A stretch of 64,000 bases of DNA, from positions 32,881 through 96,880 of the IMG/VR virus record IMGVR_UViG_3300032214_000566; one strand, 5' to 3'. Both the position numbers and the translations under genes were made by a program. How positions within the stretch are numbered: the first letter of the stretch is position 1; each line of letters opens with the position of its first letter. Source of the DNA: a virus. This document shows positions 1-64,000 of the stretch, in pieces. The notes under the pieces were generated by a model. The model was not told the origin of the DNA. It was given only the letters and a program-made list of their open reading frames with translations, and did no database searches.

Positions 1-12
1 TTTTCTTCCCAT
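1..12 (-). CDS. 5' end of a gene running off the window (MGRK...)
   Basis: ATG at 12..10, 7 nt downstream of a consensus TTTG-N19-TATCTTTG promoter; only 4 codons visible. Confidence 0.5.
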
Positions 13-19
13 AACACTA

Positions 20-50
20 CAAAGATAATGAACATTATTAACTTCCCAAA
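20..50 (-). promoter_or_regulatory. Bacteroidota-type sigma-A promoter (-33 TTTG / -7 TAnnTTTG)
   Basis: Minus strand reads TTTG(50-47)-19 nt-TATCTTTG(27-20), matching the Bacteroidetes housekeeping consensus. Confidence 0.7.
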
Positions 51-847
51 GAATCTGACGTAATTTTTATTCTTTCATTACATATATCCACATATTCTTT
101 TGAAATTTCACTACCAATATAGTCCCTATTCATTAAAATACACATTTTAGCAACAGTGCCAGAACCAATAAATGGGTCATATATTAAATCCCCTTCATTG
201 GTCCACGTATTAATGTGGTCCCTAACCAACTCTTCAGGAAAAATCGCTGGATGTTTATGTGCTATCTTATCTTTAGATGCGAATCCACCACCATTAACGT
301 ACCTCCAAATATTATTTCTAGGACTAAAATCAGGAACAGGTTTAATATTACCAACCTCAACTAATTGCTCGTTTTCACCAATACGTTTAGTATTTTTACC
401 CCAATTTGTATGACCTGCCCATTTATTTGGTTTATCACAAATAAGATTTGCAGTTTTAGGTTTTCCTTTAGAAAAGACAAACATATACTCAAATATTTGA
501 GTGTACCGATTACTCTTAGCACTTGATGGATATGAACTTGAATTTTTTTCATATATCATAGTGTCATGTAATAAAAATCCAGCATCCATAAATTTTAACG
601 CTTGTCTAAAACTAGTACCACTCTCGGACCCTTTAATTACTTGGTCATTTACAACCCAAACAACCACACCACCTTTCTTTGTGGTGCGGTAAAGTTCAGG
701 TGCTAATTTATCTATATCAAATGAAAATCCATTATACTTTCTAATGTCATCATAGGGTGGTGATGTTATCACCATATCGTAATAATCATCAGACATTTTA
801 GATAAAGTTTCTAAATTATCTTCCAAATATATATTATTTTTTTCCAT
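38..847 (-). CDS. Site-specific DNA methyltransferase, beta class, probably N4-cytosine
   Basis: Catalytic motif TSPPY near the N-terminus; HPAIFP; SAM-binding DPFIGSGT near the C-terminus. Confidence 0.92.
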   Translation of the reverse strand: MEKNNIYLEDNLETLSKMSDDYYDMVITSPPYDDIRKYNGFSFDIDKLAPELYRTTKKGGVVVWVVNDQVIKGSESGTSFRQALKFMDAGFLLHDTMIYEKNSSSYPSSAKSNRYTQIFEYMFVFSKGKPKTANLICDKPNKWAGHTNWGKNTKRIGENEQLVEVGNIKPVPDFSPRNNIWRYVNGGGFASKDKIAHKHPAIFPEELVRDHINTWTNEGDLIYDPFIGSGTVAKMCILMNRDYIGSEISKEYVDICNERIKITSDSLGS

Positions 848-852
848 ACTTA

Positions 853-881
853 ATTATAGGTGATAGTCACTAACTAATCAA
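853..881 (-). promoter_or_regulatory. Sigma70-like promoter of the methyltransferase, near-leaderless
   Basis: TTGATT(881-876)-17 nt-TATAAT(858-853); ATG 5 nt downstream. Confidence 0.55.
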
Positions 882-3275
882 TTTCGATATGTTATTTTCT
901 TTTGTGATTTTAACAGTTGAGTCAGCCCATTGCGAAACTAAAGGCGAGTGGGTTATAACAAAGATTTTTTCAAAATATTCTTTAATCTTAACAAAGAACT
1001 CATAAACCATATCCAAGTTATCGTTACTTATTTTTCCAAATACCTCATCAAAAACGATCACATTTGGTTTTGGTAAACTACATATCTTACTTAGTACTGA
1101 ACGTAATGCCAACGACGCTATTGTTTTCTCATAACCACTACCAGAAACCATTAGTTTTTCTACACCACTACTATTATCAACCATCATGAATTCAACCTCA
1201 TTCTTATCGTTAATTCTAATTTCTAATTTGAAGTAACAAGAATCCTCCATCAATCTTTGTAATTCAGAGTTTATTAATGGCATCATGGTTTTCATTATAA
1301 TTTTAGAAACACCGTTCTTACCATAAGCCTCCAAATAAATTTTATAAATCTTTTCTTTTTCCTCCTCCTCTTTGATCTTAACAATTAATTTTTCATTATT
1401 TGTTATCTTTTCTTCTTTAGATTTAATCTCATACTCGTTGGCAGATATTACATTGTTTTTGGTTCTTTTCAAGTTATCCAATTCATCTAATCTTAAATCA
1501 GCCTTAATTAACATGGAATCAATTTGTTGATTCTGTTTAATCTTATCTTGAATCTCTTCGTATCGTTTTAACTTATCTTTTAATGCTCCGATTTTTAAAT
1601 CACACGACTCGATTGATAACTCATATTTTTCTTTGATTAATTTGTTTTTTTCATATTCATCAAATTCTTTTTTAAGTTGTACGAACGATTGTTCTTTGTT
1701 GGATAAAACCGTCATTAACCCTTCTTTTTCATCTTTCTGTTGGGTATATCCATCAAGTTCAGCTATTTTAGCATTTGTAATTGCCGCATTCATTAACTCG
1801 ATACCACAGTGTTCACACTTGATTCCACCTTCAACAGATGACTTCAATTTTTTAATAGATGATATTTCAGTATCAATTCTAACAACGTCTTTGTAGACTT
1901 CATTATACTCTTCTTTAATCTTGTCGTGTTCTTCTTCTTTATAAAATTCAGAAGGTTCAACAACTTTCAATTCATTAATTTTCGAAATAAAACCAGATTT
2001 ATTATACTCAATACCTTTAATTTCTTCTTCGGTGTTCGTTGGGTTAAGTACCGCAATTTCTTGGTCAATATCGGAATGTTTTTTCTTTAACATATCGTCA
2101 CGATATTCTTTCCCTTTTAAAATCTTTTCATCGATATCAGTTAACTCTTGTTTAACCTCATCAATTTGGGTGTTTAACTCTACAATCTTATTTTTTAAAT
2201 CTTCATTATCCCCCTTTAATTGTTCAGAAGAATAAACGTTAGACATCTTTGATTTTGAAAATTCAGAATAAACTTCTTTCGCAGTTTCCTCTTTAGTTTT
2301 TAAAAACTCTAATCCCATGAATCTCGATAATACCTGACCTCTCGCTGTTGGTTTTGCCTCTAACAATTCTTCAAGGTTTGTTGCAGTTGTTAAGATTGTC
2401 ATTAGGAAGTCCTCTTTGGTACCAATAGACGTTTTAATGAACGCTTCAGTCTCTCTTCGTTGTTCTCCTTGAAAGTTCTGTAAACTACCGTCAGACAACT
2501 TCTTAAAGAAGTCTAATTCAGTTTTAACGTTCCAATCACCCTTTTTGGATAACTTTCTTTCAATCGTTCTAATGATAATATAATCCTCACCATCGATTGT
2601 TACTTCACCTTTTACAGTTACTTTGTTTTTGTCCGTAAATCTGTTGAATATCTCTTCCGCCTTTGTAGTTTTAGTCGTTTCATTAAAGAAAAGAAACATT
2701 AATAAATCTACCGATAATACTGTCTTACCACCAAAGTTTGGTGGGTTGGATTCAATAACAACAATACCATTAAGATTATCAAAATCCAATCTTTGGTTTT
2801 CGCCATATGATAAGAAATTGGAAAATTCTATGTTTCTGATATACCACTTTTTAAATTGTGTTGATTCTTCTTGTTTTTCGAGCATTTTATTTTCAACCAT
2901 ACGGTTGATAGATAAAATATTTTCGTGATAGTTCTCATAACCTTTAGATTCTAAAAACTTTTTAAGAAGGTCTAATTGGTAGTTTGCATCTGAAATGTTT
3001 ACAGACACATCAATGCTTTGCATCGTGTCTTTTTCGACATTCTTTACTTTTGTCAAGACATTAACATTAGTAGTATTATACTTCTTTTGGAAGTAATGTT
3101 TCACACTTTTGATTTTGTCTTGTGTGAAATTTTCAGGCAAATCTTCCCACACAACCTGAACAGTTGGGTTTTCAAATTTAGAAAAATCCAATTCTTTAAT
3201 CATAATTTCGTAGTTAAATGGTTTACTCTCCTTGAACAGATCCAACTGGTTCTGCGGTATCTTCAGATACTTCAT
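870..3275 (-). CDS. sbcC: SbcC/Rad50/T4 gp46-like SMC ATPase (true start may be ATG at 3203)
   Basis: IEFSNFLSYG, Walker A variant PPNFGGKT, long coiled coil with zinc hook CEHC, signature SGSGYE, Walker B IVFDEVFG, H-loop ITH. Confidence 0.92.
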   Translation of the reverse strand: MKYLKIPQNQLDLFKESKPFNYEIMIKELDFSKFENPTVQVVWEDLPENFTQDKIKSVKHYFQKKYNTTNVNVLTKVKNVEKDTMQSIDVSVNISDANYQLDLLKKFLESKGYENYHENILSINRMVENKMLEKQEESTQFKKWYIRNIEFSNFLSYGENQRLDFDNLNGIVVIESNPPNFGGKTVLSVDLLMFLFFNETTKTTKAEEIFNRFTDKNKVTVKGEVTIDGEDYIIIRTIERKLSKKGDWNVKTELDFFKKLSDGSLQNFQGEQRRETEAFIKTSIGTKEDFLMTILTTATNLEELLEAKPTARGQVLSRFMGLEFLKTKEETAKEVYSEFSKSKMSNVYSSEQLKGDNEDLKNKIVELNTQIDEVKQELTDIDEKILKGKEYRDDMLKKKHSDIDQEIAVLNPTNTEEEIKGIEYNKSGFISKINELKVVEPSEFYKEEEHDKIKEEYNEVYKDVVRIDTEISSIKKLKSSVEGGIKCEHCGIELMNAAITNAKIAELDGYTQQKDEKEGLMTVLSNKEQSFVQLKKEFDEYEKNKLIKEKYELSIESCDLKIGALKDKLKRYEEIQDKIKQNQQIDSMLIKADLRLDELDNLKRTKNNVISANEYEIKSKEEKITNNEKLIVKIKEEEEKEKIYKIYLEAYGKNGVSKIIMKTMMPLINSELQRLMEDSCYFKLEIRINDKNEVEFMMVDNSSGVEKLMVSGSGYEKTIASLALRSVLSKICSLPKPNVIVFDEVFGKISNDNLDMVYEFFVKIKEYFEKIFVITHSPLVSQWADSTVKITKENNISKLIS

Positions 3276-3462
3276 TAGTTACTGTTTCTTCAACAACATT
3301 ATTTTCTGTTTCTGCAGACATTTTAGAAAACTCTTCTCGTAATTTTTCCATTTGTTCTGTCATAGCCTCATTCCACTGTTTAGAAATAAAGTTTTTTTCT
3401 TGTTGTAATCTTCTGTTTCTTTTTTCCACTTTTGCTCTATGAGCCTTTGCTGCTTTTCCCAT
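3223..3462 (-). CDS. Hypothetical protein, basic N-terminus and acidic tail
   Basis: 79 aa ORF tiling between neighbours with an A-rich leader. Confidence 0.7.
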   Translation of the reverse strand: MGKAAKAHRAKVEKRNRRLQQEKNFISKQWNEAMTEQMEKLREEFSKMSAETENNVVEETVTNEVSEDTAEPVGSVQGE

Positions 3463-3476
3463 TTTATTATTATTTG

Positions 3477-3830
3477 TTATTTATTACTCGGTCTATTTTC
3501 TTCGAACCACTCTATTATCGCATTGATTCCCCATACAAATCCAGCACTTAACATTCCATCATAAAATACTGATAAAAATTTATTAAGTCCAATAAACTCA
3601 GTGTTTGGTGAAAAATAAGCCAAAGATAAAAAGAATCCGACCCATGTTGATGTACATAACATACATTTAATTAATGATGACACAAACGAAAACACGGGAG
3701 TTAATAAAAATAACCCAACCCCTGGTTGTGCGTTTTTGTGTATCCAATTTCTCAATCCATTAAAAATTGATCCATATACTAAAATTGTCGTCATTCCATA
3801 GGCTACGACTGCCCAAATTAATAAATTCAT
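3477..3830 (-). CDS. Small membrane protein, DUF1360-like
   Basis: 3-4 hydrophobic helices and an LIKCMLCTSTWVG (CxxCxxxW) motif. Confidence 0.65.
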   Translation of the reverse strand: MNLLIWAVVAYGMTTILVYGSIFNGLRNWIHKNAQPGVGLFLLTPVFSFVSSLIKCMLCTSTWVGFFLSLAYFSPNTEFIGLNKFLSVFYDGMLSAGFVWGINAIIEWFEENRPSNK

Positions 3831-3832
3831 AA

Positions 3833-4522
3833 TTATCTGTATAAATCATCGTTTAGGTTAGAACCTCCATGAAACCTAGCCTTCGTTGTATCCACCGGTT
3901 TATTTTGTTCTAACAATTGTTTATTTAATTCTTCGTTTTTGTTTTTTAAATCCCTAATCTCAGACATTAAATTTTGGATAGTTTGTTGTAACATATTTAG
4001 CTTATTATTTGTTACAGGTATATCTAAAGTTCGTCTAAGTTCATCTAGTTCAACATCCTTTTTAGCTATTCTATTTTGGAAAATATTTTCCATTTCTAAG
4101 GTTTTAGTGGAAAATTCTTCTCTAATTATACCGATTTCGGTCGTTTTAGTAGAAATCTCTTGGTCCAACTGTTGTATTTTTAACAACAACTCATTTAGTT
4201 GAGTATCATCAGAGGTATAGATTATTTTCTCAACCTCCTTTATAACTTCAACAGGAACTTCCTTAATAATCTCAACTATTTTCTCAACCTCTTTGATGAC
4301 TTCAACAGGAACTTCCACAGTAACTTCCCCTCTAACTTCCCCACCTAATAGACCGTACTTCTTAATATTAAATCCTTCTTGGAAACACTTATACATAAAC
4401 TCATCGATATTTTCAATATCATTTAGTTTACAATATTCGGTCACAGATTGTATTGTACTATTATTAAAGATTTTTGAGTCTTTCTGTTCCATTTTCAATG
4501 TCCTCGAATGATTTAATTTCAA
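3833..4522 (-). CDS. Coiled-coil protein with EVIKEV(P/E) repeats (start possibly ATG at 4492)
   Basis: VEVPVEVIKEVEKIVEIIKEVPVEVIKEVEKI followed by a heptad coiled coil. Confidence 0.7.
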   Translation of the reverse strand: MKLNHSRTLKMEQKDSKIFNNSTIQSVTEYCKLNDIENIDEFMYKCFQEGFNIKKYGLLGGEVRGEVTVEVPVEVIKEVEKIVEIIKEVPVEVIKEVEKIIYTSDDTQLNELLLKIQQLDQEISTKTTEIGIIREEFSTKTLEMENIFQNRIAKKDVELDELRRTLDIPVTNNKLNMLQQTIQNLMSEIRDLKNKNEELNKQLLEQNKPVDTTKARFHGGSNLNDDLYR

Positions 4523-5243
4523 ACTTTAAAAAAGGTTTAGGGTTATCTAAATCAACATATGAATAATCTTTGGTTTCAACCTCATAAACCCCATATCCGT
4601 GTCTACCAATACTTTCACCAATGTTGTTTTGAATTGTAGACCCAATCATATAACCTTTACCTCCTTTGATTTGAAACTCGGCTCGTTTGTGGATGTCTCC
4701 ACATAATACAGTCTCTAATCCGTCAAACTTTTCAATCTCATAAGCCTCGTCCCCAAACTCAAATCCAAGGTCGGTCTTTAAACCCGATATCGGTCCGTGA
4801 AATAAACCAATACGTCTACCCTTCGCTTCCGTGATATCTGGCGGTATATTCCCCTGATATTGTGAATACACACACCAACTCACGTTATCATCCTCATATA
4901 CCCCTCTATCTCTATAATAAACAATATTTGGATTATTTAATGAGTTAATAATCGGTGTTAACGCATCCAATCTTTCAGTATTGTTTACTAAAAAGTCGTG
5001 ATTACCAGGAATGATGATTGTTTTAGCGATAGATGAACATTCGGTTAAAATCCAAGCAACAAACTCAATTAACTCAGGTGTCATTTGATTTTTAGAATGG
5101 ACTAAATCACCGGTGAAGATAATTCTATCAGGACCTAATTCTTTCCATTGTTCTATTCCCTGTTCTAATATTGAACGGTATAAATCATGGTCTTTATATA
5201 ATCTGACATGTAAATCAGAAAAATGTACTAGTTTCTTAATCAT
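4464..5243 (-). CDS. sbcD: SbcD/Mre11/T4 gp47-like metallophosphoesterase nuclease
   Basis: Motifs HFSDLH, TGDLVH, PGNHD, LFHG, GDIH; close to the SbcC-like gene. Confidence 0.88.
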   Translation of the reverse strand: MIKKLVHFSDLHVRLYKDHDLYRSILEQGIEQWKELGPDRIIFTGDLVHSKNQMTPELIEFVAWILTECSSIAKTIIIPGNHDFLVNNTERLDALTPIINSLNNPNIVYYRDRGVYEDDNVSWCVYSQYQGNIPPDITEAKGRRIGLFHGPISGLKTDLGFEFGDEAYEIEKFDGLETVLCGDIHKRAEFQIKGGKGYMIGSTIQNNIGESIGRHGYGVYEVETKDYSYVDLDNPKPFLKFEIKSFEDIENGTERLKNL

Positions 5244-5487
5244 TTAAATTTTCTTTTGTTCCACAGTATACTTCATATGGAGGTTTGTAAGGGTTAATTT
5301 CATTTGGAAAAGGGTTTATTGGAAGTGTTGGTACCCAATCGGTTCGTTTTAACGTCCCAATTTCAGGTTCATCCTTAACCTCTTTCATTTTCTCTAAAAT
5401 TAGGTCAACTTCTTCCCGTCTATATTGTGTCCAATGTCTATTAGTTACAAATCCATCTAACCAATAATAAAATTCTTTATACGTCAT
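5236..5487 (-). CDS. Hypothetical protein
   Basis: 83 aa; overlaps its neighbours by 4-8 nt; phage-type N-terminus FYYWLDGF. Confidence 0.7.
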   Translation of the reverse strand: MTYKEFYYWLDGFVTNRHWTQYRREEVDLILEKMKEVKDEPEIGTLKRTDWVPTLPINPFPNEINPYKPPYEVYCGTKENLND

Positions 5488-5630
5488 ACTAATTCTCTAC
5501 TATATAAGTTAGCCAATATAATTCTCGCAAGTTTAAATTCTTTAGCCCTATTCAATCTTAAACCAAATGCTAATGAAATATTTTTAAGATGTGGATATGC
5601 CTCAGTTAATGTCATTTTACCTATTTCCAT
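5484..5630 (-). CDS. Small hypothetical protein, 48 aa, missing from the ORF track (MEIGKMTLTEAYPHLKNISLAFGLRLNRAKEFKLARIILANLYSRELV)
   Basis: Translated by hand; starts 1 nt after the upstream stop and ends in an ATGA overlap with the next gene, filling the gap exactly. Confidence 0.72.
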   Translation of the reverse strand: MEIGKMTLTEAYPHLKNISLAFGLRLNRAKEFKLARIILANLYSRELV

Positions 5631-5631
5631 T

Positions 5632-5844
5632 TTAATCGAATAATACAAAATCTTCATTCATGTGACCACAACTATTACACATGTAAGTTGGGAAAGGTAC
5701 GATAGTATCTTCGTGACTTCCTGTTAATAACTTAGGTACTTTCTTTAAAAGTACTACTTCTTTGAAGTATTTAGACCCACAATCACTACACGTAATAGTT
5801 TCTTGTTGTCTTAAATCGATTTTTGGTTTGATAATATCGTCCAT
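5632..5844 (-). CDS. Small zinc-ribbon protein
   Basis: CSDC...CNSC cysteine pairs in 70 aa. Confidence 0.78.
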   Translation of the reverse strand: MDDIIKPKIDLRQQETITCSDCGSKYFKEVVLLKKVPKLLTGSHEDTIVPFPTYMCNSCGHMNEDFVLFD

Positions 5845-5845
5845 A

Positions 5846-5938
5846 TTATTTTATGATGTAGTTTATTGTTAATTTAATAGGTAATAAATGGTCCCAACTT
5901 GACGTTGTTGTCCATGTAGGTGTAATTGTTACTTCCAT
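5846..5938 (-). CDS. Small hypothetical peptide, 30 aa, missing from the ORF track (MEVTITPTWTTTSSWDHLLPIKLTINYIIK)
   Basis: Translated by hand; follows a TTGACT-17-TATACT promoter and ends TAA-T-ATG into the zinc-ribbon gene. Confidence 0.6.
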   Translation of the reverse strand: MEVTITPTWTTTSSWDHLLPIKLTINYIIK

Positions 5939-5943
5939 AATGT

Positions 5944-5972
5944 AGTATAATAGTTTTAGTTTATTTAGTCAA
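5944..5972 (-). promoter_or_regulatory. Sigma70-like promoter, near-leaderless
   Basis: TTGACT(5972-5967)-17 nt-TATACT(5949-5944); ATG 5 nt downstream. Confidence 0.6.
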
Positions 5973-6818
5973 ATATTGTTTAATATCCATGTTAAGAATT
6001 GTGTCAAACACTTCTTTCGGTATTCTATATTCCACGAATTCCATCTCATCGGTTAAGTGGACAATAACCCCACCAAAGAATTTAAGATCATCATATTTCG
6101 TCCCTTCCAACATTTTTAACAATAACTTCGCATAAAACGGAAGTTGGGTGTAGTAGTGCCCAAGTGCGTTATTTGGTAACTTTTCAAAAGGTTTTTTCAT
6201 CGGTTTTGTGAAACTATTGGTCTCCATGTTTTTTGGTTTGTTAGTTTTCCAATCGGTCACCACAAACCCAAACCCATTTTTTTGTTTATTAAACATTAAC
6301 CAAAATTTATCGGGTTGTCCGGTATACCCGAGTTCGGGATGACCTAATACCATCTCAGTATCTAATAAAACAGCACCTCTTTCTTCCATCAATGATAAGA
6401 AATTTTTACCCGCCTTAATCATTCTATCACCTTTCATTGTCATTTCAAGGTCACATTCATAAACAGGTTGTCTTACCTCTTTTTTTACATCAAATCTTTT
6501 TAAAGTTTCGGTTTCAAGTTCAAAATGGACTCTACTCCCCATGTTTGTTGAAGTTGTACCTGCCCTCGCCCATTCTTCCATCAGTTGTTGAGCCTCGTAT
6601 GGGTCACCTTTCGCCTTCCTATATGCAGCCTCTTCGGTTGGGAACTCGTCGTAAAATAATTTCATCACTTTTGATACTGAAGGAAAGTCAGACCTAACAG
6701 TCCCATCCAAATCCTTCATTGTATATTTGTGAGCTTCCTCCTCGAAAGTTAATTCTAACTCTTTTTGTTTTTCAGATATTATTCCCCTTATCTCTTCCGC
6801 AATCTTTTTTAAATTCAT
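5961..6818 (-). CDS. PD-(D/E)XK superfamily exonuclease (RecB/Cas4-like phage type)
   Basis: FPSVS, GSRVH, GQPD...DWKT, and HYYTQLPFYA (QxxxY) motifs. Confidence 0.82.
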   Translation of the reverse strand: MNLKKIAEEIRGIISEKQKELELTFEEEAHKYTMKDLDGTVRSDFPSVSKVMKLFYDEFPTEEAAYRKAKGDPYEAQQLMEEWARAGTTSTNMGSRVHFELETETLKRFDVKKEVRQPVYECDLEMTMKGDRMIKAGKNFLSLMEERGAVLLDTEMVLGHPELGYTGQPDKFWLMFNKQKNGFGFVVTDWKTNKPKNMETNSFTKPMKKPFEKLPNNALGHYYTQLPFYAKLLLKMLEGTKYDDLKFFGGVIVHLTDEMEFVEYRIPKEVFDTILNMDIKQYLTK

Positions 6819-7735
6819 TCTTTTATCTCCTCGTAATATTTTTCTATGTCACCTTTAAGGTCACAGACATCTTTATCTTTTGGTAGTCTTACCAATCTCA
6901 CTCTATTGTAGAGTGCACCACCATTTAGTTTATCGAATAGTTTTTTTGCATCGTCGTACGCATCCCCATCTAAACAAACTATTATATTCTTTTTAGCCTT
7001 AGTGTATAACTTTTCCCATAAATTATCATTTATGTATTTCCCTAATAAACATATTGAATTTTCTAAAAAGAAACTATCAAATACACCCTCAACAAGATAT
7101 ATGTCTTTTTTCCAATCGATTAAACTTTCATTAAAAATTAAGAAGTCTTTTGCTGCTTCGGGGTTTTTGTATTTTAACTTTGACCTTGGGTTCCAAGATC
7201 TAGATACGAAAAAGTTTAATTCACCCTTTTTATTGAATGACGGTACAATTATCCTTCCGGAATACTCACCCTCAATACATAAACCTATTTGGTATTTTTC
7301 AATTATTTCGTCGGTAATACCTCGTTTTTTAAGATAGTTATACGCCTCTTTTCTTGGTATATGAAGTGGGTGTATCTCTTCAAACTTTTTAAACTCTTTC
7401 GGTAGTTGTAAAGGTTTGTATATTTTTTCTTTTTTTTCGTAATCGTCGGGTCTTATTAATTTATAAACTTTCTTATCCTTTTTAGAACCGTATTTATCAA
7501 TTAATTTACCTAAATGTCCGTGAGTTCCGTGTGTTTCGGCACATGCCCAACACTTGTAAACGTGTTGTTGGAAGTTAATCTCTAAATTACCTTTACCATC
7601 CGTTTTACTCAATCCTTTTATATCGTAAGAGCAGACTGGACAGTCCACAGACATTTGTCCGCTAGACTCGTTCACACTCTTCGGTTCACCGAACATAGTA
7701 ATCAATAAATCAACCAATAGGGATTCTTCTTTCAT
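6815..7735 (-). CDS. dnaG: DNA primase (zinc finger plus TOPRIM)
   Basis: CPVC...CWAC zinc finger, YLKKRGI, RIIVP, LVEGVFD, CLDGDA, KDVCD. Confidence 0.9.
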   Translation of the reverse strand: MKEESLLVDLLITMFGEPKSVNESSGQMSVDCPVCSYDIKGLSKTDGKGNLEINFQQHVYKCWACAETHGTHGHLGKLIDKYGSKKDKKVYKLIRPDDYEKKEKIYKPLQLPKEFKKFEEIHPLHIPRKEAYNYLKKRGITDEIIEKYQIGLCIEGEYSGRIIVPSFNKKGELNFFVSRSWNPRSKLKYKNPEAAKDFLIFNESLIDWKKDIYLVEGVFDSFFLENSICLLGKYINDNLWEKLYTKAKKNIIVCLDGDAYDDAKKLFDKLNGGALYNRVRLVRLPKDKDVCDLKGDIEKYYEEIKE

Positions 7736-7739
7736 ATCT

Positions 7740-7770
7740 AAAAGATACGAATTTTAAAGGGAATGTCAAT
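7740..7770 (-). promoter_or_regulatory. Primase promoter, near-leaderless
   Basis: ATTGACATTC...TATCTTTT (TTGACA-16-TATCTT, or ATTG-19-TAnnTTTT); ATG 4 nt downstream. Confidence 0.6.
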
Positions 7771-7794
7771 TATCGGTATATTGACCGATAAATA

Positions 7795-7821
7795 AAAAAC
7801 CCCACAGTTTAGTGTGGGGTT
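7795..7821 (-). terminator. Rho-independent terminator
   Basis: Stem AACCCCACA / TGTGGGGTT with a 6 nt loop, followed by a T-run on the minus strand. Confidence 0.85.
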
Positions 7822-7840
7822 CCATATTAAAATTTATTTT

Positions 7841-8296
7841 TTACTGTAAATATAAAGTCGCTCTACATTGAACTTGGTACCTTTCTTTTTTACCATCTGT
7901 ATAAATGAATACGGGTACATCGTAATTTATTACTCCATTTTGGTCAGGTCTAGTTGTTGTACCACCCTGTACCATTTTCGCCCTTACTTTAAGAGGAAAA
8001 CTTTGTCCTGGTGCCAGAGTAATAGGTAATTTAGTGTCTACCATCATATTATCACTACTTGGTACAATTTTTTTAATTGTAAGTGGTCCTTGTCCTGAAT
8101 TTTTTAAAGCTTTAAAATTAAACTCTACAGTATCTCCCCAACTTACAGTTTTTTCACCTAATTGACTTACCAATACCCCTGTTAATGGACCACCTGCTGC
8201 CGCTGGAGCACTTGCGGTTACTTCTTCTTGTTCCGCAATAACTCTTCTAACGATACGAGTTAAGTCTGACTCTGTTAATCTAACTATTCTTTTCAT
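7841..8296 (-). CDS. Putative head/internal protein: MKRIVRLTESDL leader plus an Ig-like (DUF1573-like) domain
   Basis: N-terminal MKRIVRLTESDLTRIVRRVIAEQ; C-terminal KNSGQGPLTIKKI...ITLAPGQSFPLKV resembles Bacteroidota DUF1573/ASH Ig folds. Confidence 0.6.
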   Translation of the reverse strand: MKRIVRLTESDLTRIVRRVIAEQEEVTASAPAAAGGPLTGVLVSQLGEKTVSWGDTVEFNFKALKNSGQGPLTIKKIVPSSDNMMVDTKLPITLAPGQSFPLKVRAKMVQGGTTTRPDQNGVINYDVPVFIYTDGKKERYQVQCRATLYLQ

Positions 8297-8358
8297 ATTA
8301 ATACGTTTCTTTTTTTATTTACTAATAAATACCAACCAATATTGAAAAATAAAAAAAA

Positions 8359-8964
8359 TTACCAAATGTTTTGTTCTTTCATATGTCCCAAGACACAAGT
8401 ATAAGAATCAGCCATATCAAAACATTCTTTTTTAAGGGTATTATTTTTGGTGTATAACCAATTTATTTGAGGTTCTTTATCTGAAACCCTTTTCCAAATG
8501 AGTTCTTTTTTGTCGATGTCTTTTGGTAGTCCACCAAATAGAACATATTTGTCTTTATCATTTTTTTGAATTAAGTCTGGCCAAGCAAACTTTCTTGAAT
8601 TGTATGTTGAAATATATGAAGGTATAATTCCTAATATGTCATAAATTGATTTAGTAATCATTGAATTATATCTTAATAGTACTCCAACCGTCCACACATT
8701 ATTAGAATTCAATAGTGGTTCTTCTATAACCACTTTAGTGATGCCTAAATTCCTATATCCCTCCAATTTCTCTTCAAAGGCAACAACCTTTAATAATAAC
8801 TCTTCAATTTTATCTTCAGGTTTTGGTTTAATTACCGGTGAGAAGTGAGTTAATTCTAATAATTCTTTTGTTTGAATATCAAACAAACTCCACCCAATTG
8901 TTTTAGTTGAAATATCTAATCCCAACACTTTCGGTGAGTTTTTAAAATCTTGCTTTTGTGACAT
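8359..8964 (-). CDS. ruvC: RuvC-like Holliday junction resolvase
   Basis: VLGLDISTKTIGW, VVIEEP, and C-terminal DMADS acidic motif. Confidence 0.8.
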   Translation of the reverse strand: MSQKQDFKNSPKVLGLDISTKTIGWSLFDIQTKELLELTHFSPVIKPKPEDKIEELLLKVVAFEEKLEGYRNLGITKVVIEEPLLNSNNVWTVGVLLRYNSMITKSIYDILGIIPSYISTYNSRKFAWPDLIQKNDKDKYVLFGGLPKDIDKKELIWKRVSDKEPQINWLYTKNNTLKKECFDMADSYTCVLGHMKEQNIW

Positions 8965-8970
8965 AATTAA

Positions 8971-11181
8971 TTAAAAATCCAATTTAACAGGATACTGCTG
9001 AATACCTTGTCGTTTTTCAGGTGACTGTATCTTAGATACAACCATAAGCTCTTTTTCATCGTTGTAAAGAGCAACTTCCGACACATAAGGAGCTGACCCA
9101 TCCCAAGTTGGGTTAGTAGAACTTAAAAATTGAGTTTGTCCTAAATTACACAGATAATTCATTACATAGATAGTTGCTTGTATGTCAGTTTGTATCGCAC
9201 CGTAGAAATAATATTCACCCCCAAAGTTTAGTGTCACCCCACTATTTGCCGGTGTAGGTAATGTAATATAATTATTCAAATTATATATCGAAGCATTATC
9301 ATACATATCTTTAGTGATTTGTATTGTAGTACCTGTCAAACCTGTTACAGTTAATTTACCATTTAATGTTGATGCCGATAATTGTGACATAACATCAATT
9401 TCTTTCCATAGTGTTGGATTAGGTCTTGTGGTACCACTTGATACTTTTTGAACTAATACCTTCATCTCATTCGCAGTATACCCTGTAGGTATCGTTGGGT
9501 TGCCTGACACTAAGAAAGGAAACTCACTACCAAATTTTAAAAATATATTATAGGTTGGTTGCGTAGGGTCTAAAAGACTCGGTGTTAATTTAGTATAATA
9601 ATTACAGTGTAGTGAATTAGTAAACGCGCTGTTATTGAATCTATACGTCACAAAAACGGACTCAGTATTTGCACTTAACAAACCTTCGTCTTCACCCATA
9701 ACTCCGTCACACGCATTCGGTATGATTGTACCAACTTTAGGTGCCGGTAAGGTCCATGAACGATTAGATTTATAATTCAATGCCGCAATTATTTCGTCAT
9801 CATCAAATATCACCATTTTATAATCAGGGAAAACTTTACCAACTCTACTAGGGTACCCATTACCGTTAACGTGAGTATCCCATAAATTATAATATCTTAA
9901 TCCAGGATTATTAAATTTAACATCCTTTTTAGACTGTATATAATAAGGTTGGAATAAATCAACCTGTGTAAATCCACTTGGGTCTGTGTAAAAATCTTCA
10001 CCAATAGTTGCATTAGTGTTCTTGTGCCACATCAACCAAGGAATACTTAATTTAAAGTTTCTTGCCTGTCCGGTCGCACCAGGATCAGCAGAATCATATT
10101 CTTGTTGTGCAAATTTTTCTCCATAGAAATTATCAATTGCTTGGTTAGTATAATGAATAATTGCTATAGATTTTTGGTCACTCGGACTTAATACTATATT
10201 TTGGTCCATTGAATTAGTAAAATAAACCGATCCCGTATCAACTTGACCATCATTGGATTTATACCCAAAATATTCTTTTGAACCTGTATATCCTGTTGAT
10301 TTATAATAATTATAATCTAAAACTTGGTTCGAGAAGACACCCGCCGGAGACTCAGTCCAAGGAATATTCATATTCCATACTTTAACATCCGATTGGGAGA
10401 CATCACAATTTGTTTCATAATTAAATACGTTTGTTGCCCAATACAATTGTGGTGTTACCGAATCATACAATGCGGTCATACCCGAAGGGTAGAATAAAAT
10501 ATTGGAATAACCTGAATACCCCATAGACTGGAAGTTAGGTAATTGTCTATCGACTTGTATCGTCACTGTAGATGCGGTTGATGTGTTACCCGTGATACCA
10601 ACAACGACATAAGTGAACATAGGAGCATTACCACTTAAAGGAGTGATTGAATTTGTTGTGAACAGAGTCAATATCATTCCAGGTGTTACGGTTCCAGAAA
10701 CAGAAGGGTTAATTGAATTACTACTAATCACAAATGTAGTACCTGAGCTTAATCCACTATTCGCGACATTAAAATTAGGATTAATAGTGTATGATGACGA
10801 GGTATACGCACTAAAATTAAATGTGTTTGCGGTTGACCCCGTAAAAAATCCTCTTGGTGCTGCAGAATTAAAGATATTATCAACAAAAGACGCATCATAA
10901 GGAATACCATAAGTAGTTCCTGAAGTTGAGTCTAAGAATAATGGGTATTTAACATGGTGTCTATTTTTTTCAGGTACCGGTGTTAAATTCTGAGCATTGT
11001 ATTGTGGTGACAACACGTTTAATTGTGATGGAACCATATTGTTAACACAACCATAACAAACTTCACTATCACCTATCTGAAAATATGCGATATTGAATTT
11101 TCCTTGCGACATTTTTTTTCTTGCCGCATCCGTAAGTATTGTACTTATTAATGGTCCTGTTGTTTTATTTATGTATGACAT
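8971..11181 (-). CDS. Baseplate/tail-fibre attachment protein with split DUF3751-like ends
   Basis: N-terminal ILTDAARKKM...FQIGDSE and C-terminal VSEVALYNDEKELMVVSK...VKLDF resemble the two halves of the P2 gpH-type fibre-attachment domain. Confidence 0.6.
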   Translation of the reverse strand: MSYINKTTGPLISTILTDAARKKMSQGKFNIAYFQIGDSEVCYGCVNNMVPSQLNVLSPQYNAQNLTPVPEKNRHHVKYPLFLDSTSGTTYGIPYDASFVDNIFNSAAPRGFFTGSTANTFNFSAYTSSSYTINPNFNVANSGLSSGTTFVISSNSINPSVSGTVTPGMILTLFTTNSITPLSGNAPMFTYVVVGITGNTSTASTVTIQVDRQLPNFQSMGYSGYSNILFYPSGMTALYDSVTPQLYWATNVFNYETNCDVSQSDVKVWNMNIPWTESPAGVFSNQVLDYNYYKSTGYTGSKEYFGYKSNDGQVDTGSVYFTNSMDQNIVLSPSDQKSIAIIHYTNQAIDNFYGEKFAQQEYDSADPGATGQARNFKLSIPWLMWHKNTNATIGEDFYTDPSGFTQVDLFQPYYIQSKKDVKFNNPGLRYYNLWDTHVNGNGYPSRVGKVFPDYKMVIFDDDEIIAALNYKSNRSWTLPAPKVGTIIPNACDGVMGEDEGLLSANTESVFVTYRFNNSAFTNSLHCNYYTKLTPSLLDPTQPTYNIFLKFGSEFPFLVSGNPTIPTGYTANEMKVLVQKVSSGTTRPNPTLWKEIDVMSQLSASTLNGKLTVTGLTGTTIQITKDMYDNASIYNLNNYITLPTPANSGVTLNFGGEYYFYGAIQTDIQATIYVMNYLCNLGQTQFLSSTNPTWDGSAPYVSEVALYNDEKELMVVSKIQSPEKRQGIQQYPVKLDF

Positions 11182-11209
11182 AATATATAAATATCATTTT
11201 ATTGGTTTA

Positions 11210-12835
11210 TTATCCCGTTGATTGAGTTGATGATGTCGGAGCTAAAATACCCGTCTTAGTTATACTAAATGTTATTGGCGTTACATTCACATTTAACGTC
11301 TCACAAATAGTCTGATTACTCAATGTTACATTAGTAATCGAAATAGTATTATTTATCGTACCTGTTGGTGCACAACTTGTGGATCCATTAGCCACGACTA
11401 CAGTCGAAACAACAGTCCCTTTAACCGTACCGACACCAATAATTTTAGCACTATATGTTCTTGTTATCGCACTTGTAACATAATTAGAATAATTCAATGT
11501 TGCACTACATGCGGTTGTTGTTGACGCAGATGTTGTGGATAAAGTAGTACCACTAATATATGTACCCCCTCCTGTTGTTCCCGTAGAAGACGTATTAGTT
11601 GTTGTTGCTTGGACACTTCCATTACCTCTCACAACGTTAGTTATATGTGTGATATCAAACGTCAAAGTTTTTCCAACAGGTAAAGATGGGGTTACCGATA
11701 CCTCCCACACAAAAGATTTACTTAATGTGGTATTACTATTGGTAATTACGGTACCATTAGCCGGAACTAAATTTAAATTAATACTATAATTACTAACATT
11801 TGTGAGTGATTGTAAATTCACGACATTCGCAGACACATTCCCAATAATATCTTGTACATATACGGTATATAACCCTGAAGGTAAATTTGTAAAAGTGTTC
11901 GATATTTGATAAGATGCTGAGTTATTATTTAATGCGTATTCATATGGAGGTGTACCTCCAATTACGTTAGTAACCTGTATTGTACCATTTTGTGCAACAT
12001 CACAACTAGGAACATTACTAGTTATTATTGCAGATATCGAATCTTGACAATCACCTAAACTTAAAGTTACAGGTTGGTTTGAACCGGCGACTGTCCACGC
12101 ACCAATAGGTGGGCTAACAGCCGATTGTAGAACAGGAGTACCTTGGAAATTTGGGCCCCAGTTAGTTATATTCCACATAGTTGTTCCCGTATTGAAATAT
12201 ATTGTTCTACTCGGACTTGACCCCGTCCAAGACGGATACCCATTAAAAGTCGAAGCAGAATAAAACTGATATTGCCATTGGGTGTTGTTAAAGAATGTGG
12301 TTAAACACATACCTGAAACATTTAATAATTCAGGAACCGTAGGTATACACTCTATACATGTGTCGAATGGTCCTGTTACCGTAGTTGCAGTATAATTGTA
12401 ATATGTTTGTGCCGTATATAATAACACACCGTTACTTATCCAACATCCACTTTGTAAATTTAAAGAGTATATTGTATTGGCAGAAAATTGATTCTCCATA
12501 TCCGCCAAATAATACAAGAACGAACCTGGCGACGTACAACTTTCAAACTCCTCGAGATAGAAAGTAACGTTTCCAACTGTACACGTTGTTGTTCCGGTAA
12601 AATCACCATAATAATCAACCACTGTTGCGGTATAATCACCAACTTGTAGATTAGTTAAATTTTGACTATTAGATCCATTACTCCAAGATATTGAATATGG
12701 TGGAGTTCCTCCTGTTATTACTAAACTTATTCCACCGTCGTTTGTAAATGGTGTGTAAGCATCAATTACCGAACACTCAACTCCCATCGGGAATAGAGTT
12801 ATAATTTCACATGTATTACCACTGTATGCTGGCAT
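11210..12835 (-). CDS. Virion fibre/decoration protein with SprB repeats and Cys modules
   Basis: GGISLVITGGTPPYSISWSNG...NLQVGDYTATVVD and a second GGTPPYEY...LPSGLYTVYVQD unit; Thr/Ser-rich; no signal peptide. Confidence 0.7.
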   Translation of the reverse strand: MPAYSGNTCEIITLFPMGVECSVIDAYTPFTNDGGISLVITGGTPPYSISWSNGSNSQNLTNLQVGDYTATVVDYYGDFTGTTTCTVGNVTFYLEEFESCTSPGSFLYYLADMENQFSANTIYSLNLQSGCWISNGVLLYTAQTYYNYTATTVTGPFDTCIECIPTVPELLNVSGMCLTTFFNNTQWQYQFYSASTFNGYPSWTGSSPSRTIYFNTGTTMWNITNWGPNFQGTPVLQSAVSPPIGAWTVAGSNQPVTLSLGDCQDSISAIITSNVPSCDVAQNGTIQVTNVIGGTPPYEYALNNNSASYQISNTFTNLPSGLYTVYVQDIIGNVSANVVNLQSLTNVSNYSINLNLVPANGTVITNSNTTLSKSFVWEVSVTPSLPVGKTLTFDITHITNVVRGNGSVQATTTNTSSTGTTGGGTYISGTTLSTTSASTTTACSATLNYSNYVTSAITRTYSAKIIGVGTVKGTVVSTVVVANGSTSCAPTGTINNTISITNVTLSNQTICETLNVNVTPITFSITKTGILAPTSSTQSTG

Positions 12836-12847
12836 TCTTATTAATTT

Positions 12848-13066
12848 TTAGTATACTTGGCAAAAAGTGCAACCACTTGAGCCATATAATTTTATTGCGT
12901 ATTGTGTGGCAACCTCATACACCGTTGGTAACACAAAACTGTGTGGTAATGTGTTAATCGTATCAATGTATTGACAAGACGCACTATCGTCACAACTGTC
13001 ACATATCCATAGATTTAGTGGTGTTGTTGCTCCGGTTATTGATTGTATTGTTACTTGTGTACTCAT
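12848..13066 (-). CDS. Small Cys-containing virion protein (paralog of the N-terminal domains of 18954..20192 and 22961..23239)
   Basis: Pattern ITG.T.P...ICD...C..I...IKL..S.GC shared by the three proteins. Confidence 0.65.
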   Translation of the reverse strand: MSTQVTIQSITGATTPLNLWICDSCDDSASCQYIDTINTLPHSFVLPTVYEVATQYAIKLYGSSGCTFCQVY

Positions 13067-13070
13067 ATTT

Positions 13071-14687
13071 TTAACAGTTGCCGTTTACTCTACATAAAAG
13101 TGTTATTTCACCACTCGTATCAACTTTATATACATAACCACCGTACTTGATATAATCCTCAACTATTGGTTTTGTAAGTGATGAATCTTGGTAAATAAAG
13201 ACACCATCAACTAAAGATGTACTACTAACTGAAGTGTAGAATGTTAAATCAACCCCACCGTCTGTTAATTGACAAACAGGACAGGAAACACTAAAACCAC
13301 CTTGACCATTCCAAACATTATATGATGGTGTAGGTGTTGGGGTCGGTGTTAAGCAATTTAAACAAGTACCATATGTTGTTGCGGTAGTTGCGGTAAATAT
13401 TGGTTGGTTAGACCATCTATATTCAGGAGATGGGTAATAATTCACAAAACTACCGATATATGTATAACATCCAATAGTTTGGTCTTTTATCACATCACCC
13501 ACAACAATATTACGTGGTGGGTATTCATCTTGAATTATCATCAAATTAGAATCACAAGCAGTAAATACAAATTGAGTATTAGGAGAATAAAATACTGTTG
13601 GTGTTGGTGTTGGACTTGTGGTTGGTGTTGGTGTTGGACTTGAAGTAGGTGAAGGTGTTGGTGTTGGTGTAATACAAACATTACATCCTGAATACACCTG
13701 AACAACTGAATTTAAATATCCACTAGCACTTCCTGTACTCTCACTTATATATGTCACACATTTTGGTAAATTATCTATCACCGCTTGGAATGTTGTTCCT
13801 GTATTTAAAGGAGTGGTTCCACTTATTATTGGTCCTCCAACATAGTAAAAACTTCCATCATTACAATCCTGTAAAACTTTAATTGTTGGGCAATTAAAAT
13901 TACCACTTTCAATCACAAACGTCACGGTCTCACCAGTAATTGAGTACCCATAAGCAGGTGTCGGTGTAGGGGTAGGACTTGGGGTTGGTGTTGGTGTAGT
14001 ATAGGCACTAAAGGTAATCGTTGCGGTAAATACGCAAGGGGTTGGAGTTGGTGATGGGGTAGGAGTCGGAGTTGGTGTTGAAGTTGGTGTAGGGGTAGGG
14101 GTTGGAGTATCAAAATTACAATCCAAAATAACATCGAAATCCAAACTACTACATGGATCAGGTGTCGGGGATGGTGTTATACAACTACCCGTATATTGTA
14201 TGGTTTCACTTAAATCGGGACAATATGAACTAGTTGGTTCTGAACCGAAAAAATAACAAGTTCCTGTCAATGAACTACTTAAACACCATTTAATATTATT
14301 ATAGAATATGTATCCACTAGTTGTTCCTGTCCAATATGGGTATCCATTATGTTCTCCAGCAACCACATAGTTACCACTATACCCACTGTAAGCATCATTA
14401 TTAATATCAACACAAATTTGATTACTACATGACGATCCGGTAAATGACAAACAAGTACTCGTATTACAATCTGCCTGTAACGTATAAACCCCACTAAGTG
14501 AAATAAATTGTATTGGTGTAAATCCTGTGGTATAAGCGGAAACTATTTCATAACATCCGTCAGGAACAACTGAGTCACCTGAGAATGAGAATACAGACCC
14601 AACCGATGAGGTGTATGCCCAACTAGCACCTGTATAGGTATATTGGTAAGCGGGGTAATTACAACCTTCAAATAATATATTTGCCAT
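13071..14687 (-). CDS. Cys-rich modular virion protein with (Thr-Pro)n linkers
   Basis: About 26 Cys in 538 aa; several TPTPTP tracts separating small domains. Confidence 0.7.
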   Translation of the reverse strand: MANILFEGCNYPAYQYTYTGASWAYTSSVGSVFSFSGDSVVPDGCYEIVSAYTTGFTPIQFISLSGVYTLQADCNTSTCLSFTGSSCSNQICVDINNDAYSGYSGNYVVAGEHNGYPYWTGTTSGYIFYNNIKWCLSSSLTGTCYFFGSEPTSSYCPDLSETIQYTGSCITPSPTPDPCSSLDFDVILDCNFDTPTPTPTPTSTPTPTPTPSPTPTPCVFTATITFSAYTTPTPTPSPTPTPTPAYGYSITGETVTFVIESGNFNCPTIKVLQDCNDGSFYYVGGPIISGTTPLNTGTTFQAVIDNLPKCVTYISESTGSASGYLNSVVQVYSGCNVCITPTPTPSPTSSPTPTPTTSPTPTPTVFYSPNTQFVFTACDSNLMIIQDEYPPRNIVVGDVIKDQTIGCYTYIGSFVNYYPSPEYRWSNQPIFTATTATTYGTCLNCLTPTPTPTPSYNVWNGQGGFSVSCPVCQLTDGGVDLTFYTSVSSTSLVDGVFIYQDSSLTKPIVEDYIKYGGYVYKVDTSGEITLLCRVNGNC

Positions 14688-14742
14688 GTAGGATTAACTT
14701 TATTATATAAATAATCAATTATTCATTTTATTAAATAATTTA

Positions 14743-15540
14743 TCATAAGAATAACTCAATATATTCTCTCCACTCACACTTTATTAAATTATATAACTCA
14801 GGTTGTTTAGTATATGTAAAATCAAACATCTTTTCATCGCTACCAACATAACCATTTGAAATGGCGTCAAGTGTTACATTTTTGAATGTTTCACATACTT
14901 CTATGACCCTATGTTTTGGTACGAATAATGACCCTCCTTGTATGAATCTTGTTTGTGACAATGCGTGGAATTCCGCATCCTCGAATCTTACGTAATCGTG
15001 ATGAGAGAAAAACGTAACTTTATCATTGTCTAACGAATTAATCTTATCTAAATTTGGCCATTTTACATTTTTTTTAGGGTGGTCATCTCTAATCACACCT
15101 GCATCCGCCCAAACATATAAATCAGCATCAAATAACCCCTTTTTAAATGAATCCAAAATATAAAATAACTTACTAAACATCACAACATTATATAATGGTT
15201 TAATCATTTCTGGTACGTCAAAATGTATTTTCTTTTTAAATTCATCACTAGACATTAATTTATCCAATGGTTCAAAAAATGTTTTATACCCCTCTATTTC
15301 TTCTAATGGTTGTACAATCATAATCGTCTTTTCTAAATTGGGGTCAACCTCTTTTCTGAATTCTAAAATTTGTTCTTTAAATTTTTCTTCTGTATAGATT
15401 ATTAGATTAGTATCTAAAAATAGAATACTCCTCATCCACCAAATATATGTGTGGTATGACATCGTGTAATTGTCCCATTTATCTCTACCTATATCAAATA
15501 GTGCTGTTACTATTGCTGTTTTTTTTATATCCATTCCCAA
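14743..15540 (-). CDS. HtrL/YibB (WlaTC-like) family putative glycosyltransferase
   Basis: TAIVTALFDIGR, YNVVMFSK, YVWADAG, FIQGG and VGSDE motifs typical of HtrL_YibB. Confidence 0.72.
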   Translation of the reverse strand: MGMDIKKTAIVTALFDIGRDKWDNYTMSYHTYIWWMRSILFLDTNLIIYTEEKFKEQILEFRKEVDPNLEKTIMIVQPLEEIEGYKTFFEPLDKLMSSDEFKKKIHFDVPEMIKPLYNVVMFSKLFYILDSFKKGLFDADLYVWADAGVIRDDHPKKNVKWPNLDKINSLDNDKVTFFSHHDYVRFEDAEFHALSQTRFIQGGSLFVPKHRVIEVCETFKNVTLDAISNGYVGSDEKMFDFTYTKQPELYNLIKCEWREYIELFL

Positions 15541-16271
15541 TTTATTTTCATATGTTTATGTTGTATATCCACTTGATTAACGTCGAATAAATCTGAAGTA
15601 TTATCAGATTTAATTAACGTATTAAGTTTAAATCCGTACTTATTTAACATTGTCGGCACAAAACCCTCAGAGTAACCATGTAACCCTTGTTCGTGTATCT
15701 CTAATAGTTTTTTCATCGCTTTATTTGAAAATCTATTAGTTGGGAAAAATGAACCGAATTTTTCATTTACATCTTCAGGTAATAAATCCCCATCACCAGG
15801 AAATCTTTCAAACCACATATGTTGTGATGTTGTTCTATTATCCAATTTTGGTATATTTTCTTGGGAAATAACATTTTCATTTTTAAAAATAAAGTACCCT
15901 AAGAAATCCGAGTCGTCCTTATCGGTACCTTCAAAAAATAAATTCCAATCTTTCATTTTCACATCATCATCAAAAAACCAATAGTAATCGTAATTTGGGT
16001 GGTCAATATAAAAATTTAACATCCTAAGGTGAGCATAAAACCATATAATATTTCTATTCCCGTAAGAGTTCCAATAATGTTTTTTACTAACATCACCATA
16101 AAATTTTAATCTATCTCTTAATTCTTTTTCGGTATATGTAAAACCAAGATTAAATGTCGAATCTTTACTGATATCCGAAATCCAAGTTATTTCTTTTGGG
16201 AAGTTTCTCCAATGGTTTGCATACGCAGGGTACACATCAGGTGTTGTACAAACACAATAAACACTATTCAT
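15525..16271 (-). CDS. GT-A fold glycosyltransferase-like protein
   Basis: HPNYDYYWFFDDDV (DxD after a hydrophobic strand), RFSNKA, SEGFVPT. Confidence 0.62.
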   Translation of the reverse strand: MNSVYCVCTTPDVYPAYANHWRNFPKEITWISDISKDSTFNLGFTYTEKELRDRLKFYGDVSKKHYWNSYGNRNIIWFYAHLRMLNFYIDHPNYDYYWFFDDDVKMKDWNLFFEGTDKDDSDFLGYFIFKNENVISQENIPKLDNRTTSQHMWFERFPGDGDLLPEDVNEKFGSFFPTNRFSNKAMKKLLEIHEQGLHGYSEGFVPTMLNKYGFKLNTLIKSDNTSDLFDVNQVDIQHKHMKINWEWI

Positions 16272-17082
16272 ATTCTTTTGTTATAATTTCATTCCATTCA
16301 GGGATTCTATTGAATTGGTGAACAATATCATAAACTTCTCCCTTATGATTGTAAAGTTTATTATCTTTAAGATAGGGTATACCCCCGTATCTATTTGTTA
16401 ATGTATTTTTAAATCCCCATGATTCAAAAAATTGTGTCGGTCCCCCAACTGCACAATGTAATGTCCAACCCTCATCAAAAGAGAAAATTTTCAATCTATC
16501 AATCTCATTTTTTGCAATCATTATTATCAAAGCAGCTTGGTCTTTTATGTTGTGGGAGTTATTACTATTCTCACACATATCATTTAATTTAGTATACACC
16601 TTTATTAAAGATTCTTTTCTACCACCAATAACTCCTGAACATATAATGTCATGAGTTCTACAAATTTCTAAATCTTCAGGAAAAACTTTAGCAATTACAT
16701 CACCATTCCATGGTTCTTCATTTATTCTTAATCCTTCAGACCCGACAAATACATCATACTCATCTTCCATTTTAATAAACGGGTCCGATTGGAACGCAAC
16801 ATCAAATACGTCAGTTACCATAAATAAATCGTAATCTGATTCTGTAATAAAATCTAATGTGTGTTTAAGTCTTTTGTTATTAATATACCACGTATCTTCA
16901 ACCGTTACCGGAATTGGTATTATACCCAATTCGTGACATATTTGTATTTCATCGTCATTAGTATTGGCACAAAGTAAAACAACGTCCCCATTAGTGTGTT
17001 TTTTAAAACTATGTGACCACACTTTAATTTTATTTATATTCTTACTTATATTGTTAGATAACCCAACTAAAACTTTTTTCAT
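16264..17082 (-). CDS. GT-A fold glycosyltransferase-like protein
   Basis: MVTDVFDVAFQSDPF, ICSGVIGG, DQAAL and IVHQFNR motifs as seen in viral glycosyltransferases. Confidence 0.68.
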   Translation of the reverse strand: MKKVLVGLSNNISKNINKIKVWSHSFKKHTNGDVVLLCANTNDDEIQICHELGIIPIPVTVEDTWYINNKRLKHTLDFITESDYDLFMVTDVFDVAFQSDPFIKMEDEYDVFVGSEGLRINEEPWNGDVIAKVFPEDLEICRTHDIICSGVIGGRKESLIKVYTKLNDMCENSNNSHNIKDQAALIIMIAKNEIDRLKIFSFDEGWTLHCAVGGPTQFFESWGFKNTLTNRYGGIPYLKDNKLYNHKGEVYDIVHQFNRIPEWNEIITKEYE

Positions 17083-17085
17083 ATT

Positions 17086-17658
17086 TTAACAATTATAAAG
17101 AGTTATCTCCATTTCCTCATTGAATCCGAAAATACTTGGCCATAAGTACTCTATCATCCAGTTATTGTGTGAAACAATTTCTGTGGTGGTTATCGTACTT
17201 TGTAGTTTTTCGTAAAATTCTTTAGGATTTTTAAGTATTAATTCTTTAGCTAATATTGATTGTGTACCTGCAATAAATTTTATAGGCATCGTAATTTCAA
17301 TATTATTCGCCTTAGCGTATTCAATAGATTGGTTAATAATATCGTCACCATCTCTTACATATGTAATACCCAAAGGATAATATTTTAACTGACTATTAAA
17401 ATTATTTACCTTATCTAAAAATGAAGGACAATGGTCAAAGGGGTTATCTTGAGTGAAACAAACAAAATCAGGTAGGTTATCATAATTTCTTATTATATAA
17501 TCAAAATAAACAATAGCATCATAACCAACATTAGGAAAATTCAATTCGAACTTATCGTTGTTTTTAGGGTTTTTATTATATACAATGTATGGGTAATTTA
17601 AATTTTTAGTCCATTCCAAATCTTCTTGGAAATGACAAATAACAACAACTAAATTCAT
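17086..17658 (-). CDS. DUF3431 family protein (putative glycosyltransferase-related)
   Basis: VVICHFQEDLEW, YNK, PNVG, YIIRNYDNLPD...FTQDNPFDH. Confidence 0.72.
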   Translation of the reverse strand: MNLVVVICHFQEDLEWTKNLNYPYIVYNKNPKNNDKFELNFPNVGYDAIVYFDYIIRNYDNLPDFVCFTQDNPFDHCPSFLDKVNNFNSQLKYYPLGITYVRDGDDIINQSIEYAKANNIEITMPIKFIAGTQSILAKELILKNPKEFYEKLQSTITTTEIVSHNNWMIEYLWPSIFGFNEEMEITLYNC

Positions 17659-18908
17659 TTTTTAAATTTTTCTTCTATTTTATCACACCAACCTTTAGAA
17701 GTTGAAAAGGGCCATAAGACCCACGAGTGCGGTGTTTCCGCAGTTTGGAATGTTCTACATATTTCGATTTTGGTTCCTTCTGTTTCTAAGATCCTTTTAA
17801 TCTCATTTCCATCAGCATCTTGTCTAAAGATGGTCTCACCACCTTCTCTATGAAATGCAACCACCCAAAACTCATAATCATTTTCAGGTAATTGGTCTTT
17901 ACCCAAACTAAAACACTTAGTTACCTCTTTAGTGAAACTATCTATCCACTCCTCCTCATTTCGATAATCATAAGGGTTCGGAGGGTAGTTCTTTTGTAAA
18001 GTATAATCCTGAACTGACCTTTTTTCGAATAACAATCCTGAATAAATTTCATAGTCTCTTAAGGTTCTTTCAGTACCAAAACCATATTTACCAACATGAC
18101 CTTCTTGGTCTAAACCATCCATACCAAAAAGTTTTCTATTTAATAAGTGTGATGAATCATTTTTTAAATGCCATTCTTTGTCATCATCCCATTGTTTTGT
18201 TCTACCATTTCTAGTATATTCATGCCAAACCACAACTCTATGTGGATGAAATAAATCATATCCATGAGTGAAAGCCCTAACGGCTATTGATATCTCTTCT
18301 CCATGAAAGTAAAATTCAGGATTATGTTGTACTTCTCTTGAGAATTGACCTAATGTGAAACAAAAGTGGGCAGAATAAAATCTTGACGGTACGGGCATGT
18401 TTATTTCTTCCCAATTAGGTATCGTTTCAGGTAAGAAGAAAACCGCCCCCTCAGGTATAAATTTATCAAAAGCCATTCTCCAAGGTACTTGTACCCTTCC
18501 ATGAGGGTCATTTTGTGGATTATACGATGGTACGTAAGACGTTAATAAGGGTTTTGGAATACCCATATCTTTTAATTGGTTTAACATATTAATCAATGTT
18601 TCATCCCAATTTTTTTCAAATCTCATATGAGAGTCTATTTGAAGGGTGTACTCCTCGTCATTATATAATTGTTGTATTTGGTGTCTAGCCCAACATGCCC
18701 CCTTAGATTCTTGATGTGGGATATTAAGTACTTTAAACCTTTTGTCATCATCATATTCCGATAAATCATCGAAAGTATCGTCAGGGTGATATTGTTTTGC
18801 AATAGCAAAGACTAAATTTTCGGGGTATTTTGCATTTTCAATACAGCTCTTAATTGTTGGTTTTAATTCAGGATCACGGTACGATGCAATTTGGATAAAA
18901 ATCTTCAT
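17655..18908 (-). CDS. GT60-like polypeptide/hydroxyproline GlcNAc transferase (Pfam GlcNAc family)
   Basis: IFIQIASYRDPE, SKGACWAR, LQIDSHMRF, FHGEEISIAVRAFTHGYDLFHP, HEY: hallmark motifs of the Gnt1/GT60 family. Confidence 0.85.
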   Translation of the reverse strand: MKIFIQIASYRDPELKPTIKSCIENAKYPENLVFAIAKQYHPDDTFDDLSEYDDDKRFKVLNIPHQESKGACWARHQIQQLYNDEEYTLQIDSHMRFEKNWDETLINMLNQLKDMGIPKPLLTSYVPSYNPQNDPHGRVQVPWRMAFDKFIPEGAVFFLPETIPNWEEINMPVPSRFYSAHFCFTLGQFSREVQHNPEFYFHGEEISIAVRAFTHGYDLFHPHRVVVWHEYTRNGRTKQWDDDKEWHLKNDSSHLLNRKLFGMDGLDQEGHVGKYGFGTERTLRDYEIYSGLLFEKRSVQDYTLQKNYPPNPYDYRNEEEWIDSFTKEVTKCFSLGKDQLPENDYEFWVVAFHREGGETIFRQDADGNEIKRILETEGTKIEICRTFQTAETPHSWVLWPFSTSKGWCDKIEEKFKK

Positions 18909-18953
18909 TTTATTTTTATTTAAAAAGTAATAAAATGGTTGGTTAAATAAATA

Positions 18954-20192
18954 CTATATGAATGCGGTTGTCACACTGCCAGGACTTTGTGTAGTGTACC
19001 CATAAGCTCTAGGGGTTGTTTGTAATAAAGTTATCGCATAAGGAGAAGTTTCATTAATTCGATATAAATTACCATTACTATCCATAATATGTATCTTATT
19101 TTCGTAACCAACAATACCAATAGGTGTCGTCACTGAAGCTGAAATGTCAATTTCAAAATCTAATGTTGAACTTGCAGAATACACATATTGTTGTATATAA
19201 CTTCCATCACCGTTACTACCTAACACTATAAAGTCACCTGTAGTTGATAATGCTATATCGTATATCAATGGGTTACCGGAAAACGCACCTGCCAATGAGG
19301 TTATTTTAGTATATGTGGCAGCACTTGACCCGATACCTACTTCAAATATCTGAGTTTCACCATCTCCCGAAACATAAAGACTGGCAATCAATCTTCCATC
19401 ATTAAATGCCTCTAATCCTTGTCTACTATTATATGTTTGATAATTAGAAATTGCTCTATTATATGTTGCAACAACAGGTGATAATGTCAGATCCCATTCA
19501 TCTATTGCCCCGTCAGGCGGGTTAATCCAAAACTTATCGGAGGTATTCGCAATAGACCCCACTTGAGTAAATCCTGATAATGTTATAGGTCCGGTTTCAG
19601 TATTGGTTCCAACATCATATACGTAATAGTCATCAACATCAAAATCCTTAGCAATTACAAATTTAGGGTCGGTTGTTGGTGTAGGTGTTGGCGTTGGACT
19701 AGTTGTTGGTGTAGGAGTTGGTGTTTTTGTTGGGGTTGGAGTAGGACTTGTTGTTGGTGTAGGAGTTGGTGGGATAGGTGTTGATGTTGGGGTCGGAGTA
19801 GGGCTCGTTGTTGGTGTAGGCGTTGGTGGAATAGGCGTTGGTGTTGGGGTAGACGTAGGGCTAACTGTTGGCGTTGGTGTAGGACTAACTGTTGGCGTTG
19901 GTGTAGGGCTGATAGTCGGGCTTGGGGTCGGTGTAGGTGTAGGGCTGATGGTCGGTGTTGGTGTCGGGGCAGGAATACAAATTTGATTTTGCGTAAAAAT
20001 ACATCCATTTGTGTCGACCAATTTTAAACCAACATAATAATAGTTAGGGAAAAAATAATCAGTATCCACCACAACTGTAGGTGGTATTTGACAACTACCT
20101 GATATTAAAAAGCAAGACGTATATCCAGTATCACATAAAAATACATCATATGGACTTGTTCCACTTGTTACACCAGTTATTTGTATTATCAT
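18954..20192 (-). CDS. Fibre/spike protein: Cys N-domain, ~100 aa Thr-Pro stalk, probable beta-propeller head
   Basis: Three-part architecture visible in the translation. Confidence 0.7.
19671..19973 (-). repeat. Coding low-complexity (Thr-Pro)n / SPTPTPT repeat
   Basis: About 100 aa made almost entirely of T, P and S. Confidence 0.9.
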
Positions 20193-20198
20193 CTATTT

Positions 20199-22952
20199 TT
20201 ATAATTCTTGTACATTTAAAGTTGGTGCTGTTGATTCCCCAAATTTAATACTACCACCACTTATCTCATTAGCCTTTAAATAGTACGTATATGTTCCAGC
20301 GGCAGGCGCATCTATATAACTCATACCAAATGGTGTGTTTTCACTTGCGGCACTACCTTCAGTATGCACAATAGCCCCAAGTTGTGTAGAGTCTCTCCAA
20401 AATTGTAATTTACACCAATAACCAGCACCTGTATTTTCAGCATCTCCATAAGCACTTATTCTAACAGGATTACCATATGTCGTTATAGTAGTACTAAGTA
20501 TTGTTTGTGGGCCCCCACTTGCTGATAATGTGACGGAAGCCCCTCCACCAACTTGTGAATAGTTAATACTACTTTTTACTCTACCAGTTACTGTTAAATT
20601 ACCCGCATCTGTTAAACTAAGTAAAGTACTATTATATGCGTTATTAATAATTTCAAAACTACCAAAAATATCCGTTCTAAATGTTTTAGATGGTGTTGTT
20701 GCACCAGCTGCCGTGTTAGTTACTCTAATAAAATCAGTATAACCCGTACCTCCAATAGTTCCACTACCACTAAACGTTAATAATGCGGTTGTTGAATTTC
20801 CACTTGTTGTTATGGTACCTTTAGTTCCTGTTATCTTATTACTATTACCATTAAACGTTGTTGCCGATATGTCATTACCAATTATAGTTGACCCGGTTAT
20901 TGCACCATTTGTGGTTATTTGAGAACCAACAATCTCACCTTTGGCCGTTATAAACGACGTTATACCACCTATTGCGTTTATCCCTTCAAATAAATTTGTT
21001 GAGATGTCAGGGTTACCTGTGCCATTTTTAATTGAGAATGCACCTATACCTGATGTCGTTATAATTTCAGGGTCTGCTGAATTGTCGTATGCCTGTTGTA
21101 ATGTTGTTGTTGATAAACCACCTGAACCTCCAAGTAACTCACCAAATTTAGATACTTGCGTAAATACAGCATCATCAACATCAGTTAAATCCGTTGCTCC
21201 GTCTTTAACCGTCAATAAACCAATTAATATTCCGTTTGCTAAGTTATTGGGATAAACCACAAAAATCTCACTCTGGATTGCGGCTATCGCCTTTGCTAAA
21301 GTTGGGTAATACGATTGTCCATATTGTATTCTAACAAGTCCTGTTGGGAATTGATAAATTCTTTGTGTCGTGTAGTTTCCTGTACCAGGCACCGCAGTAA
21401 CAACTCCACCAACATCATAATTTGTTGTGTCGATTGTTGTTGTATTAGTAAATGTTCCACCCGTTTGTGTTCTATATTGGAAAGTTGTTGGTGAGGTTCC
21501 TGATAAATTAACATTATTTGGTGATAATTGATTTGTTGACCAATTAATTCCGTTACCCCATAATGTGCCCGCGGATTTATCAATATTTAAATTAACTCCG
21601 TTTGCAGATACAATAACACCATCATTAATTAAATTTATTGGGTCCCACAAATCACGAAGTGCCGACATTGGTGACACGTCATAATCAACCGTATTATTAA
21701 CATTTTGTATTGTTGTTCTATTAGGGTGAACTACTTTACCTAAATAAATGTTTTCTCTTCTTTGTTGTGATGTTGGAAATGTTCCTTGTTGGAATACTGT
21801 TCCTCCACTATTAACTAATATATAAGTTGAGTCAGATAATGATATCCCTGTGATTGAATATGCCGTATTTCCCGTGTATATAATATTTCTAACACTAGGT
21901 AATGTTGCAAATTCATATGTATTTGATACAATCCATCCTCTCATTGGTGAAATTGAAATTGTTGTACCTGACGTGTAAGTTAAACCTGTAAATTCGTATG
22001 TCCCTGTTGAAATAACATTACCTTCAAGGATATTTCTTTCAATGTCGGTTAACGAAAGATTAATATCTTCATTGTTAATATTAACATATATGGCACCTAT
22101 TGTTGTCCCCGATTTTAAAGTGTACCCAATTTCATTTGTTCTCGCACTGAAAGCCAAGGAAGACGTTGTTGTTACATAACCACCTGGTATTGTGTCCGAT
22201 AAATATATAATACCACCGGGAGTATTTGAAACCGTAACTCCGCTTAATACCCCATTATTAATTGTGTATCCCGTTTGACCATTTAATATGTCATTTTCAA
22301 TAAGTCCAATAACTTGATTGTTACCAGATTTAGACGCAATCGCCAATTGTACTGATGGTGTAATATTAGACGAACTAACTAATTTAACAGCACTACCTTT
22401 AAGTAAGGTGACACCCGTTTCATTAATAACCGTTGTTCTTAAAATACCAAGGTCATTTGACGGAGATATTCCACTTGTCCCCGCAGAACCTGATGTTCCG
22501 CTAGTTCCTGAAGATCCCGACGTACCTGATGTACCACTTGTTCCTGAAGATCCTGACGTACCGTTAGCTCCTGATGTTCCACTAGTTCCTGACGATCCTG
22601 ACGTACCGTTAGCTCCTGATGTTCCACTAGTTCCTGACGAACCTGATGATCCTCTAGTCCCTGAAGTACCGCTAGTTCCTGATGAACCTGAAGCTCCCGT
22701 AACACCTGATGAACCTGATGAACCTGATGAACCTCTAGTACCTGAAGTTCCACTACTACCTGATATTCCACTTGTTCCTGAAGACCCATTAGTACCTGTA
22801 CCCCCACTTATCGATGCGGTTACAGATGAAAAATAAATAGCACTTGTTACACCAGTTACTTCATTCGTATAATCAACTATAACCATTATACTATTAGGTG
22901 ACCCCGAACCAATAAATGGTAGTTGTGATATTCTTGAATCTTGTTGTGACAT
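20199..22952 (-). CDS. Tail/head fibre protein with a collagen-like (Gly-X-Ser) segment
   Basis: N-terminal DSRISQLP fibre-type motif; 37 uninterrupted G-X-Y triplets; Thr/Gly-rich beta domains. Confidence 0.78.
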   Translation of the reverse strand: MSQQDSRISQLPFIGSGSPNSIMVIVDYTNEVTGVTSAIYFSSVTASISGGTGTNGSSGTSGISGSSGTSGTRGSSGSSGSSGVTGASGSSGTSGTSGTRGSSGSSGTSGTSGANGTSGSSGTSGTSGANGTSGSSGTSGTSGTSGSSGTSGTSGSAGTSGISPSNDLGILRTTVINETGVTLLKGSAVKLVSSSNITPSVQLAIASKSGNNQVIGLIENDILNGQTGYTINNGVLSGVTVSNTPGGIIYLSDTIPGGYVTTTSSLAFSARTNEIGYTLKSGTTIGAIYVNINNEDINLSLTDIERNILEGNVISTGTYEFTGLTYTSGTTISISPMRGWIVSNTYEFATLPSVRNIIYTGNTAYSITGISLSDSTYILVNSGGTVFQQGTFPTSQQRRENIYLGKVVHPNRTTIQNVNNTVDYDVSPMSALRDLWDPINLINDGVIVSANGVNLNIDKSAGTLWGNGINWSTNQLSPNNVNLSGTSPTTFQYRTQTGGTFTNTTTIDTTNYDVGGVVTAVPGTGNYTTQRIYQFPTGLVRIQYGQSYYPTLAKAIAAIQSEIFVVYPNNLANGILIGLLTVKDGATDLTDVDDAVFTQVSKFGELLGGSGGLSTTTLQQAYDNSADPEIITTSGIGAFSIKNGTGNPDISTNLFEGINAIGGITSFITAKGEIVGSQITTNGAITGSTIIGNDISATTFNGNSNKITGTKGTITTSGNSTTALLTFSGSGTIGGTGYTDFIRVTNTAAGATTPSKTFRTDIFGSFEIINNAYNSTLLSLTDAGNLTVTGRVKSSINYSQVGGGASVTLSASGGPQTILSTTITTYGNPVRISAYGDAENTGAGYWCKLQFWRDSTQLGAIVHTEGSAASENTPFGMSYIDAPAAGTYTYYLKANEISGGSIKFGESTAPTLNVQEL
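22464..22796 (-). repeat. 37 x Gly-X-Y triplets (mostly GTS/GSS), including a perfect 45 nt tandem duplication at 22551-22640
   Basis: Counted from the translation; TCCTGACGTACCGTTAGCTCCTGATGTTCCACTAGTTCCTGACGA occurs twice in tandem. Confidence 0.9.
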
Positions 22953-22960
22953 AAATTTTT

Positions 22961-23239
22961 TTACAAAATAATTTTATAACCGTTTTCTTGTAATAAAAAG
23001 AAACCGTTCTCTTGTAATAAATAGTATATTGGGCAACTTACTAATTGGAAAAATTCACAATTAGTTGAATCAATTACTTTGACCATTAGAACTTCAGCGG
23101 TTTGGAATAAAGGACTTAGTGTAAATGTACCTCCAGAAGTTCCAATATTTTGACAGTTGTTACCATTCTCGTCACATATAAAAAACGTATACGGCGGGGT
23201 ACCTCCTGTTTCACCTGTGATTATTAAGTAACTACCCAT
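22961..23239 (-). CDS. Small fibre-adaptor-like protein with a C-terminal (LLQENG)x2 motif
   Basis: Shared Cys N-domain plus YLLQENGFFLLQENGYKIIL, directly upstream of the collagen-like fibre. Confidence 0.65.
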   Translation of the reverse strand: MGSYLIITGETGGTPPYTFFICDENGNNCQNIGTSGGTFTLSPLFQTAEVLMVKVIDSTNCEFFQLVSCPIYYLLQENGFFLLQENGYKIIL

Positions 23240-23240
23240 T

Positions 23241-25910
23241 TTAACAAGTGAACTTTGTGATTATTATACCATCCCCGTCTACTTGTACAACATTTCTTGT
23301 AGTTATTGGACAACTATTTGATAAATAGATTCTTGCCCATCCGCCATTTTTAGGGTCTAAGTTAGTACCAACATATCTAGTCGTTAATGTCGGATTAGTG
23401 TAAACAACATTACCTAAATTAATTGTGGCTCCTGTAGTATATAATTGAACATTACATGGTGAGTCAATACAAATATCTTCATCTGCAGTGTTATAATATT
23501 CTCCATTAGTATACCAAGCAACACCAGCATAAGTTGGAGTTGGTGTAGGTGTTGGTGTAGGAGTTGAACTAATAGTTGGTGTAGGAGTTGGGGTTGGTGT
23601 CATTGTAGGAGTTGGGGTTGGTGTTTTAATTTGGTCGCAACTTATATCATAAGTTATAGATAATTCCAATTTAAAATAGTTATTACCCATTTGGTCACAA
23701 TCACAAACTATGATTAATACATTATTTAATACATTAACCGTATATGATGTGATTTGTGGAATACTTCCTAATATGGTTTCTATCGCTCTTTGCCAAGCTC
23801 CGTCATCACTGTATATAAAGTTTTGAGTTGTTGCGGAACCATTTATCGTAAAGACCGCCTCTAAAACCGCAGTATTTAAAATACAATTAGTATATCCCGT
23901 AGTTAAATCAATAAATCCTTCATTTAACATTTTAGAAATCGATCTCTTAGTTCCTGAAGTATTAACAAAAGTTTTATTAAATATATTGTATCTTGACCTA
24001 CCCGATACTATTACTTGATTACATGTTATTGTAAAAGGCCAATAATTAGTACAACCGTCACTATCAGTAATAGTTACATCATATGTCCCACCTGAAAGAC
24101 CTGTTACAGTACTTCCCGTACTCCCTGATGGTGTATTATCAGACCAATTATATGTGAATGGTGGTGTGCCTTCAAAAATAGTTACAGTTGCTACACCATC
24201 ATTAGCATTTTTACATTCTGTTTTAGTAAGTGTGGTTGATAAACTGCCACTTAAGGGTACGTTCAAATTTAAAGACACCGTACAATTTTCAGAATCGGTA
24301 ACTTGTAATATATAATCACCAGGAGTTAAATAATTAAATGTGTAGGAACTAAACGGCACATCAATTAAATTTTGTCCATTACTTAAAACATAATCCAAAG
24401 GAGCGGTATACCCCGTACCAACTTCAACCGATATTACTCCGTTTGGTGACCCGCAAGAAGATGGTGTTGTTGTGGCTGTTAAATTAAATTTATCAACAGC
24501 ACTTATTTCAATCGTTTCTGTGTAAAGACAACTACTTGATTGTCCTGAAATTTTTAATAAATAAGTATCAGAGACTAAATTACCGAACGTTACATTTTGA
24601 TTTTGAGTGTATTCCTCATAAACAACATTCGTATTTTGACCCGATAATGAGTATAAATAAAATCCATATAACCCAGTAATTGTTGTTTTTAAAGATGCGT
24701 TGTTTTTACTACAAATAGAGTTTGTTATTACATTTTTGACATCCCTAAAACCATTTACAGTATTAAGTGTTGTTAAAATATTTAAAGTACAGAAATTAGC
24801 ATCTTTTACCAAAATAGAATAGTCCCCACTTGGTAATCCACTTATCGTGAAAGTGTCTGATAGTGTAACTCCAAAGTTACCAGATGACGCAGAATAATAG
24901 AAAGGTACTGTACCACCCGTTAAAGTTATCTCTATTTGGCCGTTACTATCAAAACAACTTGGTGTTGTGTTATTTATTAACCCAATACCTAATTGTTCGG
25001 CGGACCCGACATAACTGGATTTTGTTACACCACAACCTTTAACATCAGTCACAGTTACTGAGTATTCACCAATAGTTAACCCTGTTATTGTTTGACCTGT
25101 ATTTCCATTAGACCATAAATACGTATAAGGACCGACACCTGTAATACCAGTCACCGCCAATTTACCCGTATCCAATAAACATCTCGATGTATCAACTTTC
25201 CATAGACCAAAATCAAGTTCAGTACTCGCCGAAATAACCACATTTTCAGTTCTTGCTGTTGTAATACTATCATCCGATATTAAAACGTAATAAATACCCT
25301 CATCTAACTCTGTAAAGGTATATGGGAATGTTTCAGCTGTCTCAATTAATAATAATGATTCATCTTTATATAATAATAAATCATATGGTGGGAAAAGTGA
25401 CGTACCACTAACAGTTAGGTATCCATTTGTTAACCCACAATTGGTCCCGTTAGCGTCTATAATATTGCCTTCATTACAAGTCCCGACAGCAATATTGATG
25501 TATGTTTCGGCGTTTTGATAACCTAAAGTATCATTTAACCTAAACACATATGTCGTGGCACTAAGACCGGTATATGTAATTTCAGTAGTACCTGTTTGTG
25601 TACTTAATCCGTGACCAATAGGGTATATAGGGTCAACCGTGTACGGTGGATAACCACCTGTTGGGTTTATGACTATAGTTCCCGTCGGTGAGTCACACGT
25701 ACCCGTTACGGTAAAATAATACCCAATAACAGGTAAATCAATACAGTTAGACGTACAAGTACTTCCAGAGTCAATAACTACGTTTACAACACTTCCGGAA
25801 TATGATTGATTAAGACATACGGTTTCTCCGGAAGATACACCAACTCTAGCAACCCCACAACAATCTATATAAGAGTAAACACCATTAGTATATCCAGTAA
25901 TACAAGCCAT
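23241..25910 (-). CDS. Large SprB-repeat virion protein with a Thr-Pro linker and C-terminal Cys module
   Basis: Multiple units such as GPYTYLWSNG...GLTIGEYSVTVTDVKGC and GTPPFTYNWS...GLSGGTYDVTITDSDGC. Confidence 0.75.
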   Translation of the reverse strand: MACITGYTNGVYSYIDCCGVARVGVSSGETVCLNQSYSGSVVNVVIDSGSTCTSNCIDLPVIGYYFTVTGTCDSPTGTIVINPTGGYPPYTVDPIYPIGHGLSTQTGTTEITYTGLSATTYVFRLNDTLGYQNAETYINIAVGTCNEGNIIDANGTNCGLTNGYLTVSGTSLFPPYDLLLYKDESLLLIETAETFPYTFTELDEGIYYVLISDDSITTARTENVVISASTELDFGLWKVDTSRCLLDTGKLAVTGITGVGPYTYLWSNGNTGQTITGLTIGEYSVTVTDVKGCGVTKSSYVGSAEQLGIGLINNTTPSCFDSNGQIEITLTGGTVPFYYSASSGNFGVTLSDTFTISGLPSGDYSILVKDANFCTLNILTTLNTVNGFRDVKNVITNSICSKNNASLKTTITGLYGFYLYSLSGQNTNVVYEEYTQNQNVTFGNLVSDTYLLKISGQSSSCLYTETIEISAVDKFNLTATTTPSSCGSPNGVISVEVGTGYTAPLDYVLSNGQNLIDVPFSSYTFNYLTPGDYILQVTDSENCTVSLNLNVPLSGSLSTTLTKTECKNANDGVATVTIFEGTPPFTYNWSDNTPSGSTGSTVTGLSGGTYDVTITDSDGCTNYWPFTITCNQVIVSGRSRYNIFNKTFVNTSGTKRSISKMLNEGFIDLTTGYTNCILNTAVLEAVFTINGSATTQNFIYSDDGAWQRAIETILGSIPQITSYTVNVLNNVLIIVCDCDQMGNNYFKLELSITYDISCDQIKTPTPTPTMTPTPTPTPTISSTPTPTPTPTPTYAGVAWYTNGEYYNTADEDICIDSPCNVQLYTTGATINLGNVVYTNPTLTTRYVGTNLDPKNGGWARIYLSNSCPITTRNVVQVDGDGIIITKFTC

Positions 25911-25930
25911 AATTTTTTAATTTTTTTTAT

Positions 25931-28921
25931 CTAAGAACACTCTACACTAACGTCGATAGAAATGTCTAAGTTTAATGTGTTATTCATAAAATCATCATAA
26001 CAAGTAGTGTTGTAAATAGTTAGAACACCACCCACAAATGAGTAATCTAATCCTTGTTGGTATAAAGTCGATAATGACGAGTCAATGGCATTTATTACCA
26101 TATCATAAGTTAAAGATGACCCATCTAACTGACTCAAGGCGTTTGTACCGTCACCAATAAAGAATTGTTGATTAATTAATGTTTGTTCAACACCTGTTAT
26201 ATTATTAATCATAGATAGCTCAACATACCAAGTCGATACTACCGTATTGTTATTACATTGTGCAGGGTCTATACCTTGTCCAACGATTGTATTATATATT
26301 TCAGTACCTAAAATAGTTATAGGGTCAAAGAAAGGTAAAGTACTTGTTATTGATTGGTCATTACAATCTAAAGCACCTGCGGAACCTTCAAATGAAGACG
26401 TAATTTCAGGATTAGGTCCGATATCAGTACACCCTCTTTGTCTTTTCCATGCCACTTTTTGTCTATGGAATATAGAATTATCCATTTTTTGACCTGTGTT
26501 CCATATTGTGGTTGCAGGTACGAATTGTTCTGTTAATCTAACCCAATAATCACCAAGACCCAACGTATAATCTATCATTTTTTGATAGGTAAAGTCATTA
26601 AATGGTAAGGTCGTGTTTTGAGTAGTTTCTAAATACTTCCAAAAAATATATTGTAAGGTTGGATATCCACCTGTTTTACCGTCAAAAATATATTGTCTAT
26701 TTCTAACATTAATTAAATTATTATAGAATGACTGTGCAAACTCCAAGAATGTTTTTTGATTTGGTTTAGGATTAATGTATGTCCAATCAACATTACCAGG
26801 TGATGGGTATGGTGATGTAAGTCCTGTGTTTGGTATAGGATAACCATATTTAGAGGACATCTCCCATATATCATATGTAATACCTTGACCCATGTTAAGG
26901 TATAATTCCATATTTTTAACGTTAATCGCTAAACTATCATTTTCAATTAAATAATTTGTTTCAGATAAATTTTGAGTACTTTTTCTTTTACCCACATCTT
27001 CAACTTTCCAAGATTTTACATTGTCTATTGTTCTGGTTAACCCATAACCTAAATCTAAAAAAGGAAACTTAATGTACCTATCCAAATACTCTTGACCGTA
27101 TGTGAATGGTAATAGTTGTGAACTAAATACAGGTATTTGTGAATTAAGTTCAGATGTTGAAAATTGTATAACTTCAGGTGATCTATGCTCGGGAGTCGCC
27201 TCAAACCAACCCGCACCTTTTTGGAAAAAATAATCCTCCGTGAACACGGGACTTTCAGGATACCCATCAAGTAATGAAATAGCATAATCAGCAAGTGTAG
27301 TTCCAACTGACACTAATCTAGAATTAGCAGTAAATCCTGTATATGTTACACCTTGTATTGAGAATGTGTTTGCAGTATCATAAGATGTTATCTTATCTAT
27401 TTTAGTTCCTCCAGAAATTTGAGCAAATTGATTAGTAAATTCGTCTACTGAAATTTTTTGGTCAGCAATATAGATATACTCATTGAACTCTATTAGTTGC
27501 TCGGGAGCACCTATTAACCTTAGAATATATTCTATAGATTGTCTTGTACCTTTTGATTTATAAAGGAATGCAGAATTTAAAATTAGATTTCTAAAATACT
27601 GATAATTAATCTCAGCAGGTGTTTGTTCTTTAGATTGACCAGGATATATCACATCATTAGTTGTGGTATATATTGTGTTTAATAAATCGTCATTCGTGAT
27701 TGGTGAAATTGCAGTTTTCCAACCTAAAGTTTCCGCCAAATTTGAGAGTAACTCCGATGGTATATCATTACCCACAATATAATTAACCGAATTCATGTTC
27801 GCTAATGAGTCTATAAATTTCTTGGTCTCGTCAAAACTTCTACCATAAATCTGTAAAACCTTTTCAATTTTTTGGTCAGGTGTGTCGAACTCTTTTAAAC
27901 TTCCTGAAGTTAAAAATCTACTTAATAAATTTGTTTTATATTCATCAAGTTTTTCGGCAATTGTTTGTATATTTGTTAAATAATTATCAAAGTTAGCCGT
28001 AGAAATGTCTAAATTCCAAAAACCATCAGTTTGCCAAGTTAATAATTTGGTTATCATAATGTAGTTACCGTCACTGTCGTAGTCAGGGTATTGGAACTTA
28101 GATGTGTATTTAGGATAAACGTTTCTATTTAAAATGTAATCTTCAACCTCATCAAATGAGTCTTGGAATATCTGTTCAGTAACTAAATTATTAGGTTTTA
28201 ATAAAATAGATTGTACTGTATTTGATGACGTAAACGGTTTCCCTTCAACGATTATATTAATCGTACCAGCAGTTAATGATGTTGTAGGTTCAAAATCCGT
28301 TATTTTATATTCCGTTGTTAAGTCATTAGTATATAACGAATAACTTCTAAAATATGTCGTTAAATTTCTGTATTTATTAACTTTATACGGTCTTACCTGA
28401 ATGTTAAGTGTCGCGTTTGTAGTATAATCAATATCAAAAGGATTTTTAAAAAATTGTACATCAACATCAAAAGAAGTTTCATTTTCAACCGGATCGTAAA
28501 CAATATTAAATGCGGTATATCCCGTACTCAAACTATAATTCTGTTGGTCTATTTGTATTGCCGCAGGAAAATTATTAATTACTTTAGTTATGGATGCCGA
28601 TAATCTTTTTTGTAATGAACCATAAAGAGAAAAACTTGTAATTTGTGCTAAATCAAAATTAGGGTAAACTTTAAAGTTTTTTTCTATTATTTTTTTAGCT
28701 TCAGCAACATCAGTTATATTTAAAGTATCTAACGTATAGGGATCAGAAAACACACCAGTGTCAAATGTTCTATCTATTTTTTCGTATATAGCACTTGTAA
28801 ATTGAAAATTACCTTGTGTCAGACCTCCTCCATTAACGACTTGGAACCCTACCAAATCATCGGAAAACGTACCTGACCCTACAGGTGCCGGTGATGGACA
28901 TATGTATTTAGTAACTGCCAT
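25931..28921 (-). CDS. Baseplate wedge protein, P2 gpI / T4 gp7-like
   Basis: LLSNLAETLGW...RNLILNSAFLYKSKGTRQSIEYILRLIG resembles the gpI-type wedge signature. Confidence 0.68.
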   Translation of the reverse strand: MAVTKYICPSPAPVGSGTFSDDLVGFQVVNGGGLTQGNFQFTSAIYEKIDRTFDTGVFSDPYTLDTLNITDVAEAKKIIEKNFKVYPNFDLAQITSFSLYGSLQKRLSASITKVINNFPAAIQIDQQNYSLSTGYTAFNIVYDPVENETSFDVDVQFFKNPFDIDYTTNATLNIQVRPYKVNKYRNLTTYFRSYSLYTNDLTTEYKITDFEPTTSLTAGTINIIVEGKPFTSSNTVQSILLKPNNLVTEQIFQDSFDEVEDYILNRNVYPKYTSKFQYPDYDSDGNYIMITKLLTWQTDGFWNLDISTANFDNYLTNIQTIAEKLDEYKTNLLSRFLTSGSLKEFDTPDQKIEKVLQIYGRSFDETKKFIDSLANMNSVNYIVGNDIPSELLSNLAETLGWKTAISPITNDDLLNTIYTTTNDVIYPGQSKEQTPAEINYQYFRNLILNSAFLYKSKGTRQSIEYILRLIGAPEQLIEFNEYIYIADQKISVDEFTNQFAQISGGTKIDKITSYDTANTFSIQGVTYTGFTANSRLVSVGTTLADYAISLLDGYPESPVFTEDYFFQKGAGWFEATPEHRSPEVIQFSTSELNSQIPVFSSQLLPFTYGQEYLDRYIKFPFLDLGYGLTRTIDNVKSWKVEDVGKRKSTQNLSETNYLIENDSLAINVKNMELYLNMGQGITYDIWEMSSKYGYPIPNTGLTSPYPSPGNVDWTYINPKPNQKTFLEFAQSFYNNLINVRNRQYIFDGKTGGYPTLQYIFWKYLETTQNTTLPFNDFTYQKMIDYTLGLGDYWVRLTEQFVPATTIWNTGQKMDNSIFHRQKVAWKRQRGCTDIGPNPEITSSFEGSAGALDCNDQSITSTLPFFDPITILGTEIYNTIVGQGIDPAQCNNNTVVSTWYVELSMINNITGVEQTLINQQFFIGDGTNALSQLDGSSLTYDMVINAIDSSLSTLYQQGLDYSFVGGVLTIYNTTCYDDFMNNTLNLDISIDVSVECS

Positions 28922-29829
28922 TAACTAATTATGTTTGTAAAGTTTTTACTGAAGTCTATATTAGTACCTCTATCTTGTCTAACCTCATACAATAATTCAT
29001 TAAAGTTATCTCTAACTTCAAATAAGTTATATTGTTTATAAATGTTACCCGCAGTATCATATAACGTATATACACCATCATCAATACTTTTAGTTTGGTT
29101 ACCATAAAGGGCAATTGCTAACGTATCAATATCATAATTAGATATTTGAATATCCAAAGTAACAGGATTAAAGAATGTGTTAGTAATAATAATATTTTGA
29201 TTTGGTTGTCCAATAAATGGTGTCGCATTTGGTTTATTCGTAGGTGATGATGATGGTGATAAAGTACAAAATACTAAATTACTTGACCCTTCAGTATACC
29301 TATAACGAATAGTTTTTTGTGATGTATTTGTTTGGTTAGTTACAACAGGTTCGCAGAAAAATGCAGAAGTCACTATTCTAAAAAAATTAGGTATTTTTGT
29401 TCCGTCTGAATTTAAATACTCAACTCTAAACCCAACAAGACCTTGGTTAACGAATTTATTCCTATATTGTTGTGGTACATTATTAACGTCTATCACTATA
29501 CCTTTAACATTCGGTAAAGCAGATAAAACCCCACAATCGGTAATTTTAGTTCTAATCTCAGCAGGTCTAACATACAACGTATATATACCAACAGCATTAA
29601 ACTCAGTTGCCGGTAATTTGAGGTTGTACAAACCACCTAATATTTCAACATTTTTTTTACCACCAGTAGAATCATTATGATAATATGGTGTAAGTAATGT
29701 TGCCGCATTTAATTTTTTAAGTGTAAAATTAGTGGTTACGTCTCGGGAAGGAGTATAATGTAATATAATCTCCACATCCTGTGGTGAAACGTCCGCTGGT
29801 CTTACTGTTCCGTATGCTCCTAAAGCCAT
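28921..29829 (-). CDS. Putative baseplate structural protein
   Basis: 302 aa within the baseplate cluster; TATTTAT motif upstream. Confidence 0.6.
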   Translation of the reverse strand: MALGAYGTVRPADVSPQDVEIILHYTPSRDVTTNFTLKKLNAATLLTPYYHNDSTGGKKNVEILGGLYNLKLPATEFNAVGIYTLYVRPAEIRTKITDCGVLSALPNVKGIVIDVNNVPQQYRNKFVNQGLVGFRVEYLNSDGTKIPNFFRIVTSAFFCEPVVTNQTNTSQKTIRYRYTEGSSNLVFCTLSPSSSPTNKPNATPFIGQPNQNIIITNTFFNPVTLDIQISNYDIDTLAIALYGNQTKSIDDGVYTLYDTAGNIYKQYNLFEVRDNFNELLYEVRQDRGTNIDFSKNFTNIIS

Positions 29830-29864
29830 TTGTTTTTTATTTATAAATAGTTTATGACACTTTT

Positions 29865-30947
29865 TTAAGCAGTGTTAATTTTATAATATCCGTAACCATA
29901 TTTAACAAGGTCACCTATATTATCCACTTCATTAAGTCTTTGTAAAGGCTCAAAAGCCGAATACTGACCTCTTTCAACAACAATATCCGATTGTACTTCA
30001 GGATCCATTACAAAATCCAACAAATATTCATTTTTAGTCAATGCTGAAACCACAATATCATTATCTGTAATTCCTGAAGACCCAACAACATAATATGTTT
30101 TCCCGTCATTGGTGTCAAAGTACTCAATGTTATTAATAGTATACGCAGTATATTCATTTGTAATTTGACTAACATAACCTATAGAACCATTTGATAGTGA
30201 CATGATATAACCGACTGTGAATGGTTGTGGTCCCCATCTTCTTAATAATTCTAATTGTGAATTAGTATATCCAGAAACAGGGAATGGGATAGTTGTATAT
30301 GTACTTGATATCTGTGATTGTACATTATTTTCAGAGTCACCTGTAAAGATAAAATCTAAACTTAATTGTGTCCCTGACCAACTACCTCCTTGTGGTGTGA
30401 AAGTTATCCCACCTAATGGGTTGGTTATTGTTATACCTGTAAATGGTACTGAAACCGGTTTTTGGACCGTAGTTGTACCCCAAATATTTGTTTGTGATAA
30501 AGTTATTGTATAATTTTCAGGGTTAGACGCATAGATATGACTTTGGATTGTATTACCTAAAGTTAAACTAGGTCCTGTAGATCCGTCACCCCAATTAATT
30601 ACGTATTCAGATTGTTGTAAATAATTTTGGAAATTGTAACTGGCAGTATTATAGACATATACTTTATATTGGTTAATCGGGTCTCCTGATATTACGAAGT
30701 TAGTTACAACATCTATTTGGTCAATATACCCATCAAATGTAGAATAATAACCAATATCATTAATGTTTTGTGTAAACATAATAGGTATCGTTAATCCCGT
30801 TAATAACGAACCCCCATTTGTACCACCGCTAAGGACGTAACTTAATCCTGAATAAACATCAAACGTATTTGTTTGGTATGTCTCTAAGAACAAGTCGTCA
30901 TTTAAAACTTCCGGTGAAATTACTATATTTATTTTTTCAGGTGTCAT
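29865..30947 (-). CDS. Putative virion protein with a PKD-like domain
   Basis: YVINWGDGS...HIYA...YTITL pattern. Confidence 0.6.
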   Translation of the reverse strand: MTPEKINIVISPEVLNDDLFLETYQTNTFDVYSGLSYVLSGGTNGGSLLTGLTIPIMFTQNINDIGYYSTFDGYIDQIDVVTNFVISGDPINQYKVYVYNTASYNFQNYLQQSEYVINWGDGSTGPSLTLGNTIQSHIYASNPENYTITLSQTNIWGTTTVQKPVSVPFTGITITNPLGGITFTPQGGSWSGTQLSLDFIFTGDSENNVQSQISSTYTTIPFPVSGYTNSQLELLRRWGPQPFTVGYIMSLSNGSIGYVSQITNEYTAYTINNIEYFDTNDGKTYYVVGSSGITDNDIVVSALTKNEYLLDFVMDPEVQSDIVVERGQYSAFEPLQRLNEVDNIGDLVKYGYGYYKINTA

Positions 30948-31852
30948 TAAGGATTAACATATTCGTACCATTTTATCGGGGAATTAACAGTTCCCACTCT
31001 TGTAAGATTACCCACTTGAGGTTCATAAAAAACCTCATACTCAAAGGTCCCATAATTTAACTTATATTTGTAATAGAATGTTTTTTGTTTGTCTACGTTA
31101 AATCTTGATGCACCTGTAAAATTAGATTGGGGGACATTCATTAATCTAACAAATTGTCCTTTTTTAGCATTAAAGAATTTAGCACTAACATAGAACTCAT
31201 CAATATTAAGGTAACTTTTATCTTTTAAGAAATAGATAAAAAACCCTTCTTTATCAGCACCAGCATAATCCAATTTAAATTTAGGTTTTTTAACCATCAC
31301 ATTTATTGGGAAGTTAACACTGCCAATAGTCCCCGGTTCTTTTAATCCTTGTTGTGTTGGTAATATAACCGTTAAAAGTATTTTTTGACTTTCGGATTGA
31401 TTCGTGTCGTAAAAATCTAACTTAAAAAAACTACCTTTAAATGAGTTTGCAAAATAATATATTTCTGAATCAGTAAAAGACGCATTTTCATAATCAATCG
31501 CCCAATTACTTAATGTTGCACCACTAATTGGTGATAAGTAATCAAAGAAATTGAATTCATAGTTTATGTCAGTAACCTTAGTTGTGGTTGTCGTAATAAT
31601 ATTACCCACTGTCGGTGGTCCAGAAAAGCTAGGTATTATTATTTGAGTCGTACCTGTAGTTAAGTAATTCCACTCGGCATGTGCAAATTTTGTACTTTCA
31701 AAATCTTGTGGTGGGTTAATAATTTGTTCTAAAACCTCACTCTCATATAACTCAATACTCTGAGTCCTACCCTCAAAATCGAAATCAATTTCTAACGGTA
31801 TATTAAGAAACCCATCCTCAGTTTTTACTATCCCTAAAAATTTATCATTCAC
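30947..31852 (-). CDS. Putative virion structural protein
   Basis: 301 aa, translationally coupled within the structural operon. Confidence 0.6.
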   Translation of the reverse strand: MNDKFLGIVKTEDGFLNIPLEIDFDFEGRTQSIELYESEVLEQIINPPQDFESTKFAHAEWNYLTTGTTQIIIPSFSGPPTVGNIITTTTTKVTDINYEFNFFDYLSPISGATLSNWAIDYENASFTDSEIYYFANSFKGSFFKLDFYDTNQSESQKILLTVILPTQQGLKEPGTIGSVNFPINVMVKKPKFKLDYAGADKEGFFIYFLKDKSYLNIDEFYVSAKFFNAKKGQFVRLMNVPQSNFTGASRFNVDKQKTFYYKYKLNYGTFEYEVFYEPQVGNLTRVGTVNSPIKWYEYVNP

Positions 31853-33557
31853 AATTATCAGTAATTGGGTCGTTTATTATTGTTGTTTCAACATTACTTA
31901 CATTACGTTTCATAGGGTATTGTATAAACACAATCTCTTTAAAAGGATAATGAGCATCATTAATAAATGGTATGTTAAGTCCTAAATTATTACTATCTAT
32001 ATAACCATAACTATATATGTCTCTCCAAATAAACGTCTGTGTGTTGTTAGAAAAATAAGAATAAAATGGGGCTTGGTCGATTTCGGTTAACCTAGCAGAC
32101 TCTATGTAATCACTATAAACCCTAATAGGAATAGAATAATGTGGTTTATAAGCGTATCCAGAAGGTAAGTTAGTATTACCCGAAGTTTGCACATCTAAAA
32201 ATAATATAGGATTAATTGAATACTTGTGGAATAATGGAGACAAAACGTATTCTTTTTGTTCGATATCATTGTATTCGCAAAAATCACCTTTTATGATGTC
32301 ACCGACATTTAATTCTTTGTTATAATAAAAATTGTTGTTTTGTTCAGAATAAACCCCATACGGTATATTATCTTTATTATTTGTTGATTGTTTATTCCAC
32401 CAATTATCAATAGTATTTTTTAAGAAGTTAAATTCCCACCCGATTTCTAAAGCACTTGATTGGTTAGGGTTTGGTTTATTAAACCAACCCATGTAACCTT
32501 TATTAACTATGGTAAAAAATAATTCACTAATAGGTTTACCATTATTATCTATTAAATTTTGGATGTTAATATCTTTATTCACTGAAAATCCATATGATTG
32601 TGTTCCCGTCTTAACGGAAACTCTTTGTACTTGATTGGGGGTAATTGCTGAAAACTCCAATTTTCTTTTTACAGGGAACGGGTTATTTTCAAAACCTAAT
32701 TTAGTAACGAAAGTCTCGTCGTCATTAGTAAGTATTTTATGTAACCTAACATAATATCTTGATTTAGTTTCAGCACTATTAGTGATATTAATAATTCTTT
32801 TGAAGTTACCATACCTTCCATCATAAACATCATTACTACTGAAAAGTAAATTAAAGATGGTAAATACTTTCTCCTCTGAACGATAGTCACCATCACCCAA
32901 AGTAAAAACTTGGAATCGGTATTTGTTATTAATACTTGTGGTTAACTCGACCCATTGACCAACTTGTAGATTATGATTAGTCGCACAATAAAAATATACA
33001 ACCGATTTACCATTTGTTGTTCCGGTACCCATAACAAATGGTATACCACTGGCAACATTAAAAGACTGGTTGGTTACGTTAAATTTTTCACTTTTATATG
33101 ACATCGTTTGGGCTGTCGTACTACTATAAGCATATGATGTATAAAAAGACCAATTATATGTTGATGCACTTTTTGGTTTAAAATCTACGTGCCCCGTTAT
33201 ACCGCTAGTTCTTATTAAACTAAATTCGTCATACTGAGGAAATCCAGACCAAACATTAGTATTTATTGATATTTCCGGATTTAAATAATATAAACTATTT
33301 TTAAATGGGGTGTAATTTGTTTTACCTGATATCGCATTATTAAATATATTAACTATTTTACCATTTAATCTAAATGTGTTTGATGCTTGTCTTTCACTAT
33401 CAAAAACATTATTTAAACTAACGATAGATGACCTATCACCTTGTACCAAACTCCTTTGTTGTCCGAATAAGGGTAACTGAATTTGTTCATCAACTGTTGT
33501 AGATGCCGCATATCTTTTGGACCCTAAAACTATTCTTATCTCATCCTGTTTTCTCAT
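31845..33557 (-). CDS. Putative virion structural protein
   Basis: 570 aa, Asn/Tyr/Thr-rich, within the structural operon. Confidence 0.6.
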   Translation of the reverse strand: MRKQDEIRIVLGSKRYAASTTVDEQIQLPLFGQQRSLVQGDRSSIVSLNNVFDSERQASNTFRLNGKIVNIFNNAISGKTNYTPFKNSLYYLNPEISINTNVWSGFPQYDEFSLIRTSGITGHVDFKPKSASTYNWSFYTSYAYSSTTAQTMSYKSEKFNVTNQSFNVASGIPFVMGTGTTNGKSVVYFYCATNHNLQVGQWVELTTSINNKYRFQVFTLGDGDYRSEEKVFTIFNLLFSSNDVYDGRYGNFKRIINITNSAETKSRYYVRLHKILTNDDETFVTKLGFENNPFPVKRKLEFSAITPNQVQRVSVKTGTQSYGFSVNKDINIQNLIDNNGKPISELFFTIVNKGYMGWFNKPNPNQSSALEIGWEFNFLKNTIDNWWNKQSTNNKDNIPYGVYSEQNNNFYYNKELNVGDIIKGDFCEYNDIEQKEYVLSPLFHKYSINPILFLDVQTSGNTNLPSGYAYKPHYSIPIRVYSDYIESARLTEIDQAPFYSYFSNNTQTFIWRDIYSYGYIDSNNLGLNIPFINDAHYPFKEIVFIQYPMKRNVSNVETTIINDPITDNCE

Positions 33558-33559
33558 TA

Positions 33560-36500
33560 TTAAGAAATAATATATTTGGTTATGTATCTATTAAGTGCAG
33601 TTTTACCTTTACCTAACCCAAAGTAAAAATGGTAAGGTGCCCCAACAACAAACCTATCACTTGTTTGATTATTAGATGGTGCGAAAGTAGGTATACCTGT
33701 ATTTGTATAGTTATAAATATACCCCTTTTGTGGTCCATTTGTTGCTTGAAAATAATCAGTATTTGAAAAAGCCATTTGTTGGTATGGGACAGAATAATAT
33801 TTATTATTTGAATCATAAGTCGTCCACCAATCGTTATCTTGACTACCTAATATTGTTTGAGGTATGTTATTACTATCTTTTTTCCACTTATACATCGGAA
33901 CTACTTGTGTTTTTGGGTATCCAACTGTTTGTGTTGTGGTACCAAATGTTATAGTTCCTGGTGTTAACATTATTCGATTTTCAGTTATGGCGGAAAATAA
34001 AGCACCTATCAATGGTCCGTCATTGGTGTTTGGCGCCAAATAGATATCATTATCGTCATAGAACTCATCAGTGAATGGTAAAACACCATATTCAGAATTA
34101 ATGCTAAACATTTGTGCAACATCACCATCAATCCTATCTTGAGTACGACTAAATAAACTATTTATGGACGCATCCCCACTACCCGCAAGTTGTTGACCGA
34201 AGGACGTAGATAATAGTCTAGATAATAAAAAGAATAATAATATATCGCTTGTCTCATTATAACTTGTACTTTTCATCGTATCCACCAAATAACCCTCCAA
34301 TTGTGGGTTAAGACATATTTCTTTCGCAAATTGGTCTCTAGGTCCTAAATCCATAATAGTGGTTGGGAAGTATAGATTTTTATCGTTCATTCCTCCGTAA
34401 TCAGCATCAACCCATTGGTTGTTCAATGGATTTCTTTTTCTTGGTTTTTGCCCAACGAATCCACCAATAGTGGCATCATAAGGTGTCGACCTATAAAAGA
34501 ATGAAAATCTACTCTTATCATAATATATTGGCCCCTGGTTTGTTGTGATTGGAACTAAAAGCCCATCATTAGCTCCACAGAATTTATATTTTTTAACATT
34601 ACCAACCGCATCATAAACCGTCTTTTTTCTAAATGAAAATGCATATAACGTACCATTAACCCAATTGTTTTGGAAAACGTGACTTATAATACCTCTACAG
34701 GCACCAAATGAAAATCTAAATCTAGCCTTCCATTCAACAAAATATTTAATATCGTCAGGTATAGTTTTTATTAATTCATCCTGAACAAAATAATAACACC
34801 CACCTCTAACTCTTTGTTTTTGTATGTTACCTGTAAAATTCTCAGGACATGGGTCATCAACACCAAAAGTCTCACCACTACCCGAATAACAGGACAACAA
34901 AGTCATATTTTCACATGCTAAACTTCCAAGTACCGCATCACTAACACCTGTACCACTATCTTGCAAATCTTGCAGATTATTTGTTTGGTCTGTGGGTTGT
35001 AAAGCAACAACAGGTAAATCAATTATATCACCAGTCTCAGTTAACTTATACATTAAAAAATTATCATTTAAATGTAGAGAATACGATGTATTACCGGAAA
35101 CTTCTGTAATATCCGAAGTCGGTAACCTATCAGATCTTAATAAAAGTCTTGTAGATGAGTTCATCGTAATATTAGGTAAGGTATCTAAATGATATGCTGG
35201 TGAAAAAACTCGACTTAATCTCGATGCCGCTTGTAAAGGCATGTAAGTCCCTTGTACTTCAGCACCCGCAAAAAATGTACCACCCTCGATGTTACCTTGG
35301 GGTGATGTTTGGCATGCCGGTTGAGTTCCACCTCCACCGACACCTTGCCAAGTTCCCTGACAGACTTCTAAATCAATTACAACACCACTACTATCTATTT
35401 GTGCCGCAATAGCAACTAACCAAGTTGGGGCCCCTGTTTGTGGATTCACCGCTTGGTATTGTATAACTCTCCACGTATATGTGTTCGTAATCGGATTAAT
35501 AGTACCAACTACAGGTATAGTACAAGCAACATTCGTATATAAAACTTGTCCAGTTTGAATACTCGCAACTGTTGTAAAGAAACTAGGTCCACCTGTCGAT
35601 ATGTTTTCACAAGCACCAACATTACCATTAGCACAAGGTATACCCGCAGGAACATTCTGACAAGTACCAACACTATAATTACCCATGACCGATTGACCTT
35701 CAGCATTATTTCTAAACGCCCAAGTCGAATTACTCGCCAACCATTGATATGTTGTGGTTCCAGGGTTAGCCGCGTTAACTATTGAGCTCCCATATTGAAA
35801 TCCTATAGTACTTTTACCTAACTGAGGACCATTACATGCAATGTCGCTATAAACACCAGCAGGTGATGTGTAAGCCTGTAACGTACTAACATCCCCTGGA
35901 AATGCGGTGTAAGTTGATCTAGATTTATCTGTGGAATTATAATATTTAGCAACGTTATTTGTAAATGCGGTAAAGGACCCAGCACCTAATGTAAATGAAA
36001 ACGGTTGATAATATGGGGCATTTTGTGAGTTTAAAACACTGTGTGTTTGTGGAGTTACATATCCTGACCTCCAAGTTAAGTTGTTAATGGCACTATTAGC
36101 AGTTGGCTGTATTGGTATATTTAAATGGTAACTTCCCTCCACTATAGGTCCCTGATTAAATCCATAACCAAAAAGCATGGATAGGTCATATTTTATATTT
36201 TGTCTCTCAGTATATGGGTCAACACCTCGAGTTAAGAATATAATTTCTTGATTTTGGTAGTTATCATAAAAACTAAATGGTTTTTTGTACCAAGCGGTTT
36301 GTCCAGGAGGGACAGGTATTGGTTCGTTGTATCTAACTCTTTGTGATTTATTATATAAATACTTATTTAATAATCCGTTAGGGTTATTAAAGTTAGTTAA
36401 TCCTGAAAATTGGTAAGCGGTCCCACCAGTAATTACTTGGAAATATTCATTACCTGCCGGAAAATCATAAGTTTTCGTCCCACCAGTAATTCTTAATTTT

Positions 36501-38968
36501 AAAGTTGCGGTCGCACTTGTTCCTCCCGTAGTTATATAAGTCACCGTCTTAGTGATTAGTGATGTTTGATTTGGGTTAGTGTTACCGGTTATTTTTTTAT
36601 TATTAAACTGATTTAATGTTCCACCTGTTAAATTAGGGTCATTTATATTTGCTATATTATGGAATGAAACTAAATCACCAGCATTTAATAACTGTAAAGT
36701 GCCGGCATCACACACTATCATCAATATAGAATCAGTAAAACTATTCGATGGTTGTGGAATATTAGACCCCGGAGGTGAGTTATTAACTGTCGTTTTAATA
36801 ATATTTTCATTATCAAAATATCTTTTTCTGAAATTAGCCATGTTCAATGATTGGGATAACGTAACATCATCACCTAAATATTTAAATCCTCCACCTTGTG
36901 CAGGCACCTCAACGATAGGTAACTTACTCATTTTAGGATCCAAATCAATAAACCCAGCGGCTGCCGCCCCCGAAACATACTGATACCCCGCCAATCCTTG
37001 TCTAAGTCCATTATTCTCACCTTCAGTCGTATTACCACTAAATGTTGTTACATTACTATATTCACTTAATGAGTTTGAATTTATTAATTGTCCAAAATTA
37101 CCATTAGAAATTAAAAGGGTATCAAATGGGTTGAATTGTACATTATTAACCATATTAACATCTTCACAATTACAAGCCTCACAATCAGGATAAGATATCA
37201 TTGGTAGTGATATTCTTTTAAATGGGTTGTTTTCAGTTAAAGGTGTTAATGATTCTTTATTACAATTAACGTCACCTCCTAACGCCTTTACGACTTTACA
37301 AATAGTATAAACAACACCATTAATAAAGGCAATTATCTTATTAATAAATCTAACAACAATAGGGTACAGATATGCTAATATGTGTAAAACAATAATAACA
37401 ATAATGAAGACAGGCGATAAAACAGTTATTAGTAAATTAAATAAGAAAAATATAAAATCAAAATTTCTAACCCCGTCATTCACCGGAAATCTATTAGTCG
37501 TTGTAGAACATTCCCTATTTGTAATTTCTTTTATTCCTAAATGTCTTGCTCTGTTATACCCCCACTTCCATCTGTCTATATGTGAAGCAACTGTATAAAC
37601 TCTATTAAAATTAAATTCAAAAAATTTATCTTCACAGTTAATCGCCTCTTGGACCATTTGGTATCCTAATTGTGTAAATCCGGTGAAGTTAGCGTTTTGT
37701 ACATATTCTCCATAATCTTTCCAATCTAAACTAAACGCATATGATTTTTGTTGTAAATCGGGACTATATGGTCCGTTAATACTCGAACTATTCCAACCAT
37801 ATTCTTTAATGTTAGGGACTAGATAATCTGCCCTCATTATACTATTTTCATTACCATCTTCATTTTGGTATTGAATTCTAAATCTATACTTACCTTTTGT
37901 TGGTATTCCTATTGTCGGGTCATTTGATATTATCTCTTCTCCAAATTCATTAGTTGATATATAATCCAAATTCATGGGTACCTCAACTAACCAAGTACCA
38001 TCATCATCTATAATCTTACCTCCCTGTTCAAACTTAAATTCCTCTATGATTGGGAATCCTTCACTGTCATTAAAAATCGTTTGTCTTAAAGCCAAAACAG
38101 TTCCCGCCGCGGAAACTAAATCACATAAATTTCCAGAATCAAATTTAGGTTTACAATTAACACTTAATGGGTCGTCTTCACTTGTTGAGAACATAGACCC
38201 CATAAAAATAGCTTGTGGTTGTATTTCAACACCTATATCTCTAAGGTCAAAATCAACTCTAGTGATACCGACATTACAAATATCAGTTTCACCCCAAAAG
38301 GATGCAACTTCCACATCTTTAGCCTGATTAACAATTTGTGGTAATGAATCTAAATTTTCAGATGATTTAAAATTAGAACCAGCAAATTGTGAATCAACAC
38401 CTAAACCTTGTCTAACCAAATCCGATGGTCTTTGGGAAAAGCATCCGATGTTAGATAAGTCCATATCCATAACAACACTTTGTATCCCCAAAGGAACCCC
38501 CACTATCATGAAGTCACCGCTATCATTAGTTCTTACCGTGTACTTATAGTATTTTTCATATACCTCAAGTACCTCCATTCTGGTTAATAAATCATTAACA
38601 TCAGGAAACGTACCTGTTGGGGTGTGTCCTTGGTTTTCTTGTACATATGGTAATAGATTATATCTATAACCATCTTCATTCTTATCGGTTAACGTTTTAT
38701 ATGGATATAATGTCGATATTACAGGATCTAACGAATCCTCAGTGGTTAATGGTACGAATACTGATATGGGTACATTTGGCACACCAAATCCACCATTCGC
38801 AATAACTCTTCCTGCAACTACTCCGTAGTCCGCACAGAAACGAGTATAAACATCTTCTTGTTTAAGTTTTAGTGATAGGATTTCTATTAGGTCAAAATCT
38901 TGTTCGACATTGATTCTAATATTTTTATCTATCCCTGGTGTTGTTCTTATTCTATAACTTTTGGTCAT
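33560..38968 (-). CDS. Giant baseplate-associated protein (1802 aa) with an internal hydrophobic segment
   Basis: Follows the gp6-like gene; N-terminal GVVAGRVIANGGFGVPNVPISVF...TNDSGDFMIVGVPLG (prealbumin/CarboxypepD-like fold); internal transmembrane-like stretch. Confidence 0.65.
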   Translation of the reverse strand: MTKSYRIRTTPGIDKNIRINVEQDFDLIEILSLKLKQEDVYTRFCADYGVVAGRVIANGGFGVPNVPISVFVPLTTEDSLDPVISTLYPYKTLTDKNEDGYRYNLLPYVQENQGHTPTGTFPDVNDLLTRMEVLEVYEKYYKYTVRTNDSGDFMIVGVPLGIQSVVMDMDLSNIGCFSQRPSDLVRQGLGVDSQFAGSNFKSSENLDSLPQIVNQAKDVEVASFWGETDICNVGITRVDFDLRDIGVEIQPQAIFMGSMFSTSEDDPLSVNCKPKFDSGNLCDLVSAAGTVLALRQTIFNDSEGFPIIEEFKFEQGGKIIDDDGTWLVEVPMNLDYISTNEFGEEIISNDPTIGIPTKGKYRFRIQYQNEDGNENSIMRADYLVPNIKEYGWNSSSINGPYSPDLQQKSYAFSLDWKDYGEYVQNANFTGFTQLGYQMVQEAINCEDKFFEFNFNRVYTVASHIDRWKWGYNRARHLGIKEITNRECSTTTNRFPVNDGVRNFDFIFFLFNLLITVLSPVFIIVIIVLHILAYLYPIVVRFINKIIAFINGVVYTICKVVKALGGDVNCNKESLTPLTENNPFKRISLPMISYPDCEACNCEDVNMVNNVQFNPFDTLLISNGNFGQLINSNSLSEYSNVTTFSGNTTEGENNGLRQGLAGYQYVSGAAAAGFIDLDPKMSKLPIVEVPAQGGGFKYLGDDVTLSQSLNMANFRKRYFDNENIIKTTVNNSPPGSNIPQPSNSFTDSILMIVCDAGTLQLLNAGDLVSFHNIANINDPNLTGGTLNQFNNKKITGNTNPNQTSLITKTVTYITTGGTSATATLKLRITGGTKTYDFPAGNEYFQVITGGTAYQFSGLTNFNNPNGLLNKYLYNKSQRVRYNEPIPVPPGQTAWYKKPFSFYDNYQNQEIIFLTRGVDPYTERQNIKYDLSMLFGYGFNQGPIVEGSYHLNIPIQPTANSAINNLTWRSGYVTPQTHSVLNSQNAPYYQPFSFTLGAGSFTAFTNNVAKYYNSTDKSRSTYTAFPGDVSTLQAYTSPAGVYSDIACNGPQLGKSTIGFQYGSSIVNAANPGTTTYQWLASNSTWAFRNNAEGQSVMGNYSVGTCQNVPAGIPCANGNVGACENISTGGPSFFTTVASIQTGQVLYTNVACTIPVVGTINPITNTYTWRVIQYQAVNPQTGAPTWLVAIAAQIDSSGVVIDLEVCQGTWQGVGGGGTQPACQTSPQGNIEGGTFFAGAEVQGTYMPLQAASRLSRVFSPAYHLDTLPNITMNSSTRLLLRSDRLPTSDITEVSGNTSYSLHLNDNFLMYKLTETGDIIDLPVVALQPTDQTNNLQDLQDSGTGVSDAVLGSLACENMTLLSCYSGSGETFGVDDPCPENFTGNIQKQRVRGGCYYFVQDELIKTIPDDIKYFVEWKARFRFSFGACRGIISHVFQNNWVNGTLYAFSFRKKTVYDAVGNVKKYKFCGANDGLLVPITTNQGPIYYDKSRFSFFYRSTPYDATIGGFVGQKPRKRNPLNNQWVDADYGGMNDKNLYFPTTIMDLGPRDQFAKEICLNPQLEGYLVDTMKSTSYNETSDILLFFLLSRLLSTSFGQQLAGSGDASINSLFSRTQDRIDGDVAQMFSINSEYGVLPFTDEFYDDNDIYLAPNTNDGPLIGALFSAITENRIMLTPGTITFGTTTQTVGYPKTQVVPMYKWKKDSNNIPQTILGSQDNDWWTTYDSNNKYYSVPYQQMAFSNTDYFQATNGPQKGYIYNYTNTGIPTFAPSNNQTSDRFVVGAPYHFYFGLGKGKTALNRYITKYIIS

Positions 38969-39041
38969 TACTCTCTTTGTTGATAAATAGTTAAGTTGGT
39001 ACTTTTAAAAGATAATACCAACGGGACCAAAATAAATAATC

Positions 39042-40883
39042 TTATGAAAAGTCTACTGATGTTAAGTTTTTAACCCTAACTTTAATATTTTTAGCAGGGT
39101 ATCTTATTTGATATATTTGGTCCGGTTCGGCAAATATCGTATTATCAATAAGTTCAATCTGTTTTGTTGCGGTGTCCGTATATCTTTGTGATGTTTCAGA
39201 AGAAGAATATACACCACCAACTTTATTATAAACCCTAACATCAGAAAGAGTATTTACCCCATTAATATTTTGTATAAGTTGTTTAATTTCAGATACGTTA
39301 ACATTTTCACCCAATTCTCTTGTAGATGGTAACATGTAATTAGTAACACTATTAATTACTTCAGTTATAACCTGACTTTGAGATCCCGTAGAATTTAAAA
39401 CAATGAAAAATTCAAACTCAAGATCAATTACTTTAGCAACCTCAATAGAAATGTAATCATTAATCATTCTATATTTAGAAAGATATGTAGCTAAATTGGT
39501 TTTTAAATTATTTGATACCGTCTGAGTTAGTGCGCCTTCAGTATCAAATGATAAAATCTTAACTAATATTTTATTATTGAATTCAGTTATAGAAACTTTA
39601 GCAGGTGCTCCGAATCTACCCGGCATGTTATCTATTAGCGATTTGTAATCATTAATCGTTACCGCCCTTTTTTGTGCTGCAAAGTTAAATGTAACCATAT
39701 TTCTAACCTCCTCAACTGAAGGTTGATTGGCTCCACCTATCGCTGCGGTTACGTTATTAACTCTCATCGATTGAGTTACGTTACTATTGACAATATCAGA
39801 CGGTCCATTAACGGCAAAGTCGATAAGACCTACTTGGTTAATCGCACCAACGCCGACATTACTACCCAATCCACCACCAGTTCTGTATTGAACAAACAAA
39901 GTGGTGTTAGGTTTAACCGTCAAACCAAGTCCGATATTGTTTTGGTAATTTTGTAATTTTAAAGGAACTCCAACTGTTGTAAATTGTTTTAATTGCTCTT
40001 CAGGTGTTACGGTACCCGCACCAAATTGTATTTTTAAAAATCCTTCAGGAGTAAACTCAGTTATAAATCTATTCTCGGTTTTTAGATACCTACCAACTTT
40101 AACCCCTGCCTTATCAACCGGTTTAGTTGGGTCTTCAATAAATACGGTATCCTCAACTAAAGCATCTACTTCATACCATTTATCTGTTGATGTTTCAAAC
40201 TCAGTAAAGGATGGTGTTGCTTGGTAATTAGTCCCGTCTTTTTGAATAATAGACGTAACCCCTAAGACATTTTTTTCAGGTAAAAAAAAATTAAAAAATG
40301 GTGCAACGTCCGCAGATGTTACAACTTTTTTAAATACTTGTGTACTACCATTAACTACGATTTCTCTTTTAGTAATAATATAACTTGTTGGTGCCGAATT
40401 GTTTTCACTAAATTGTGGTATTTTTGTTCTATTAATAAACCCTTCTCTATTGAATTGTGATGAAAAATCTATATCATAAACAGTTTCAAACGTTGTACCC
40501 CCACCATTAAATTGTGCTCCCGATCTTAAAATACCCAAATAACGAGTATCTTCAGCATCACCATAAGCAGGAACAGTAATGGATATATCTATAACCGCCA
40601 CGGATGGTCTATAACCAGGTATTTTTAATCCGTAAGTTCTCGCAATATTAAAAATAGAAGACCTTTGTTGTGCATATTGTAACACAGTTTCTTGTACGCT
40701 TCTATCAATATGATAATTTAAGTTATCTCCAATAGCAGCATTTAAATCCATTAATACTGAAAAAACAGAAGCATCATTAAAATTTTGAATTAAATCAGGA
40801 TAATATTGTTGTGTATAATCTATCAGGTCCTGTCTTAGTCCCTCAAAATCTCTTTCAGTGTAAGATATTTTTCTATTTGCCAT
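39042..40883 (-). CDS. Baseplate wedge protein, T4 gp6 / baseplate J-like
   Basis: RDFEGLRQDL, QETVLQYAQQRSSIFNIARTYG, IQFGAG, AAIGGA, QKRAVTINDY. Confidence 0.9.
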   Translation of the reverse strand: MANRKISYTERDFEGLRQDLIDYTQQYYPDLIQNFNDASVFSVLMDLNAAIGDNLNYHIDRSVQETVLQYAQQRSSIFNIARTYGLKIPGYRPSVAVIDISITVPAYGDAEDTRYLGILRSGAQFNGGGTTFETVYDIDFSSQFNREGFINRTKIPQFSENNSAPTSYIITKREIVVNGSTQVFKKVVTSADVAPFFNFFLPEKNVLGVTSIIQKDGTNYQATPSFTEFETSTDKWYEVDALVEDTVFIEDPTKPVDKAGVKVGRYLKTENRFITEFTPEGFLKIQFGAGTVTPEEQLKQFTTVGVPLKLQNYQNNIGLGLTVKPNTTLFVQYRTGGGLGSNVGVGAINQVGLIDFAVNGPSDIVNSNVTQSMRVNNVTAAIGGANQPSVEEVRNMVTFNFAAQKRAVTINDYKSLIDNMPGRFGAPAKVSITEFNNKILVKILSFDTEGALTQTVSNNLKTNLATYLSKYRMINDYISIEVAKVIDLEFEFFIVLNSTGSQSQVITEVINSVTNYMLPSTRELGENVNVSEIKQLIQNINGVNTLSDVRVYNKVGGVYSSSETSQRYTDTATKQIELIDNTIFAEPDQIYQIRYPAKNIKVRVKNLTSVDFS

Positions 40884-40885
40884 TG

Positions 40886-41347
40886 TTATAAATTAATTAT
40901 TACAAATTGTCTACTTCCAAAAGCATTACTTTCGTCAATATATTCAATTTTTATTTTTGCAGTGTATTCCTCAGTATTAGCACCGGGAACTGCGTAAGTC
41001 GGTATGTCTTGTTCAGGAACTATCGGTTCACCTAAAGACTTATCACTATTTACGTATGGTTCTATTGTAATACTTTGTACTGTTAAATTTGGTATGTATG
41101 TGGTAATAGCATCCTCTATTTCCCCTCTTAGAACCCCAAACGTTTCACCATCCAAAGGTTCAAATATGAATTCATATAATCTAGTACCAAAATCAGGTAA
41201 ATAATACCTACTACCCTTTCGAGTTAGTAGTAAGTGGATTAGATTTGAACGAATCTCTTCATCCGTTTTTTCAGACAAAGAAAGATATTGTCCTTTAATA
41301 CTTTGTCTAAAAGGAAAATTTATTCCATATGTTATACCATTCGCCAT
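40886..41347 (-). CDS. Baseplate wedge protein, T4 gp25 / GPW family
   Basis: GINFPF...IRSNLIHLLLTRKGSRYYLPDFGTRLYEFIFEP. Confidence 0.92.
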   Translation of the reverse strand: MANGITYGINFPFRQSIKGQYLSLSEKTDEEIRSNLIHLLLTRKGSRYYLPDFGTRLYEFIFEPLDGETFGVLRGEIEDAITTYIPNLTVQSITIEPYVNSDKSLGEPIVPEQDIPTYAVPGANTEEYTAKIKIEYIDESNAFGSRQFVIINL

Positions 41348-41395
41348 ATTACATAAATATAGTGTCGCGATATTTCCAATAAATAGTTATGAAAT

Positions 41396-41422
41396 AAAAA
41401 ATCCCGACGTTGTGTCGGGATT
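41396..41422 (-). terminator. Rho-independent terminator after nrdA
   Basis: Stem AATCCCGAC / GTCGGGATT with a 5 nt loop, then a T-run on the minus strand. Confidence 0.85.
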
Positions 41423-41432
41423 AGTGTCGCGA

Positions 41433-43859
41433 TTAGGATGAACATCCAAAACAATCAAAGTCGCTATTGTCAGGTTTTGGTGGTAAGTTCATTGTCGAAT
41501 AATCAACTTGTGGTACTTCAACCTTTTTAGGTTTTTCTTTTTTACTCATATCAAGAGCTAAGTGTTTAGCCCCTGTGGAAATCGCCTTGGTTCTTACGTA
41601 ATAACAAAGAGTCTTTAAACCTTTCTCCCAAGAATGGAAGTGTGATGAGGTTATTTTAGACAATGTTGGGTTAGCCATGTAGATATTCATTGATTGTGAT
41701 TGGTCAATAAATGGTGCTCTGTCTGCCGCCATATCAATCAACTCTCTTTGTGAAATCTCCCAAATGGTTTTATACTTAGGAATCAAATGTTCAATTCTTT
41801 TAACTTTCTTATTGTAGTTCTTATCTTCAGTATCCAAATAGTTATTGAAATTAATATTTTGAATCGACCCTTCGTTCATAATAATTTCATTTTTCAAATC
41901 TTCAGACCAAATACCAATCTTTTCAAAGTCGTTAATTAAGTATTTGTTTACAATCATAATCTCACCACCAACAACTCTTCTGTTAAATAACGCTGAGTGT
42001 GCAGGTTCTGTCATTTCAAATGAACCGGTAATTTTAGCAGAAGACGCAACAGGCATTTGAGCAGTGAACAATGAATTACATACACCATAATCGGTTACAC
42101 TTTTCTTCAACTTATCCCAATCCCACATTCCTGAAAGTTTTGTATTATCTAATCCCCACATATCGAATTGGAATACTCCTTTATCCATTGGTGATCCTTT
42201 GAAGTGCGAGTAAGGTTCGTATTTACCATTCATACACAACTGATTACTTTCATAAATTGCTGCGTAATAGATGGTTTCAAAAATGTCTTTATTCAATTTC
42301 TTAGCATCTTCTGATGTGAAGATATAGTCCATTAAATAAAATACGTCAGCCAAACCTTGTGTACCAATAGCAATCGCTCTTTGTTCCATACCACCTTTCA
42401 ACCCTTTTTGTGTTGAATAGTTGTTGATGTCAATTACTTTGTTCAAGGCTCTAACCACTTTACGAACTTCAGTGAATAATAATTCGTGGTCAAATTTACC
42501 TCCTTGGATGAAGTTTTTCAATACAATAGAAGACAATGTACAAATTGCTGTCGTTTCTTCATCGGTATACTGATAAATCTCATTACATAAGTTAGATTGT
42601 TTAATAACACCAATATTTTGGTGGTTAGTTTTTCTGTTAGCACTATCTTTCGAACATAAATAAGGAACACCAGTTTCCACTTGTGATTCAATTACTTTAG
42701 ACCAAATGTCTTGTGCTTTAACTTTTTTACCTAACCCCATTGATACCGCTTTGTTGTAGTTTTCTTCGTATTCGTCACCATAACATTCTTGTAAAGCTTT
42801 GATACCTGCAGTTTTAATATCATTAGGACAAAACAAATACCAATCACCATTATTTTTAACGGCTCTCATGAAGTTATCAGGTAACCAAAGAGCGGTAAAT
42901 AAATCACGTGCTCTTAATTCTTCAGCACCTGTATTCTTTTTAATATCCAATAAGTCAAAAATATCTTTGTGCCAAGGTTCAAGATAAATGGCCGCAGATC
43001 CAGGTCGTCTTCCTTGTTGATTAAAGAATCTTAAAGACTCATTAACAATTTTAAGGTATTTTAATAGACCACCAGCAAATCCACCTGAACTTGATATTCT
43101 ACTTTCTTTACTTCTAATGTTAGACATTGATAATCCAATACCAGCTGCGTCGGAAGAAAATGTAGAAATGTCGTTTAAGGTATCCAATAACCCTTTTCTT
43201 GAATCTGAATTATTGTAATGTAAAACACATGACGCTAATTGAGGAACTTTAGTACCAGCATTAATCATGATTGGTGTTGCCTTTGAGATTAGTTGGTTTG
43301 ATAATGATTTGTAGTACTCAACCGCACTTACAAAATCTTCAGTTACCCATAACGCAACTCTCATATACATATGTTGTGGTCGTTCAATTACTCTCCCATT
43401 AGGTCGTTTTAACAAGTACATTTCTTGTAACGAACGCCAAGCGAAGTAATCAAAGTTATAATCGTTTTCATGATTAATAACCGCATCAATAGTATCTTCA
43501 CCATAAAGTTTAATAGTTTCGATTAACTTTTCATTAACGATACCATCTTTATATAAAACCATCATAGTTTCAGAAAAACTATCATTAGTTTCTTTATGGT
43601 ATGATGAAATAGCAACTGAAGAAGCTAAACGTGAATAATCATGATGACTACCGGTATAAGCGGCAGCAATCTCATATACAAGTTTATCTAACTCCTTAGT
43701 TGTAATCTCACCTTCAGTAGGTACTGAAGTAATTACTTTAATAAAAATCTCATCAGAGTTAACGTTCAACCCTTTGGAAGAACGCTTAACTCTATTGTAA
43801 ATTTTTTGTGGGTTAAATGAGACACTATCCCCACCTCTTTTAATTATTTTTAATGACAT
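41433..43859 (-). CDS. nrdA: Ribonucleotide reductase class Ia, alpha subunit with ATP cone
   Basis: ATP cone (IIKRGG...FNPQKI), ATP...NAG, QLASC, SNLCNEI, AQMPVASS, KTLCYY, C-terminal CxxC (CFGCSS). Confidence 0.97.
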   Translation of the reverse strand: MSLKIIKRGGDSVSFNPQKIYNRVKRSSKGLNVNSDEIFIKVITSVPTEGEITTKELDKLVYEIAAAYTGSHHDYSRLASSVAISSYHKETNDSFSETMMVLYKDGIVNEKLIETIKLYGEDTIDAVINHENDYNFDYFAWRSLQEMYLLKRPNGRVIERPQHMYMRVALWVTEDFVSAVEYYKSLSNQLISKATPIMINAGTKVPQLASCVLHYNNSDSRKGLLDTLNDISTFSSDAAGIGLSMSNIRSKESRISSSGGFAGGLLKYLKIVNESLRFFNQQGRRPGSAAIYLEPWHKDIFDLLDIKKNTGAEELRARDLFTALWLPDNFMRAVKNNGDWYLFCPNDIKTAGIKALQECYGDEYEENYNKAVSMGLGKKVKAQDIWSKVIESQVETGVPYLCSKDSANRKTNHQNIGVIKQSNLCNEIYQYTDEETTAICTLSSIVLKNFIQGGKFDHELLFTEVRKVVRALNKVIDINNYSTQKGLKGGMEQRAIAIGTQGLADVFYLMDYIFTSEDAKKLNKDIFETIYYAAIYESNQLCMNGKYEPYSHFKGSPMDKGVFQFDMWGLDNTKLSGMWDWDKLKKSVTDYGVCNSLFTAQMPVASSAKITGSFEMTEPAHSALFNRRVVGGEIMIVNKYLINDFEKIGIWSEDLKNEIIMNEGSIQNINFNNYLDTEDKNYNKKVKRIEHLIPKYKTIWEISQRELIDMAADRAPFIDQSQSMNIYMANPTLSKITSSHFHSWEKGLKTLCYYVRTKAISTGAKHLALDMSKKEKPKKVEVPQVDYSTMNLPPKPDNSDFDCFGCSS

Positions 43860-43873
43860 ATAATTTAGTTTTA

Positions 43874-44821
43874 TTAGAAATCGTCGGTAAATGTGATTGT
43901 TTCGTTTAGTTTAGCCTTTTGGTATTCCATTGTTCTTGATTCAAAGAAATTACCTTTAGTTTCAACTGCAATTTGCTCCATAAATTTGAATGGTTGTTCT
44001 ACATTGAACTCTTTACTACATCCGAATTTTACTAACAATCCATCGACTACGAACTCTAAATATTGTTTCATTAAGTTTGAATTCATACCTATCAAAGACA
44101 CCGGTAAAGATTCCGTGATGAACTCTTTTTCTATCTCAAGAGCTGATAATAATATCTGTTTGATTCTTTTTTCCGATGGTTTTTCTTCGCAATGGTTGTT
44201 TAATAAGTGGATTGCGAAATCACAATGTAAGTTCTCATCTTTAAAGATTAAAGAATTGGCGTTACATAGACCTTGCATGATTCCTCTAGATTTTAACCAG
44301 AAAATAGAACAGAACGAACCTGAAAAGAATATACCTTCAACAGCAGCAAATGCAATCAATCTTTCTTGAAACGAAGCGTTTTCAATCCAATCCAACGCCC
44401 ACTTTGCCTTTTTCTGTACCGCAGGTAATCTATCAATTGCGTGGAAACATTCATCTTTTTCCTTTGCATTATTGATGTATGTGTCGATTAATAACGAATA
44501 CATAAGTGAGTGGATATTTTCCATCGCCAATTGAAATCCATAAAAGAATTTAGCTTCGGGATATTGTACTTCACGATAGAAGTTCTCTGCTAAATTTTCG
44601 TTTACGATTCCATCTGATGCCGCGAAAAATGATAAAACGTTCTTAATGAAATACTTTTCATTATCTGTTAAATTTTCCCAATCTCTTATGTCGTTCGTCA
44701 AATCTACTTCTTCAGCCGTCCAAAAAGCCGCCTGATGCATTTTGTAATATTCCCAAATATCATTGTGTTCGATTGGGAAGATGACAAACCTATTAGGGTT
44801 TTCTACTAATATTTTTTCCAT
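43874..44821 (-). CDS. nrdB: Ribonucleotide reductase class Ia, beta subunit
   Basis: [49 protein letters not shown]. Confidence 0.97.
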
Positions 44822-44843
44822 TTTGTAAATTTAATTATTTTTT

Positions 44844-46223
44844 TTAAGATTCTTGTTGTTTTTGCTTTTTCTTTTCAAGCAATTCTTTGATTCTGTTTCT
44901 ATTCCTTTCTTCTTTTTGTTCTTCCAAACCTAAGAAAGTCATACTTTGTTCTGTGTCAATTTCTAACATTCCGTTATCAAATTTACAGTTTTCAAAAACA
45001 ACCCCGTCTTTACCAATTCTTGACTTGGTAATGGCGATTGTCGCCAAATTCATCTCTTTCTGTTGTAGACTCTTAGCCACTGTGATGATTACGTGACCAA
45101 CTTGTGCTTTTTTAATAGACCCACCCATTTGGTCTGTTGTTACCACGTCTGACGAAATCGAATTACGATTTCCTTGTGTTGCTGTCCAACCAGCGATGTC
45201 CAACTCATGACACATTGCCTCAAACCCTCTCATTACCGATCCTTCACTTTTCCATTCATCACCTAACATTTTGTCAGGAACTACACAATCAATATAATCT
45301 AAAATAATCATATCAACTTTAATCCCTTCAGCAATCATCTTTCTAACTTGATTTTTGATTTGATTCATAGTTACGGTATCGGATGGGAGTTTTTTCATGA
45401 TTAATTTATTTTTCATGGTCTCCTTAATGTGTTTCACCTTTGCAGTAACGTCTTCTCTGTTTTCAGACATGTCATCAGGGTGGATTCCTGTCCAAAGTGT
45501 AAAGTGTTTTCTTTGGATAATTTTTGGGTTGTCCTCAAAAAATATTTGAAGAACGTTGTACCCTAGGTTAAATGCGTGGTTAGCAATTTTAGTAGTGAAT
45601 GTAGATTTACCCACACCTGTTGGTGCCAAAATAACACCAATTTCTCCCTTGGCTAAACCACCTTTTAATAGGTTGTCAATACCAGGCACTCCAATTGGAA
45701 TAGGGTGTCTGTAATCGTCATCCAAAACCTCATCAATGTTGAAGAACACATCGGTTGTTCCTTTGTCAGTTTCACCAACTTGAAGTGCTCCACGTACCAT
45801 TTCTTCTAACCTATCATAACTCTCGAAATCACCTTTATCGATGATTGATTGAGCTTTAGTCATTACTTTTTGGAGTTCTTGTTGTTTACAAAACTTTAGG
45901 GCTTTTTCTTGTACATAAACCGACCCATCATCTGAAACGTTCTTTACTTGTTCAAGAGTATCCAAAACACTCTTCTGAGCCATAGGAGAACTAATTTCTG
46001 ATTTTGTCAGTTGTTCAAGGGTGTTAAACGTAGGTGTGTGTTCATACTTTGAATAGTACTCCTTAATCATTTGACAAATGATACGAAAATACTGGTTGTC
46101 AAAGTAGTGTGGGTCAATAACTTCGATGATGGAATTTGAGAAATCTTTGTAAACAATAATGTTGTTTAATAATTGAATTTGAAAGGTGTTTCCTAAATAC
46201 CCGAAGTTCTTTTTGTCTGACAT
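44844..46223 (-). CDS. Replicative SF4 helicase (DnaB / T4 gp41-like)
   Basis: Walker A APTGVGKS, IILDYID, WTATQGNR, KSRIG. Confidence 0.92.
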   Translation of the reverse strand: MSDKKNFGYLGNTFQIQLLNNIIVYKDFSNSIIEVIDPHYFDNQYFRIICQMIKEYYSKYEHTPTFNTLEQLTKSEISSPMAQKSVLDTLEQVKNVSDDGSVYVQEKALKFCKQQELQKVMTKAQSIIDKGDFESYDRLEEMVRGALQVGETDKGTTDVFFNIDEVLDDDYRHPIPIGVPGIDNLLKGGLAKGEIGVILAPTGVGKSTFTTKIANHAFNLGYNVLQIFFEDNPKIIQRKHFTLWTGIHPDDMSENREDVTAKVKHIKETMKNKLIMKKLPSDTVTMNQIKNQVRKMIAEGIKVDMIILDYIDCVVPDKMLGDEWKSEGSVMRGFEAMCHELDIAGWTATQGNRNSISSDVVTTDQMGGSIKKAQVGHVIITVAKSLQQKEMNLATIAITKSRIGKDGVVFENCKFDNGMLEIDTEQSMTFLGLEEQKEERNRNRIKELLEKKKQKQQES

Positions 46224-46262
46224 AATTTAATGATTTGTTCTTTGTTTTTCTAATAAATACTA

Positions 46263-46715
46263 TTAGGCGAATGAATAATTTAGGTAGTCGTAAGATAAAT
46301 TTTTATCTGATAAAATGTCAGTCAATTCTCTTAAAATGTTTTTTATCGATGGTCGTACATCCAGCGTGTATCTTACCTTCGGTGGGTATACTTTCGCATC
46401 AATCACTCTATGACAAATTGTCTCATTTCCTAACTTTAAAATAATATTAAAGACTTCAGGTCCATCAGTATTTGATGTCTCCAAGATGCTAGGATCCTCC
46501 TCAATTTGAAAACGATTTTCCAACATATACACAACACATTTGTTTCTTAATTTGGTTTGCAACTCGGCAGATAATTCGTTAACGTAATTTAAAAGTTCAA
46601 CACTATTTTTTGCTTTAGTATTAAAACCTTTAACATTAAAAAATCTCTGTACAACGAAGTTGTTGTTTAATGTAATTAAGAATTCAACTTTAGTAACGTC
46701 GTTTTGTTCTTTCAT
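46263..46715 (-). CDS. Hypothetical protein in the replication block
   Basis: 150 aa ORF between the exonuclease and helicase genes. Confidence 0.75.
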   Translation of the reverse strand: MKEQNDVTKVEFLITLNNNFVVQRFFNVKGFNTKAKNSVELLNYVNELSAELQTKLRNKCVVYMLENRFQIEEDPSILETSNTDGPEVFNIILKLGNETICHRVIDAKVYPPKVRYTLDVRPSIKNILRELTDILSDKNLSYDYLNYSFA

Positions 46716-46725
46716 GTTTTTTGTT

Positions 46726-47733
46726 TTACTTTTTGTTTTTAAACTTTGTTTTTTCTTTTCTTGTTAACTTTAAAAATGGTTTTAAAAAATAAATCCAATT
46801 TTCATCATTCTTTGGTAGGTATTTAAACAAACCGTCTTCCATCATCATTCGGATTAGATTCTTATAACCCCTCCCGTCGGGATCCAACGACTCGGAGTAA
46901 TATGAGTTAACTAAATCTTTTCCTTCATCACTTATCAACGGTTCGCTTAAGTCAACAAGTTTTTTGTTTATCACATAAAACTCATCGCCAAATATACCTT
47001 CTTTGGTTTTACCACTTAAAAGATTCTGTAAGGCCGCGTTTCCCTTTTCCTCTTTTAATAAGTTTTCACCTTTAGATAAAATATCGGTAATTTCTACAGG
47101 TTTTTCAAGTAGCTCAGGGAAAAACTTTAGGAGAGTCTTCTCCCCCATATAGAATATCCCGTCTATATTATCCGAACCATCACCAGTAATTATCTTAAGG
47201 GTTTTAACATTATAGTGGGGAATCTCGGCTTCGTAAACCTTAATTGTATCCCCATTACCATAATATTGTTTTGTGGATGGTGAGTAAATTGTAACCTTAT
47301 CTGATATAAGTTGTGTAAGGTCTCTATCACTTGAAAAGATTGTTTTCTCTTCATCTAATGATATTTGACAGTAGTATGCGATTAAGTCATCCGCTTCAGA
47401 ATGATCTACCTCCATTTGTCTTACAAACATCTCTTCAAGATATTGTTTTACTCTTTGTTTTTGAAAGTTAAAAGAATCTCTTTTTTGTTCATTATCAGAA
47501 GACTTACGATTGAGTTTGTATTTTGGGTAGATAAGTCTTCGTTGTGAAGAACTCGTATCACTATCCCAAAATACCACAACTTTACTAAAGTTTGATTCTT
47601 CTATGAACTTTCTTAAGGTATTTAAAAAATGCCAAATACCTCCGACGTGTTGTCCTTCATTATAGAATTCTCTCACCCCGTGAAAACCAATCTTTAACAG
47701 ATTGTTTCCATCAACCAATAATGTTTTTGACAC
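46726..47733 (-). CDS. 5'-3' exonuclease / flap endonuclease (T4 RNase H-like), GTG start
   Basis: LLVDGNN, YPKYKLNR, EADDLIA, SSDRDLTQL, GDGSDNIDGI..MGEKT. Confidence 0.92.
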   Translation of the reverse strand: MSKTLLVDGNNLLKIGFHGVREFYNEGQHVGGIWHFLNTLRKFIEESNFSKVVVFWDSDTSSSQRRLIYPKYKLNRKSSDNEQKRDSFNFQKQRVKQYLEEMFVRQMEVDHSEADDLIAYYCQISLDEEKTIFSSDRDLTQLISDKVTIYSPSTKQYYGNGDTIKVYEAEIPHYNVKTLKIITGDGSDNIDGIFYMGEKTLLKFFPELLEKPVEITDILSKGENLLKEEKGNAALQNLLSGKTKEGIFGDEFYVINKKLVDLSEPLISDEGKDLVNSYYSESLDPDGRGYKNLIRMMMEDGLFKYLPKNDENWIYFLKPFLKLTRKEKTKFKNKK

Positions 47734-47754
47734 TTGTCGTCTTTTAAATTGTTA

Positions 47755-48762
47755 CTACTCTACTTCTTCTTTTTCTGCTTTCAAATCGAAGTCACCATCA
47801 ACTCCGATAATTTCTTTCCAATACTCAGCATATTCTTTTTTGTATTGTTCGATAGACGCCTTTTCTTCGGACGCTTCTTTTCCGGGTAAAAACCCATGTG
47901 GTGTTACAATGATTTTACCATCTTCAAACCCAAGTCCATTGATGTGGTTTTTCATGACCGACACCTTTGTTCTTGATGCAAACTTAACTGTACGTTTGTC
48001 TTTTGTTGCGGTAATCTTTGTAGTGCCTGCACCTTTTTGATTTCCAAATAAGAATACCAAAGATGAGTTTAACCAAATTGCCTCACCACCTTTAGCTTTA
48101 ATTTTTGGTTGACCAAAAGGATTATCAGGTAATTCCACCCAAGGTTGGTTTACAATGATAAGGGTATTTTCGTATTTTGAATCAGATTTACGTGAACCTG
48201 AAATACGTTGGTTGATTCCCATACCAATCTTGTCAGCCAAGACACTTGCATTGTGTTGTTTACCACCTTTACCTTCATAAGTCATTTTACAAGGAACCGA
48301 ACCAACTGAGTCCCACATAATACATAATGAATAATCTAAATCACCCTTTTCTTGGGCATCTAATAAACTATTAATGTAATCCGTGATTTGTTCGATGTAA
48401 TCAAAGTTGTTATTAAAGATGTAAAAACCATCCCATTCTAATTCACCCGTTTCGGTGTCAACAACTTCATCACATTCAAACCCCATTAGTTTGGCATGTT
48501 CAAATGACCATTTCTGTTCTGTAATAATAAACACAGGAAGGATTCCTTTTTTCTGTGCATCAACTGCAGTTTTAACTAACGCAGTGGTTTTTCCCGTATC
48601 CGAGTGACCCAAGAACATATTAATATGCCCCATAGCAGGACCAGGTAATCCAACAGCATCTAAAAACGGAGCACCAAGATCGAAAAATCTTTGTGGTTTA
48701 TATTTTGCAGATGTGGAAAATTTCTTCTTTAATGAACTGAAATCGTTTTTTTTAATTGCCAT
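47755..48762 (-). CDS. uvsX: RecA/UvsX-like recombinase; start set at MAIKK (48762) because the longer ORF begins inside a terminator
   Basis: Walker A GHSDTGKT, WDSVG, IIVNQ, KGGEA, KNHI. Confidence 0.88.
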   Translation of the reverse strand: MAIKKNDFSSLKKKFSTSAKYKPQRFFDLGAPFLDAVGLPGPAMGHINMFLGHSDTGKTTALVKTAVDAQKKGILPVFIITEQKWSFEHAKLMGFECDEVVDTETGELEWDGFYIFNNNFDYIEQITDYINSLLDAQEKGDLDYSLCIMWDSVGSVPCKMTYEGKGGKQHNASVLADKIGMGINQRISGSRKSDSKYENTLIIVNQPWVELPDNPFGQPKIKAKGGEAIWLNSSLVFLFGNQKGAGTTKITATKDKRTVKFASRTKVSVMKNHINGLGFEDGKIIVTPHGFLPGKEASEEKASIEQYKKEYAEYWKEIIGVDGDFDLKAEKEEVE

Positions 48763-48775
48763 ATTATTTTTTGTT

Positions 48776-48809
48776 AAAAAGATAAGCCCCATGCATCATG
48801 AGGCTTATC
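48776..48809 (-). terminator. Rho-independent terminator/attenuator between SSB and recombinase
   Basis: GATAAGCC-CCATG-CAT-CATGA-GGCTTATC hairpin followed by TTTTT on the minus strand. Confidence 0.75.
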
Positions 48810-48826
48810 ATTAATTTTTTATGAGA

Positions 48827-49684
48827 TTAGAATGGTAAATCTTCAGCCGGCTCTTCGTCAGCTTGTGGGTCTACTACAGGAACCTCTTCTTTTACATTTG
48901 CTCCACCAAGAGAAATATCAGCACTTTCACCATAAACATATTTTTTAAGTTCTGTACTCCACATTGGGGTTTCTCCGATTGCGATTGCTTCCAAATACTC
49001 AACAGGTTTTTTAGAATAAACATCATTCCATGTCAACTCATCTTCCAACCATCCACTCATGATTTCTTTATCTTCGTGAAGTAATGCCGGATCGTCGTAC
49101 ATAACTGTTTGGATAACGGTGTACTCTTTTCCTTGTGGAGTTTTAGCTTTCTTAAGTTCGATGATTAAGTCACGTCCTTTTTCAGCATCTGTGATATCAC
49201 CTTTAGCTTTCCAAATAGGAAGGATTTTATCCAAGATACCTTCGTTTTTGTAATTGTGTTTAAATCTCCAAAATTTAACACCATCTTGTTCGTTGTCACG
49301 GTCAATAACTCTAACAATGTAGAATAAACGTGAACGGTATTGTGACGCTAATTCTTTGTCTTCTTTTTTACCCGTTTGGATAAGTTCGTTATAAACTTCT
49401 GTAAGTGGGGAACGTTCGTTGTCATTTTTCTCAGGGTCGTATAATTTAACCCATTGCCCATTAACTTGGATTTCGTGGTACCAAACCTCTACAAATGGTG
49501 ATGAACCATCTTTAGTTGGTAAGATACGAACTCTACGTTGTGCAGATGTTTCGTTTTTCATTAAGATTGCGGAAAAATACTTCTTTAATCTGTCTTCTTG
49601 TGAGATACTTGTTCTCTGTGAACCACTTGGTTGTGCGTTCTTTTCGTACTGTGCAAGTACTGAATCTAATACTGAATTTGCCAT
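48827..49684 (-). CDS. Single-stranded DNA-binding protein, T4 gp32-like
   Basis: RVRILP...PFVEVWYH, VIDRD, GDITD..KGRDL, acidic C-terminus EDLPF. Confidence 0.85.
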   Translation of the reverse strand: MANSVLDSVLAQYEKNAQPSGSQRTSISQEDRLKKYFSAILMKNETSAQRRVRILPTKDGSSPFVEVWYHEIQVNGQWVKLYDPEKNDNERSPLTEVYNELIQTGKKEDKELASQYRSRLFYIVRVIDRDNEQDGVKFWRFKHNYKNEGILDKILPIWKAKGDITDAEKGRDLIIELKKAKTPQGKEYTVIQTVMYDDPALLHEDKEIMSGWLEDELTWNDVYSKKPVEYLEAIAIGETPMWSTELKKYVYGESADISLGGANVKEEVPVVDPQADEEPAEDLPF

Positions 49685-49719
49685 AAATAAATTTTAAATT
49701 ATTACTCTTTTATCTACAT

Positions 49720-49750
49720 CAAATATAGGTATAAATACTAGAATGTCAAA
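49720..49750 (-). promoter_or_regulatory. Bacteroidota-type promoter of the replication block with an embedded TATTTAT motif
   Basis: TTTG(49750-47)-19 nt-TATATTTG(49727-20); also reads TTGACA-16-TATATT; TATTTAT at 49737-49731. Confidence 0.72.
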
Positions 49751-49761
49751 TTAGAAAGCAC

Positions 49762-49787
49762 AAAAAAAGGGACCTTTTAAAGTCCCT
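49762..49787 (-). terminator. Rho-independent terminator ending the hub operon
   Basis: AGGGAC...GTCCCT stem followed by a T-run on the minus strand. Confidence 0.8.
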
Positions 49788-49807
49788 CGTATTTTATAAT
49801 TTAATAA

Positions 49808-50494
49808 TTAATTATTGTCTTCTTGGTCGTAAATATTAAATGTTTTTTTAACTTCATTTGGTGAAAAATTTTCAACTTCGTCAGAGGTTAACACATATTC
49901 GTTTTTATCCGTCAATTCCATCTCACCTTTTTTGTCATCAAAAAAATCTGTTAGTTTTTGATTATAAGGATACGAATCTAATGAACGTAACATTAATTTT
50001 TCTTCAGGAGTTTTTTCTCGGTATTTGTCAAATTTAGTTTCCAAACTATTAATCTTATCAAGAATTTGGTCCATATTAGATAATTTACTTTCTAAGTCGT
50101 CCAACTTAGCAAACATACCATCCATAAATTCATCCTGTTTTGTTTTAATGTCTTGTTGAGCACTTACTAAATCAGTAATGTCTATCTCTTCAGTATCCCC
50201 TTCACCACCTTCAGTTGTTTCTTCCGCATCAATTTCCTCAACATCTGGGTCATTGGCTACGTCAATAGGTTCAGGTATAGCATCGGGTGTTGCTCCCGCT
50301 TCAGGTGCTGCTCCCGCTTCAGGTGCTGCTCCCGCTTCAGGTGCTGCTCCCGCTTCAGGTGCTGGTGGAACTTCTCCTTCGGGTGCCGGTGGAGTATCAA
50401 TTTGCTCACTAATAATGTAATTATTGATTTGATTGAATCTTTTTAATTCTTCTAAAATTTTCTTGTCTAAACTCATCGTGTTATTTTTAACCAT
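49808..50494 (-). CDS. Acidic protein with PEAGAA repeats and a coiled coil; possible scaffold/internal head protein (likely start 50476, MSLDKK)
   Basis: Leader ILEELKRFNQINNYIISEQ, then a Pro/Ala/Glu linker and coiled coil. Confidence 0.65.
   Translation of the reverse strand: MVKNNTMSLDKKILEELKRFNQINNYIISEQIDTPPAPEGEVPPAPEAGAAPEAGAAPEAGAAPEAGATPDAIPEPIDVANDPDVEEIDAEETTEGGEGDTEEIDITDLVSAQQDIKTKQDEFMDGMFAKLDDLESKLSNMDQILDKINSLETKFDKYREKTPEEKLMLRSLDSYPYNQKLTDFFDDKKGEMELTDKNEYVLTSDEVENFSPNEVKKTFNIYDQEDNN
50291..50362 (-). repeat. Perfect 18 nt tandem repeat x4 (encodes APEAGA)
   Basis: TGCTCCCGCTTCAGGTGC at 50291, 50309, 50327 and 50345. Confidence 0.95.
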
Positions 50495-50711
50495 TCAGTA
50501 ATGTTTTAACCCCTGTTGGAGTTTCAACTTTTAAAGTCCTATTAGTCTTTAATGTATTATCTACTCTTTCGATTAACCCATCCTTCATTCTTATGGTATA
50601 ACAATCACCTGTATCAAGGTCACAAACTTCTTTGTAACCATTACCTGTTTGTTTTTCAGTAATACGAGTATCTTTTCTTAAATAGTCGTCTAATAAATTT
50701 TTGATGTTCAT
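50487..50711 (-). CDS. Small hypothetical protein
   Basis: 74 aa with EVCDLDTGDCY; TATTTAT motif 14 nt upstream. Confidence 0.7.
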   Translation of the reverse strand: MNIKNLLDDYLRKDTRITEKQTGNGYKEVCDLDTGDCYTIRMKDGLIERVDNTLKTNRTLKVETPTGVKTLLNG

Positions 50712-50750
50712 AATTCTTTTTTTATATAAATATATCGTTTATTAATAAAA

Positions 50751-53700
50751 TTACGGGAATAACGTGAATACCTTTTTTATGATGTTAAGGTATGCCGAAT
50801 ATGCCGAAGATAATAAATTATTATTTTGGACATTAATTAGAACATAATCTCTTATTTCTTGTGCTGTTTTCCCATACCCATAACCAGTATCCCAAGTAGA
50901 AATTATTAATTGTACAATACCTTTTTGGTATTTCTCATCTTCATCATCACCTGTGTTAATATTTTTTAAATCAACAATTAATGGTGACATGTTTTTATTT
51001 AAATTATACACCACATTAATAGGGTCTGTCAGATTATTAAACGAAAACAATGGGATTGCAGCCCCATCGACATCCGCACAAACCAACTCACTTAAAACCG
51101 GATTATCCGCAAAAACATTAGCGGCACTTATTTCAAATAAATTATTATTAATAGGTTGTAATAAATCTTCTTCATATCCGTTAGATGATCTTGTAACCGC
51201 AATTGTTGCCATCATAATCGCAACATACCTATCAATTCCAGGAATCGCATTTATTTTGTTAGCCATTTCAGAATATGTTACACGACCTCTATTCATACCA
51301 ACAAATGGTAATGTCTCATATTTAGCATCGACTAATAATTGACATTCATCCTCAGGTTTTAAAGTTGTTCCAATTGATGCGTCTTGGTCCAAACTAGTTT
51401 CTACAGGAGTAACGGTAGTCGCTGGATTTGGTGTTTGTAAAATTTCTTGCTGATATTTTTCTAAATAATTTGTTTTAATATATGTTGCCAAGCTGTTAGG
51501 TTGAGGTAATGCGTATTTTGGCATTCTATTCCCCTCAAAAGAAGTCACAAAATCAGTATCACTAATAGTATGAGATACACTACTAATTAGGTATGGTCCG
51601 TAAAATAATGGAACATGTCTTAAATTAAAATACATCATAGGTTGTATCATTACATTACCTAATGATTTAATAGTCGCATGGTACGACGCACTTTTATATA
51701 AAGAGTACATCGAAGTTGTTTGTTGAGCAATTTTATCCCCATTTACCCCGTTAGACATTTGGTCTCTAACTGCAAATGTTGCTGCAGTATTCTTCTTATC
51801 GTCCATACCTACCTCAACACTTGAGAACATGTTTTGGTTTTGTATACCAAAATCCACATTAAATCCAACAACTTTATTGGACAACGCAAAATTATATTTA
51901 GTGATGTCCGTAGGAATCCTAACCGGATTGGTTGATGGGTTTCTCAAATCAAAACTATCATCCCCATACACCACAAACGCATTATCTTTTTGTTGTGGAT
52001 GTTCAGATTCCTTACCAACATATATTAATAAAAACTTAGGTCTTGAGTCAAGATAGTTTACTTCGGTATATGTACCAAAAAGAGAATTAGGAACATCTAT
52101 TTGTTTTGGTTGTGAATTTTTAGTTGGGGACTGATTACCATAAAAATTAATGTAAGCTGGCATAGCATAAAACAACATGTTATCTTGTTTTTTCATTATA
52201 AAACCAATTACATCTAATATAGAAATGGTATTATCTCCCTTTAATATCTCAGCGATACCCATAACATCAACTTGTAATGAATTACCGACATCACCATTAG
52301 CAGTATTTTGAAAAAGAAAATCCTCAAATATTGTTCTAGTTGTTAAATCACTACCAGCAACCCATTTATCGTTAAACGCCTGAAAAGTATTGTACGTACT
52401 TAATTTTGTTACATCACCACTAACAGATGAATTAACACCTGATTGTGTTGATTTTGTTGATGGTAAATTCTTATTAGAATAGTTAGAAATCTCTAAAACC
52501 ATGTCGGCCTGTATTGCGTTTTGGTCATTTAAAAATTTATTAAATTCAGTAAAGAATGTTGTATTGGTCCACGGATTCCCATTAGTTAATGCCTTAAGTT
52601 TTTCTTTCGCATAAATTTTAATTATAGGGTAAAGAACTTTTATGTTGTCCGAAGTGAATTCTATGTTTTGTTCAATAAAAAAGTCAGTAATTGACGATCC
52701 ACTATTTGTGTACGCAGCATAATTAGAAAACCCAACATATTTTTGTAATGTTTTCCAAGCATCGGAATTATTAGTTTGACTGCTCAGTAAAGTGACATTT
52801 AAAGTATCACCAGGTAATGACCCATCAACATAAGGGTTATATGTTATCCTATCTACAGGATGTAAAGTAGTGTCATTTGAAAAACTATTAAACACTCTTC
52901 TATTAAAGTTTCCGGGATTTCCTAGTTTTAAAATACAATCAAACTTTAAAAACTCTTCCATTTTTTTAGATGCTGAGATTTGTTGAGCCTGAGCAATACT
53001 AACACAATCTTGGTTTTGTTGGTTTGTTATACCATTAGGTAAATCAGTTTCTTTTACTTTTAGTAAATTTAAAATTTGGTCCTTAAGTCTTCGTTGTTTA
53101 ATATTTTTAATCTTATTAGTATCAATATAATTTGGTGAAGTTTTCTCTCCCTTTAAAACAAGTATCTCTGATGCATCAGCATTTGGATCACAAAACCCTA
53201 AAAATGCTCTTTCAAACTCATCAAGTATGTCAGGAGTAAACACTGAAAATAATTCCGGAATATCACTATATTTACCATTAAATGATACATCATAATCAGA
53301 CGCGTATTGATCAGGTGTTGGTTTTTGTATCTTCGATAAATCATAGTACCCATAATTACTTAATCCCCATAATGGTCTAACGGACCCGTTATACATTGCA
53401 GGATTATCTTTAATATCTATTTTTATTTTACCGGTGTTAAAACATTCTAAAACCGATTGATTAAATGGGGTACCACCATTTGATGGTATGGGTATATAGA
53501 CTTTATTATTTTTATCTACGGACGCGTCTCTATCAAAAATTAAATATTGAAAATACGAATTAACCGCAATACTTCTATTTAAATCCAATGAGTCTCCACT
53601 GAATGGCATAAAATAAGATGAGTTAGTATTAGAACCAATTCTTAATTTATTTTTATCGTATGCGTCTGAAAATTCTTGCCCATTATATGTCGTAAATAAA

Positions 53701-56700
53701 TCTTTCTTAGTAAGGTACCAATGTAAATCATTAATTAATTTAGGATAAAATCCTGTATTATATGTTTCAATATATTTAACATTAGCGGGTGCTACTGTTT
53801 GTGTATCAAAAGCTTTAAAAGTACGAGTACCCCCAGTGTAGTCTTTAATTGTATACTGTGTTGAAAGATTATTTAGTGTTGGGTCATAGTATTTTTTGTA
53901 GTCAAAGTCCTCCCACACGTCATCTAATATATCAGTAACCTTATTAGAATCAATCCACGTTTTATATCTATGCCAAATAGAACCATACCTTAATATGTAT
54001 GAATAAGGCATTTGGTGTATTGCAGAAAATTTAAATAAAGTTGGAATTAATTCGTCAGTATAATCGTTAGTATCTATATTAAAGAATTCAAAGTCGCGGA
54101 AAAAGGTATTTAAATACAAATAACCTAAACTAACATACGGATTTTTTACCCCATTTTTTTCATTTTCAACACCTTTAAGTAAGGAATTAATAAAAAATGG
54201 TGTATTAAATATTGAGGTTGTTTGGTTTGGGGTAACGTTACCACTGTAATTATTATAATATAATATTGATTCACTTAATACTCTACCATTATTATCCTTC
54301 TTTTCAGTAAAAAGTTGGGATAACTCTATTCCATTTTTAACCGGAGTACTTGTATTAGGGATATTAAAAACGGTTTGATTAAAGTTTTTATAATCATATC
54401 TTTCATACAGACCGTAAAGACTTAACTTCTGTGATAATGAATTCTCATTTAACCTAGCAATTGTTTTTTTATCGTCTAAAAAAATAATAGTTCTTGTTGT
54501 GTTGTAATCATATGCTTTACCATATAAATCAATAACGTCACTAAATAATTTAGTAGATGTTTCCGTACTTTCTAAGTATGTTTTAAAATTATCAATTAAT
54601 GGAACCGCAGTATCTAAACTTATAGATCTTCCATCAATAGTATCTAAACTATATAAGCCAGATTGATTGTCCAACATATTAACAATATAATCGGTCGTAT
54701 AATTATCTCTTTCAAAGTTCCAATATTTTTGAGAAGCCCCATTATTTGAAATACTTTTCATGTACGTCTCTAATGTGGTTAAACTAATTGGCGTTGTTTT
54801 TAACTTCTCAGAAAGATTCGGATTATCTAATGCCGCTCTTCTAACATTTTGAGCCTCTAAGTCCGCAATAAATTTATCGACTTGGTCTTTTTTATAATTA
54901 CCCCTAAACAATTGAGTGTAGTGACTAGTTAAATAAACTCTCTCATATAACTCATAGAAAAATGAAATCTCACTAGGGTCCTCATAAGGTATAACCGTAA
55001 ATGGGAATTCCAATCCATTCGATGAGGCATAGTTATTTAATACCGTCGGATTAGAGTAAGAGTTTCGTCTTGCGTTAGGTGCCTTAGATACTGCAGCTTC
55101 TAAATATTTTTCAGTAAAGAATATTTCAGGCCAAACCGTTCTATCAAAACCGTTTGTTTGTGTGACATATTTAGGGTTACCTAAATATTGAACTGTATAC
55201 ATCTCTCTACCATCAGGTTGTTTTTCAAGAGTAAAGTAAGTCGGCCAAGGATAAACAACATTTTTGTTATTTTCGTTACCAACATAATTAACCAAATTCT
55301 TAGAATCAACACCAAAGTTTTTACCCGAAGGCATAATAGATGAAATTCTTTTTGGGTTATTTTTTTTACTCCAAGCATCATAATGAGTTTGGTCCATTAA
55401 CCTATAAAACGTATCGACACCAGCCATTATAACTGCAAACACATTTCTTATTGTTGGTTCAAACCCTAAACCCGCATTACTCTTAATTAATTTATCCGCC
55501 AATTGGTCGGAAAACGTTTGTTCAATTACCGTTTGTCTGGTTTTAAGAGTAGAACTCATTTTATCTAACTTATCGAAAAAACTATTTGGTACGTAATTTG
55601 TAGACCCTACGGCCAACTCTCCGTATTTAAAGAATGTTGGTATGTCATCGACAATATTTCCCGTAGCTAAATCTTTTTTCTTACCGAATAATTCAAAATC
55701 TTTTGTTATTTGTGTTTTAAATGTAATTAGCTCTGCCTCTGTTGGTACACGATTTAATCTTTTAGTTAATGTGTTTTTATAATCGGTTTCAGTTAAATTG
55801 ACATATGAAAATTGTATAATGATGTCGCTTGGCTTTAAAAAAACGGGTATCTCTTGGTTTTCAAAATTCTCATCACCTATTTTGTATGAACCGTTTTCAC
55901 CGAAAGATGCATTTTTTTTAAAGTTCTCAACACTACCTACTACCTCAGCGCTAATATCTGTTTTTAATTGTTCTCGATATTGGAAGTCAATGTTAGGTTT
56001 AAATGGATAATATATCTCGTTATCGTGTATAATATAACTATCGGTATCCAAATACGTATTTATTACTTTAGTATAGACAGTATTTTTTAATTCAGTTATT
56101 AAATTAGCATATGAGTTTATATCGTTTAAAACTGCAAAATCACCTTTTTTAATATCCTCCTGAATCGCAGTATTAAAGTTATCACACCTTAATATAAATT
56201 CTTCAATAGTTAATCTTGGAAACCCTTTCTCTATTAACCCCTTCGATTCATATATACTATAAACCTCATCCATTTTTTGTGCCCCTAATGAAGTCTGAGT
56301 TGTCGTAACATTGTTAGTACTATTTGGTGTTGCACTATTATTTGTCGGTTCGGTTCTTTCGACCACCGTAGGATACATTTTTGGAGCAACTCTAGCGTAA
56401 TCTAATAATGTATCACTTAATAATCCCGTTAATTTACCAACTAAAGTTAAATTAATATTATAGTTACCACTGTCTTGGTCAAAAGTGGCGTTAAACTTTG
56501 TAAGATTTAAAGCGTACCTTATGGCCTTACCGTAGTAACCTTTTATCGTTAAATAAAACAATGGATATGGTAAGTTAAAAAAAACAGAATAGATTGACTT
56601 CTCACCTTGTTCAAATAGTGTTCTACCCTGAACGTCGACTAATGTCATATCAACTGTTGGTACTCCATTTGCAACAACTTTAACTGTAATATTTGTAATA

Positions 56701-57137
56701 CCCAACATTTGGGTGTCAGAATAATTATTAACGTCTCTTACATTAATAGTCTTACCGTTAATATTTTTAGATGATATGCTACCTTGATTTAATCCCCCAC
56801 CTGTAGTTGAATTTAATCCTGTAATTTGGTCAGTATATGACGTGTCAAAACTATTTCTACCTCCAGGTTGTAAAAAATTAATTACCGCAGCAGGATTACT
56901 AGCATCTGTTTTTAAACTCGCAACCGTAGAATTAACAATATCTAATGTTTCCCCTACCGCAAGTTTTGTTCTTGGTATTACTTTAGTTTCTAAATTTGCG
57001 TAATACACTAAATCTTCGTGGTCGACTAATCTGTCCACCACTTTATTATTAACAACAATTTTGTTTGGGTCAATTAGAACAATGTTGTCATAATCAGTTT
57101 CAACGTAAATAGGTTGTTTTGAAAGGTTATCTGCCAT
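50751..57137 (-). CDS. Giant baseplate hub protein (gp27/VgrG/gpD-like ends), 2128 aa
   Basis: N-terminal LGITNITVK..PTVDMTLVDVQG and C-terminal LGNVMIQPMMYFNL...GPYLISSVSHTI...TSFEG resemble hub barrels; follows the gp53-like gene. Confidence 0.65.
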   Translation of the reverse strand: MADNLSKQPIYVETDYDNIVLIDPNKIVVNNKVVDRLVDHEDLVYYANLETKVIPRTKLAVGETLDIVNSTVASLKTDASNPAAVINFLQPGGRNSFDTSYTDQITGLNSTTGGGLNQGSISSKNINGKTINVRDVNNYSDTQMLGITNITVKVVANGVPTVDMTLVDVQGRTLFEQGEKSIYSVFFNLPYPLFYLTIKGYYGKAIRYALNLTKFNATFDQDSGNYNINLTLVGKLTGLLSDTLLDYARVAPKMYPTVVERTEPTNNSATPNSTNNVTTTQTSLGAQKMDEVYSIYESKGLIEKGFPRLTIEEFILRCDNFNTAIQEDIKKGDFAVLNDINSYANLITELKNTVYTKVINTYLDTDSYIIHDNEIYYPFKPNIDFQYREQLKTDISAEVVGSVENFKKNASFGENGSYKIGDENFENQEIPVFLKPSDIIIQFSYVNLTETDYKNTLTKRLNRVPTEAELITFKTQITKDFELFGKKKDLATGNIVDDIPTFFKYGELAVGSTNYVPNSFFDKLDKMSSTLKTRQTVIEQTFSDQLADKLIKSNAGLGFEPTIRNVFAVIMAGVDTFYRLMDQTHYDAWSKKNNPKRISSIMPSGKNFGVDSKNLVNYVGNENNKNVVYPWPTYFTLEKQPDGREMYTVQYLGNPKYVTQTNGFDRTVWPEIFFTEKYLEAAVSKAPNARRNSYSNPTVLNNYASSNGLEFPFTVIPYEDPSEISFFYELYERVYLTSHYTQLFRGNYKKDQVDKFIADLEAQNVRRAALDNPNLSEKLKTTPISLTTLETYMKSISNNGASQKYWNFERDNYTTDYIVNMLDNQSGLYSLDTIDGRSISLDTAVPLIDNFKTYLESTETSTKLFSDVIDLYGKAYDYNTTRTIIFLDDKKTIARLNENSLSQKLSLYGLYERYDYKNFNQTVFNIPNTSTPVKNGIELSQLFTEKKDNNGRVLSESILYYNNYSGNVTPNQTTSIFNTPFFINSLLKGVENEKNGVKNPYVSLGYLYLNTFFRDFEFFNIDTNDYTDELIPTLFKFSAIHQMPYSYILRYGSIWHRYKTWIDSNKVTDILDDVWEDFDYKKYYDPTLNNLSTQYTIKDYTGGTRTFKAFDTQTVAPANVKYIETYNTGFYPKLINDLHWYLTKKDLFTTYNGQEFSDAYDKNKLRIGSNTNSSYFMPFSGDSLDLNRSIAVNSYFQYLIFDRDASVDKNNKVYIPIPSNGGTPFNQSVLECFNTGKIKIDIKDNPAMYNGSVRPLWGLSNYGYYDLSKIQKPTPDQYASDYDVSFNGKYSDIPELFSVFTPDILDEFERAFLGFCDPNADASEILVLKGEKTSPNYIDTNKIKNIKQRRLKDQILNLLKVKETDLPNGITNQQNQDCVSIAQAQQISASKKMEEFLKFDCILKLGNPGNFNRRVFNSFSNDTTLHPVDRITYNPYVDGSLPGDTLNVTLLSSQTNNSDAWKTLQKYVGFSNYAAYTNSGSSITDFFIEQNIEFTSDNIKVLYPIIKIYAKEKLKALTNGNPWTNTTFFTEFNKFLNDQNAIQADMVLEISNYSNKNLPSTKSTQSGVNSSVSGDVTKLSTYNTFQAFNDKWVAGSDLTTRTIFEDFLFQNTANGDVGNSLQVDVMGIAEILKGDNTISILDVIGFIMKKQDNMLFYAMPAYINFYGNQSPTKNSQPKQIDVPNSLFGTYTEVNYLDSRPKFLLIYVGKESEHPQQKDNAFVVYGDDSFDLRNPSTNPVRIPTDITKYNFALSNKVVGFNVDFGIQNQNMFSSVEVGMDDKKNTAATFAVRDQMSNGVNGDKIAQQTTSMYSLYKSASYHATIKSLGNVMIQPMMYFNLRHVPLFYGPYLISSVSHTISDTDFVTSFEGNRMPKYALPQPNSLATYIKTNYLEKYQQEILQTPNPATTVTPVETSLDQDASIGTTLKPEDECQLLVDAKYETLPFVGMNRGRVTYSEMANKINAIPGIDRYVAIMMATIAVTRSSNGYEEDLLQPINNNLFEISAANVFADNPVLSELVCADVDGAAIPLFSFNNLTDPINVVYNLNKNMSPLIVDLKNINTGDDEDEKYQKGIVQLIISTWDTGYGYGKTAQEIRDYVLINVQNNNLLSSAYSAYLNIIKKVFTLFP

Positions 57138-57444
57138 AATAAAAAATATGTGTGTCTACCGCATTTTTGTAGTCTAAAAGAGCACCCAATAAAGGATAAG
57201 GAATATTAAGTATAGTTCCGTCAGGGATATTAGTTTCTAAACCACCATAAGTTGGGTTAGCCATTAATATCAACCAACCAAAATATGGTGACCCATATTT
57301 TTCATAACTAATCTTATCCAATCTACTTTGGTTAGTTCTATACACATATCTTTGGTCTGTGGTTCTAGCCGGTAATGTAACATACGGTACAACCGTTTGT
57401 ACTCCATTAACAAAAAAGTTTTGGTATCTATTATAATATTGCAT
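57127..57444 (-). CDS. Baseplate wedge gp53-like / LysM-like protein
   Basis: SRLDKISYEKYGSPYFGWLILMANP...IPDGTILNIP. Confidence 0.8.
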   Translation of the reverse strand: MQYYNRYQNFFVNGVQTVVPYVTLPARTTDQRYVYRTNQSRLDKISYEKYGSPYFGWLILMANPTYGGLETNIPDGTILNIPYPLLGALLDYKNAVDTHIFYYGR

Positions 57445-57445
57445 A

Positions 57446-60400
57446 TTAATTCATTGTTTTCTTTAGGTTGAAATCGTTGCCGGTTGAATCGACAGTATCC
57501 CATAACGCCAAAAGATTAACATCATTAGGTGGCGAAACCGGAGTTTGTTTAGTTAAATCAAATAATCTTACTTTACCTTTGTTAAATGATATATATTTGT
57601 CATTTGGAAATTTAACAGAAAAATATATGTTTTTAAAATTATTAAAATTATCATCTAAAGTCTTTTTAGATTTTTCATAATTTTTATATCTTCCGTTAGG
57701 TAAATAAGTTTTTTGCGGAGTATTATTAAATGAAATACCTATTCCTTGATTTAAAATATTAATACCAATATTCTGATAAAGTAATTTTCTCCACCCCGTT
57801 TCTGATATAGCATCAGGTATTGATGTCATAATTTCATTTATGAATTTATCAGGGTCTTCTAATATTTCTTTACCGAAGATTAAGAAGAATCTCACATCTT
57901 TAGGACTATTAGAATCGATGTACGTTTCAAAATTAAAATCATCAGAATACACTTTACCAACACCTTTAGGTATTAATTGGTACTCCCCAAACTTATCATT
58001 AAGACCATTAATATCTGTTCTTATTGTTAAGAAATCATCTCTTAATTCATCATAGGTGTTGGCCGCAGTACTACCAGCAGCAATCTCTGTAGTACCAGAA
58101 ATATCATATATTACAACCCCCCCACTTTTATTTTTATACCCATCAACGTTACTTAAAATGTAATTAACTTGGTCACTATATTTTATAAATTCTAATTGAG
58201 ATTTAACTAATTTTGATGTGTTTTTCTCTAATGACTGTAAGTAGTTGTTTTTTCTACTATCAATCATTTCTTTAACTTTACGTTTAACCTTACGTATCTC
58301 ACCATTTGTTGGGAAATTTTCCTGACCTAATCCACCTAATATTGGTGATGTTTCATCCTCAACATCATCCTTAGCACCATTAAATAATTTGTCAACTCTA
58401 TCTTGGTACCCATCAGGTTTACCAAAAATATTAACATCATTAGTAATGTTACCTAACAAGTAATTAAATAAACCTGTTTTAAATTTAGGATTACTCGTAT
58501 ACAGTATTAAACCTCCCCATAATAAATCAGTCTTTAAATTTTGTAGTGTTGAATATACCCCATTAATATAATTTTCGGTTTTATCAACCATGGTATCCAT
58601 CACTTCTTTGTATCTGATTTTACCTTTTATTTGTGAGGTATTAACATCTAAATACGTATTTTCAACAACACCCAATGTAACACCACCATCATTAACCTCA
58701 GGTCTTTTTTGTGGTCCAACATCACCTATTTCATTTTTGATGTCGTCAATTAATTGTTTTTCAAATTTTGGATTTATCTCTTCAGTCTCTTCAGCCCTTT
58801 CATCATACATTTCAGTATTCGCATAATAGTTGAAGGAAAGCGCATTTTGTAATTTTGCAATTGGTTCTCGTAATCCTTGTCCTCCAATGAATTTCATTGA
58901 CATGGTTACTTCTGCAATCATAGGTTGAACCCCAATACCTTCAGGGTTTAAATCGTAAACTGCATCATCAAATTTTAAATCTAAACTTTCAAAAACAACT
59001 TTAGTATGGAAAAAGTCACCAACCCTAATAACACAAATAGGTGGTGAACCAAACGCACTATTAGTTACGTCATTATACTGTAGAGTTGTTGTATTCTGAC
59101 CTGTCTCAACCGCAGTCGGTATTGTATCACCAGGTCTCATACATTGTTGTAAGAACGTTAATCTAGCATTTAAACCTTCAGGAGTAATAGAGTGAAATAC
59201 CGGATTAAAGTTTTTAATCTTACTTCTTATTCCGTCATAAATCATAGGATTTTCTTCCCTGACCATTTCAAAATAACTACACTCACTTAAAAGTTTTCTA
59301 AGTAATCTTTTAGTTATACCATCTCTAACCTCATTTGTTAATGTTTTTTTCTGTGTTTGCTTAACAACATATGAAGATTCTGATTGTGGTTGGGTATCAT
59401 TAATGTTATTAACATCAGCACCTAGTGGGTCAATCTCCCCTTCAGGCGCCTCACTAATTTGTGTTGATGCTACCGGTGGTACTTCAGCTGGTGGGTCAAC
59501 TTTTGCAACACCAACTTTAGTTCTTCTACACATCATACCTTGTACAGACATTTTATATGTAGATTGATTATTGAAAGGTTTAGAACACTTTATATCTCTA
59601 TACCCTTCCTCATTAATTTCTTGAGTCTCTCCATTAGTTTGGGTGTTGAATAATAAAAGTTTTTTATCAATCATGTCTTTCATTTTCAATTCCCCCTCAG
59701 TATAATCAGTTATCATCTTAATAACTGAATCCGCACGTCTTTTAGAAAGACTTTGGTTATATGTTGCGGATGCCGTTGAGTTGGCGGATCCAATAATATC
59801 TAATGTTACCTTATTACCACCATCACAAAGTTTAATTACTTTTGATAGTAATTCTTTAAATGTATTATATTCACTATCTAAAAATGTAAAAACTCCACTT
59901 ATTGAATCTTTTCTGGTGTCTAAAAAATCTCCTAATCCAAAATTAGCTGGAGGATTATTTAATACGGTACCATTATAATTAAATACCTTATTTGCAGCAC
60001 CACTATTGTACGTACTTTTTAATCCGGACAATTGATTATAAAATTTTTCATACGAACTACTCGTATCGGTAGATGCTGGTATAGCATTTTCAAAAAGTAA
60101 TTGTATGTCTTGGAATTTAGCAATTTCAATATTTTCTTGTTGTGTCTGACCCGAAGCACTTCCTGTTGCATCTTGTGCAATATTTGGAGTTTCTTGAACC
60201 ACAACTTCACCAACAATATTAGGGTTAGGGACACTTGGAATTAACTCAGTTACATTACTAACCGTTTCAATTACATCATATATGTCGGTTAAACTAAATG
60301 ATTTATATTTTTTTAATAAATCATAAATGTCGTATTCAGTACATCCCGCAATGAATGAGTCGATTACCTTAGTCGCCACCGATGTGTTTTCTTTCGCTAA

Positions 60401-63400
60401 TTCTTTATTAACCAAAACATTCATTATTGATGGGTGGTCAACAATTATTTTCCATTTTAAAGTCCCAGTTCTTTCAGTGTTTTGGTAAGTATATATTGGT
60501 TCAGGTCTCCCTAAAAAAACATTGTCTTTCCATGATGTTCTAACATTATCATCAAAACTTAGTTCATATGGTGGGAACCACATAACTCTACCTCCGTTTG
60601 GACCTATTTCACAAGCAGGTAAACTATCAACCGTAAATCCTTTTTTACTTGATGTTCTCCAAGCTAAGTTCTCAATAGAGAACATATATTTTTTAACCTT
60701 CCCATCTTTTCCAATATTTGTGGAATCTTCACCATACATTGGTGCAATGTTCAAGTTATACGTCGCATCTAAAACGGAATACGTAGCACCTCTTATATTA
60801 CCTTTTCCATTATTTAATTTATTCTTTTGTAATTGTTTGTATGTACTATATGGTCTATCCTTGGTAAATAAACGACAATATTCATAACCTTGTACACTAC
60901 TCACAGGTGCAGTTCCACTCTGTACTGAAGTTGGTGTCACGTATCTAAAAACTCTAGAACCTTTGGTCATCTCTTGGTACCCGTCATTAAATACTTTACT
61001 AACTTGGTTAATCGCATTACCTACATGGTTAGGGTTAGATGATCTGGCACCTGCGTCAATTAATTTTTGAGTTATATCGAGTATCGACCCATCTGTAAGT
61101 GACAACGCTGAGGATTTACTATTATTAAACGCCTGTTGTAATATTGTATCAAACACAACATCAGTCGAGTTAACTATCTTATTGTTAAACCCAACAAATA
61201 AACCAGGTTTAATAAAAGAAGTCTCACTTGTTGTCCATGTGAAATTACCTATAATACTTGAATTACCAACAACCCCTAAAGTGTCTAAAGACCCGTTGTA
61301 ATAATTTCTACTATTTAAACCGAACAGCCTTTTATTAACATCATTACCCTCATACTCCTTACCTATCGCACCATAGTCAAAAACGGGACCGTTATTAGGT
61401 TTTCCGTCTCTTCCTTTAGGTTGGTCAAGTTTTGGACTAACAACATCTCTTATGAAATTTTTAGTGTTACCAACATAAAAAATAGGTTTAGGTGACGATA
61501 AATTAGGACTAACTAAAGAATCTAAATTATAATCAGGTCGATATGAATTATAAAATAACATATCAAACAACAATGACCTTGTTGCTCTTGATGTGTTTGC
61601 TAATAGTCTTTCAGACCCCGTATCAATATTCGCGGATAATAAATTATTTACAAGGTTACCCACAGCACCTGCAACAGCACCAATAGGATTTGCAAGCATT
61701 TGACTACCAAAGTTTTTATCAGGATAATCAAAATATTCACCAGGGATTATAGAATATGGTGAATAAAGACCTGATAGTCTAGCGGTAAACCCTAATACAT
61801 CCCCAACAATAGTTGATGGTGATGTTATTTGATAATTTTTTTGAATAAGGGGAACGTTATTAGTTACAACTCCTAAAATATCAAATGGGTCTATTGACGG
61901 ACTTGGTCCTATACCTCCTGATATTGTTGATACCGATGAATTGGATAAAATCGATCTACCTAATGTTTGTTGGTATAACTCATAAGCAACTCTCGTTTTA
62001 AATTCTTTTTGTAGTTGTTTTGCTGCGATTTTAGCCAAATTAGAATCCTGACTTAAACTTCCTTCGGTACCATTTGGATTGTCGCTATTTAGAATGTTAA
62101 TAGGACTGTAAAACGATGGAACAAATGAGAACGTAGTATCACTATTAGAATACGGTCTATTTAAACTATCAGGAAATATCTCATCAATAACTAATGGGTC
62201 ATACGACCCTTCACCCGTATTATAAAGATTTTTACCATAGTTATATGATTGAGATTGTTCTGTTGTTTTTCCAGGTTGTGATGCGGTAAAATCATATTCA
62301 CCCTTATTAGCTTGTGTTTGTGTATCTCTATTTGGGACGACAACGTCAGGTATAATAACCGGTTGGTACGGGTTTTTAACTACCGTATTTTTAAGTCTTT
62401 TATCACCAATCTGCTCAAGTTCACTATTATTACCAGAGTTCTCGGTTGGTTCGTATGGTCCTGCATTTGCACCAAGTGGGTTATCTTTATTAATATTAAT
62501 AACCGCACCGTAGTTAGTTACACTACTACCAAGACCATATTTATTTTTACCGTATAAAAATTTACCACGAACATTACCAACACTATTTAACTCACTATTA
62601 GCAGCATCACTAGCATCATCATATTCCCCATAGTTAGAAACATTTAAAGTTAGGGTAGGGAATAATTTTGAATCACCAAAACCCGTAGATACTGATTCAG
62701 GGTTATATTTGTTTAATACCCGTAGAATACTTTCTTGTGCGTCTCCTTTTAATTCTAATTCACTAGAAACCGCATCGGCAGGTCCGTAGTTACCCTCATT
62801 GGCTTTAGTTTGGAAATTTAGGTTAGGAGTAACTGAAGTATTACTTTGTGTCCCTTGTGGTCCATATTGATTAATAACAATTTGAGTTTCTTTTGAAGAT
62901 ATACCTATCTTTTCTAAATCACTACCTAAAGTATCTATAAAGTCATAGTGACCTTCGTTAGGTTTTGTTTGGTTATTAACATTAGGGTTAACAACATTTC
63001 TACTATCTGATTGGTCCGGACCATATTGGTTTTTAACAATCAGTTCGTTTTCTTTAACGTCACCGATAACTTCTAAATCACTTCCAAAAGTTTTTTCAAA
63101 TCCATATAGACCTTCGTTAGTACTTTTGTTTGTATTTTTATTGATGTTAACAGGATTACCAAAAGAATTAGCAAATTGGGTTGGTCCATATATGTTCTGA
63201 ACATATAATAGTTTTTCGGTGTTATCACCAATAACCTCTAATTTTGACCCTTCGGTGTTTTTAAAACCATATAAACCACCATTAGTCTCGGTACCTTTAT
63301 TAATGTTTATTTGAATAACATTACCGAATGTACCGCCAGGATTAAATTTATTTTGTTTTATTAATTTTTCTTCTTGTTTTTTCTGTTCAACACTGATATC

Positions 63401-63556
63401 TGGGGAATCACTAACTGAATAATCCACTAATGTGATTTCTTTTTTATCAATTTTTGAAGACGCGAATGAACCGTCAACCTTATATGGTTGTAAATTTTTT
63501 ACTAATAATTTTTTTCTAAAATTCTCAGTTGAATCAAACGAAAGTGGACTCTCCAT
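57446..63556 (-). CDS. Giant baseplate/tube-initiator-like protein (2036 aa) with N-terminal repeats and an OmpA-like domain
   Basis: MWFPPY.LSF...W....LGRPEPIYTYQNTERTG and PPICVIRVGDF...QPMIAEVTMSMKFIG (tube-initiator-like); internal IIGSAN...YNQSLSKRRADSV OmpA_C-like motif. Confidence 0.65.
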   Translation of the reverse strand: MESPLSFDSTENFRKKLLVKNLQPYKVDGSFASSKIDKKEITLVDYSVSDSPDISVEQKKQEEKLIKQNKFNPGGTFGNVIQININKGTETNGGLYGFKNTEGSKLEVIGDNTEKLLYVQNIYGPTQFANSFGNPVNINKNTNKSTNEGLYGFEKTFGSDLEVIGDVKENELIVKNQYGPDQSDSRNVVNPNVNNQTKPNEGHYDFIDTLGSDLEKIGISSKETQIVINQYGPQGTQSNTSVTPNLNFQTKANEGNYGPADAVSSELELKGDAQESILRVLNKYNPESVSTGFGDSKLFPTLTLNVSNYGEYDDASDAANSELNSVGNVRGKFLYGKNKYGLGSSVTNYGAVININKDNPLGANAGPYEPTENSGNNSELEQIGDKRLKNTVVKNPYQPVIIPDVVVPNRDTQTQANKGEYDFTASQPGKTTEQSQSYNYGKNLYNTGEGSYDPLVIDEIFPDSLNRPYSNSDTTFSFVPSFYSPINILNSDNPNGTEGSLSQDSNLAKIAAKQLQKEFKTRVAYELYQQTLGRSILSNSSVSTISGGIGPSPSIDPFDILGVVTNNVPLIQKNYQITSPSTIVGDVLGFTARLSGLYSPYSIIPGEYFDYPDKNFGSQMLANPIGAVAGAVGNLVNNLLSANIDTGSERLLANTSRATRSLLFDMLFYNSYRPDYNLDSLVSPNLSSPKPIFYVGNTKNFIRDVVSPKLDQPKGRDGKPNNGPVFDYGAIGKEYEGNDVNKRLFGLNSRNYYNGSLDTLGVVGNSSIIGNFTWTTSETSFIKPGLFVGFNNKIVNSTDVVFDTILQQAFNNSKSSALSLTDGSILDITQKLIDAGARSSNPNHVGNAINQVSKVFNDGYQEMTKGSRVFRYVTPTSVQSGTAPVSSVQGYEYCRLFTKDRPYSTYKQLQKNKLNNGKGNIRGATYSVLDATYNLNIAPMYGEDSTNIGKDGKVKKYMFSIENLAWRTSSKKGFTVDSLPACEIGPNGGRVMWFPPYELSFDDNVRTSWKDNVFLGRPEPIYTYQNTERTGTLKWKIIVDHPSIMNVLVNKELAKENTSVATKVIDSFIAGCTEYDIYDLLKKYKSFSLTDIYDVIETVSNVTELIPSVPNPNIVGEVVVQETPNIAQDATGSASGQTQQENIEIAKFQDIQLLFENAIPASTDTSSSYEKFYNQLSGLKSTYNSGAANKVFNYNGTVLNNPPANFGLGDFLDTRKDSISGVFTFLDSEYNTFKELLSKVIKLCDGGNKVTLDIIGSANSTASATYNQSLSKRRADSVIKMITDYTEGELKMKDMIDKKLLLFNTQTNGETQEINEEGYRDIKCSKPFNNQSTYKMSVQGMMCRRTKVGVAKVDPPAEVPPVASTQISEAPEGEIDPLGADVNNINDTQPQSESSYVVKQTQKKTLTNEVRDGITKRLLRKLLSECSYFEMVREENPMIYDGIRSKIKNFNPVFHSITPEGLNARLTFLQQCMRPGDTIPTAVETGQNTTTLQYNDVTNSAFGSPPICVIRVGDFFHTKVVFESLDLKFDDAVYDLNPEGIGVQPMIAEVTMSMKFIGGQGLREPIAKLQNALSFNYYANTEMYDERAEETEEINPKFEKQLIDDIKNEIGDVGPQKRPEVNDGGVTLGVVENTYLDVNTSQIKGKIRYKEVMDTMVDKTENYINGVYSTLQNLKTDLLWGGLILYTSNPKFKTGLFNYLLGNITNDVNIFGKPDGYQDRVDKLFNGAKDDVEDETSPILGGLGQENFPTNGEIRKVKRKVKEMIDSRKNNYLQSLEKNTSKLVKSQLEFIKYSDQVNYILSNVDGYKNKSGGVVIYDISGTTEIAAGSTAANTYDELRDDFLTIRTDINGLNDKFGEYQLIPKGVGKVYSDDFNFETYIDSNSPKDVRFFLIFGKEILEDPDKFINEIMTSIPDAISETGWRKLLYQNIGINILNQGIGISFNNTPQKTYLPNGRYKNYEKSKKTLDDNFNNFKNIYFSVKFPNDKYISFNKGKVRLFDLTKQTPVSPPNDVNLLALWDTVDSTGNDFNLKKTMN
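62280..63410 (-). repeat. About 7 degenerate ~53 aa protein repeats (SxLExxG...NxYgP...NeGxY)
   Basis: Aligned by eye: GSKLEVIGD, GSDLEVIGD, GSDLEKIG, SSELELKGD, NSELNSVG, NSELEQIGD units. Confidence 0.8.
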
Positions 63557-63601
63557 CTATTATCTTTTATTAGATAAATAGGTTATAAGGTTATTTTATA
63601 A

Positions 63602-64000
63602 TTACCTTGTTTGTAATCTTGTTTTAGATTTTGATAATAAATCTTTTTTATCGAACACATCCATAATTTTTTCAGTGAGTTGTCTCTTAAACTCTCCGTC
63701 TCTTGATAGTAAGTCGGATAATGGACTATTAGGAATTCCCTTAATATTTAAATCTACGGTTATGTTAAAATTGTTATCTATTGTTTGTGATATATTTTGA
63801 GATGTTTCTTGTTTAGATGTAATTGTTTGTGTTGGTAATGTTTTCGGTTCATTATTTTTAAACGATATCTCAGTTGGAGTCGACGACTCTAAACTTTTAA
63901 CTTTTAAATAACTTTCTTTTAAAACTGATAATTTTTTATCTAAATCGGGAGCAAATACTCCTTTATCCTCATCTATAAAATTAAACATCTGACCCTTACC
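63602..64000 (-). CDS. 3' end of a gene entering from beyond the window, possibly tape-measure protein
   Basis: Frame stays open to the window edge (GKGQMFNF...); position upstream of hub genes and an NFNITVDLNIKG tail are typical of tape-measure C-termini. Confidence 0.45.
   Translation of the reverse strand, partial: GKGQMFNFIDEDKGVFAPDLDKKLSVLKESYLKVKSLESSTPTEISFKNNEPKTLPTQTITSKQETSQNISQTIDNNFNITVDLNIKGIPNSPLSDLLSRDGEFKRQLTEKIMDVFDKKDLLSKSKTRLQTR

Follow-up and report, generated by a model that had tools for sequence, protein, structure and literature searches.

A lineage-specific tetrapeptide enriched in peripheral virion proteins of uncultured jumbo phages and its possible role as a tag

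Why would a four-residue pattern be sprinkled over peripheral virion proteins that are unrelated by BLAST? The question is raised by positions 8971-38968 of the window, that is, the whole stretch of viral DNA analysed here (64,000 nt, positions 32,881 to 96,880 of IMG/VR record IMGVR_UViG_3300032214_000566). In this block, the original prediction had noticed the tetrapeptide [S/T]-[G/A]-x-[T/S] and had taken it for a short linear signal, most simply an acceptor sequon for the glycosyltransferases encoded nearby.

Enrichment and order specificity of the tetrapeptide

The tetrapeptide is enriched, the enrichment is specific to the order of its residues, and its origin lies at the protein level. 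Overlapping matches to [ST][GA].[ST] were counted, the expected number being the mean of 1000 composition shuffles of each protein; all the motif-scored genes of the window are on the minus strand. Once the collagen run is masked, 148 copies are left in the block where 45.6 were expected (3.25-fold, z 16), which places the suspected excess well above the shuffles; the same classes in the five alternative orders reached only 0.87-1.46-fold. Composition, local low complexity and an order artefact are ruled out by these shuffles and permuted-order controls. Within the masked block, TGxT (4.8-fold) and SGxT (4.2-fold) are more strongly enriched than SGxS (2.3-fold) and TGxS (1.3-fold), and when all 8000 patterns of the form 'a b x c' were scanned without bias, TGxT, SAxT and SGxT came next after trivial TP-linker patterns, which rules out hindsight bias. 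At motif positions codons are used as in the background, and positions 1-2 are encoded by 49 different hexamers; there is therefore no DNA-level motif. Hidden paralogy is likewise ruled out, since, apart from the SprB repeats, an all-against-all BLAST of the block proteins found only a 23-residue N-terminal match.

The sites follow further rules. The residue preceding the motif (-1) is preferably aromatic or aliphatic, Pro is almost excluded at x (1 of 144) and Thr is favoured over Ser at position 4, where N/D is depleted to 0.34-fold. Neither D (1.0-fold) nor N (0.59-fold) is enriched at position 1. The pattern can be written as hydrophobic-[S/T]-[G/A]-x(not Pro)-[T>S], a short linear motif at the level of the protein, and the exclusion of Pro at x, the preference for Thr at position 4 and the failure of D/N to substitute at position 1 are sequon-like.

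The strongest carrier is a 736-aa protein (8971..11181; 20 copies, 3.3 expected, z 9.4) that belongs to a large uncharacterised phage family; its residues 100-240 are rich in the motif. It has no Pfam, PHROG or fold match: its model (pLDDT 67) gave none in PDB and BFVD except one uncharacterised homologue, and a protein atlas search returned unnamed viral clusters only. Two other carriers, of 541 aa (11210..12835; 15 copies, 5.7 expected) and 889 aa (23241..25910; 26, 6.8 expected), contain SprB repeats (PF13573, 44.1 and 71.5 bits, gathering cut-off 28), of which the contig has eight. In the 889-aa protein, the motif is found at Gly positions that lack flanking S/T in bacterial SprB, as judged by eye from two repeats against two. 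The 917-aa collagen-like tail fibre (20199..22952; 49 copies, 14.9 expected) matches the collagen triple-helix repeat PF01391 (55.3 bits, cut-off 27.2) and has 27 copies within a G-[ST]-[ST] collagen run (residues 49-163) and 22 outside it. That this segment is the motif concatenated, as had been remarked, is formally true but trivial; in a 2919-aa collagen-like protein of a relative the motif is depleted (36 copies, 132 expected). The block also encodes an S/T-rich 538-aa protein with TP linkers (13071..14687; 13 copies, 4.2 expected), a 360-aa protein (29865..30947; 10, 1.6 expected) whose homologues retain 8-13 copies down to 55% identity, a 570-aa protein (31845..33557; 8, 1.3 expected) and a 1802-aa baseplate-proximal protein (33560..38968; 14, 5.8 expected) with ITGGT-type copies clustered at residues 781-858. 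Fewer copies are carried by proteins of 996 aa (25931..28921; 8, 3.2 expected), 301 aa (30947..31852; 3, 0.7 expected) and 92 aa (22961..23239; 3, 0.2 expected), and by an S/T-rich 412-aa protein (18954..20192; 6, 3.6 expected) that alone is not significant.

Sustained enrichment is confined to the block. Among the 83 ORFs of the 96.9-kb contig, at least 8 copies with z >3 occur only in proteins of the block, and a few short ORFs outside reach z 2-5 but with just 2 copies each. At 39042..43859, the gp6-like wedge has 1 copy (1.8 expected), the gp25-like protein 0 and NrdA 0 (1.7 expected). Two proteins of similar S/T content at 50751..63556 also behave as expected (2128 aa, 5 copies, 5.1 expected; 2036 aa, 4, 5.6 expected). 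The manual counts of the original prediction were exact for the 736-, 360-, 889- and 570-aa proteins, as was the figure of about five for the 2128-aa protein, and the 'many' copies announced for the 538-, 541-, 917- and 1802-aa proteins were found; the statement that NrdA and the wedge have none holds for NrdA but not for the wedge.

Spread, turnover and conservation among relatives

The motif is lineage-specific and not a general property of fibres. It was replicated in hundreds of relatives, in which about 20 BLAST-independent protein clusters are enriched 2-6.5-fold, and it ranges over a very large set of uncultured jumbo phages with genomes of about 290-380 kb. The motif-rich complete genomes are G001, G005, G016, G020 and G027-G031. 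No enrichment was found in T4 gp34, gp35 and gp37, in the DLP_6 fibre, in Flavobacterium phage 11b, in pT24 or in XacN1, nor in a giant 3105-aa SprB protein of Saprospiraceae (22 copies, 28.8 expected). In clade B, the homologue of the 736-aa protein is motif-rich but its S/T-rich neighbours often are not, which is odd for a general sequon. There is also a low-density lineage (L319, L264), known from fragments that are 22-41% complete; a GC shift was considered as the cause of its low density and rejected, GC being 0.31 there and 0.28-0.33 in other lineages.

The 736-aa family separates the motif from the fold. Its 89 full-length representatives carry from 0 to 27 copies each, the 17 poor members together having about 18 (23 expected), and the family tree contains at least nine changes between the rich and the poor state. 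Examples of poor members are P0143 (2 copies, 230-kb contig), P0133 (5, 292 kb), P0134 (1, 51 kb), P0139 (1, 44 kb), P0088 and P0095 (75-84 kb) and, as sisters of the window's clade, P0013 and P0015. In motif-free members, the same loops are rich in N, D and K and the central hydrophobic residue is retained. The motif occurs in at least one member at 221 alignment columns but in 20 or more members at only 4, and proteins about 30% identical to that of the window, with up to 27 copies, have just 1-7 of its 20 sites in common. The copy range, the repeated switches and the turnover across columns therefore support a selected linear signal, as had been proposed: copy number is maintained while positions turn over, and neither fold nor composition imposes the motif. 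The related claim, that this is no structural repeat and recurs in unrelated folds, is borne out by homologues of the same fold with 0-2 copies and by carriers that BLAST does not relate to one another.

At shorter distances the sites themselves persist. About 20 sites are conserved with exchange between S and T, and in close relatives the hydroxyl is kept at a frequency of 0.88 at position 1 and 0.83 at position 4, compared with 0.69 for other S/T (p=0.013), a difference which points to purifying selection on these two hydroxyls. The x residue is often a conserved aromatic or aliphatic one, and it persists even in motif-free homologues.

A tag for a trans-acting factor, a loop idiom or a docking site

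Where does the motif sit in the folded proteins? In the model of the 736-aa protein (medium confidence, pLDDT 67), motif positions are in coil at 15-17 of the 20 sites, beside strand ends, and 12 of the 20 motif glycines lie within three residues of a strand end, against a background of about 0.3; the model of the 360-aa protein (pLDDT 42.7) was too poor for use. In the tail sheath of a relative, 15 of 16 copies fall outside the conserved core. These hints from one model and the sheath core suggest that the sites may lie on exposed loops. The motif is found in Pro/Thr linkers too, as in a 282-aa protein of the relative G005 with seven (T/P)PTGTTP linker repeats.

Since the fold does not need the motif, it is most likely a tag that is read or written by a trans-acting factor. 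Our leading, if tentative, candidate for the process is O-glycosylation of the motif Thr/Ser by phage-encoded glycosyltransferases other than the cassette lying within the block, for example a conserved GT2; we would not yet call it probable. Such enzymes would act in the cytoplasm on the Thr/Ser hydroxyls of the motif, sugar would be added before or during virion assembly, and the outcome would be a sugar coat over the periphery of the tail (fibres, baseplate periphery and outer sheath). The writer would not necessarily be the GT60-like/HtrL cassette, and in many relatives it could not be. Better candidates may be two GT2-family genes that are conserved between the clade of the window and a cassette-free clade (reciprocal best hits between clades A and C, 43-46% identity); in G005 the pair lies at 129270-130733 and 142564-143373. 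Other phage glycosyltransferases may do the glycosylation, 2-6 GT2 genes being present in each genome checked, but since GT2 is found in all the genomes examined its presence does not discriminate. Moreover, GT2 enzymes mostly build polysaccharides, which counts against GT2 as the writer. Any modification, and with it the enzyme and the sugar, is something that we infer. In its full form, the proposal is that hydrophobic-[S/T]-[G/A]-x-T would be a sequon with which a conserved phage glycosyltransferase, possibly the GT2 pair, coats exposed loops in hundreds to thousands of phages, loss of the enzyme leading to the shedding of all sites; this is possible but doubtful.

If this were true, bacteriophages would have their first described sequon-directed glycan coat. 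Such a coat would be widespread on phage tails and could bear on host recognition, protease resistance or non-specific sticking. A modification site would also provide a sequence rule for spotting glycosylated phage proteins directly in metagenomes, and the natural on/off lineages would serve to identify the enzyme. If the motif is unmodified, a four-residue pattern selected for density in dozens of unrelated virion proteins still needs an explanation, and its repeated block-wise gain and loss would still be unusual.

Glycosylation at short motifs has several precedents with which this pattern can be compared. Like the N-x-S/T glycan shields of viral envelopes, it is short and ordered, does not tolerate Pro at x and ends in a hydroxyl residue, its count is kept despite turnover of positions, and it would lie on exposed parts; however, N-x-S/T is N-linked and depends on the host ER machinery of eukaryotic viruses, whereas here an O-linked acceptor would be needed and the writer is putative. 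In the heptosylation of AIDA-I/TibA, the enzyme recognises a structural motif of strand, short loop and strand. There, as would be the case here, a cytoplasmic enzyme acts on many acceptors (Ser) located in short inter-strand loops of a protein at the surface, but the substrate is one repetitive beta-helix and the enzyme a dedicated member of the BAHT family. The Bacteroidota motif D-[S/T]-[A/I/L/V/M/T] is an O-glycosylation sequon of three residues in the presumed host phylum. It differs in sequence, as originally noted, and is periplasmic, whereas virions assemble in the cytoplasm; in the block it is not enriched (25 copies, 32.3 expected).

Alternatively, nothing may read the motif. A hydroxyl-Gly-x-Thr turn or bulge could be preferred, unmodified, in the loops of exposed beta-rich virion proteins in this lineage, with side-chain capping, hydration and low stickiness as suggested benefits, and we take this seriously while doubting that it is correct. 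The coil adjoining strands with Gly close to strand ends, a -1 residue, and in many cases an x residue, that is hydrophobic, and the conservation of x even in motif-free homologues fit such a structural loop idiom too; in its favour are also that no writer was found to co-vary with the motif and that the motif is confined to some of the proteins in clade B. The resemblance is to the ST-turn/Asx-turn and the G1 beta-bulge, in which a hydroxyl residue is followed by Gly at strand ends. These are universal and accept Asp/Asn, whereas the motif of the window is lineage-specific, rejects D/N at position 1, requires a Thr at position 4 and is not needed by the fold; the absence of enrichment in T4, 11b, DLP_6, XacN1 and one bacterial SprB-repeat protein does not fit a universal turn. 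Same-fold homologues do entirely without the motif and have switched it on or off at least nine times, the number of copies holds although their positions change, GC is equal in low- and high-density lineages, and the Pro/Thr linker repeats that carry it are strand-free, all of which argues against an unread idiom.

A tag for a trans-acting factor need not be a modification site. It might dock a partner such as a decoration protein, a fibre chaperone or an assembly factor, or the loops might be weak glycan-binding elements that grip host polysaccharide. The genetics (density selection, turnover, on/off switching) would be as for a sequon, and the restriction to peripheral virion proteins agrees with docking. 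Still, we consider this unlikely: no candidate partner was identified, and a four-residue motif at 20 scattered loops per protein is unusual for protein docking.

The neighbouring glycosyltransferase-like cassette

A motif-free, five-gene glycosyltransferase-like cassette lies inside the fibre block at 14743..18908, on the same strand. It encodes an HtrL_YibB-like protein (14743-15540; HtrL_YibB match 3.9e-27), proteins of 248 aa (15525-16271) and 272 aa (16264-17082), a DUF3431 protein (17086-17658) and a GT60-like protein of 417 aa (17655-18908), and it also has a weak PHROG glycosyltransferase match. The product of 17655-18908 is by sequence a member of PF11397 (232.2 bits against a cut-off of 21, 1.6e-68) with predicted GlcNAc transfer to protein; it also matches phrog_24687 at 3.9e-165, and a sequence search found no solved relative of it. 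None of the five proteins has a hydrophobic segment. GT60 (PF11397) includes Gnt1/GntB of Dictyostelium and the pp-alpha-GlcNAcT of Trypanosoma cruzi, which glycosylate Thr, Ser or Hyp of proteins, one of them in the cytoplasm. The window's protein belongs with this family, but the known acceptors of GT60 are Thr-rich mucin repeats or the hydroxyproline of Skp1, not [ST]Gx[ST], and GT60 gene presence does not track the motif here.

The original prediction had put the neighbouring glycosyltransferases first, and a specific form of its reading runs as follows: the motif would be the acceptor sequon, the GT60-like GlcNAc-transferase homologue would initiate, and HtrL, DUF3431 and the others would extend. 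Besides its location and the strong PF11397 match, this reading is favoured by the GT60-like gene being found in all 6 records of clades A and B with a completeness of 90% or more, and in 8 of the 9 with 65% or more, and by two relatives, G001 and G002, in which the relocated gene again adjoins motif-rich S/T-rich proteins (23 copies against 9.2 expected, 18 against 3.9 and 16 against 2.6). However, none of the five genes has a homologue in five 100%-complete relatives of clade C (G027-G031), whose 736-aa homologues and S/T-rich neighbours stay enriched about 3-fold (genome-wide in G027, 221 copies against 86 expected). Four of the five genes are also absent from G005 (99% complete), and in clade B the cassette forms a separate operon distant from the motif-rich proteins. 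Homologues of the DUF3431 and 248-aa proteins gave BLAST matches in other loci but none in G027, the other searches of relatives with these two having run without a positive control. XacN1 bears on both sides of the question: it has a GT60-like homologue (46% identical) and its virions contain PAS-stained glycoproteins (PMC5852040), yet the motif is not enriched anywhere in its genome (264 copies, 271 expected). No co-variation of the motif with the cassette genes was found among the relatives compared and XacN1, contrary to the expectation that enrichment would track glycosyltransferase presence. The adjacent cassette is thus dispensable for the motif in relatives; clade C already largely refutes it as the writer, which makes this reading improbable, and gene neighbourhood is misleading here because the adjoining cassette is not needed.

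The same point separates this system from its closest known phage counterpart. In mycobacteriophages, Freeman and colleagues reportedly demonstrated modification on S/T-rich C-terminal extensions of capsid and tail-tube subunits. As there, phage-encoded cytoplasmic glycosyltransferase genes lie beside structural genes and exposed virion Ser/Thr are the presumed acceptors, but here the modification is putative, the tetrapeptide is scattered in loops of fibre, baseplate and sheath, and the sites show no co-variation with the glycosyltransferases next to them. Capsids and tail tubes of mycobacteriophages are reported to be modified by phage glycosyltransferases (Freeman 2023, via PMC10877033).

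Chance, composition, low-complexity S/T/G loops, hidden paralogy or a DNA-level signal could appeal to carriers that are S/T-rich (16-29%) and to a motif defined after viewing the data, but such an origin is extremely improbable given the z of 16, the permuted orders near 1, the top rank in the unbiased scan, S/T-rich controls at 1-fold in the same genome, the lack of BLAST paralogy and codon bias, and the replication in relatives.

Motif order in the virion protein block

The tetrapeptide [S/T]-[G/A]-x-[T/S] is a real, protein-level and lineage-specific feature of these virion proteins that is selected as a linear signal. The window lies on a 96.9 kb contig, which covers about 33% of the genome of a jumbo phage, and all window genes lie on the minus strand. 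The block under study (8971-38968) lies downstream of the genes for gp25-like and gp6-like wedge proteins of the baseplate. It encodes large S/T-rich proteins (two with SprB repeats, one collagen-like tail fibre and several without a family match) and is interrupted by a five-gene glycosyltransferase-like cassette (14743-18908; HtrL_YibB-like, 248-aa, 272-aa, DUF3431 and PF11397 products, the last a strong match to the GT60 'GlcNAc' family). A Bacteroidota host is supported by the SprB repeats and by the class I ribonucleotide reductase large subunit, whose closest counterparts among isolates come from phages of Cellulophaga and Tenacibaculum. The gene for this subunit (41433-43859) has the baseplate wedge genes immediately on one side and more structural genes on the other. 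The motif-rich block begins abruptly at 8971, after an upstream stretch (5961-8964) encoding a DUF1573-like 151-aa protein, a DnaG-type primase (6815-7735) and a RuvC-like resolvase (8359-8964).

The 736-aa (8971-11181), 360-aa, 889-aa and 570-aa proteins contain 20, 10, 26 and 8 copies of the motif, against 3.3, 1.6, 6.8 and 1.3 expected from composition shuffles, so that the manual counts of the original prediction were exact. Its claim of no copies holds for NrdA and fails by one copy for the gp6-like wedge, and its figure of about 5 for the 2128-aa protein agrees with our count (5 vs 5.1 expected). When the 83 ORFs of the contig were scanned, sustained enrichment was confined to block proteins, a few short ORFs elsewhere reaching z 2-5 with 2 copies each. 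Once the collagen run is masked, the block as a whole still carries 148 copies vs 45.6 (z 16). Local S/T/G richness cannot explain this excess, because the same residue classes arranged in the five other orders reach only 0.87-1.46x. The core is T/S-G-x-T (TGxT 4.8x, SGxT 4.2x): D/N does not substitute for S/T at position 1, N/D is avoided at position 4, Pro is nearly excluded at x and position -1 is hydrophobic. When the 8000 possible 'a b x c' patterns were scanned, TGxT, SAxT and SGxT ranked directly below TP-linker patterns. Since codon usage at the motif matches the background and positions 1-2 are encoded by 49 hexamers, the signal lies at the protein level. BLAST detected no paralogy among the carriers other than the SprB repeats.

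No other ordered pattern in the block comes near the strength of the (TP)n linkers (13071-14687 and neighbours; TPxP 51 vs 4.0; PTP 57 vs 4.0), and as candidate acceptors for a GT60 enzyme of the mucin type these linkers are more conventional than the tetrapeptide. Separately, residues 781-858 of the 1802-aa protein (33560-38968) hold an ITGNT/TTGGT/ITGGT/ITGGT/SGLT run spaced by 8-20 residues, which has the look of a short repeat resembling a beta-solenoid. In the 360-aa protein (29865-30947; no Pfam match), confident modelling is limited to residues about 84-170, which form a beta sandwich around an invariant W-G-D-G reminiscent of the PKD-domain motif.

Turnover and switching among relatives

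Hundreds of relatives are found in IMG/VR. Within the window's own clade (A), 736-aa homologues with identities as low as 46% still have 9-23 copies, and about 20 sites are conserved, with S/T exchange at position 1 and a near-invariant Thr at position 4. Hydroxyls at these positions are retained at 0.88 and 0.83, compared with 0.69 for other S/T (p=0.013). The wider family comprises 816 representative clusters, and its 89 full-length representatives carry from 0 to 27 copies. The 17 members with at most 2 copies do not exceed chance (when summed, about 18 vs 23 expected). Such poor members are interspersed with rich ones at many points of the tree, also in the sister group of the window's clade, which implies at least 9 rich/poor state changes. 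In motif-free members the corresponding loops are N/D/K-rich and retain the central hydrophobic residue; the motif is dispensable for the fold. Across the alignment it occupies 221 columns, only 4 of which are shared by 20 or more sequences, and homologues that share about 30% identity with the window protein carry up to 27 copies with only 1-7 of its 20 sites in common. The density of the motif is maintained by turnover, and the motif is switched on and off block-wise; this combination is predicted for a linear tag that depends on a trans-acting factor, whereas a fold-determined pattern would not behave in this way. Together with its order-specificity in the block, this bears out the proposal of a short, selected linear signal. 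In a medium-confidence model of the 736-aa protein (pLDDT 67), motif positions are in coil at 15-17 of 20 sites, and the Gly lies near a strand end at twice the background frequency.

Roughly 20 BLAST-independent S/T-rich protein clusters in the relatives' loci are enriched 2-6.5x, with permuted controls near 1. In G005, a 99% complete clade A genome, the enriched proteins are those of the fibre block together with the tail sheath, a 282-aa protein and a few without annotation; the other ORFs outside 53-85 kb total 215 vs 269. The 1069-aa sheath (L238:8780-11989) has a large N-terminal non-core part, and 15 of its 16 copies fall at residues 124-678, beyond the conserved core (748-1066). The 282-aa protein (L241:9964-10812, G005 169964-170812) is a mucin-like linker of seven tandem (T/P)PTGTTP units, each with the motif. 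A 2919-aa collagen-like protein of the same genome (L242:1308-10067, G005 181308-190067; PF01391, 4.5e-280; 39% S/T) is strongly depleted (36 vs 132), so the description of the window's collagen segment as the concatenated motif does not extend to collagen runs in general.

Nor is enrichment a general property of fibres. T4 gp34, gp35 and gp37, the DLP_6 fibre, Flavobacterium phage 11b tail proteins and pT24 are at or below expectation, as are a 3105-aa Saprospiraceae SprB-repeat protein (22 vs 28.8) and the whole XacN1 genome (264 vs 271). In two SprB repeats of the 889-aa protein, compared by eye, the motif falls at Gly positions whose flanking S/T are missing from two bacterial repeats. In one lineage (IMG/VR fragments L319 and L264) the entire fibre neighbourhood is low in S/T (10-15%) and has few copies (18 vs 8.5 over 14 proteins), and its GC content equals that of motif-rich relatives. 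Motif density therefore seems to be set at the level of the whole genome and not in each protein separately.

Possible roles of the signal

What might such a signal do? Tentatively, we favour putative O-glycosylation, in which the Ser/Thr of the motif would be modified by some phage enzyme. Every genome examined has 2-6 GT2-family genes, and two of these (Pfam Glyco_tranf_2_5 and Glycos_transf_2) emerge as reciprocal best hits when clades A and C are compared (43-46% identity); this pair are candidate writers, to be taken as leads and not as evidence. That the motif is simply an unmodified loop idiom is rather unlikely. A docking function is improbable.

The neighbouring cassette

Less probable still is that the motif is the acceptor sequon of the adjacent cassette enzymes, as originally proposed. 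The cassette does lie inside the block, PF11397 occurs in all six records of clades A and B whose completeness is at least 90% (in 8 of 9 when the threshold is 65%), a relocated GT60 gene can again adjoin novel motif-rich proteins, and XacN1, which has a 46%-identical GT60-like homologue, has PAS-stained virion glycoproteins. However, enrichment does not track the cassette genes across relatives. Five 100%-complete clade C genomes lack any PF11397, HtrL, DUF3431, 248-aa or 272-aa homologue, yet in this clade the 736-aa homologues are motif-rich and their neighbours about 3x enriched. One clade C genome, G027 (362.5 kb; no cassette homologue by BLAST), has 221 copies vs 86 expected (109 in permuted controls) in proteins with at least 16% S/T and 122 vs 118 in all others. 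Of the five cassette genes G005 lacks four, in clade B the cassette forms an operon of its own, far away from the motif carriers, and XacN1 has the GT60 homologue but no enrichment. The cassette is therefore not necessary for the motif nor, judging from XacN1, sufficient.

The cassette is itself mobile within this phage group (window 14743-18908; L231:9579-13818; L228:9376-11908). In one clade B record, the separate operon consists of co-oriented GT60, 272-aa, 248-aa and HtrL homologues, and another has a tandem pair of GT60 genes. The window's clade has the cassette within the fibre block, where often only GT60 is left of it, either alone or with HtrL.

Follow-up and report, generated by a model that had tools for sequence, protein, structure and literature searches.

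Introduction

The protist GT60 enzymes TcOGNT-2 of T. cruzi and DdGnt2 of Dictyostelium add alpha-GlcNAc to Thr residues of mucin-like peptides, their acceptors being Thr-rich sequences such as KPPTTTTTTTTKPP (PMC3769586). These enzymes (TcOGNT-2, Gnt2/pp-alphaGlcNAcT2), which start mucin-type O-glycans, are membrane-bound in the Golgi. Gnt1 of Dictyostelium and Toxoplasma, which transfers GlcNAc to hydroxyproline of Skp1, is a soluble cytoplasmic member of GT60 followed by further soluble glycosyltransferases; it requires a prolyl 4-hydroxylase and acts on a single Hyp. A comparable order of events is found in the serine-rich-repeat adhesins of Gram-positive bacteria: cytoplasmic GtfA/GtfB, which are GT-B (GT4) enzymes, put GlcNAc on Ser/Thr repeats, glycosyltransferases encoded nearby extend it, and the glycosylated adhesin then leaves the cytoplasm by accessory-Sec.

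Phage virion glycosylation is already known, and in work by Freeman et al. in 2023 the actinophage acceptors were reportedly capsid and tail-tube proteins. Glycosyltransferase clusters of mycobacteriophages Che8, Corndog and Myrna add O-linked glycans to virion proteins (Freeman et al. 2023, as cited in PMC12582341 and PMC10568470), and an HtrL_YibB gene has been annotated near glycosyltransferases in an F1-cluster phage (PMC10453261). Virions of the Xanthomonas jumbo phage XacN1 display at least two Schiff-positive protein bands, and its authors suggested that the two phage glycosyltransferases are responsible for the glycoproteins (PMC5852040). Here we analyse a locus of an uncultured freshwater jumbo phage, carried on a 97-kb contig of which a stretch of 64,000 nucleotides (the window) provides all the coordinates below.

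Results

Five soluble enzymes are encoded within a tail/baseplate module

Five enzyme genes lie back-to-back on the minus strand (14743-18908), with inter-gene gaps of -16, -8, +3 and -4 bases, and all ORFs were confirmed. No 19-residue hydrophobic window exceeds KD 1.1 in any of the five products, indicating that all of them are soluble. The cassette has tail-fibre and SprB-repeat genes as its neighbours, and a gene for a baseplate wedge subunit (39042..40883, minus strand; phrog_219, 1.8e-22) lies upstream, marking the region as a tail/baseplate module. An earlier, sequence-only reading had described this five-gene cassette flanked by genes with Thr-Pro (TP) tracts, and its coordinates, families and tracts were borne out; profile searches matched PF11397, DUF3431 and HtrL_YibB, and the other two proteins fold as GT-A.

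The first gene (17655..18908, minus strand) encodes a 417-aa protein matching PF11397 ('GlcNAc', 1.6e-68; 232 bits, the cut-off being 21), in agreement with a profile search of the genome, and phrog_24687 (3.9e-165). Its alignment with homologues (11 sequences, including ORF334 of XacN1) contains 104 invariant columns, with D92-S93-H94 (DSH) invariant throughout, and the protein gives a weak GT2 match (4.2e-4); phmmer returned no relative of solved structure. It has a conserved C-terminal extension of ~120 aa and no transmembrane segment. From its sequence, we predict it to be an initiating polypeptide O-HexNAc transferase. PF11397 is common to this protein and to the protist enzymes that start mucin-type O-glycans, and Thr-Pro tracts stand next door, but the phage protein, whose activity is predicted, is soluble and carries the extra C-terminal domain. 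It resembles Gnt1 in being a soluble GT60 enzyme accompanied by further soluble glycosyltransferases, whereas the contig (G000) has no P4H-type oxygenase (PF13640), nor have the complete relatives G001 and G003 or XacN1; of the genomes compared, only relative G002 has one. The partner prolyl 4-hydroxylase expected for Skp1-type hydroxyproline glycosylation is thus lacking in the contig.

In a tblastn search of 50,697 phage records, GT60 matched only XacN1, Xoo-sp13 and the Stenotrophomonas phages CM1 and RAS14, the last three being grouped with XacN1; no homologue was found in actinophage records, hence no GT60 homology links it to the glycosyltransferases of Che8, Corndog and Myrna. ORF334, one of the two glycosyltransferases suggested by the XacN1 authors, is 46% identical to the phage GT60 over 98% of the protein. 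XacN1 belongs to another lineage of high GC, and its cassette includes a carbamoyltransferase and other genes; as here, the GT60 gene heads a cassette that ends in an HtrL-like gene, near a baseplate wedge gene and one for a giant TP-tract protein.

The second gene (17086..17658, minus strand) encodes an accessory enzyme of 190 aa with a DUF3431 match (PF11913, 4e-15), found among the GT60 loci compared only in the closest relatives and in locus L022. The next two products have no Pfam match and were assigned to the GT-A fold by AF2 models and Foldseek. The 272-aa protein (16264..17082, minus strand; pLDDT 93.6) matches the UGGT catalytic domain and GTA/GTB (~1e-8), has an invariant D91-V-F-D94 (D91xxD94) motif and an ESM Atlas lead to PF03407; its model makes it a look-alike of the retaining GT24 UGGT and GT6 A/B transferases. 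The 248-aa protein (15525..16271, minus strand; pLDDT 93.4) is GT31-like, with matches to B3GalT5, B3GalT6 and B3GNT2 (~3e-6) and an invariant DDD at 101-103; its ESM Atlas look-alikes are mostly viral, giant viruses among them, in clusters dominated by Nucleocytoviricota. The last gene (14743..15540, minus strand) encodes a 265-aa HtrL_YibB protein (PF09612, 3.9e-27; TIGR02192, 2.4e-30, below the cut-off of that model), and an HtrL homologue, usually the last cassette gene, is present in 73 of 82 GT60 loci.

Across relatives, the constant core is GT60, usually with HtrL, and the full five-gene set is not conserved. The variable part includes GT10, GT11, GT25, GT31, GT34 and GT61, methyl-, acetyl-, carbamoyl- and sulfotransferases and a DegT aminotransferase, a content that fits the building and decoration of an oligosaccharide.

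The cassette is bordered by Thr-Pro proteins

Only three of the 99 ORFs of the contig are TP-rich, with tracts of 10-98 residues; counted from the cassette, they are the genes at -1, +1 and -4. DNA coding for TPTPTP is confined to these three genes (the reversed control pattern gives zero). At -1, 45 bp upstream of GT60, the predicted acceptor of 412 aa (18954..20192, minus strand) has an N-terminal SprB-like module, a TP/SP tract of ~100 residues (75-172) and a C-terminal globular domain. At +1, 55 bp downstream of the cassette, a Cys-rich modular protein of 538 aa (13071..14687, minus strand), also a predicted acceptor, has four TP linkers (residues 192-217, 229-244, 338-363 and 445-454); in almost every syntenic locus an orthologue with 70-138 TP-rich residues comes after the cassette, which makes this protein a conserved +1 partner in the sub-clade. 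Family matches provided no proof of virion membership for the 412-aa and 538-aa proteins. The protein at -4 (889 aa; 23241..25910, minus strand) contains SprB repeats (PF13573, 4.3e-20), is likely a fibre or adhesin and is a possible glycosylation acceptor; the TP tract that the sequence-only reading had seen in it lies at residues 761-792.

Two further genes separate it from the 412-aa protein. One encodes a 92-aa protein (22961..23239, minus strand) with an N-terminal 'ITGxTxGTxPY..F.CD' module in common with the 412-aa protein (BLASTP, 2e-5); in relatives, the gene immediately preceding GT60 encodes this module joined to TP tracts, and the TP proteins at that place carry lectin-like or DUF285 domains and match a 'virion structural protein' PHROG. 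The other encodes a collagen-like tail fibre of 917 aa (20199..22952, minus strand; PF01391, 5.7e-15; tail-fibre phrog_16641, 2.3e-23) whose Gly-X-Y triplets form a single run (38 triplets, residues 50-163); G-[TS]-S accounts for 27 of them, rather than the 37 counted initially.

GT60 and Thr-Pro tracts pair in phages and in bacteria

Each of four whole genomes has a TP-rich gene 46-58 bp upstream of GT60, against a background of 2.3% TP-rich ORFs (27/1166) in these genomes. The proteins encoded there differ (156, 412, 645 and 1314 aa), and the arrangement persists where 57-190 kb separate GT60 from the fibre module. More broadly, among GT60 clusters defined at 80% identity, 20 of 22 have the cassette directly flanked by a TP-rich gene (-1 or +1); at 90% identity the figure is 47/52. 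At the genome level, all nine GT60-positive phages tested contain 11-39 TPTPTP matches, counts that are not independent since these genomes come from two lineages only, while a GT60-negative set of 35 phage genomes or contigs has none in 33 cases and 1-2 in the other two. Conversely, PF11397 was found in 9/36 contigs chosen solely by a (TP)6 tract vs 1/29 random contigs. The co-occurrence proposed from the sequence was therefore recovered, and no relative was found that keeps the cassette and lacks TP proteins.

The same pairing is seen in bacteria, where 30 of 363 ORFs within three genes of GT60 are TP-rich, compared to 5 of 384 farther off (p = 6e-6), and 25 of 74 GT60 loci have such a neighbour. 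These neighbours include small TP/SP-rich proteins with RR-type (Tat-like) leaders and TP-rich VgrG spikes inside T6SS clusters; the pairing in bacteria is an independent recurrence. Overall, GT60 shows strong adjacency to and co-occurrence with TP-tract proteins in both phages and bacteria, and in the contig the clustering exceeds chance. Note that adjacency could partly reflect a common location in a hypervariable host-interaction region.

Discussion

The best reading of these sequence data, which we hold with moderate confidence, is that TP stalks on virion fibres are O-glycosylated in the cytoplasm by a hypervariable system that GT60 starts. The soluble GT60 enzyme would put the first sugar, by family analogy with TcOGNT-2/DdGnt2 an alpha-GlcNAc from UDP-GlcNAc, on Thr/Ser of the Thr-Pro tracts. 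The 412-aa and 538-aa proteins, and probably the SprB-repeat protein, would be modified in the host cytoplasm, the remaining four enzymes would extend or cap the glycan, and virions would assemble with mucin-like glycosylated stalks, assuming a virion location of the TP proteins. Such stalks may be extended, protease-resistant, and adhesive or shielding. As the genes between GT60 and HtrL are swapped freely, the glycan would differ from phage to phage, as with O-antigen loci. The adjacency, the co-occurrence and the bacterial recurrence favour the initial proposal that GT60 primes Thr/Ser of TP tracts for extension by the other enzymes; the G-T/S-S fibre, which had been included among the targets, is unsupported in that role and is no conserved neighbour of GT60.

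The proposed logic is that of the serine-rich-repeat adhesins, which differ by their GT-B (GT4) initiation, their accessory-Sec export and their non-viral nature. In chlorovirus PBCV-1 (capsid) and mimivirus (fibrils), too, structural proteins are glycosylated in the cytoplasm, independently of the host, by enzymes from virus-encoded gene sets that vary with lineage, but these are viruses of eukaryotic hosts with other enzymes, linkages and acceptors. Relative to the actinophage system and its reported capsid and tail-tube acceptors, the targets proposed here are TP stalks.

Could the cassette instead modify virion proteins elsewhere, such as the capsid, the tail or the collagen-like fibre, the TP tracts being plain flexible linkers? 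Capsid and tail-tube proteins are what actinophage glycosylation is said to reach, a G-T/S-S-rich fibre lies two genes off, and TP linkers do exist in phages devoid of GT60 (of six complete small phage genomes carrying a (TP)6 tract, five have no GT60). We nevertheless find this unlikely: the TP-rich upstream gene stays with GT60 when the fibre module does not, the fibre itself is not conserved there, GT60-negative jumbo phages tested have no TP tracts, and bacterial GT60 pairs with TP proteins that are not fibres. Decidedly unlikely in our view is a remodelling of host glycoconjugates, e.g. the addition of sugars to the LPS/LOS core at the cytoplasmic face, which could block superinfection or keep progeny from sticking to debris. 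HtrL, GT25 and, near the XacN1 cassette, GT9 belong to families associated elsewhere with synthesis of the LPS/LOS core, LOS core transferases are soluble too, and enterobacteria, Campylobacter and Acinetobacter carry HtrL_YibB in their LOS/LPS core loci (PMC4172580). However, every characterised GT60 acceptor is a protein (PMC3769586), the top 25 of 37 cassette families include no lipid-linked initiating transferase, flippase or polymerase, and the link of GT60 to TP tracts in phages, beside Tat-leader proteins and in T6SS spikes would be left unexplained.

That tight link equally argues against the glycosylation of host or non-structural phage proteins in a takeover or effector role, which we regard as highly improbable. 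PHROGs does file the GT60 family under 'moron/host takeover', and bacterial pathogens are known to modify host proteins in the cytoplasm with soluble GT-A enzymes, but a hypervariable multi-enzyme glycan island is unlike single-sugar effector transferases. Phage DNA base glycosylation of the T-even or TET-associated style seems hardly credible, even though the cassette adjoins a DNA polymerase gene in relatives and XacN1 and a long HtrL form gives a weak, sub-threshold match (1.6e-4) to the TET-associated glycosyltransferase PF20691. TET/JBP (PF12851) had no match in five genomes, in a search that had no positive control; a ThyA/hydroxymethylase-family gene is absent from the complete genome G002 despite its large cassette; up to 8-10 building or decorating enzymes far exceed the need of known DNA sugar modifications; and XacN1 DNA yields restriction digestion patterns (PMC5852040, Suppl. 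Fig. S6C).

The claim that a GT60-plus-mucin arrangement lacks precedent in phages has to be softened, given the Schiff-positive virion glycoproteins of XacN1 and the role suggested for its glycosyltransferases (PMC5852040). More tentatively, and with somewhat less than even confidence, we propose that GT60 and, in most cases, HtrL form the core of an undescribed cross-domain prokaryotic 'cytoplasmic mucin' system. If true, this system would O-glycosylate Thr/Ser-Pro tracts before the proteins exit the cytoplasm, on targets as different as the fibres of phages, the VgrG spikes of T6SS and small bacterial proteins that bear Tat-like leaders, and the swapping of extending enzymes would give every lineage its own glycan.

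Genomic context and enzymes of the cassette

The source record of 96,880 bp is 33% complete (CheckV), and near-complete related contigs in IMG/VR reach 290-304 kb, indicating that it covers only part of the genome of an uncultured jumbo phage. The window has a GC content of ~32% and carries all its long ORFs on the minus strand, in the order baseplate wedge, large unannotated proteins, cassette region and replication genes (RuvC-like, primase, SbcCD). The baseplate wedge (39042-40883, minus strand; phrog_219 at 1.8e-22) is 26-28% identical to its counterparts in Flavobacterium and Microcystis phages, and two adjacent giant ORFs on the same strand (50751-57137 and 57446-63556) encode 2128 and 2036 aa. 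Megablast of the cassette region against phage records returned no match; close cultured relatives are thus absent.

We verified the gene calls of the sequence-only reading and found every ORF where it had been placed. The five enzyme genes (14743-18908, minus strand) are spaced by -16, -8, +3 and -4 bases, with 45 and 55 bases between the cassette and its flanking genes. The GT60 gene matches PF11397 'GlcNAc' (Pfam, 1.6e-68) and phrog_24687 'glycosyltransferase' (PHROGs, 3.9e-165), and two accessory genes match DUF3431 (4e-15) and HtrL_YibB (3.9e-27) in Pfam; NCBIfam contributed only sub-threshold YibB matches, phmmer of GT60 against PDB sequences gave none, and a literature search on DUF3431 yielded nothing useful. 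The 248-aa and 272-aa proteins have no Pfam match. Metagenomic homologs of both were gathered, 35 of each were aligned, and the proteins were then folded, with a pLDDT of 93.4 and 93.6, respectively. On these predicted structures, both are GT-A glycosyltransferases: the folds nearest to the 248-aa protein are GT31 enzymes (B3GalT5, B3GNT2; ~3e-6), with an invariant DDD, and those nearest to the 272-aa protein are retaining enzymes (UGGT catalytic domain, blood-group A/B transferases; ~1e-8), with an invariant DxxD. No membrane-spanning stretch was found in any of the five enzymes.

Thr-Pro tracts around the cassette

Three proteins encoded around the cassette carry Thr-Pro (TP) tracts: a 412-aa protein (18954-20192) with a tract of ~100 residues, a 538-aa protein (13071-14687) with four TP linkers, and an 889-aa SprB-repeat protein (23241-25910) with a single tract. 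A DNA pattern encoding TPTPTP occurs 19 times in the 97-kb contig, always inside these three genes, and the reversed control pattern does not occur in it. At the DNA level, the tracts are degenerate repeats with 61-93% matches, not the product of recent perfect slippage. The 412-aa protein corresponds in the two closest relatives to a product of only 73-112 aa, which consists of the N-terminal module alone (L005:9714-9935 and L006:9597-9935), reflecting either a real truncation or an assembly collapse of the repeat; in many other relatives this module is a free-standing 95-aa gene.

A 917-aa collagen-like fiber had also been put forward as an acceptor, with 37 G-T/S-S triplets. Gly-X-Y triplets are indeed present (38), the G-[TS]-S count is 27, and we dropped this fiber from the candidates because the GT60 neighborhood does not conserve it in relatives. 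A 172-aa frame with PDVPLVPE-like repeats (22318-22836, plus strand) is not a gene: it mirrors the collagen-like repeat of this fiber on the opposite strand.

GT60 and TP tracts co-occur across phage genomes

The sequence-only reading had suggested following GT60 and TP-rich proteins across related genomes, and the GT60-positive genomes, which count as two lineages, are all TPTPTP-rich, with 11-39 matches each: besides the source contig, 28, 11, 26 and 39 in the relatives G001 to G004, and 29, 19 and 26 in the Xanthomonas phage XacN1, the Stenotrophomonas phage RAS14 and the Xanthomonas phage Xoo-sp13, respectively. There was no match in any of the seven large GT60-negative phages examined; among them are RsoM2USA, which by DNA polymerase is the GT60-negative phage most closely related to XacN1, and the three phages that share the baseplate wedge. 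Among 29 background contigs of at least 30 kb, drawn with an arbitrary 14-mer, GT60 was present in one, which belongs to the clade of the window and has 28 TPTPTP matches; the other 28 have zero (26 contigs) or one to two (2 contigs). Conversely, PF11397 was found in 9 of 36 contigs picked solely by a (TP)6 tract. We found no relative that keeps the cassette and has lost the TP proteins, the case that had been named as counting against the proposal. Note that GT60 is missing from five of six small, complete phage genomes that have a (TP)6 tract, showing that TP linkers are possible without it. Long (TP)6-coding tracts were also seen in five giant-virus MAG contigs (GVMAG, IMG/VR; L226, L260, L261, L283 and L291).

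We then compared the source contig with three near-complete relatives. TP-rich ORFs make up 27 of 1166 (2.3%) in these four genomes, and each of the four has a TP-rich gene 46-58 bp upstream of GT60; the proteins encoded there differ (156, 412, 645 and 1314 aa). Homologs of the fiber module (SprB, 541, 736 and 538 aa) are located 57-190 kb from GT60 in the three relatives, and the upstream gene is still TP-rich; GT60 thus keeps a TP-rich partner outside the fiber module. A TP-rich gene directly flanks the cassette in 20/22 GT60 clusters at 80% identity and in 47/52 at 90% identity. The upstream TP proteins of relatives carry ConA-like lectin, legume-lectin-like or DUF285 domains, and some match phrog_8510 'virion structural protein'. 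What the analysis demonstrates is the gene content, the predicted folds and the statistical association.

A conserved GT60 with hypervariable partners

In IMG/VR, 323 contigs carry a GT60 65-89% identical to that of the window, compared to 327 with the nearby 736-aa protein, so that GT60 appears to be nearly a core gene of this phage clade. Across 160 gene-mapped loci, GT60 is always first in the cassette and HtrL, of either 265 or ~550 aa, is usually last, with 0 to 8 or more variable genes in between; the full five-gene set of the window was found only in its closest relatives and in one further locus (L022). These variable genes group into 70 sequence families, which include, by Pfam, transferases (GT2, GT10, GT11, GT25, GT31, GT34, GT61, RXYLT1-like), modifiers (FkbM and other methyltransferases, GNAT acetyltransferases, carbamoyltransferase, sulfotransferase), a DegT aminotransferase and a sugar nucleotidyltransferase. 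As predicted from these domains, the variable content is that of a glycan-building and decorating island. Long HtrL forms of ~550-780 aa are present at L054:13471-15141, L003:14306-15946 and L360:10803-13142; the L360 form is fused to an FkbM methyltransferase, and the C-terminal part of the L054 form has a weak, sub-threshold match to the TET-associated glycosyltransferase (TAGT) PF20691.

GT60 loci in bacteria

An alignment of phage GT60s retrieved 225 relatives in bacterial genomes, with 37-63% identity among the 80 loci listed, and the GT60-HtrL pair is also common in these loci. TP-rich ORFs represent 30/363 ORFs within three genes of the bacterial GT60 versus 5/384 at greater distances within these loci (odds ratio 6.8, p = 6e-6). 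A small TP/SP-repeat protein adjoins GT60 in Jiulongibacter sediminis, Arcticibacterium and Ectothiorhodospiraceae (isolate or MAG; L360:6941-7729, L393:6645-7625 and L399:9280-9831, minus strand). An Arg-Arg leader at its N terminus, judged Tat-like by eye, precedes a TP or SP repeat of >100 residues. Next to this protein are GT60, a carbamoyltransferase and an FkbM-HtrL fusion, in an order matching ORF334-333-330 of XacN1, and it may receive a glycan in the cytoplasm before being exported. In Achromobacter (L392), Ralstonia (L397), Trinickia (L415) and Burkholderia (L420), GT60 lies inside a T6SS cluster (TssF, TssG, ImpA_N, IcmF) with VgrG and an Rhs protein adjacent; the adjoining VgrG spike (Phage_GPD and gp5 C-terminal domain) contains 87-136 TP-rich residues, which suggests a possible glycosylation of T6SS spikes. 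The phage, Arg-Arg-leader and VgrG candidate acceptors are all synthesized in the cytoplasm, where a soluble enzyme needs to meet them.

The best bacterial-assembly matches, among those listed, are from Saprospiraceae, Lewinellaceae and Cytophagales. The top ones (L342-L350; Saprospiraceae, Lewinellaceae and Bacteroidia MAG contigs, 56-63% identity) are of low GC, one being 230 kb long, and represent either mis-binned phage DNA or a hint of a Saprospiraceae-type host, with which the SprB repeats of the phage agree. On a Saprospiraceae and a Planctomycetaceae MAG contig (L363:5918-13867 and L377:2-9265), GT60 is flanked by TP-rich proteins of 587-1147 aa and the downstream genes are phage-like by eye; these loci may belong to a third phage lineage with the GT60-TP pairing.

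Proposed mechanism and alternatives

To our knowledge, enzymes of the GT60 family have so far been characterized in protists only, and glycosylated phage particles are experimentally known from only a few actinophages. Two characterized relatives, TcOGNT-2 and DdGnt2, transfer alpha-GlcNAc onto Thr of mucin-like peptides (PMC3769586). In XacN1, ORF334 is 46% identical to the GT60 of the window, and its cassette adjoins baseplate wedge genes and a 3313-aa protein with TP tracts; TP-tract proteins of this phage include ORF325, ORF232-237 and ORF180. XacN1 virion proteins give at least two Schiff-positive bands, not assigned to a given protein, whose makers are proposed by the authors to be phage glycosyltransferases (PMC5852040). 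We infer the acceptor, the sugar, the virion location and the benefit as follows: in the cytoplasm, GT60 would prime Ser/Thr of the TP tracts, extending or capping the glycan would fall to the GT-A enzymes, DUF3431 and HtrL, and virions would then assemble from the decorated fiber proteins. We hold this GT60-started cytoplasmic O-glycosylation of TP tracts with moderate confidence. The turnover of the extending enzymes would imply that diversifying selection acts on glycan structure. A hydroxyproline route was rejected as a general mechanism, PF13640 (P4H) being found in only one of the genomes tested, the complete relative G002, where two 2OG-Fe(II) oxygenase domains of prolyl-hydroxylase type are present (L166 and L167; G002:287408-293181), one in a 623-aa ORF.

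Remodeling of the host LPS/LOS core by the cassette has some support, HtrL, GT25 and GT9 being LOS-associated families, but it leaves the TP association unexplained. DNA glycosylation, for which the long HtrL forms with their weak TAGT match could argue, is a weak alternative: TET/JBP was not found (in a search without positive control), relatives do not carry the ThyA family consistently, the enzymes of the cassette are too numerous, and restriction enzymes cut the DNA of XacN1, which gives digestion patterns (PMC5852040). Glycosylation of virion sites other than TP tracts is a less likely alternative.

Significance

Virion glycosylation is already known in actinophages. It is likewise phage-encoded there, but differs in that tblastn found no GT60 homolog in actinophages. 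A literature search on GT60 in phages gave nothing useful, and the literature searched holds no description of the GT60-TP tract pairing, the hypervariable cassette or the bacterial counterparts. The window adds an instance of this pairing in which the cassette has five enzymes. Cultured carriers and a public virion proteome (XacN1, ProteomeXchange PXD008065) exist, making TP-tract glycosylation directly testable. If true, a large, abundant group of aquatic jumbo phages would coat its fibers with lineage-specific glycans, as would cultured Xanthomonas and Stenotrophomonas phages, with a bearing on phage adsorption, stability, immune or grazer recognition, and on phage engineering, e.g. glycan shielding. 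It would also assign bacterial GT60 and HtrL genes a function for the first time, possibly including glycosylation of T6SS spikes.
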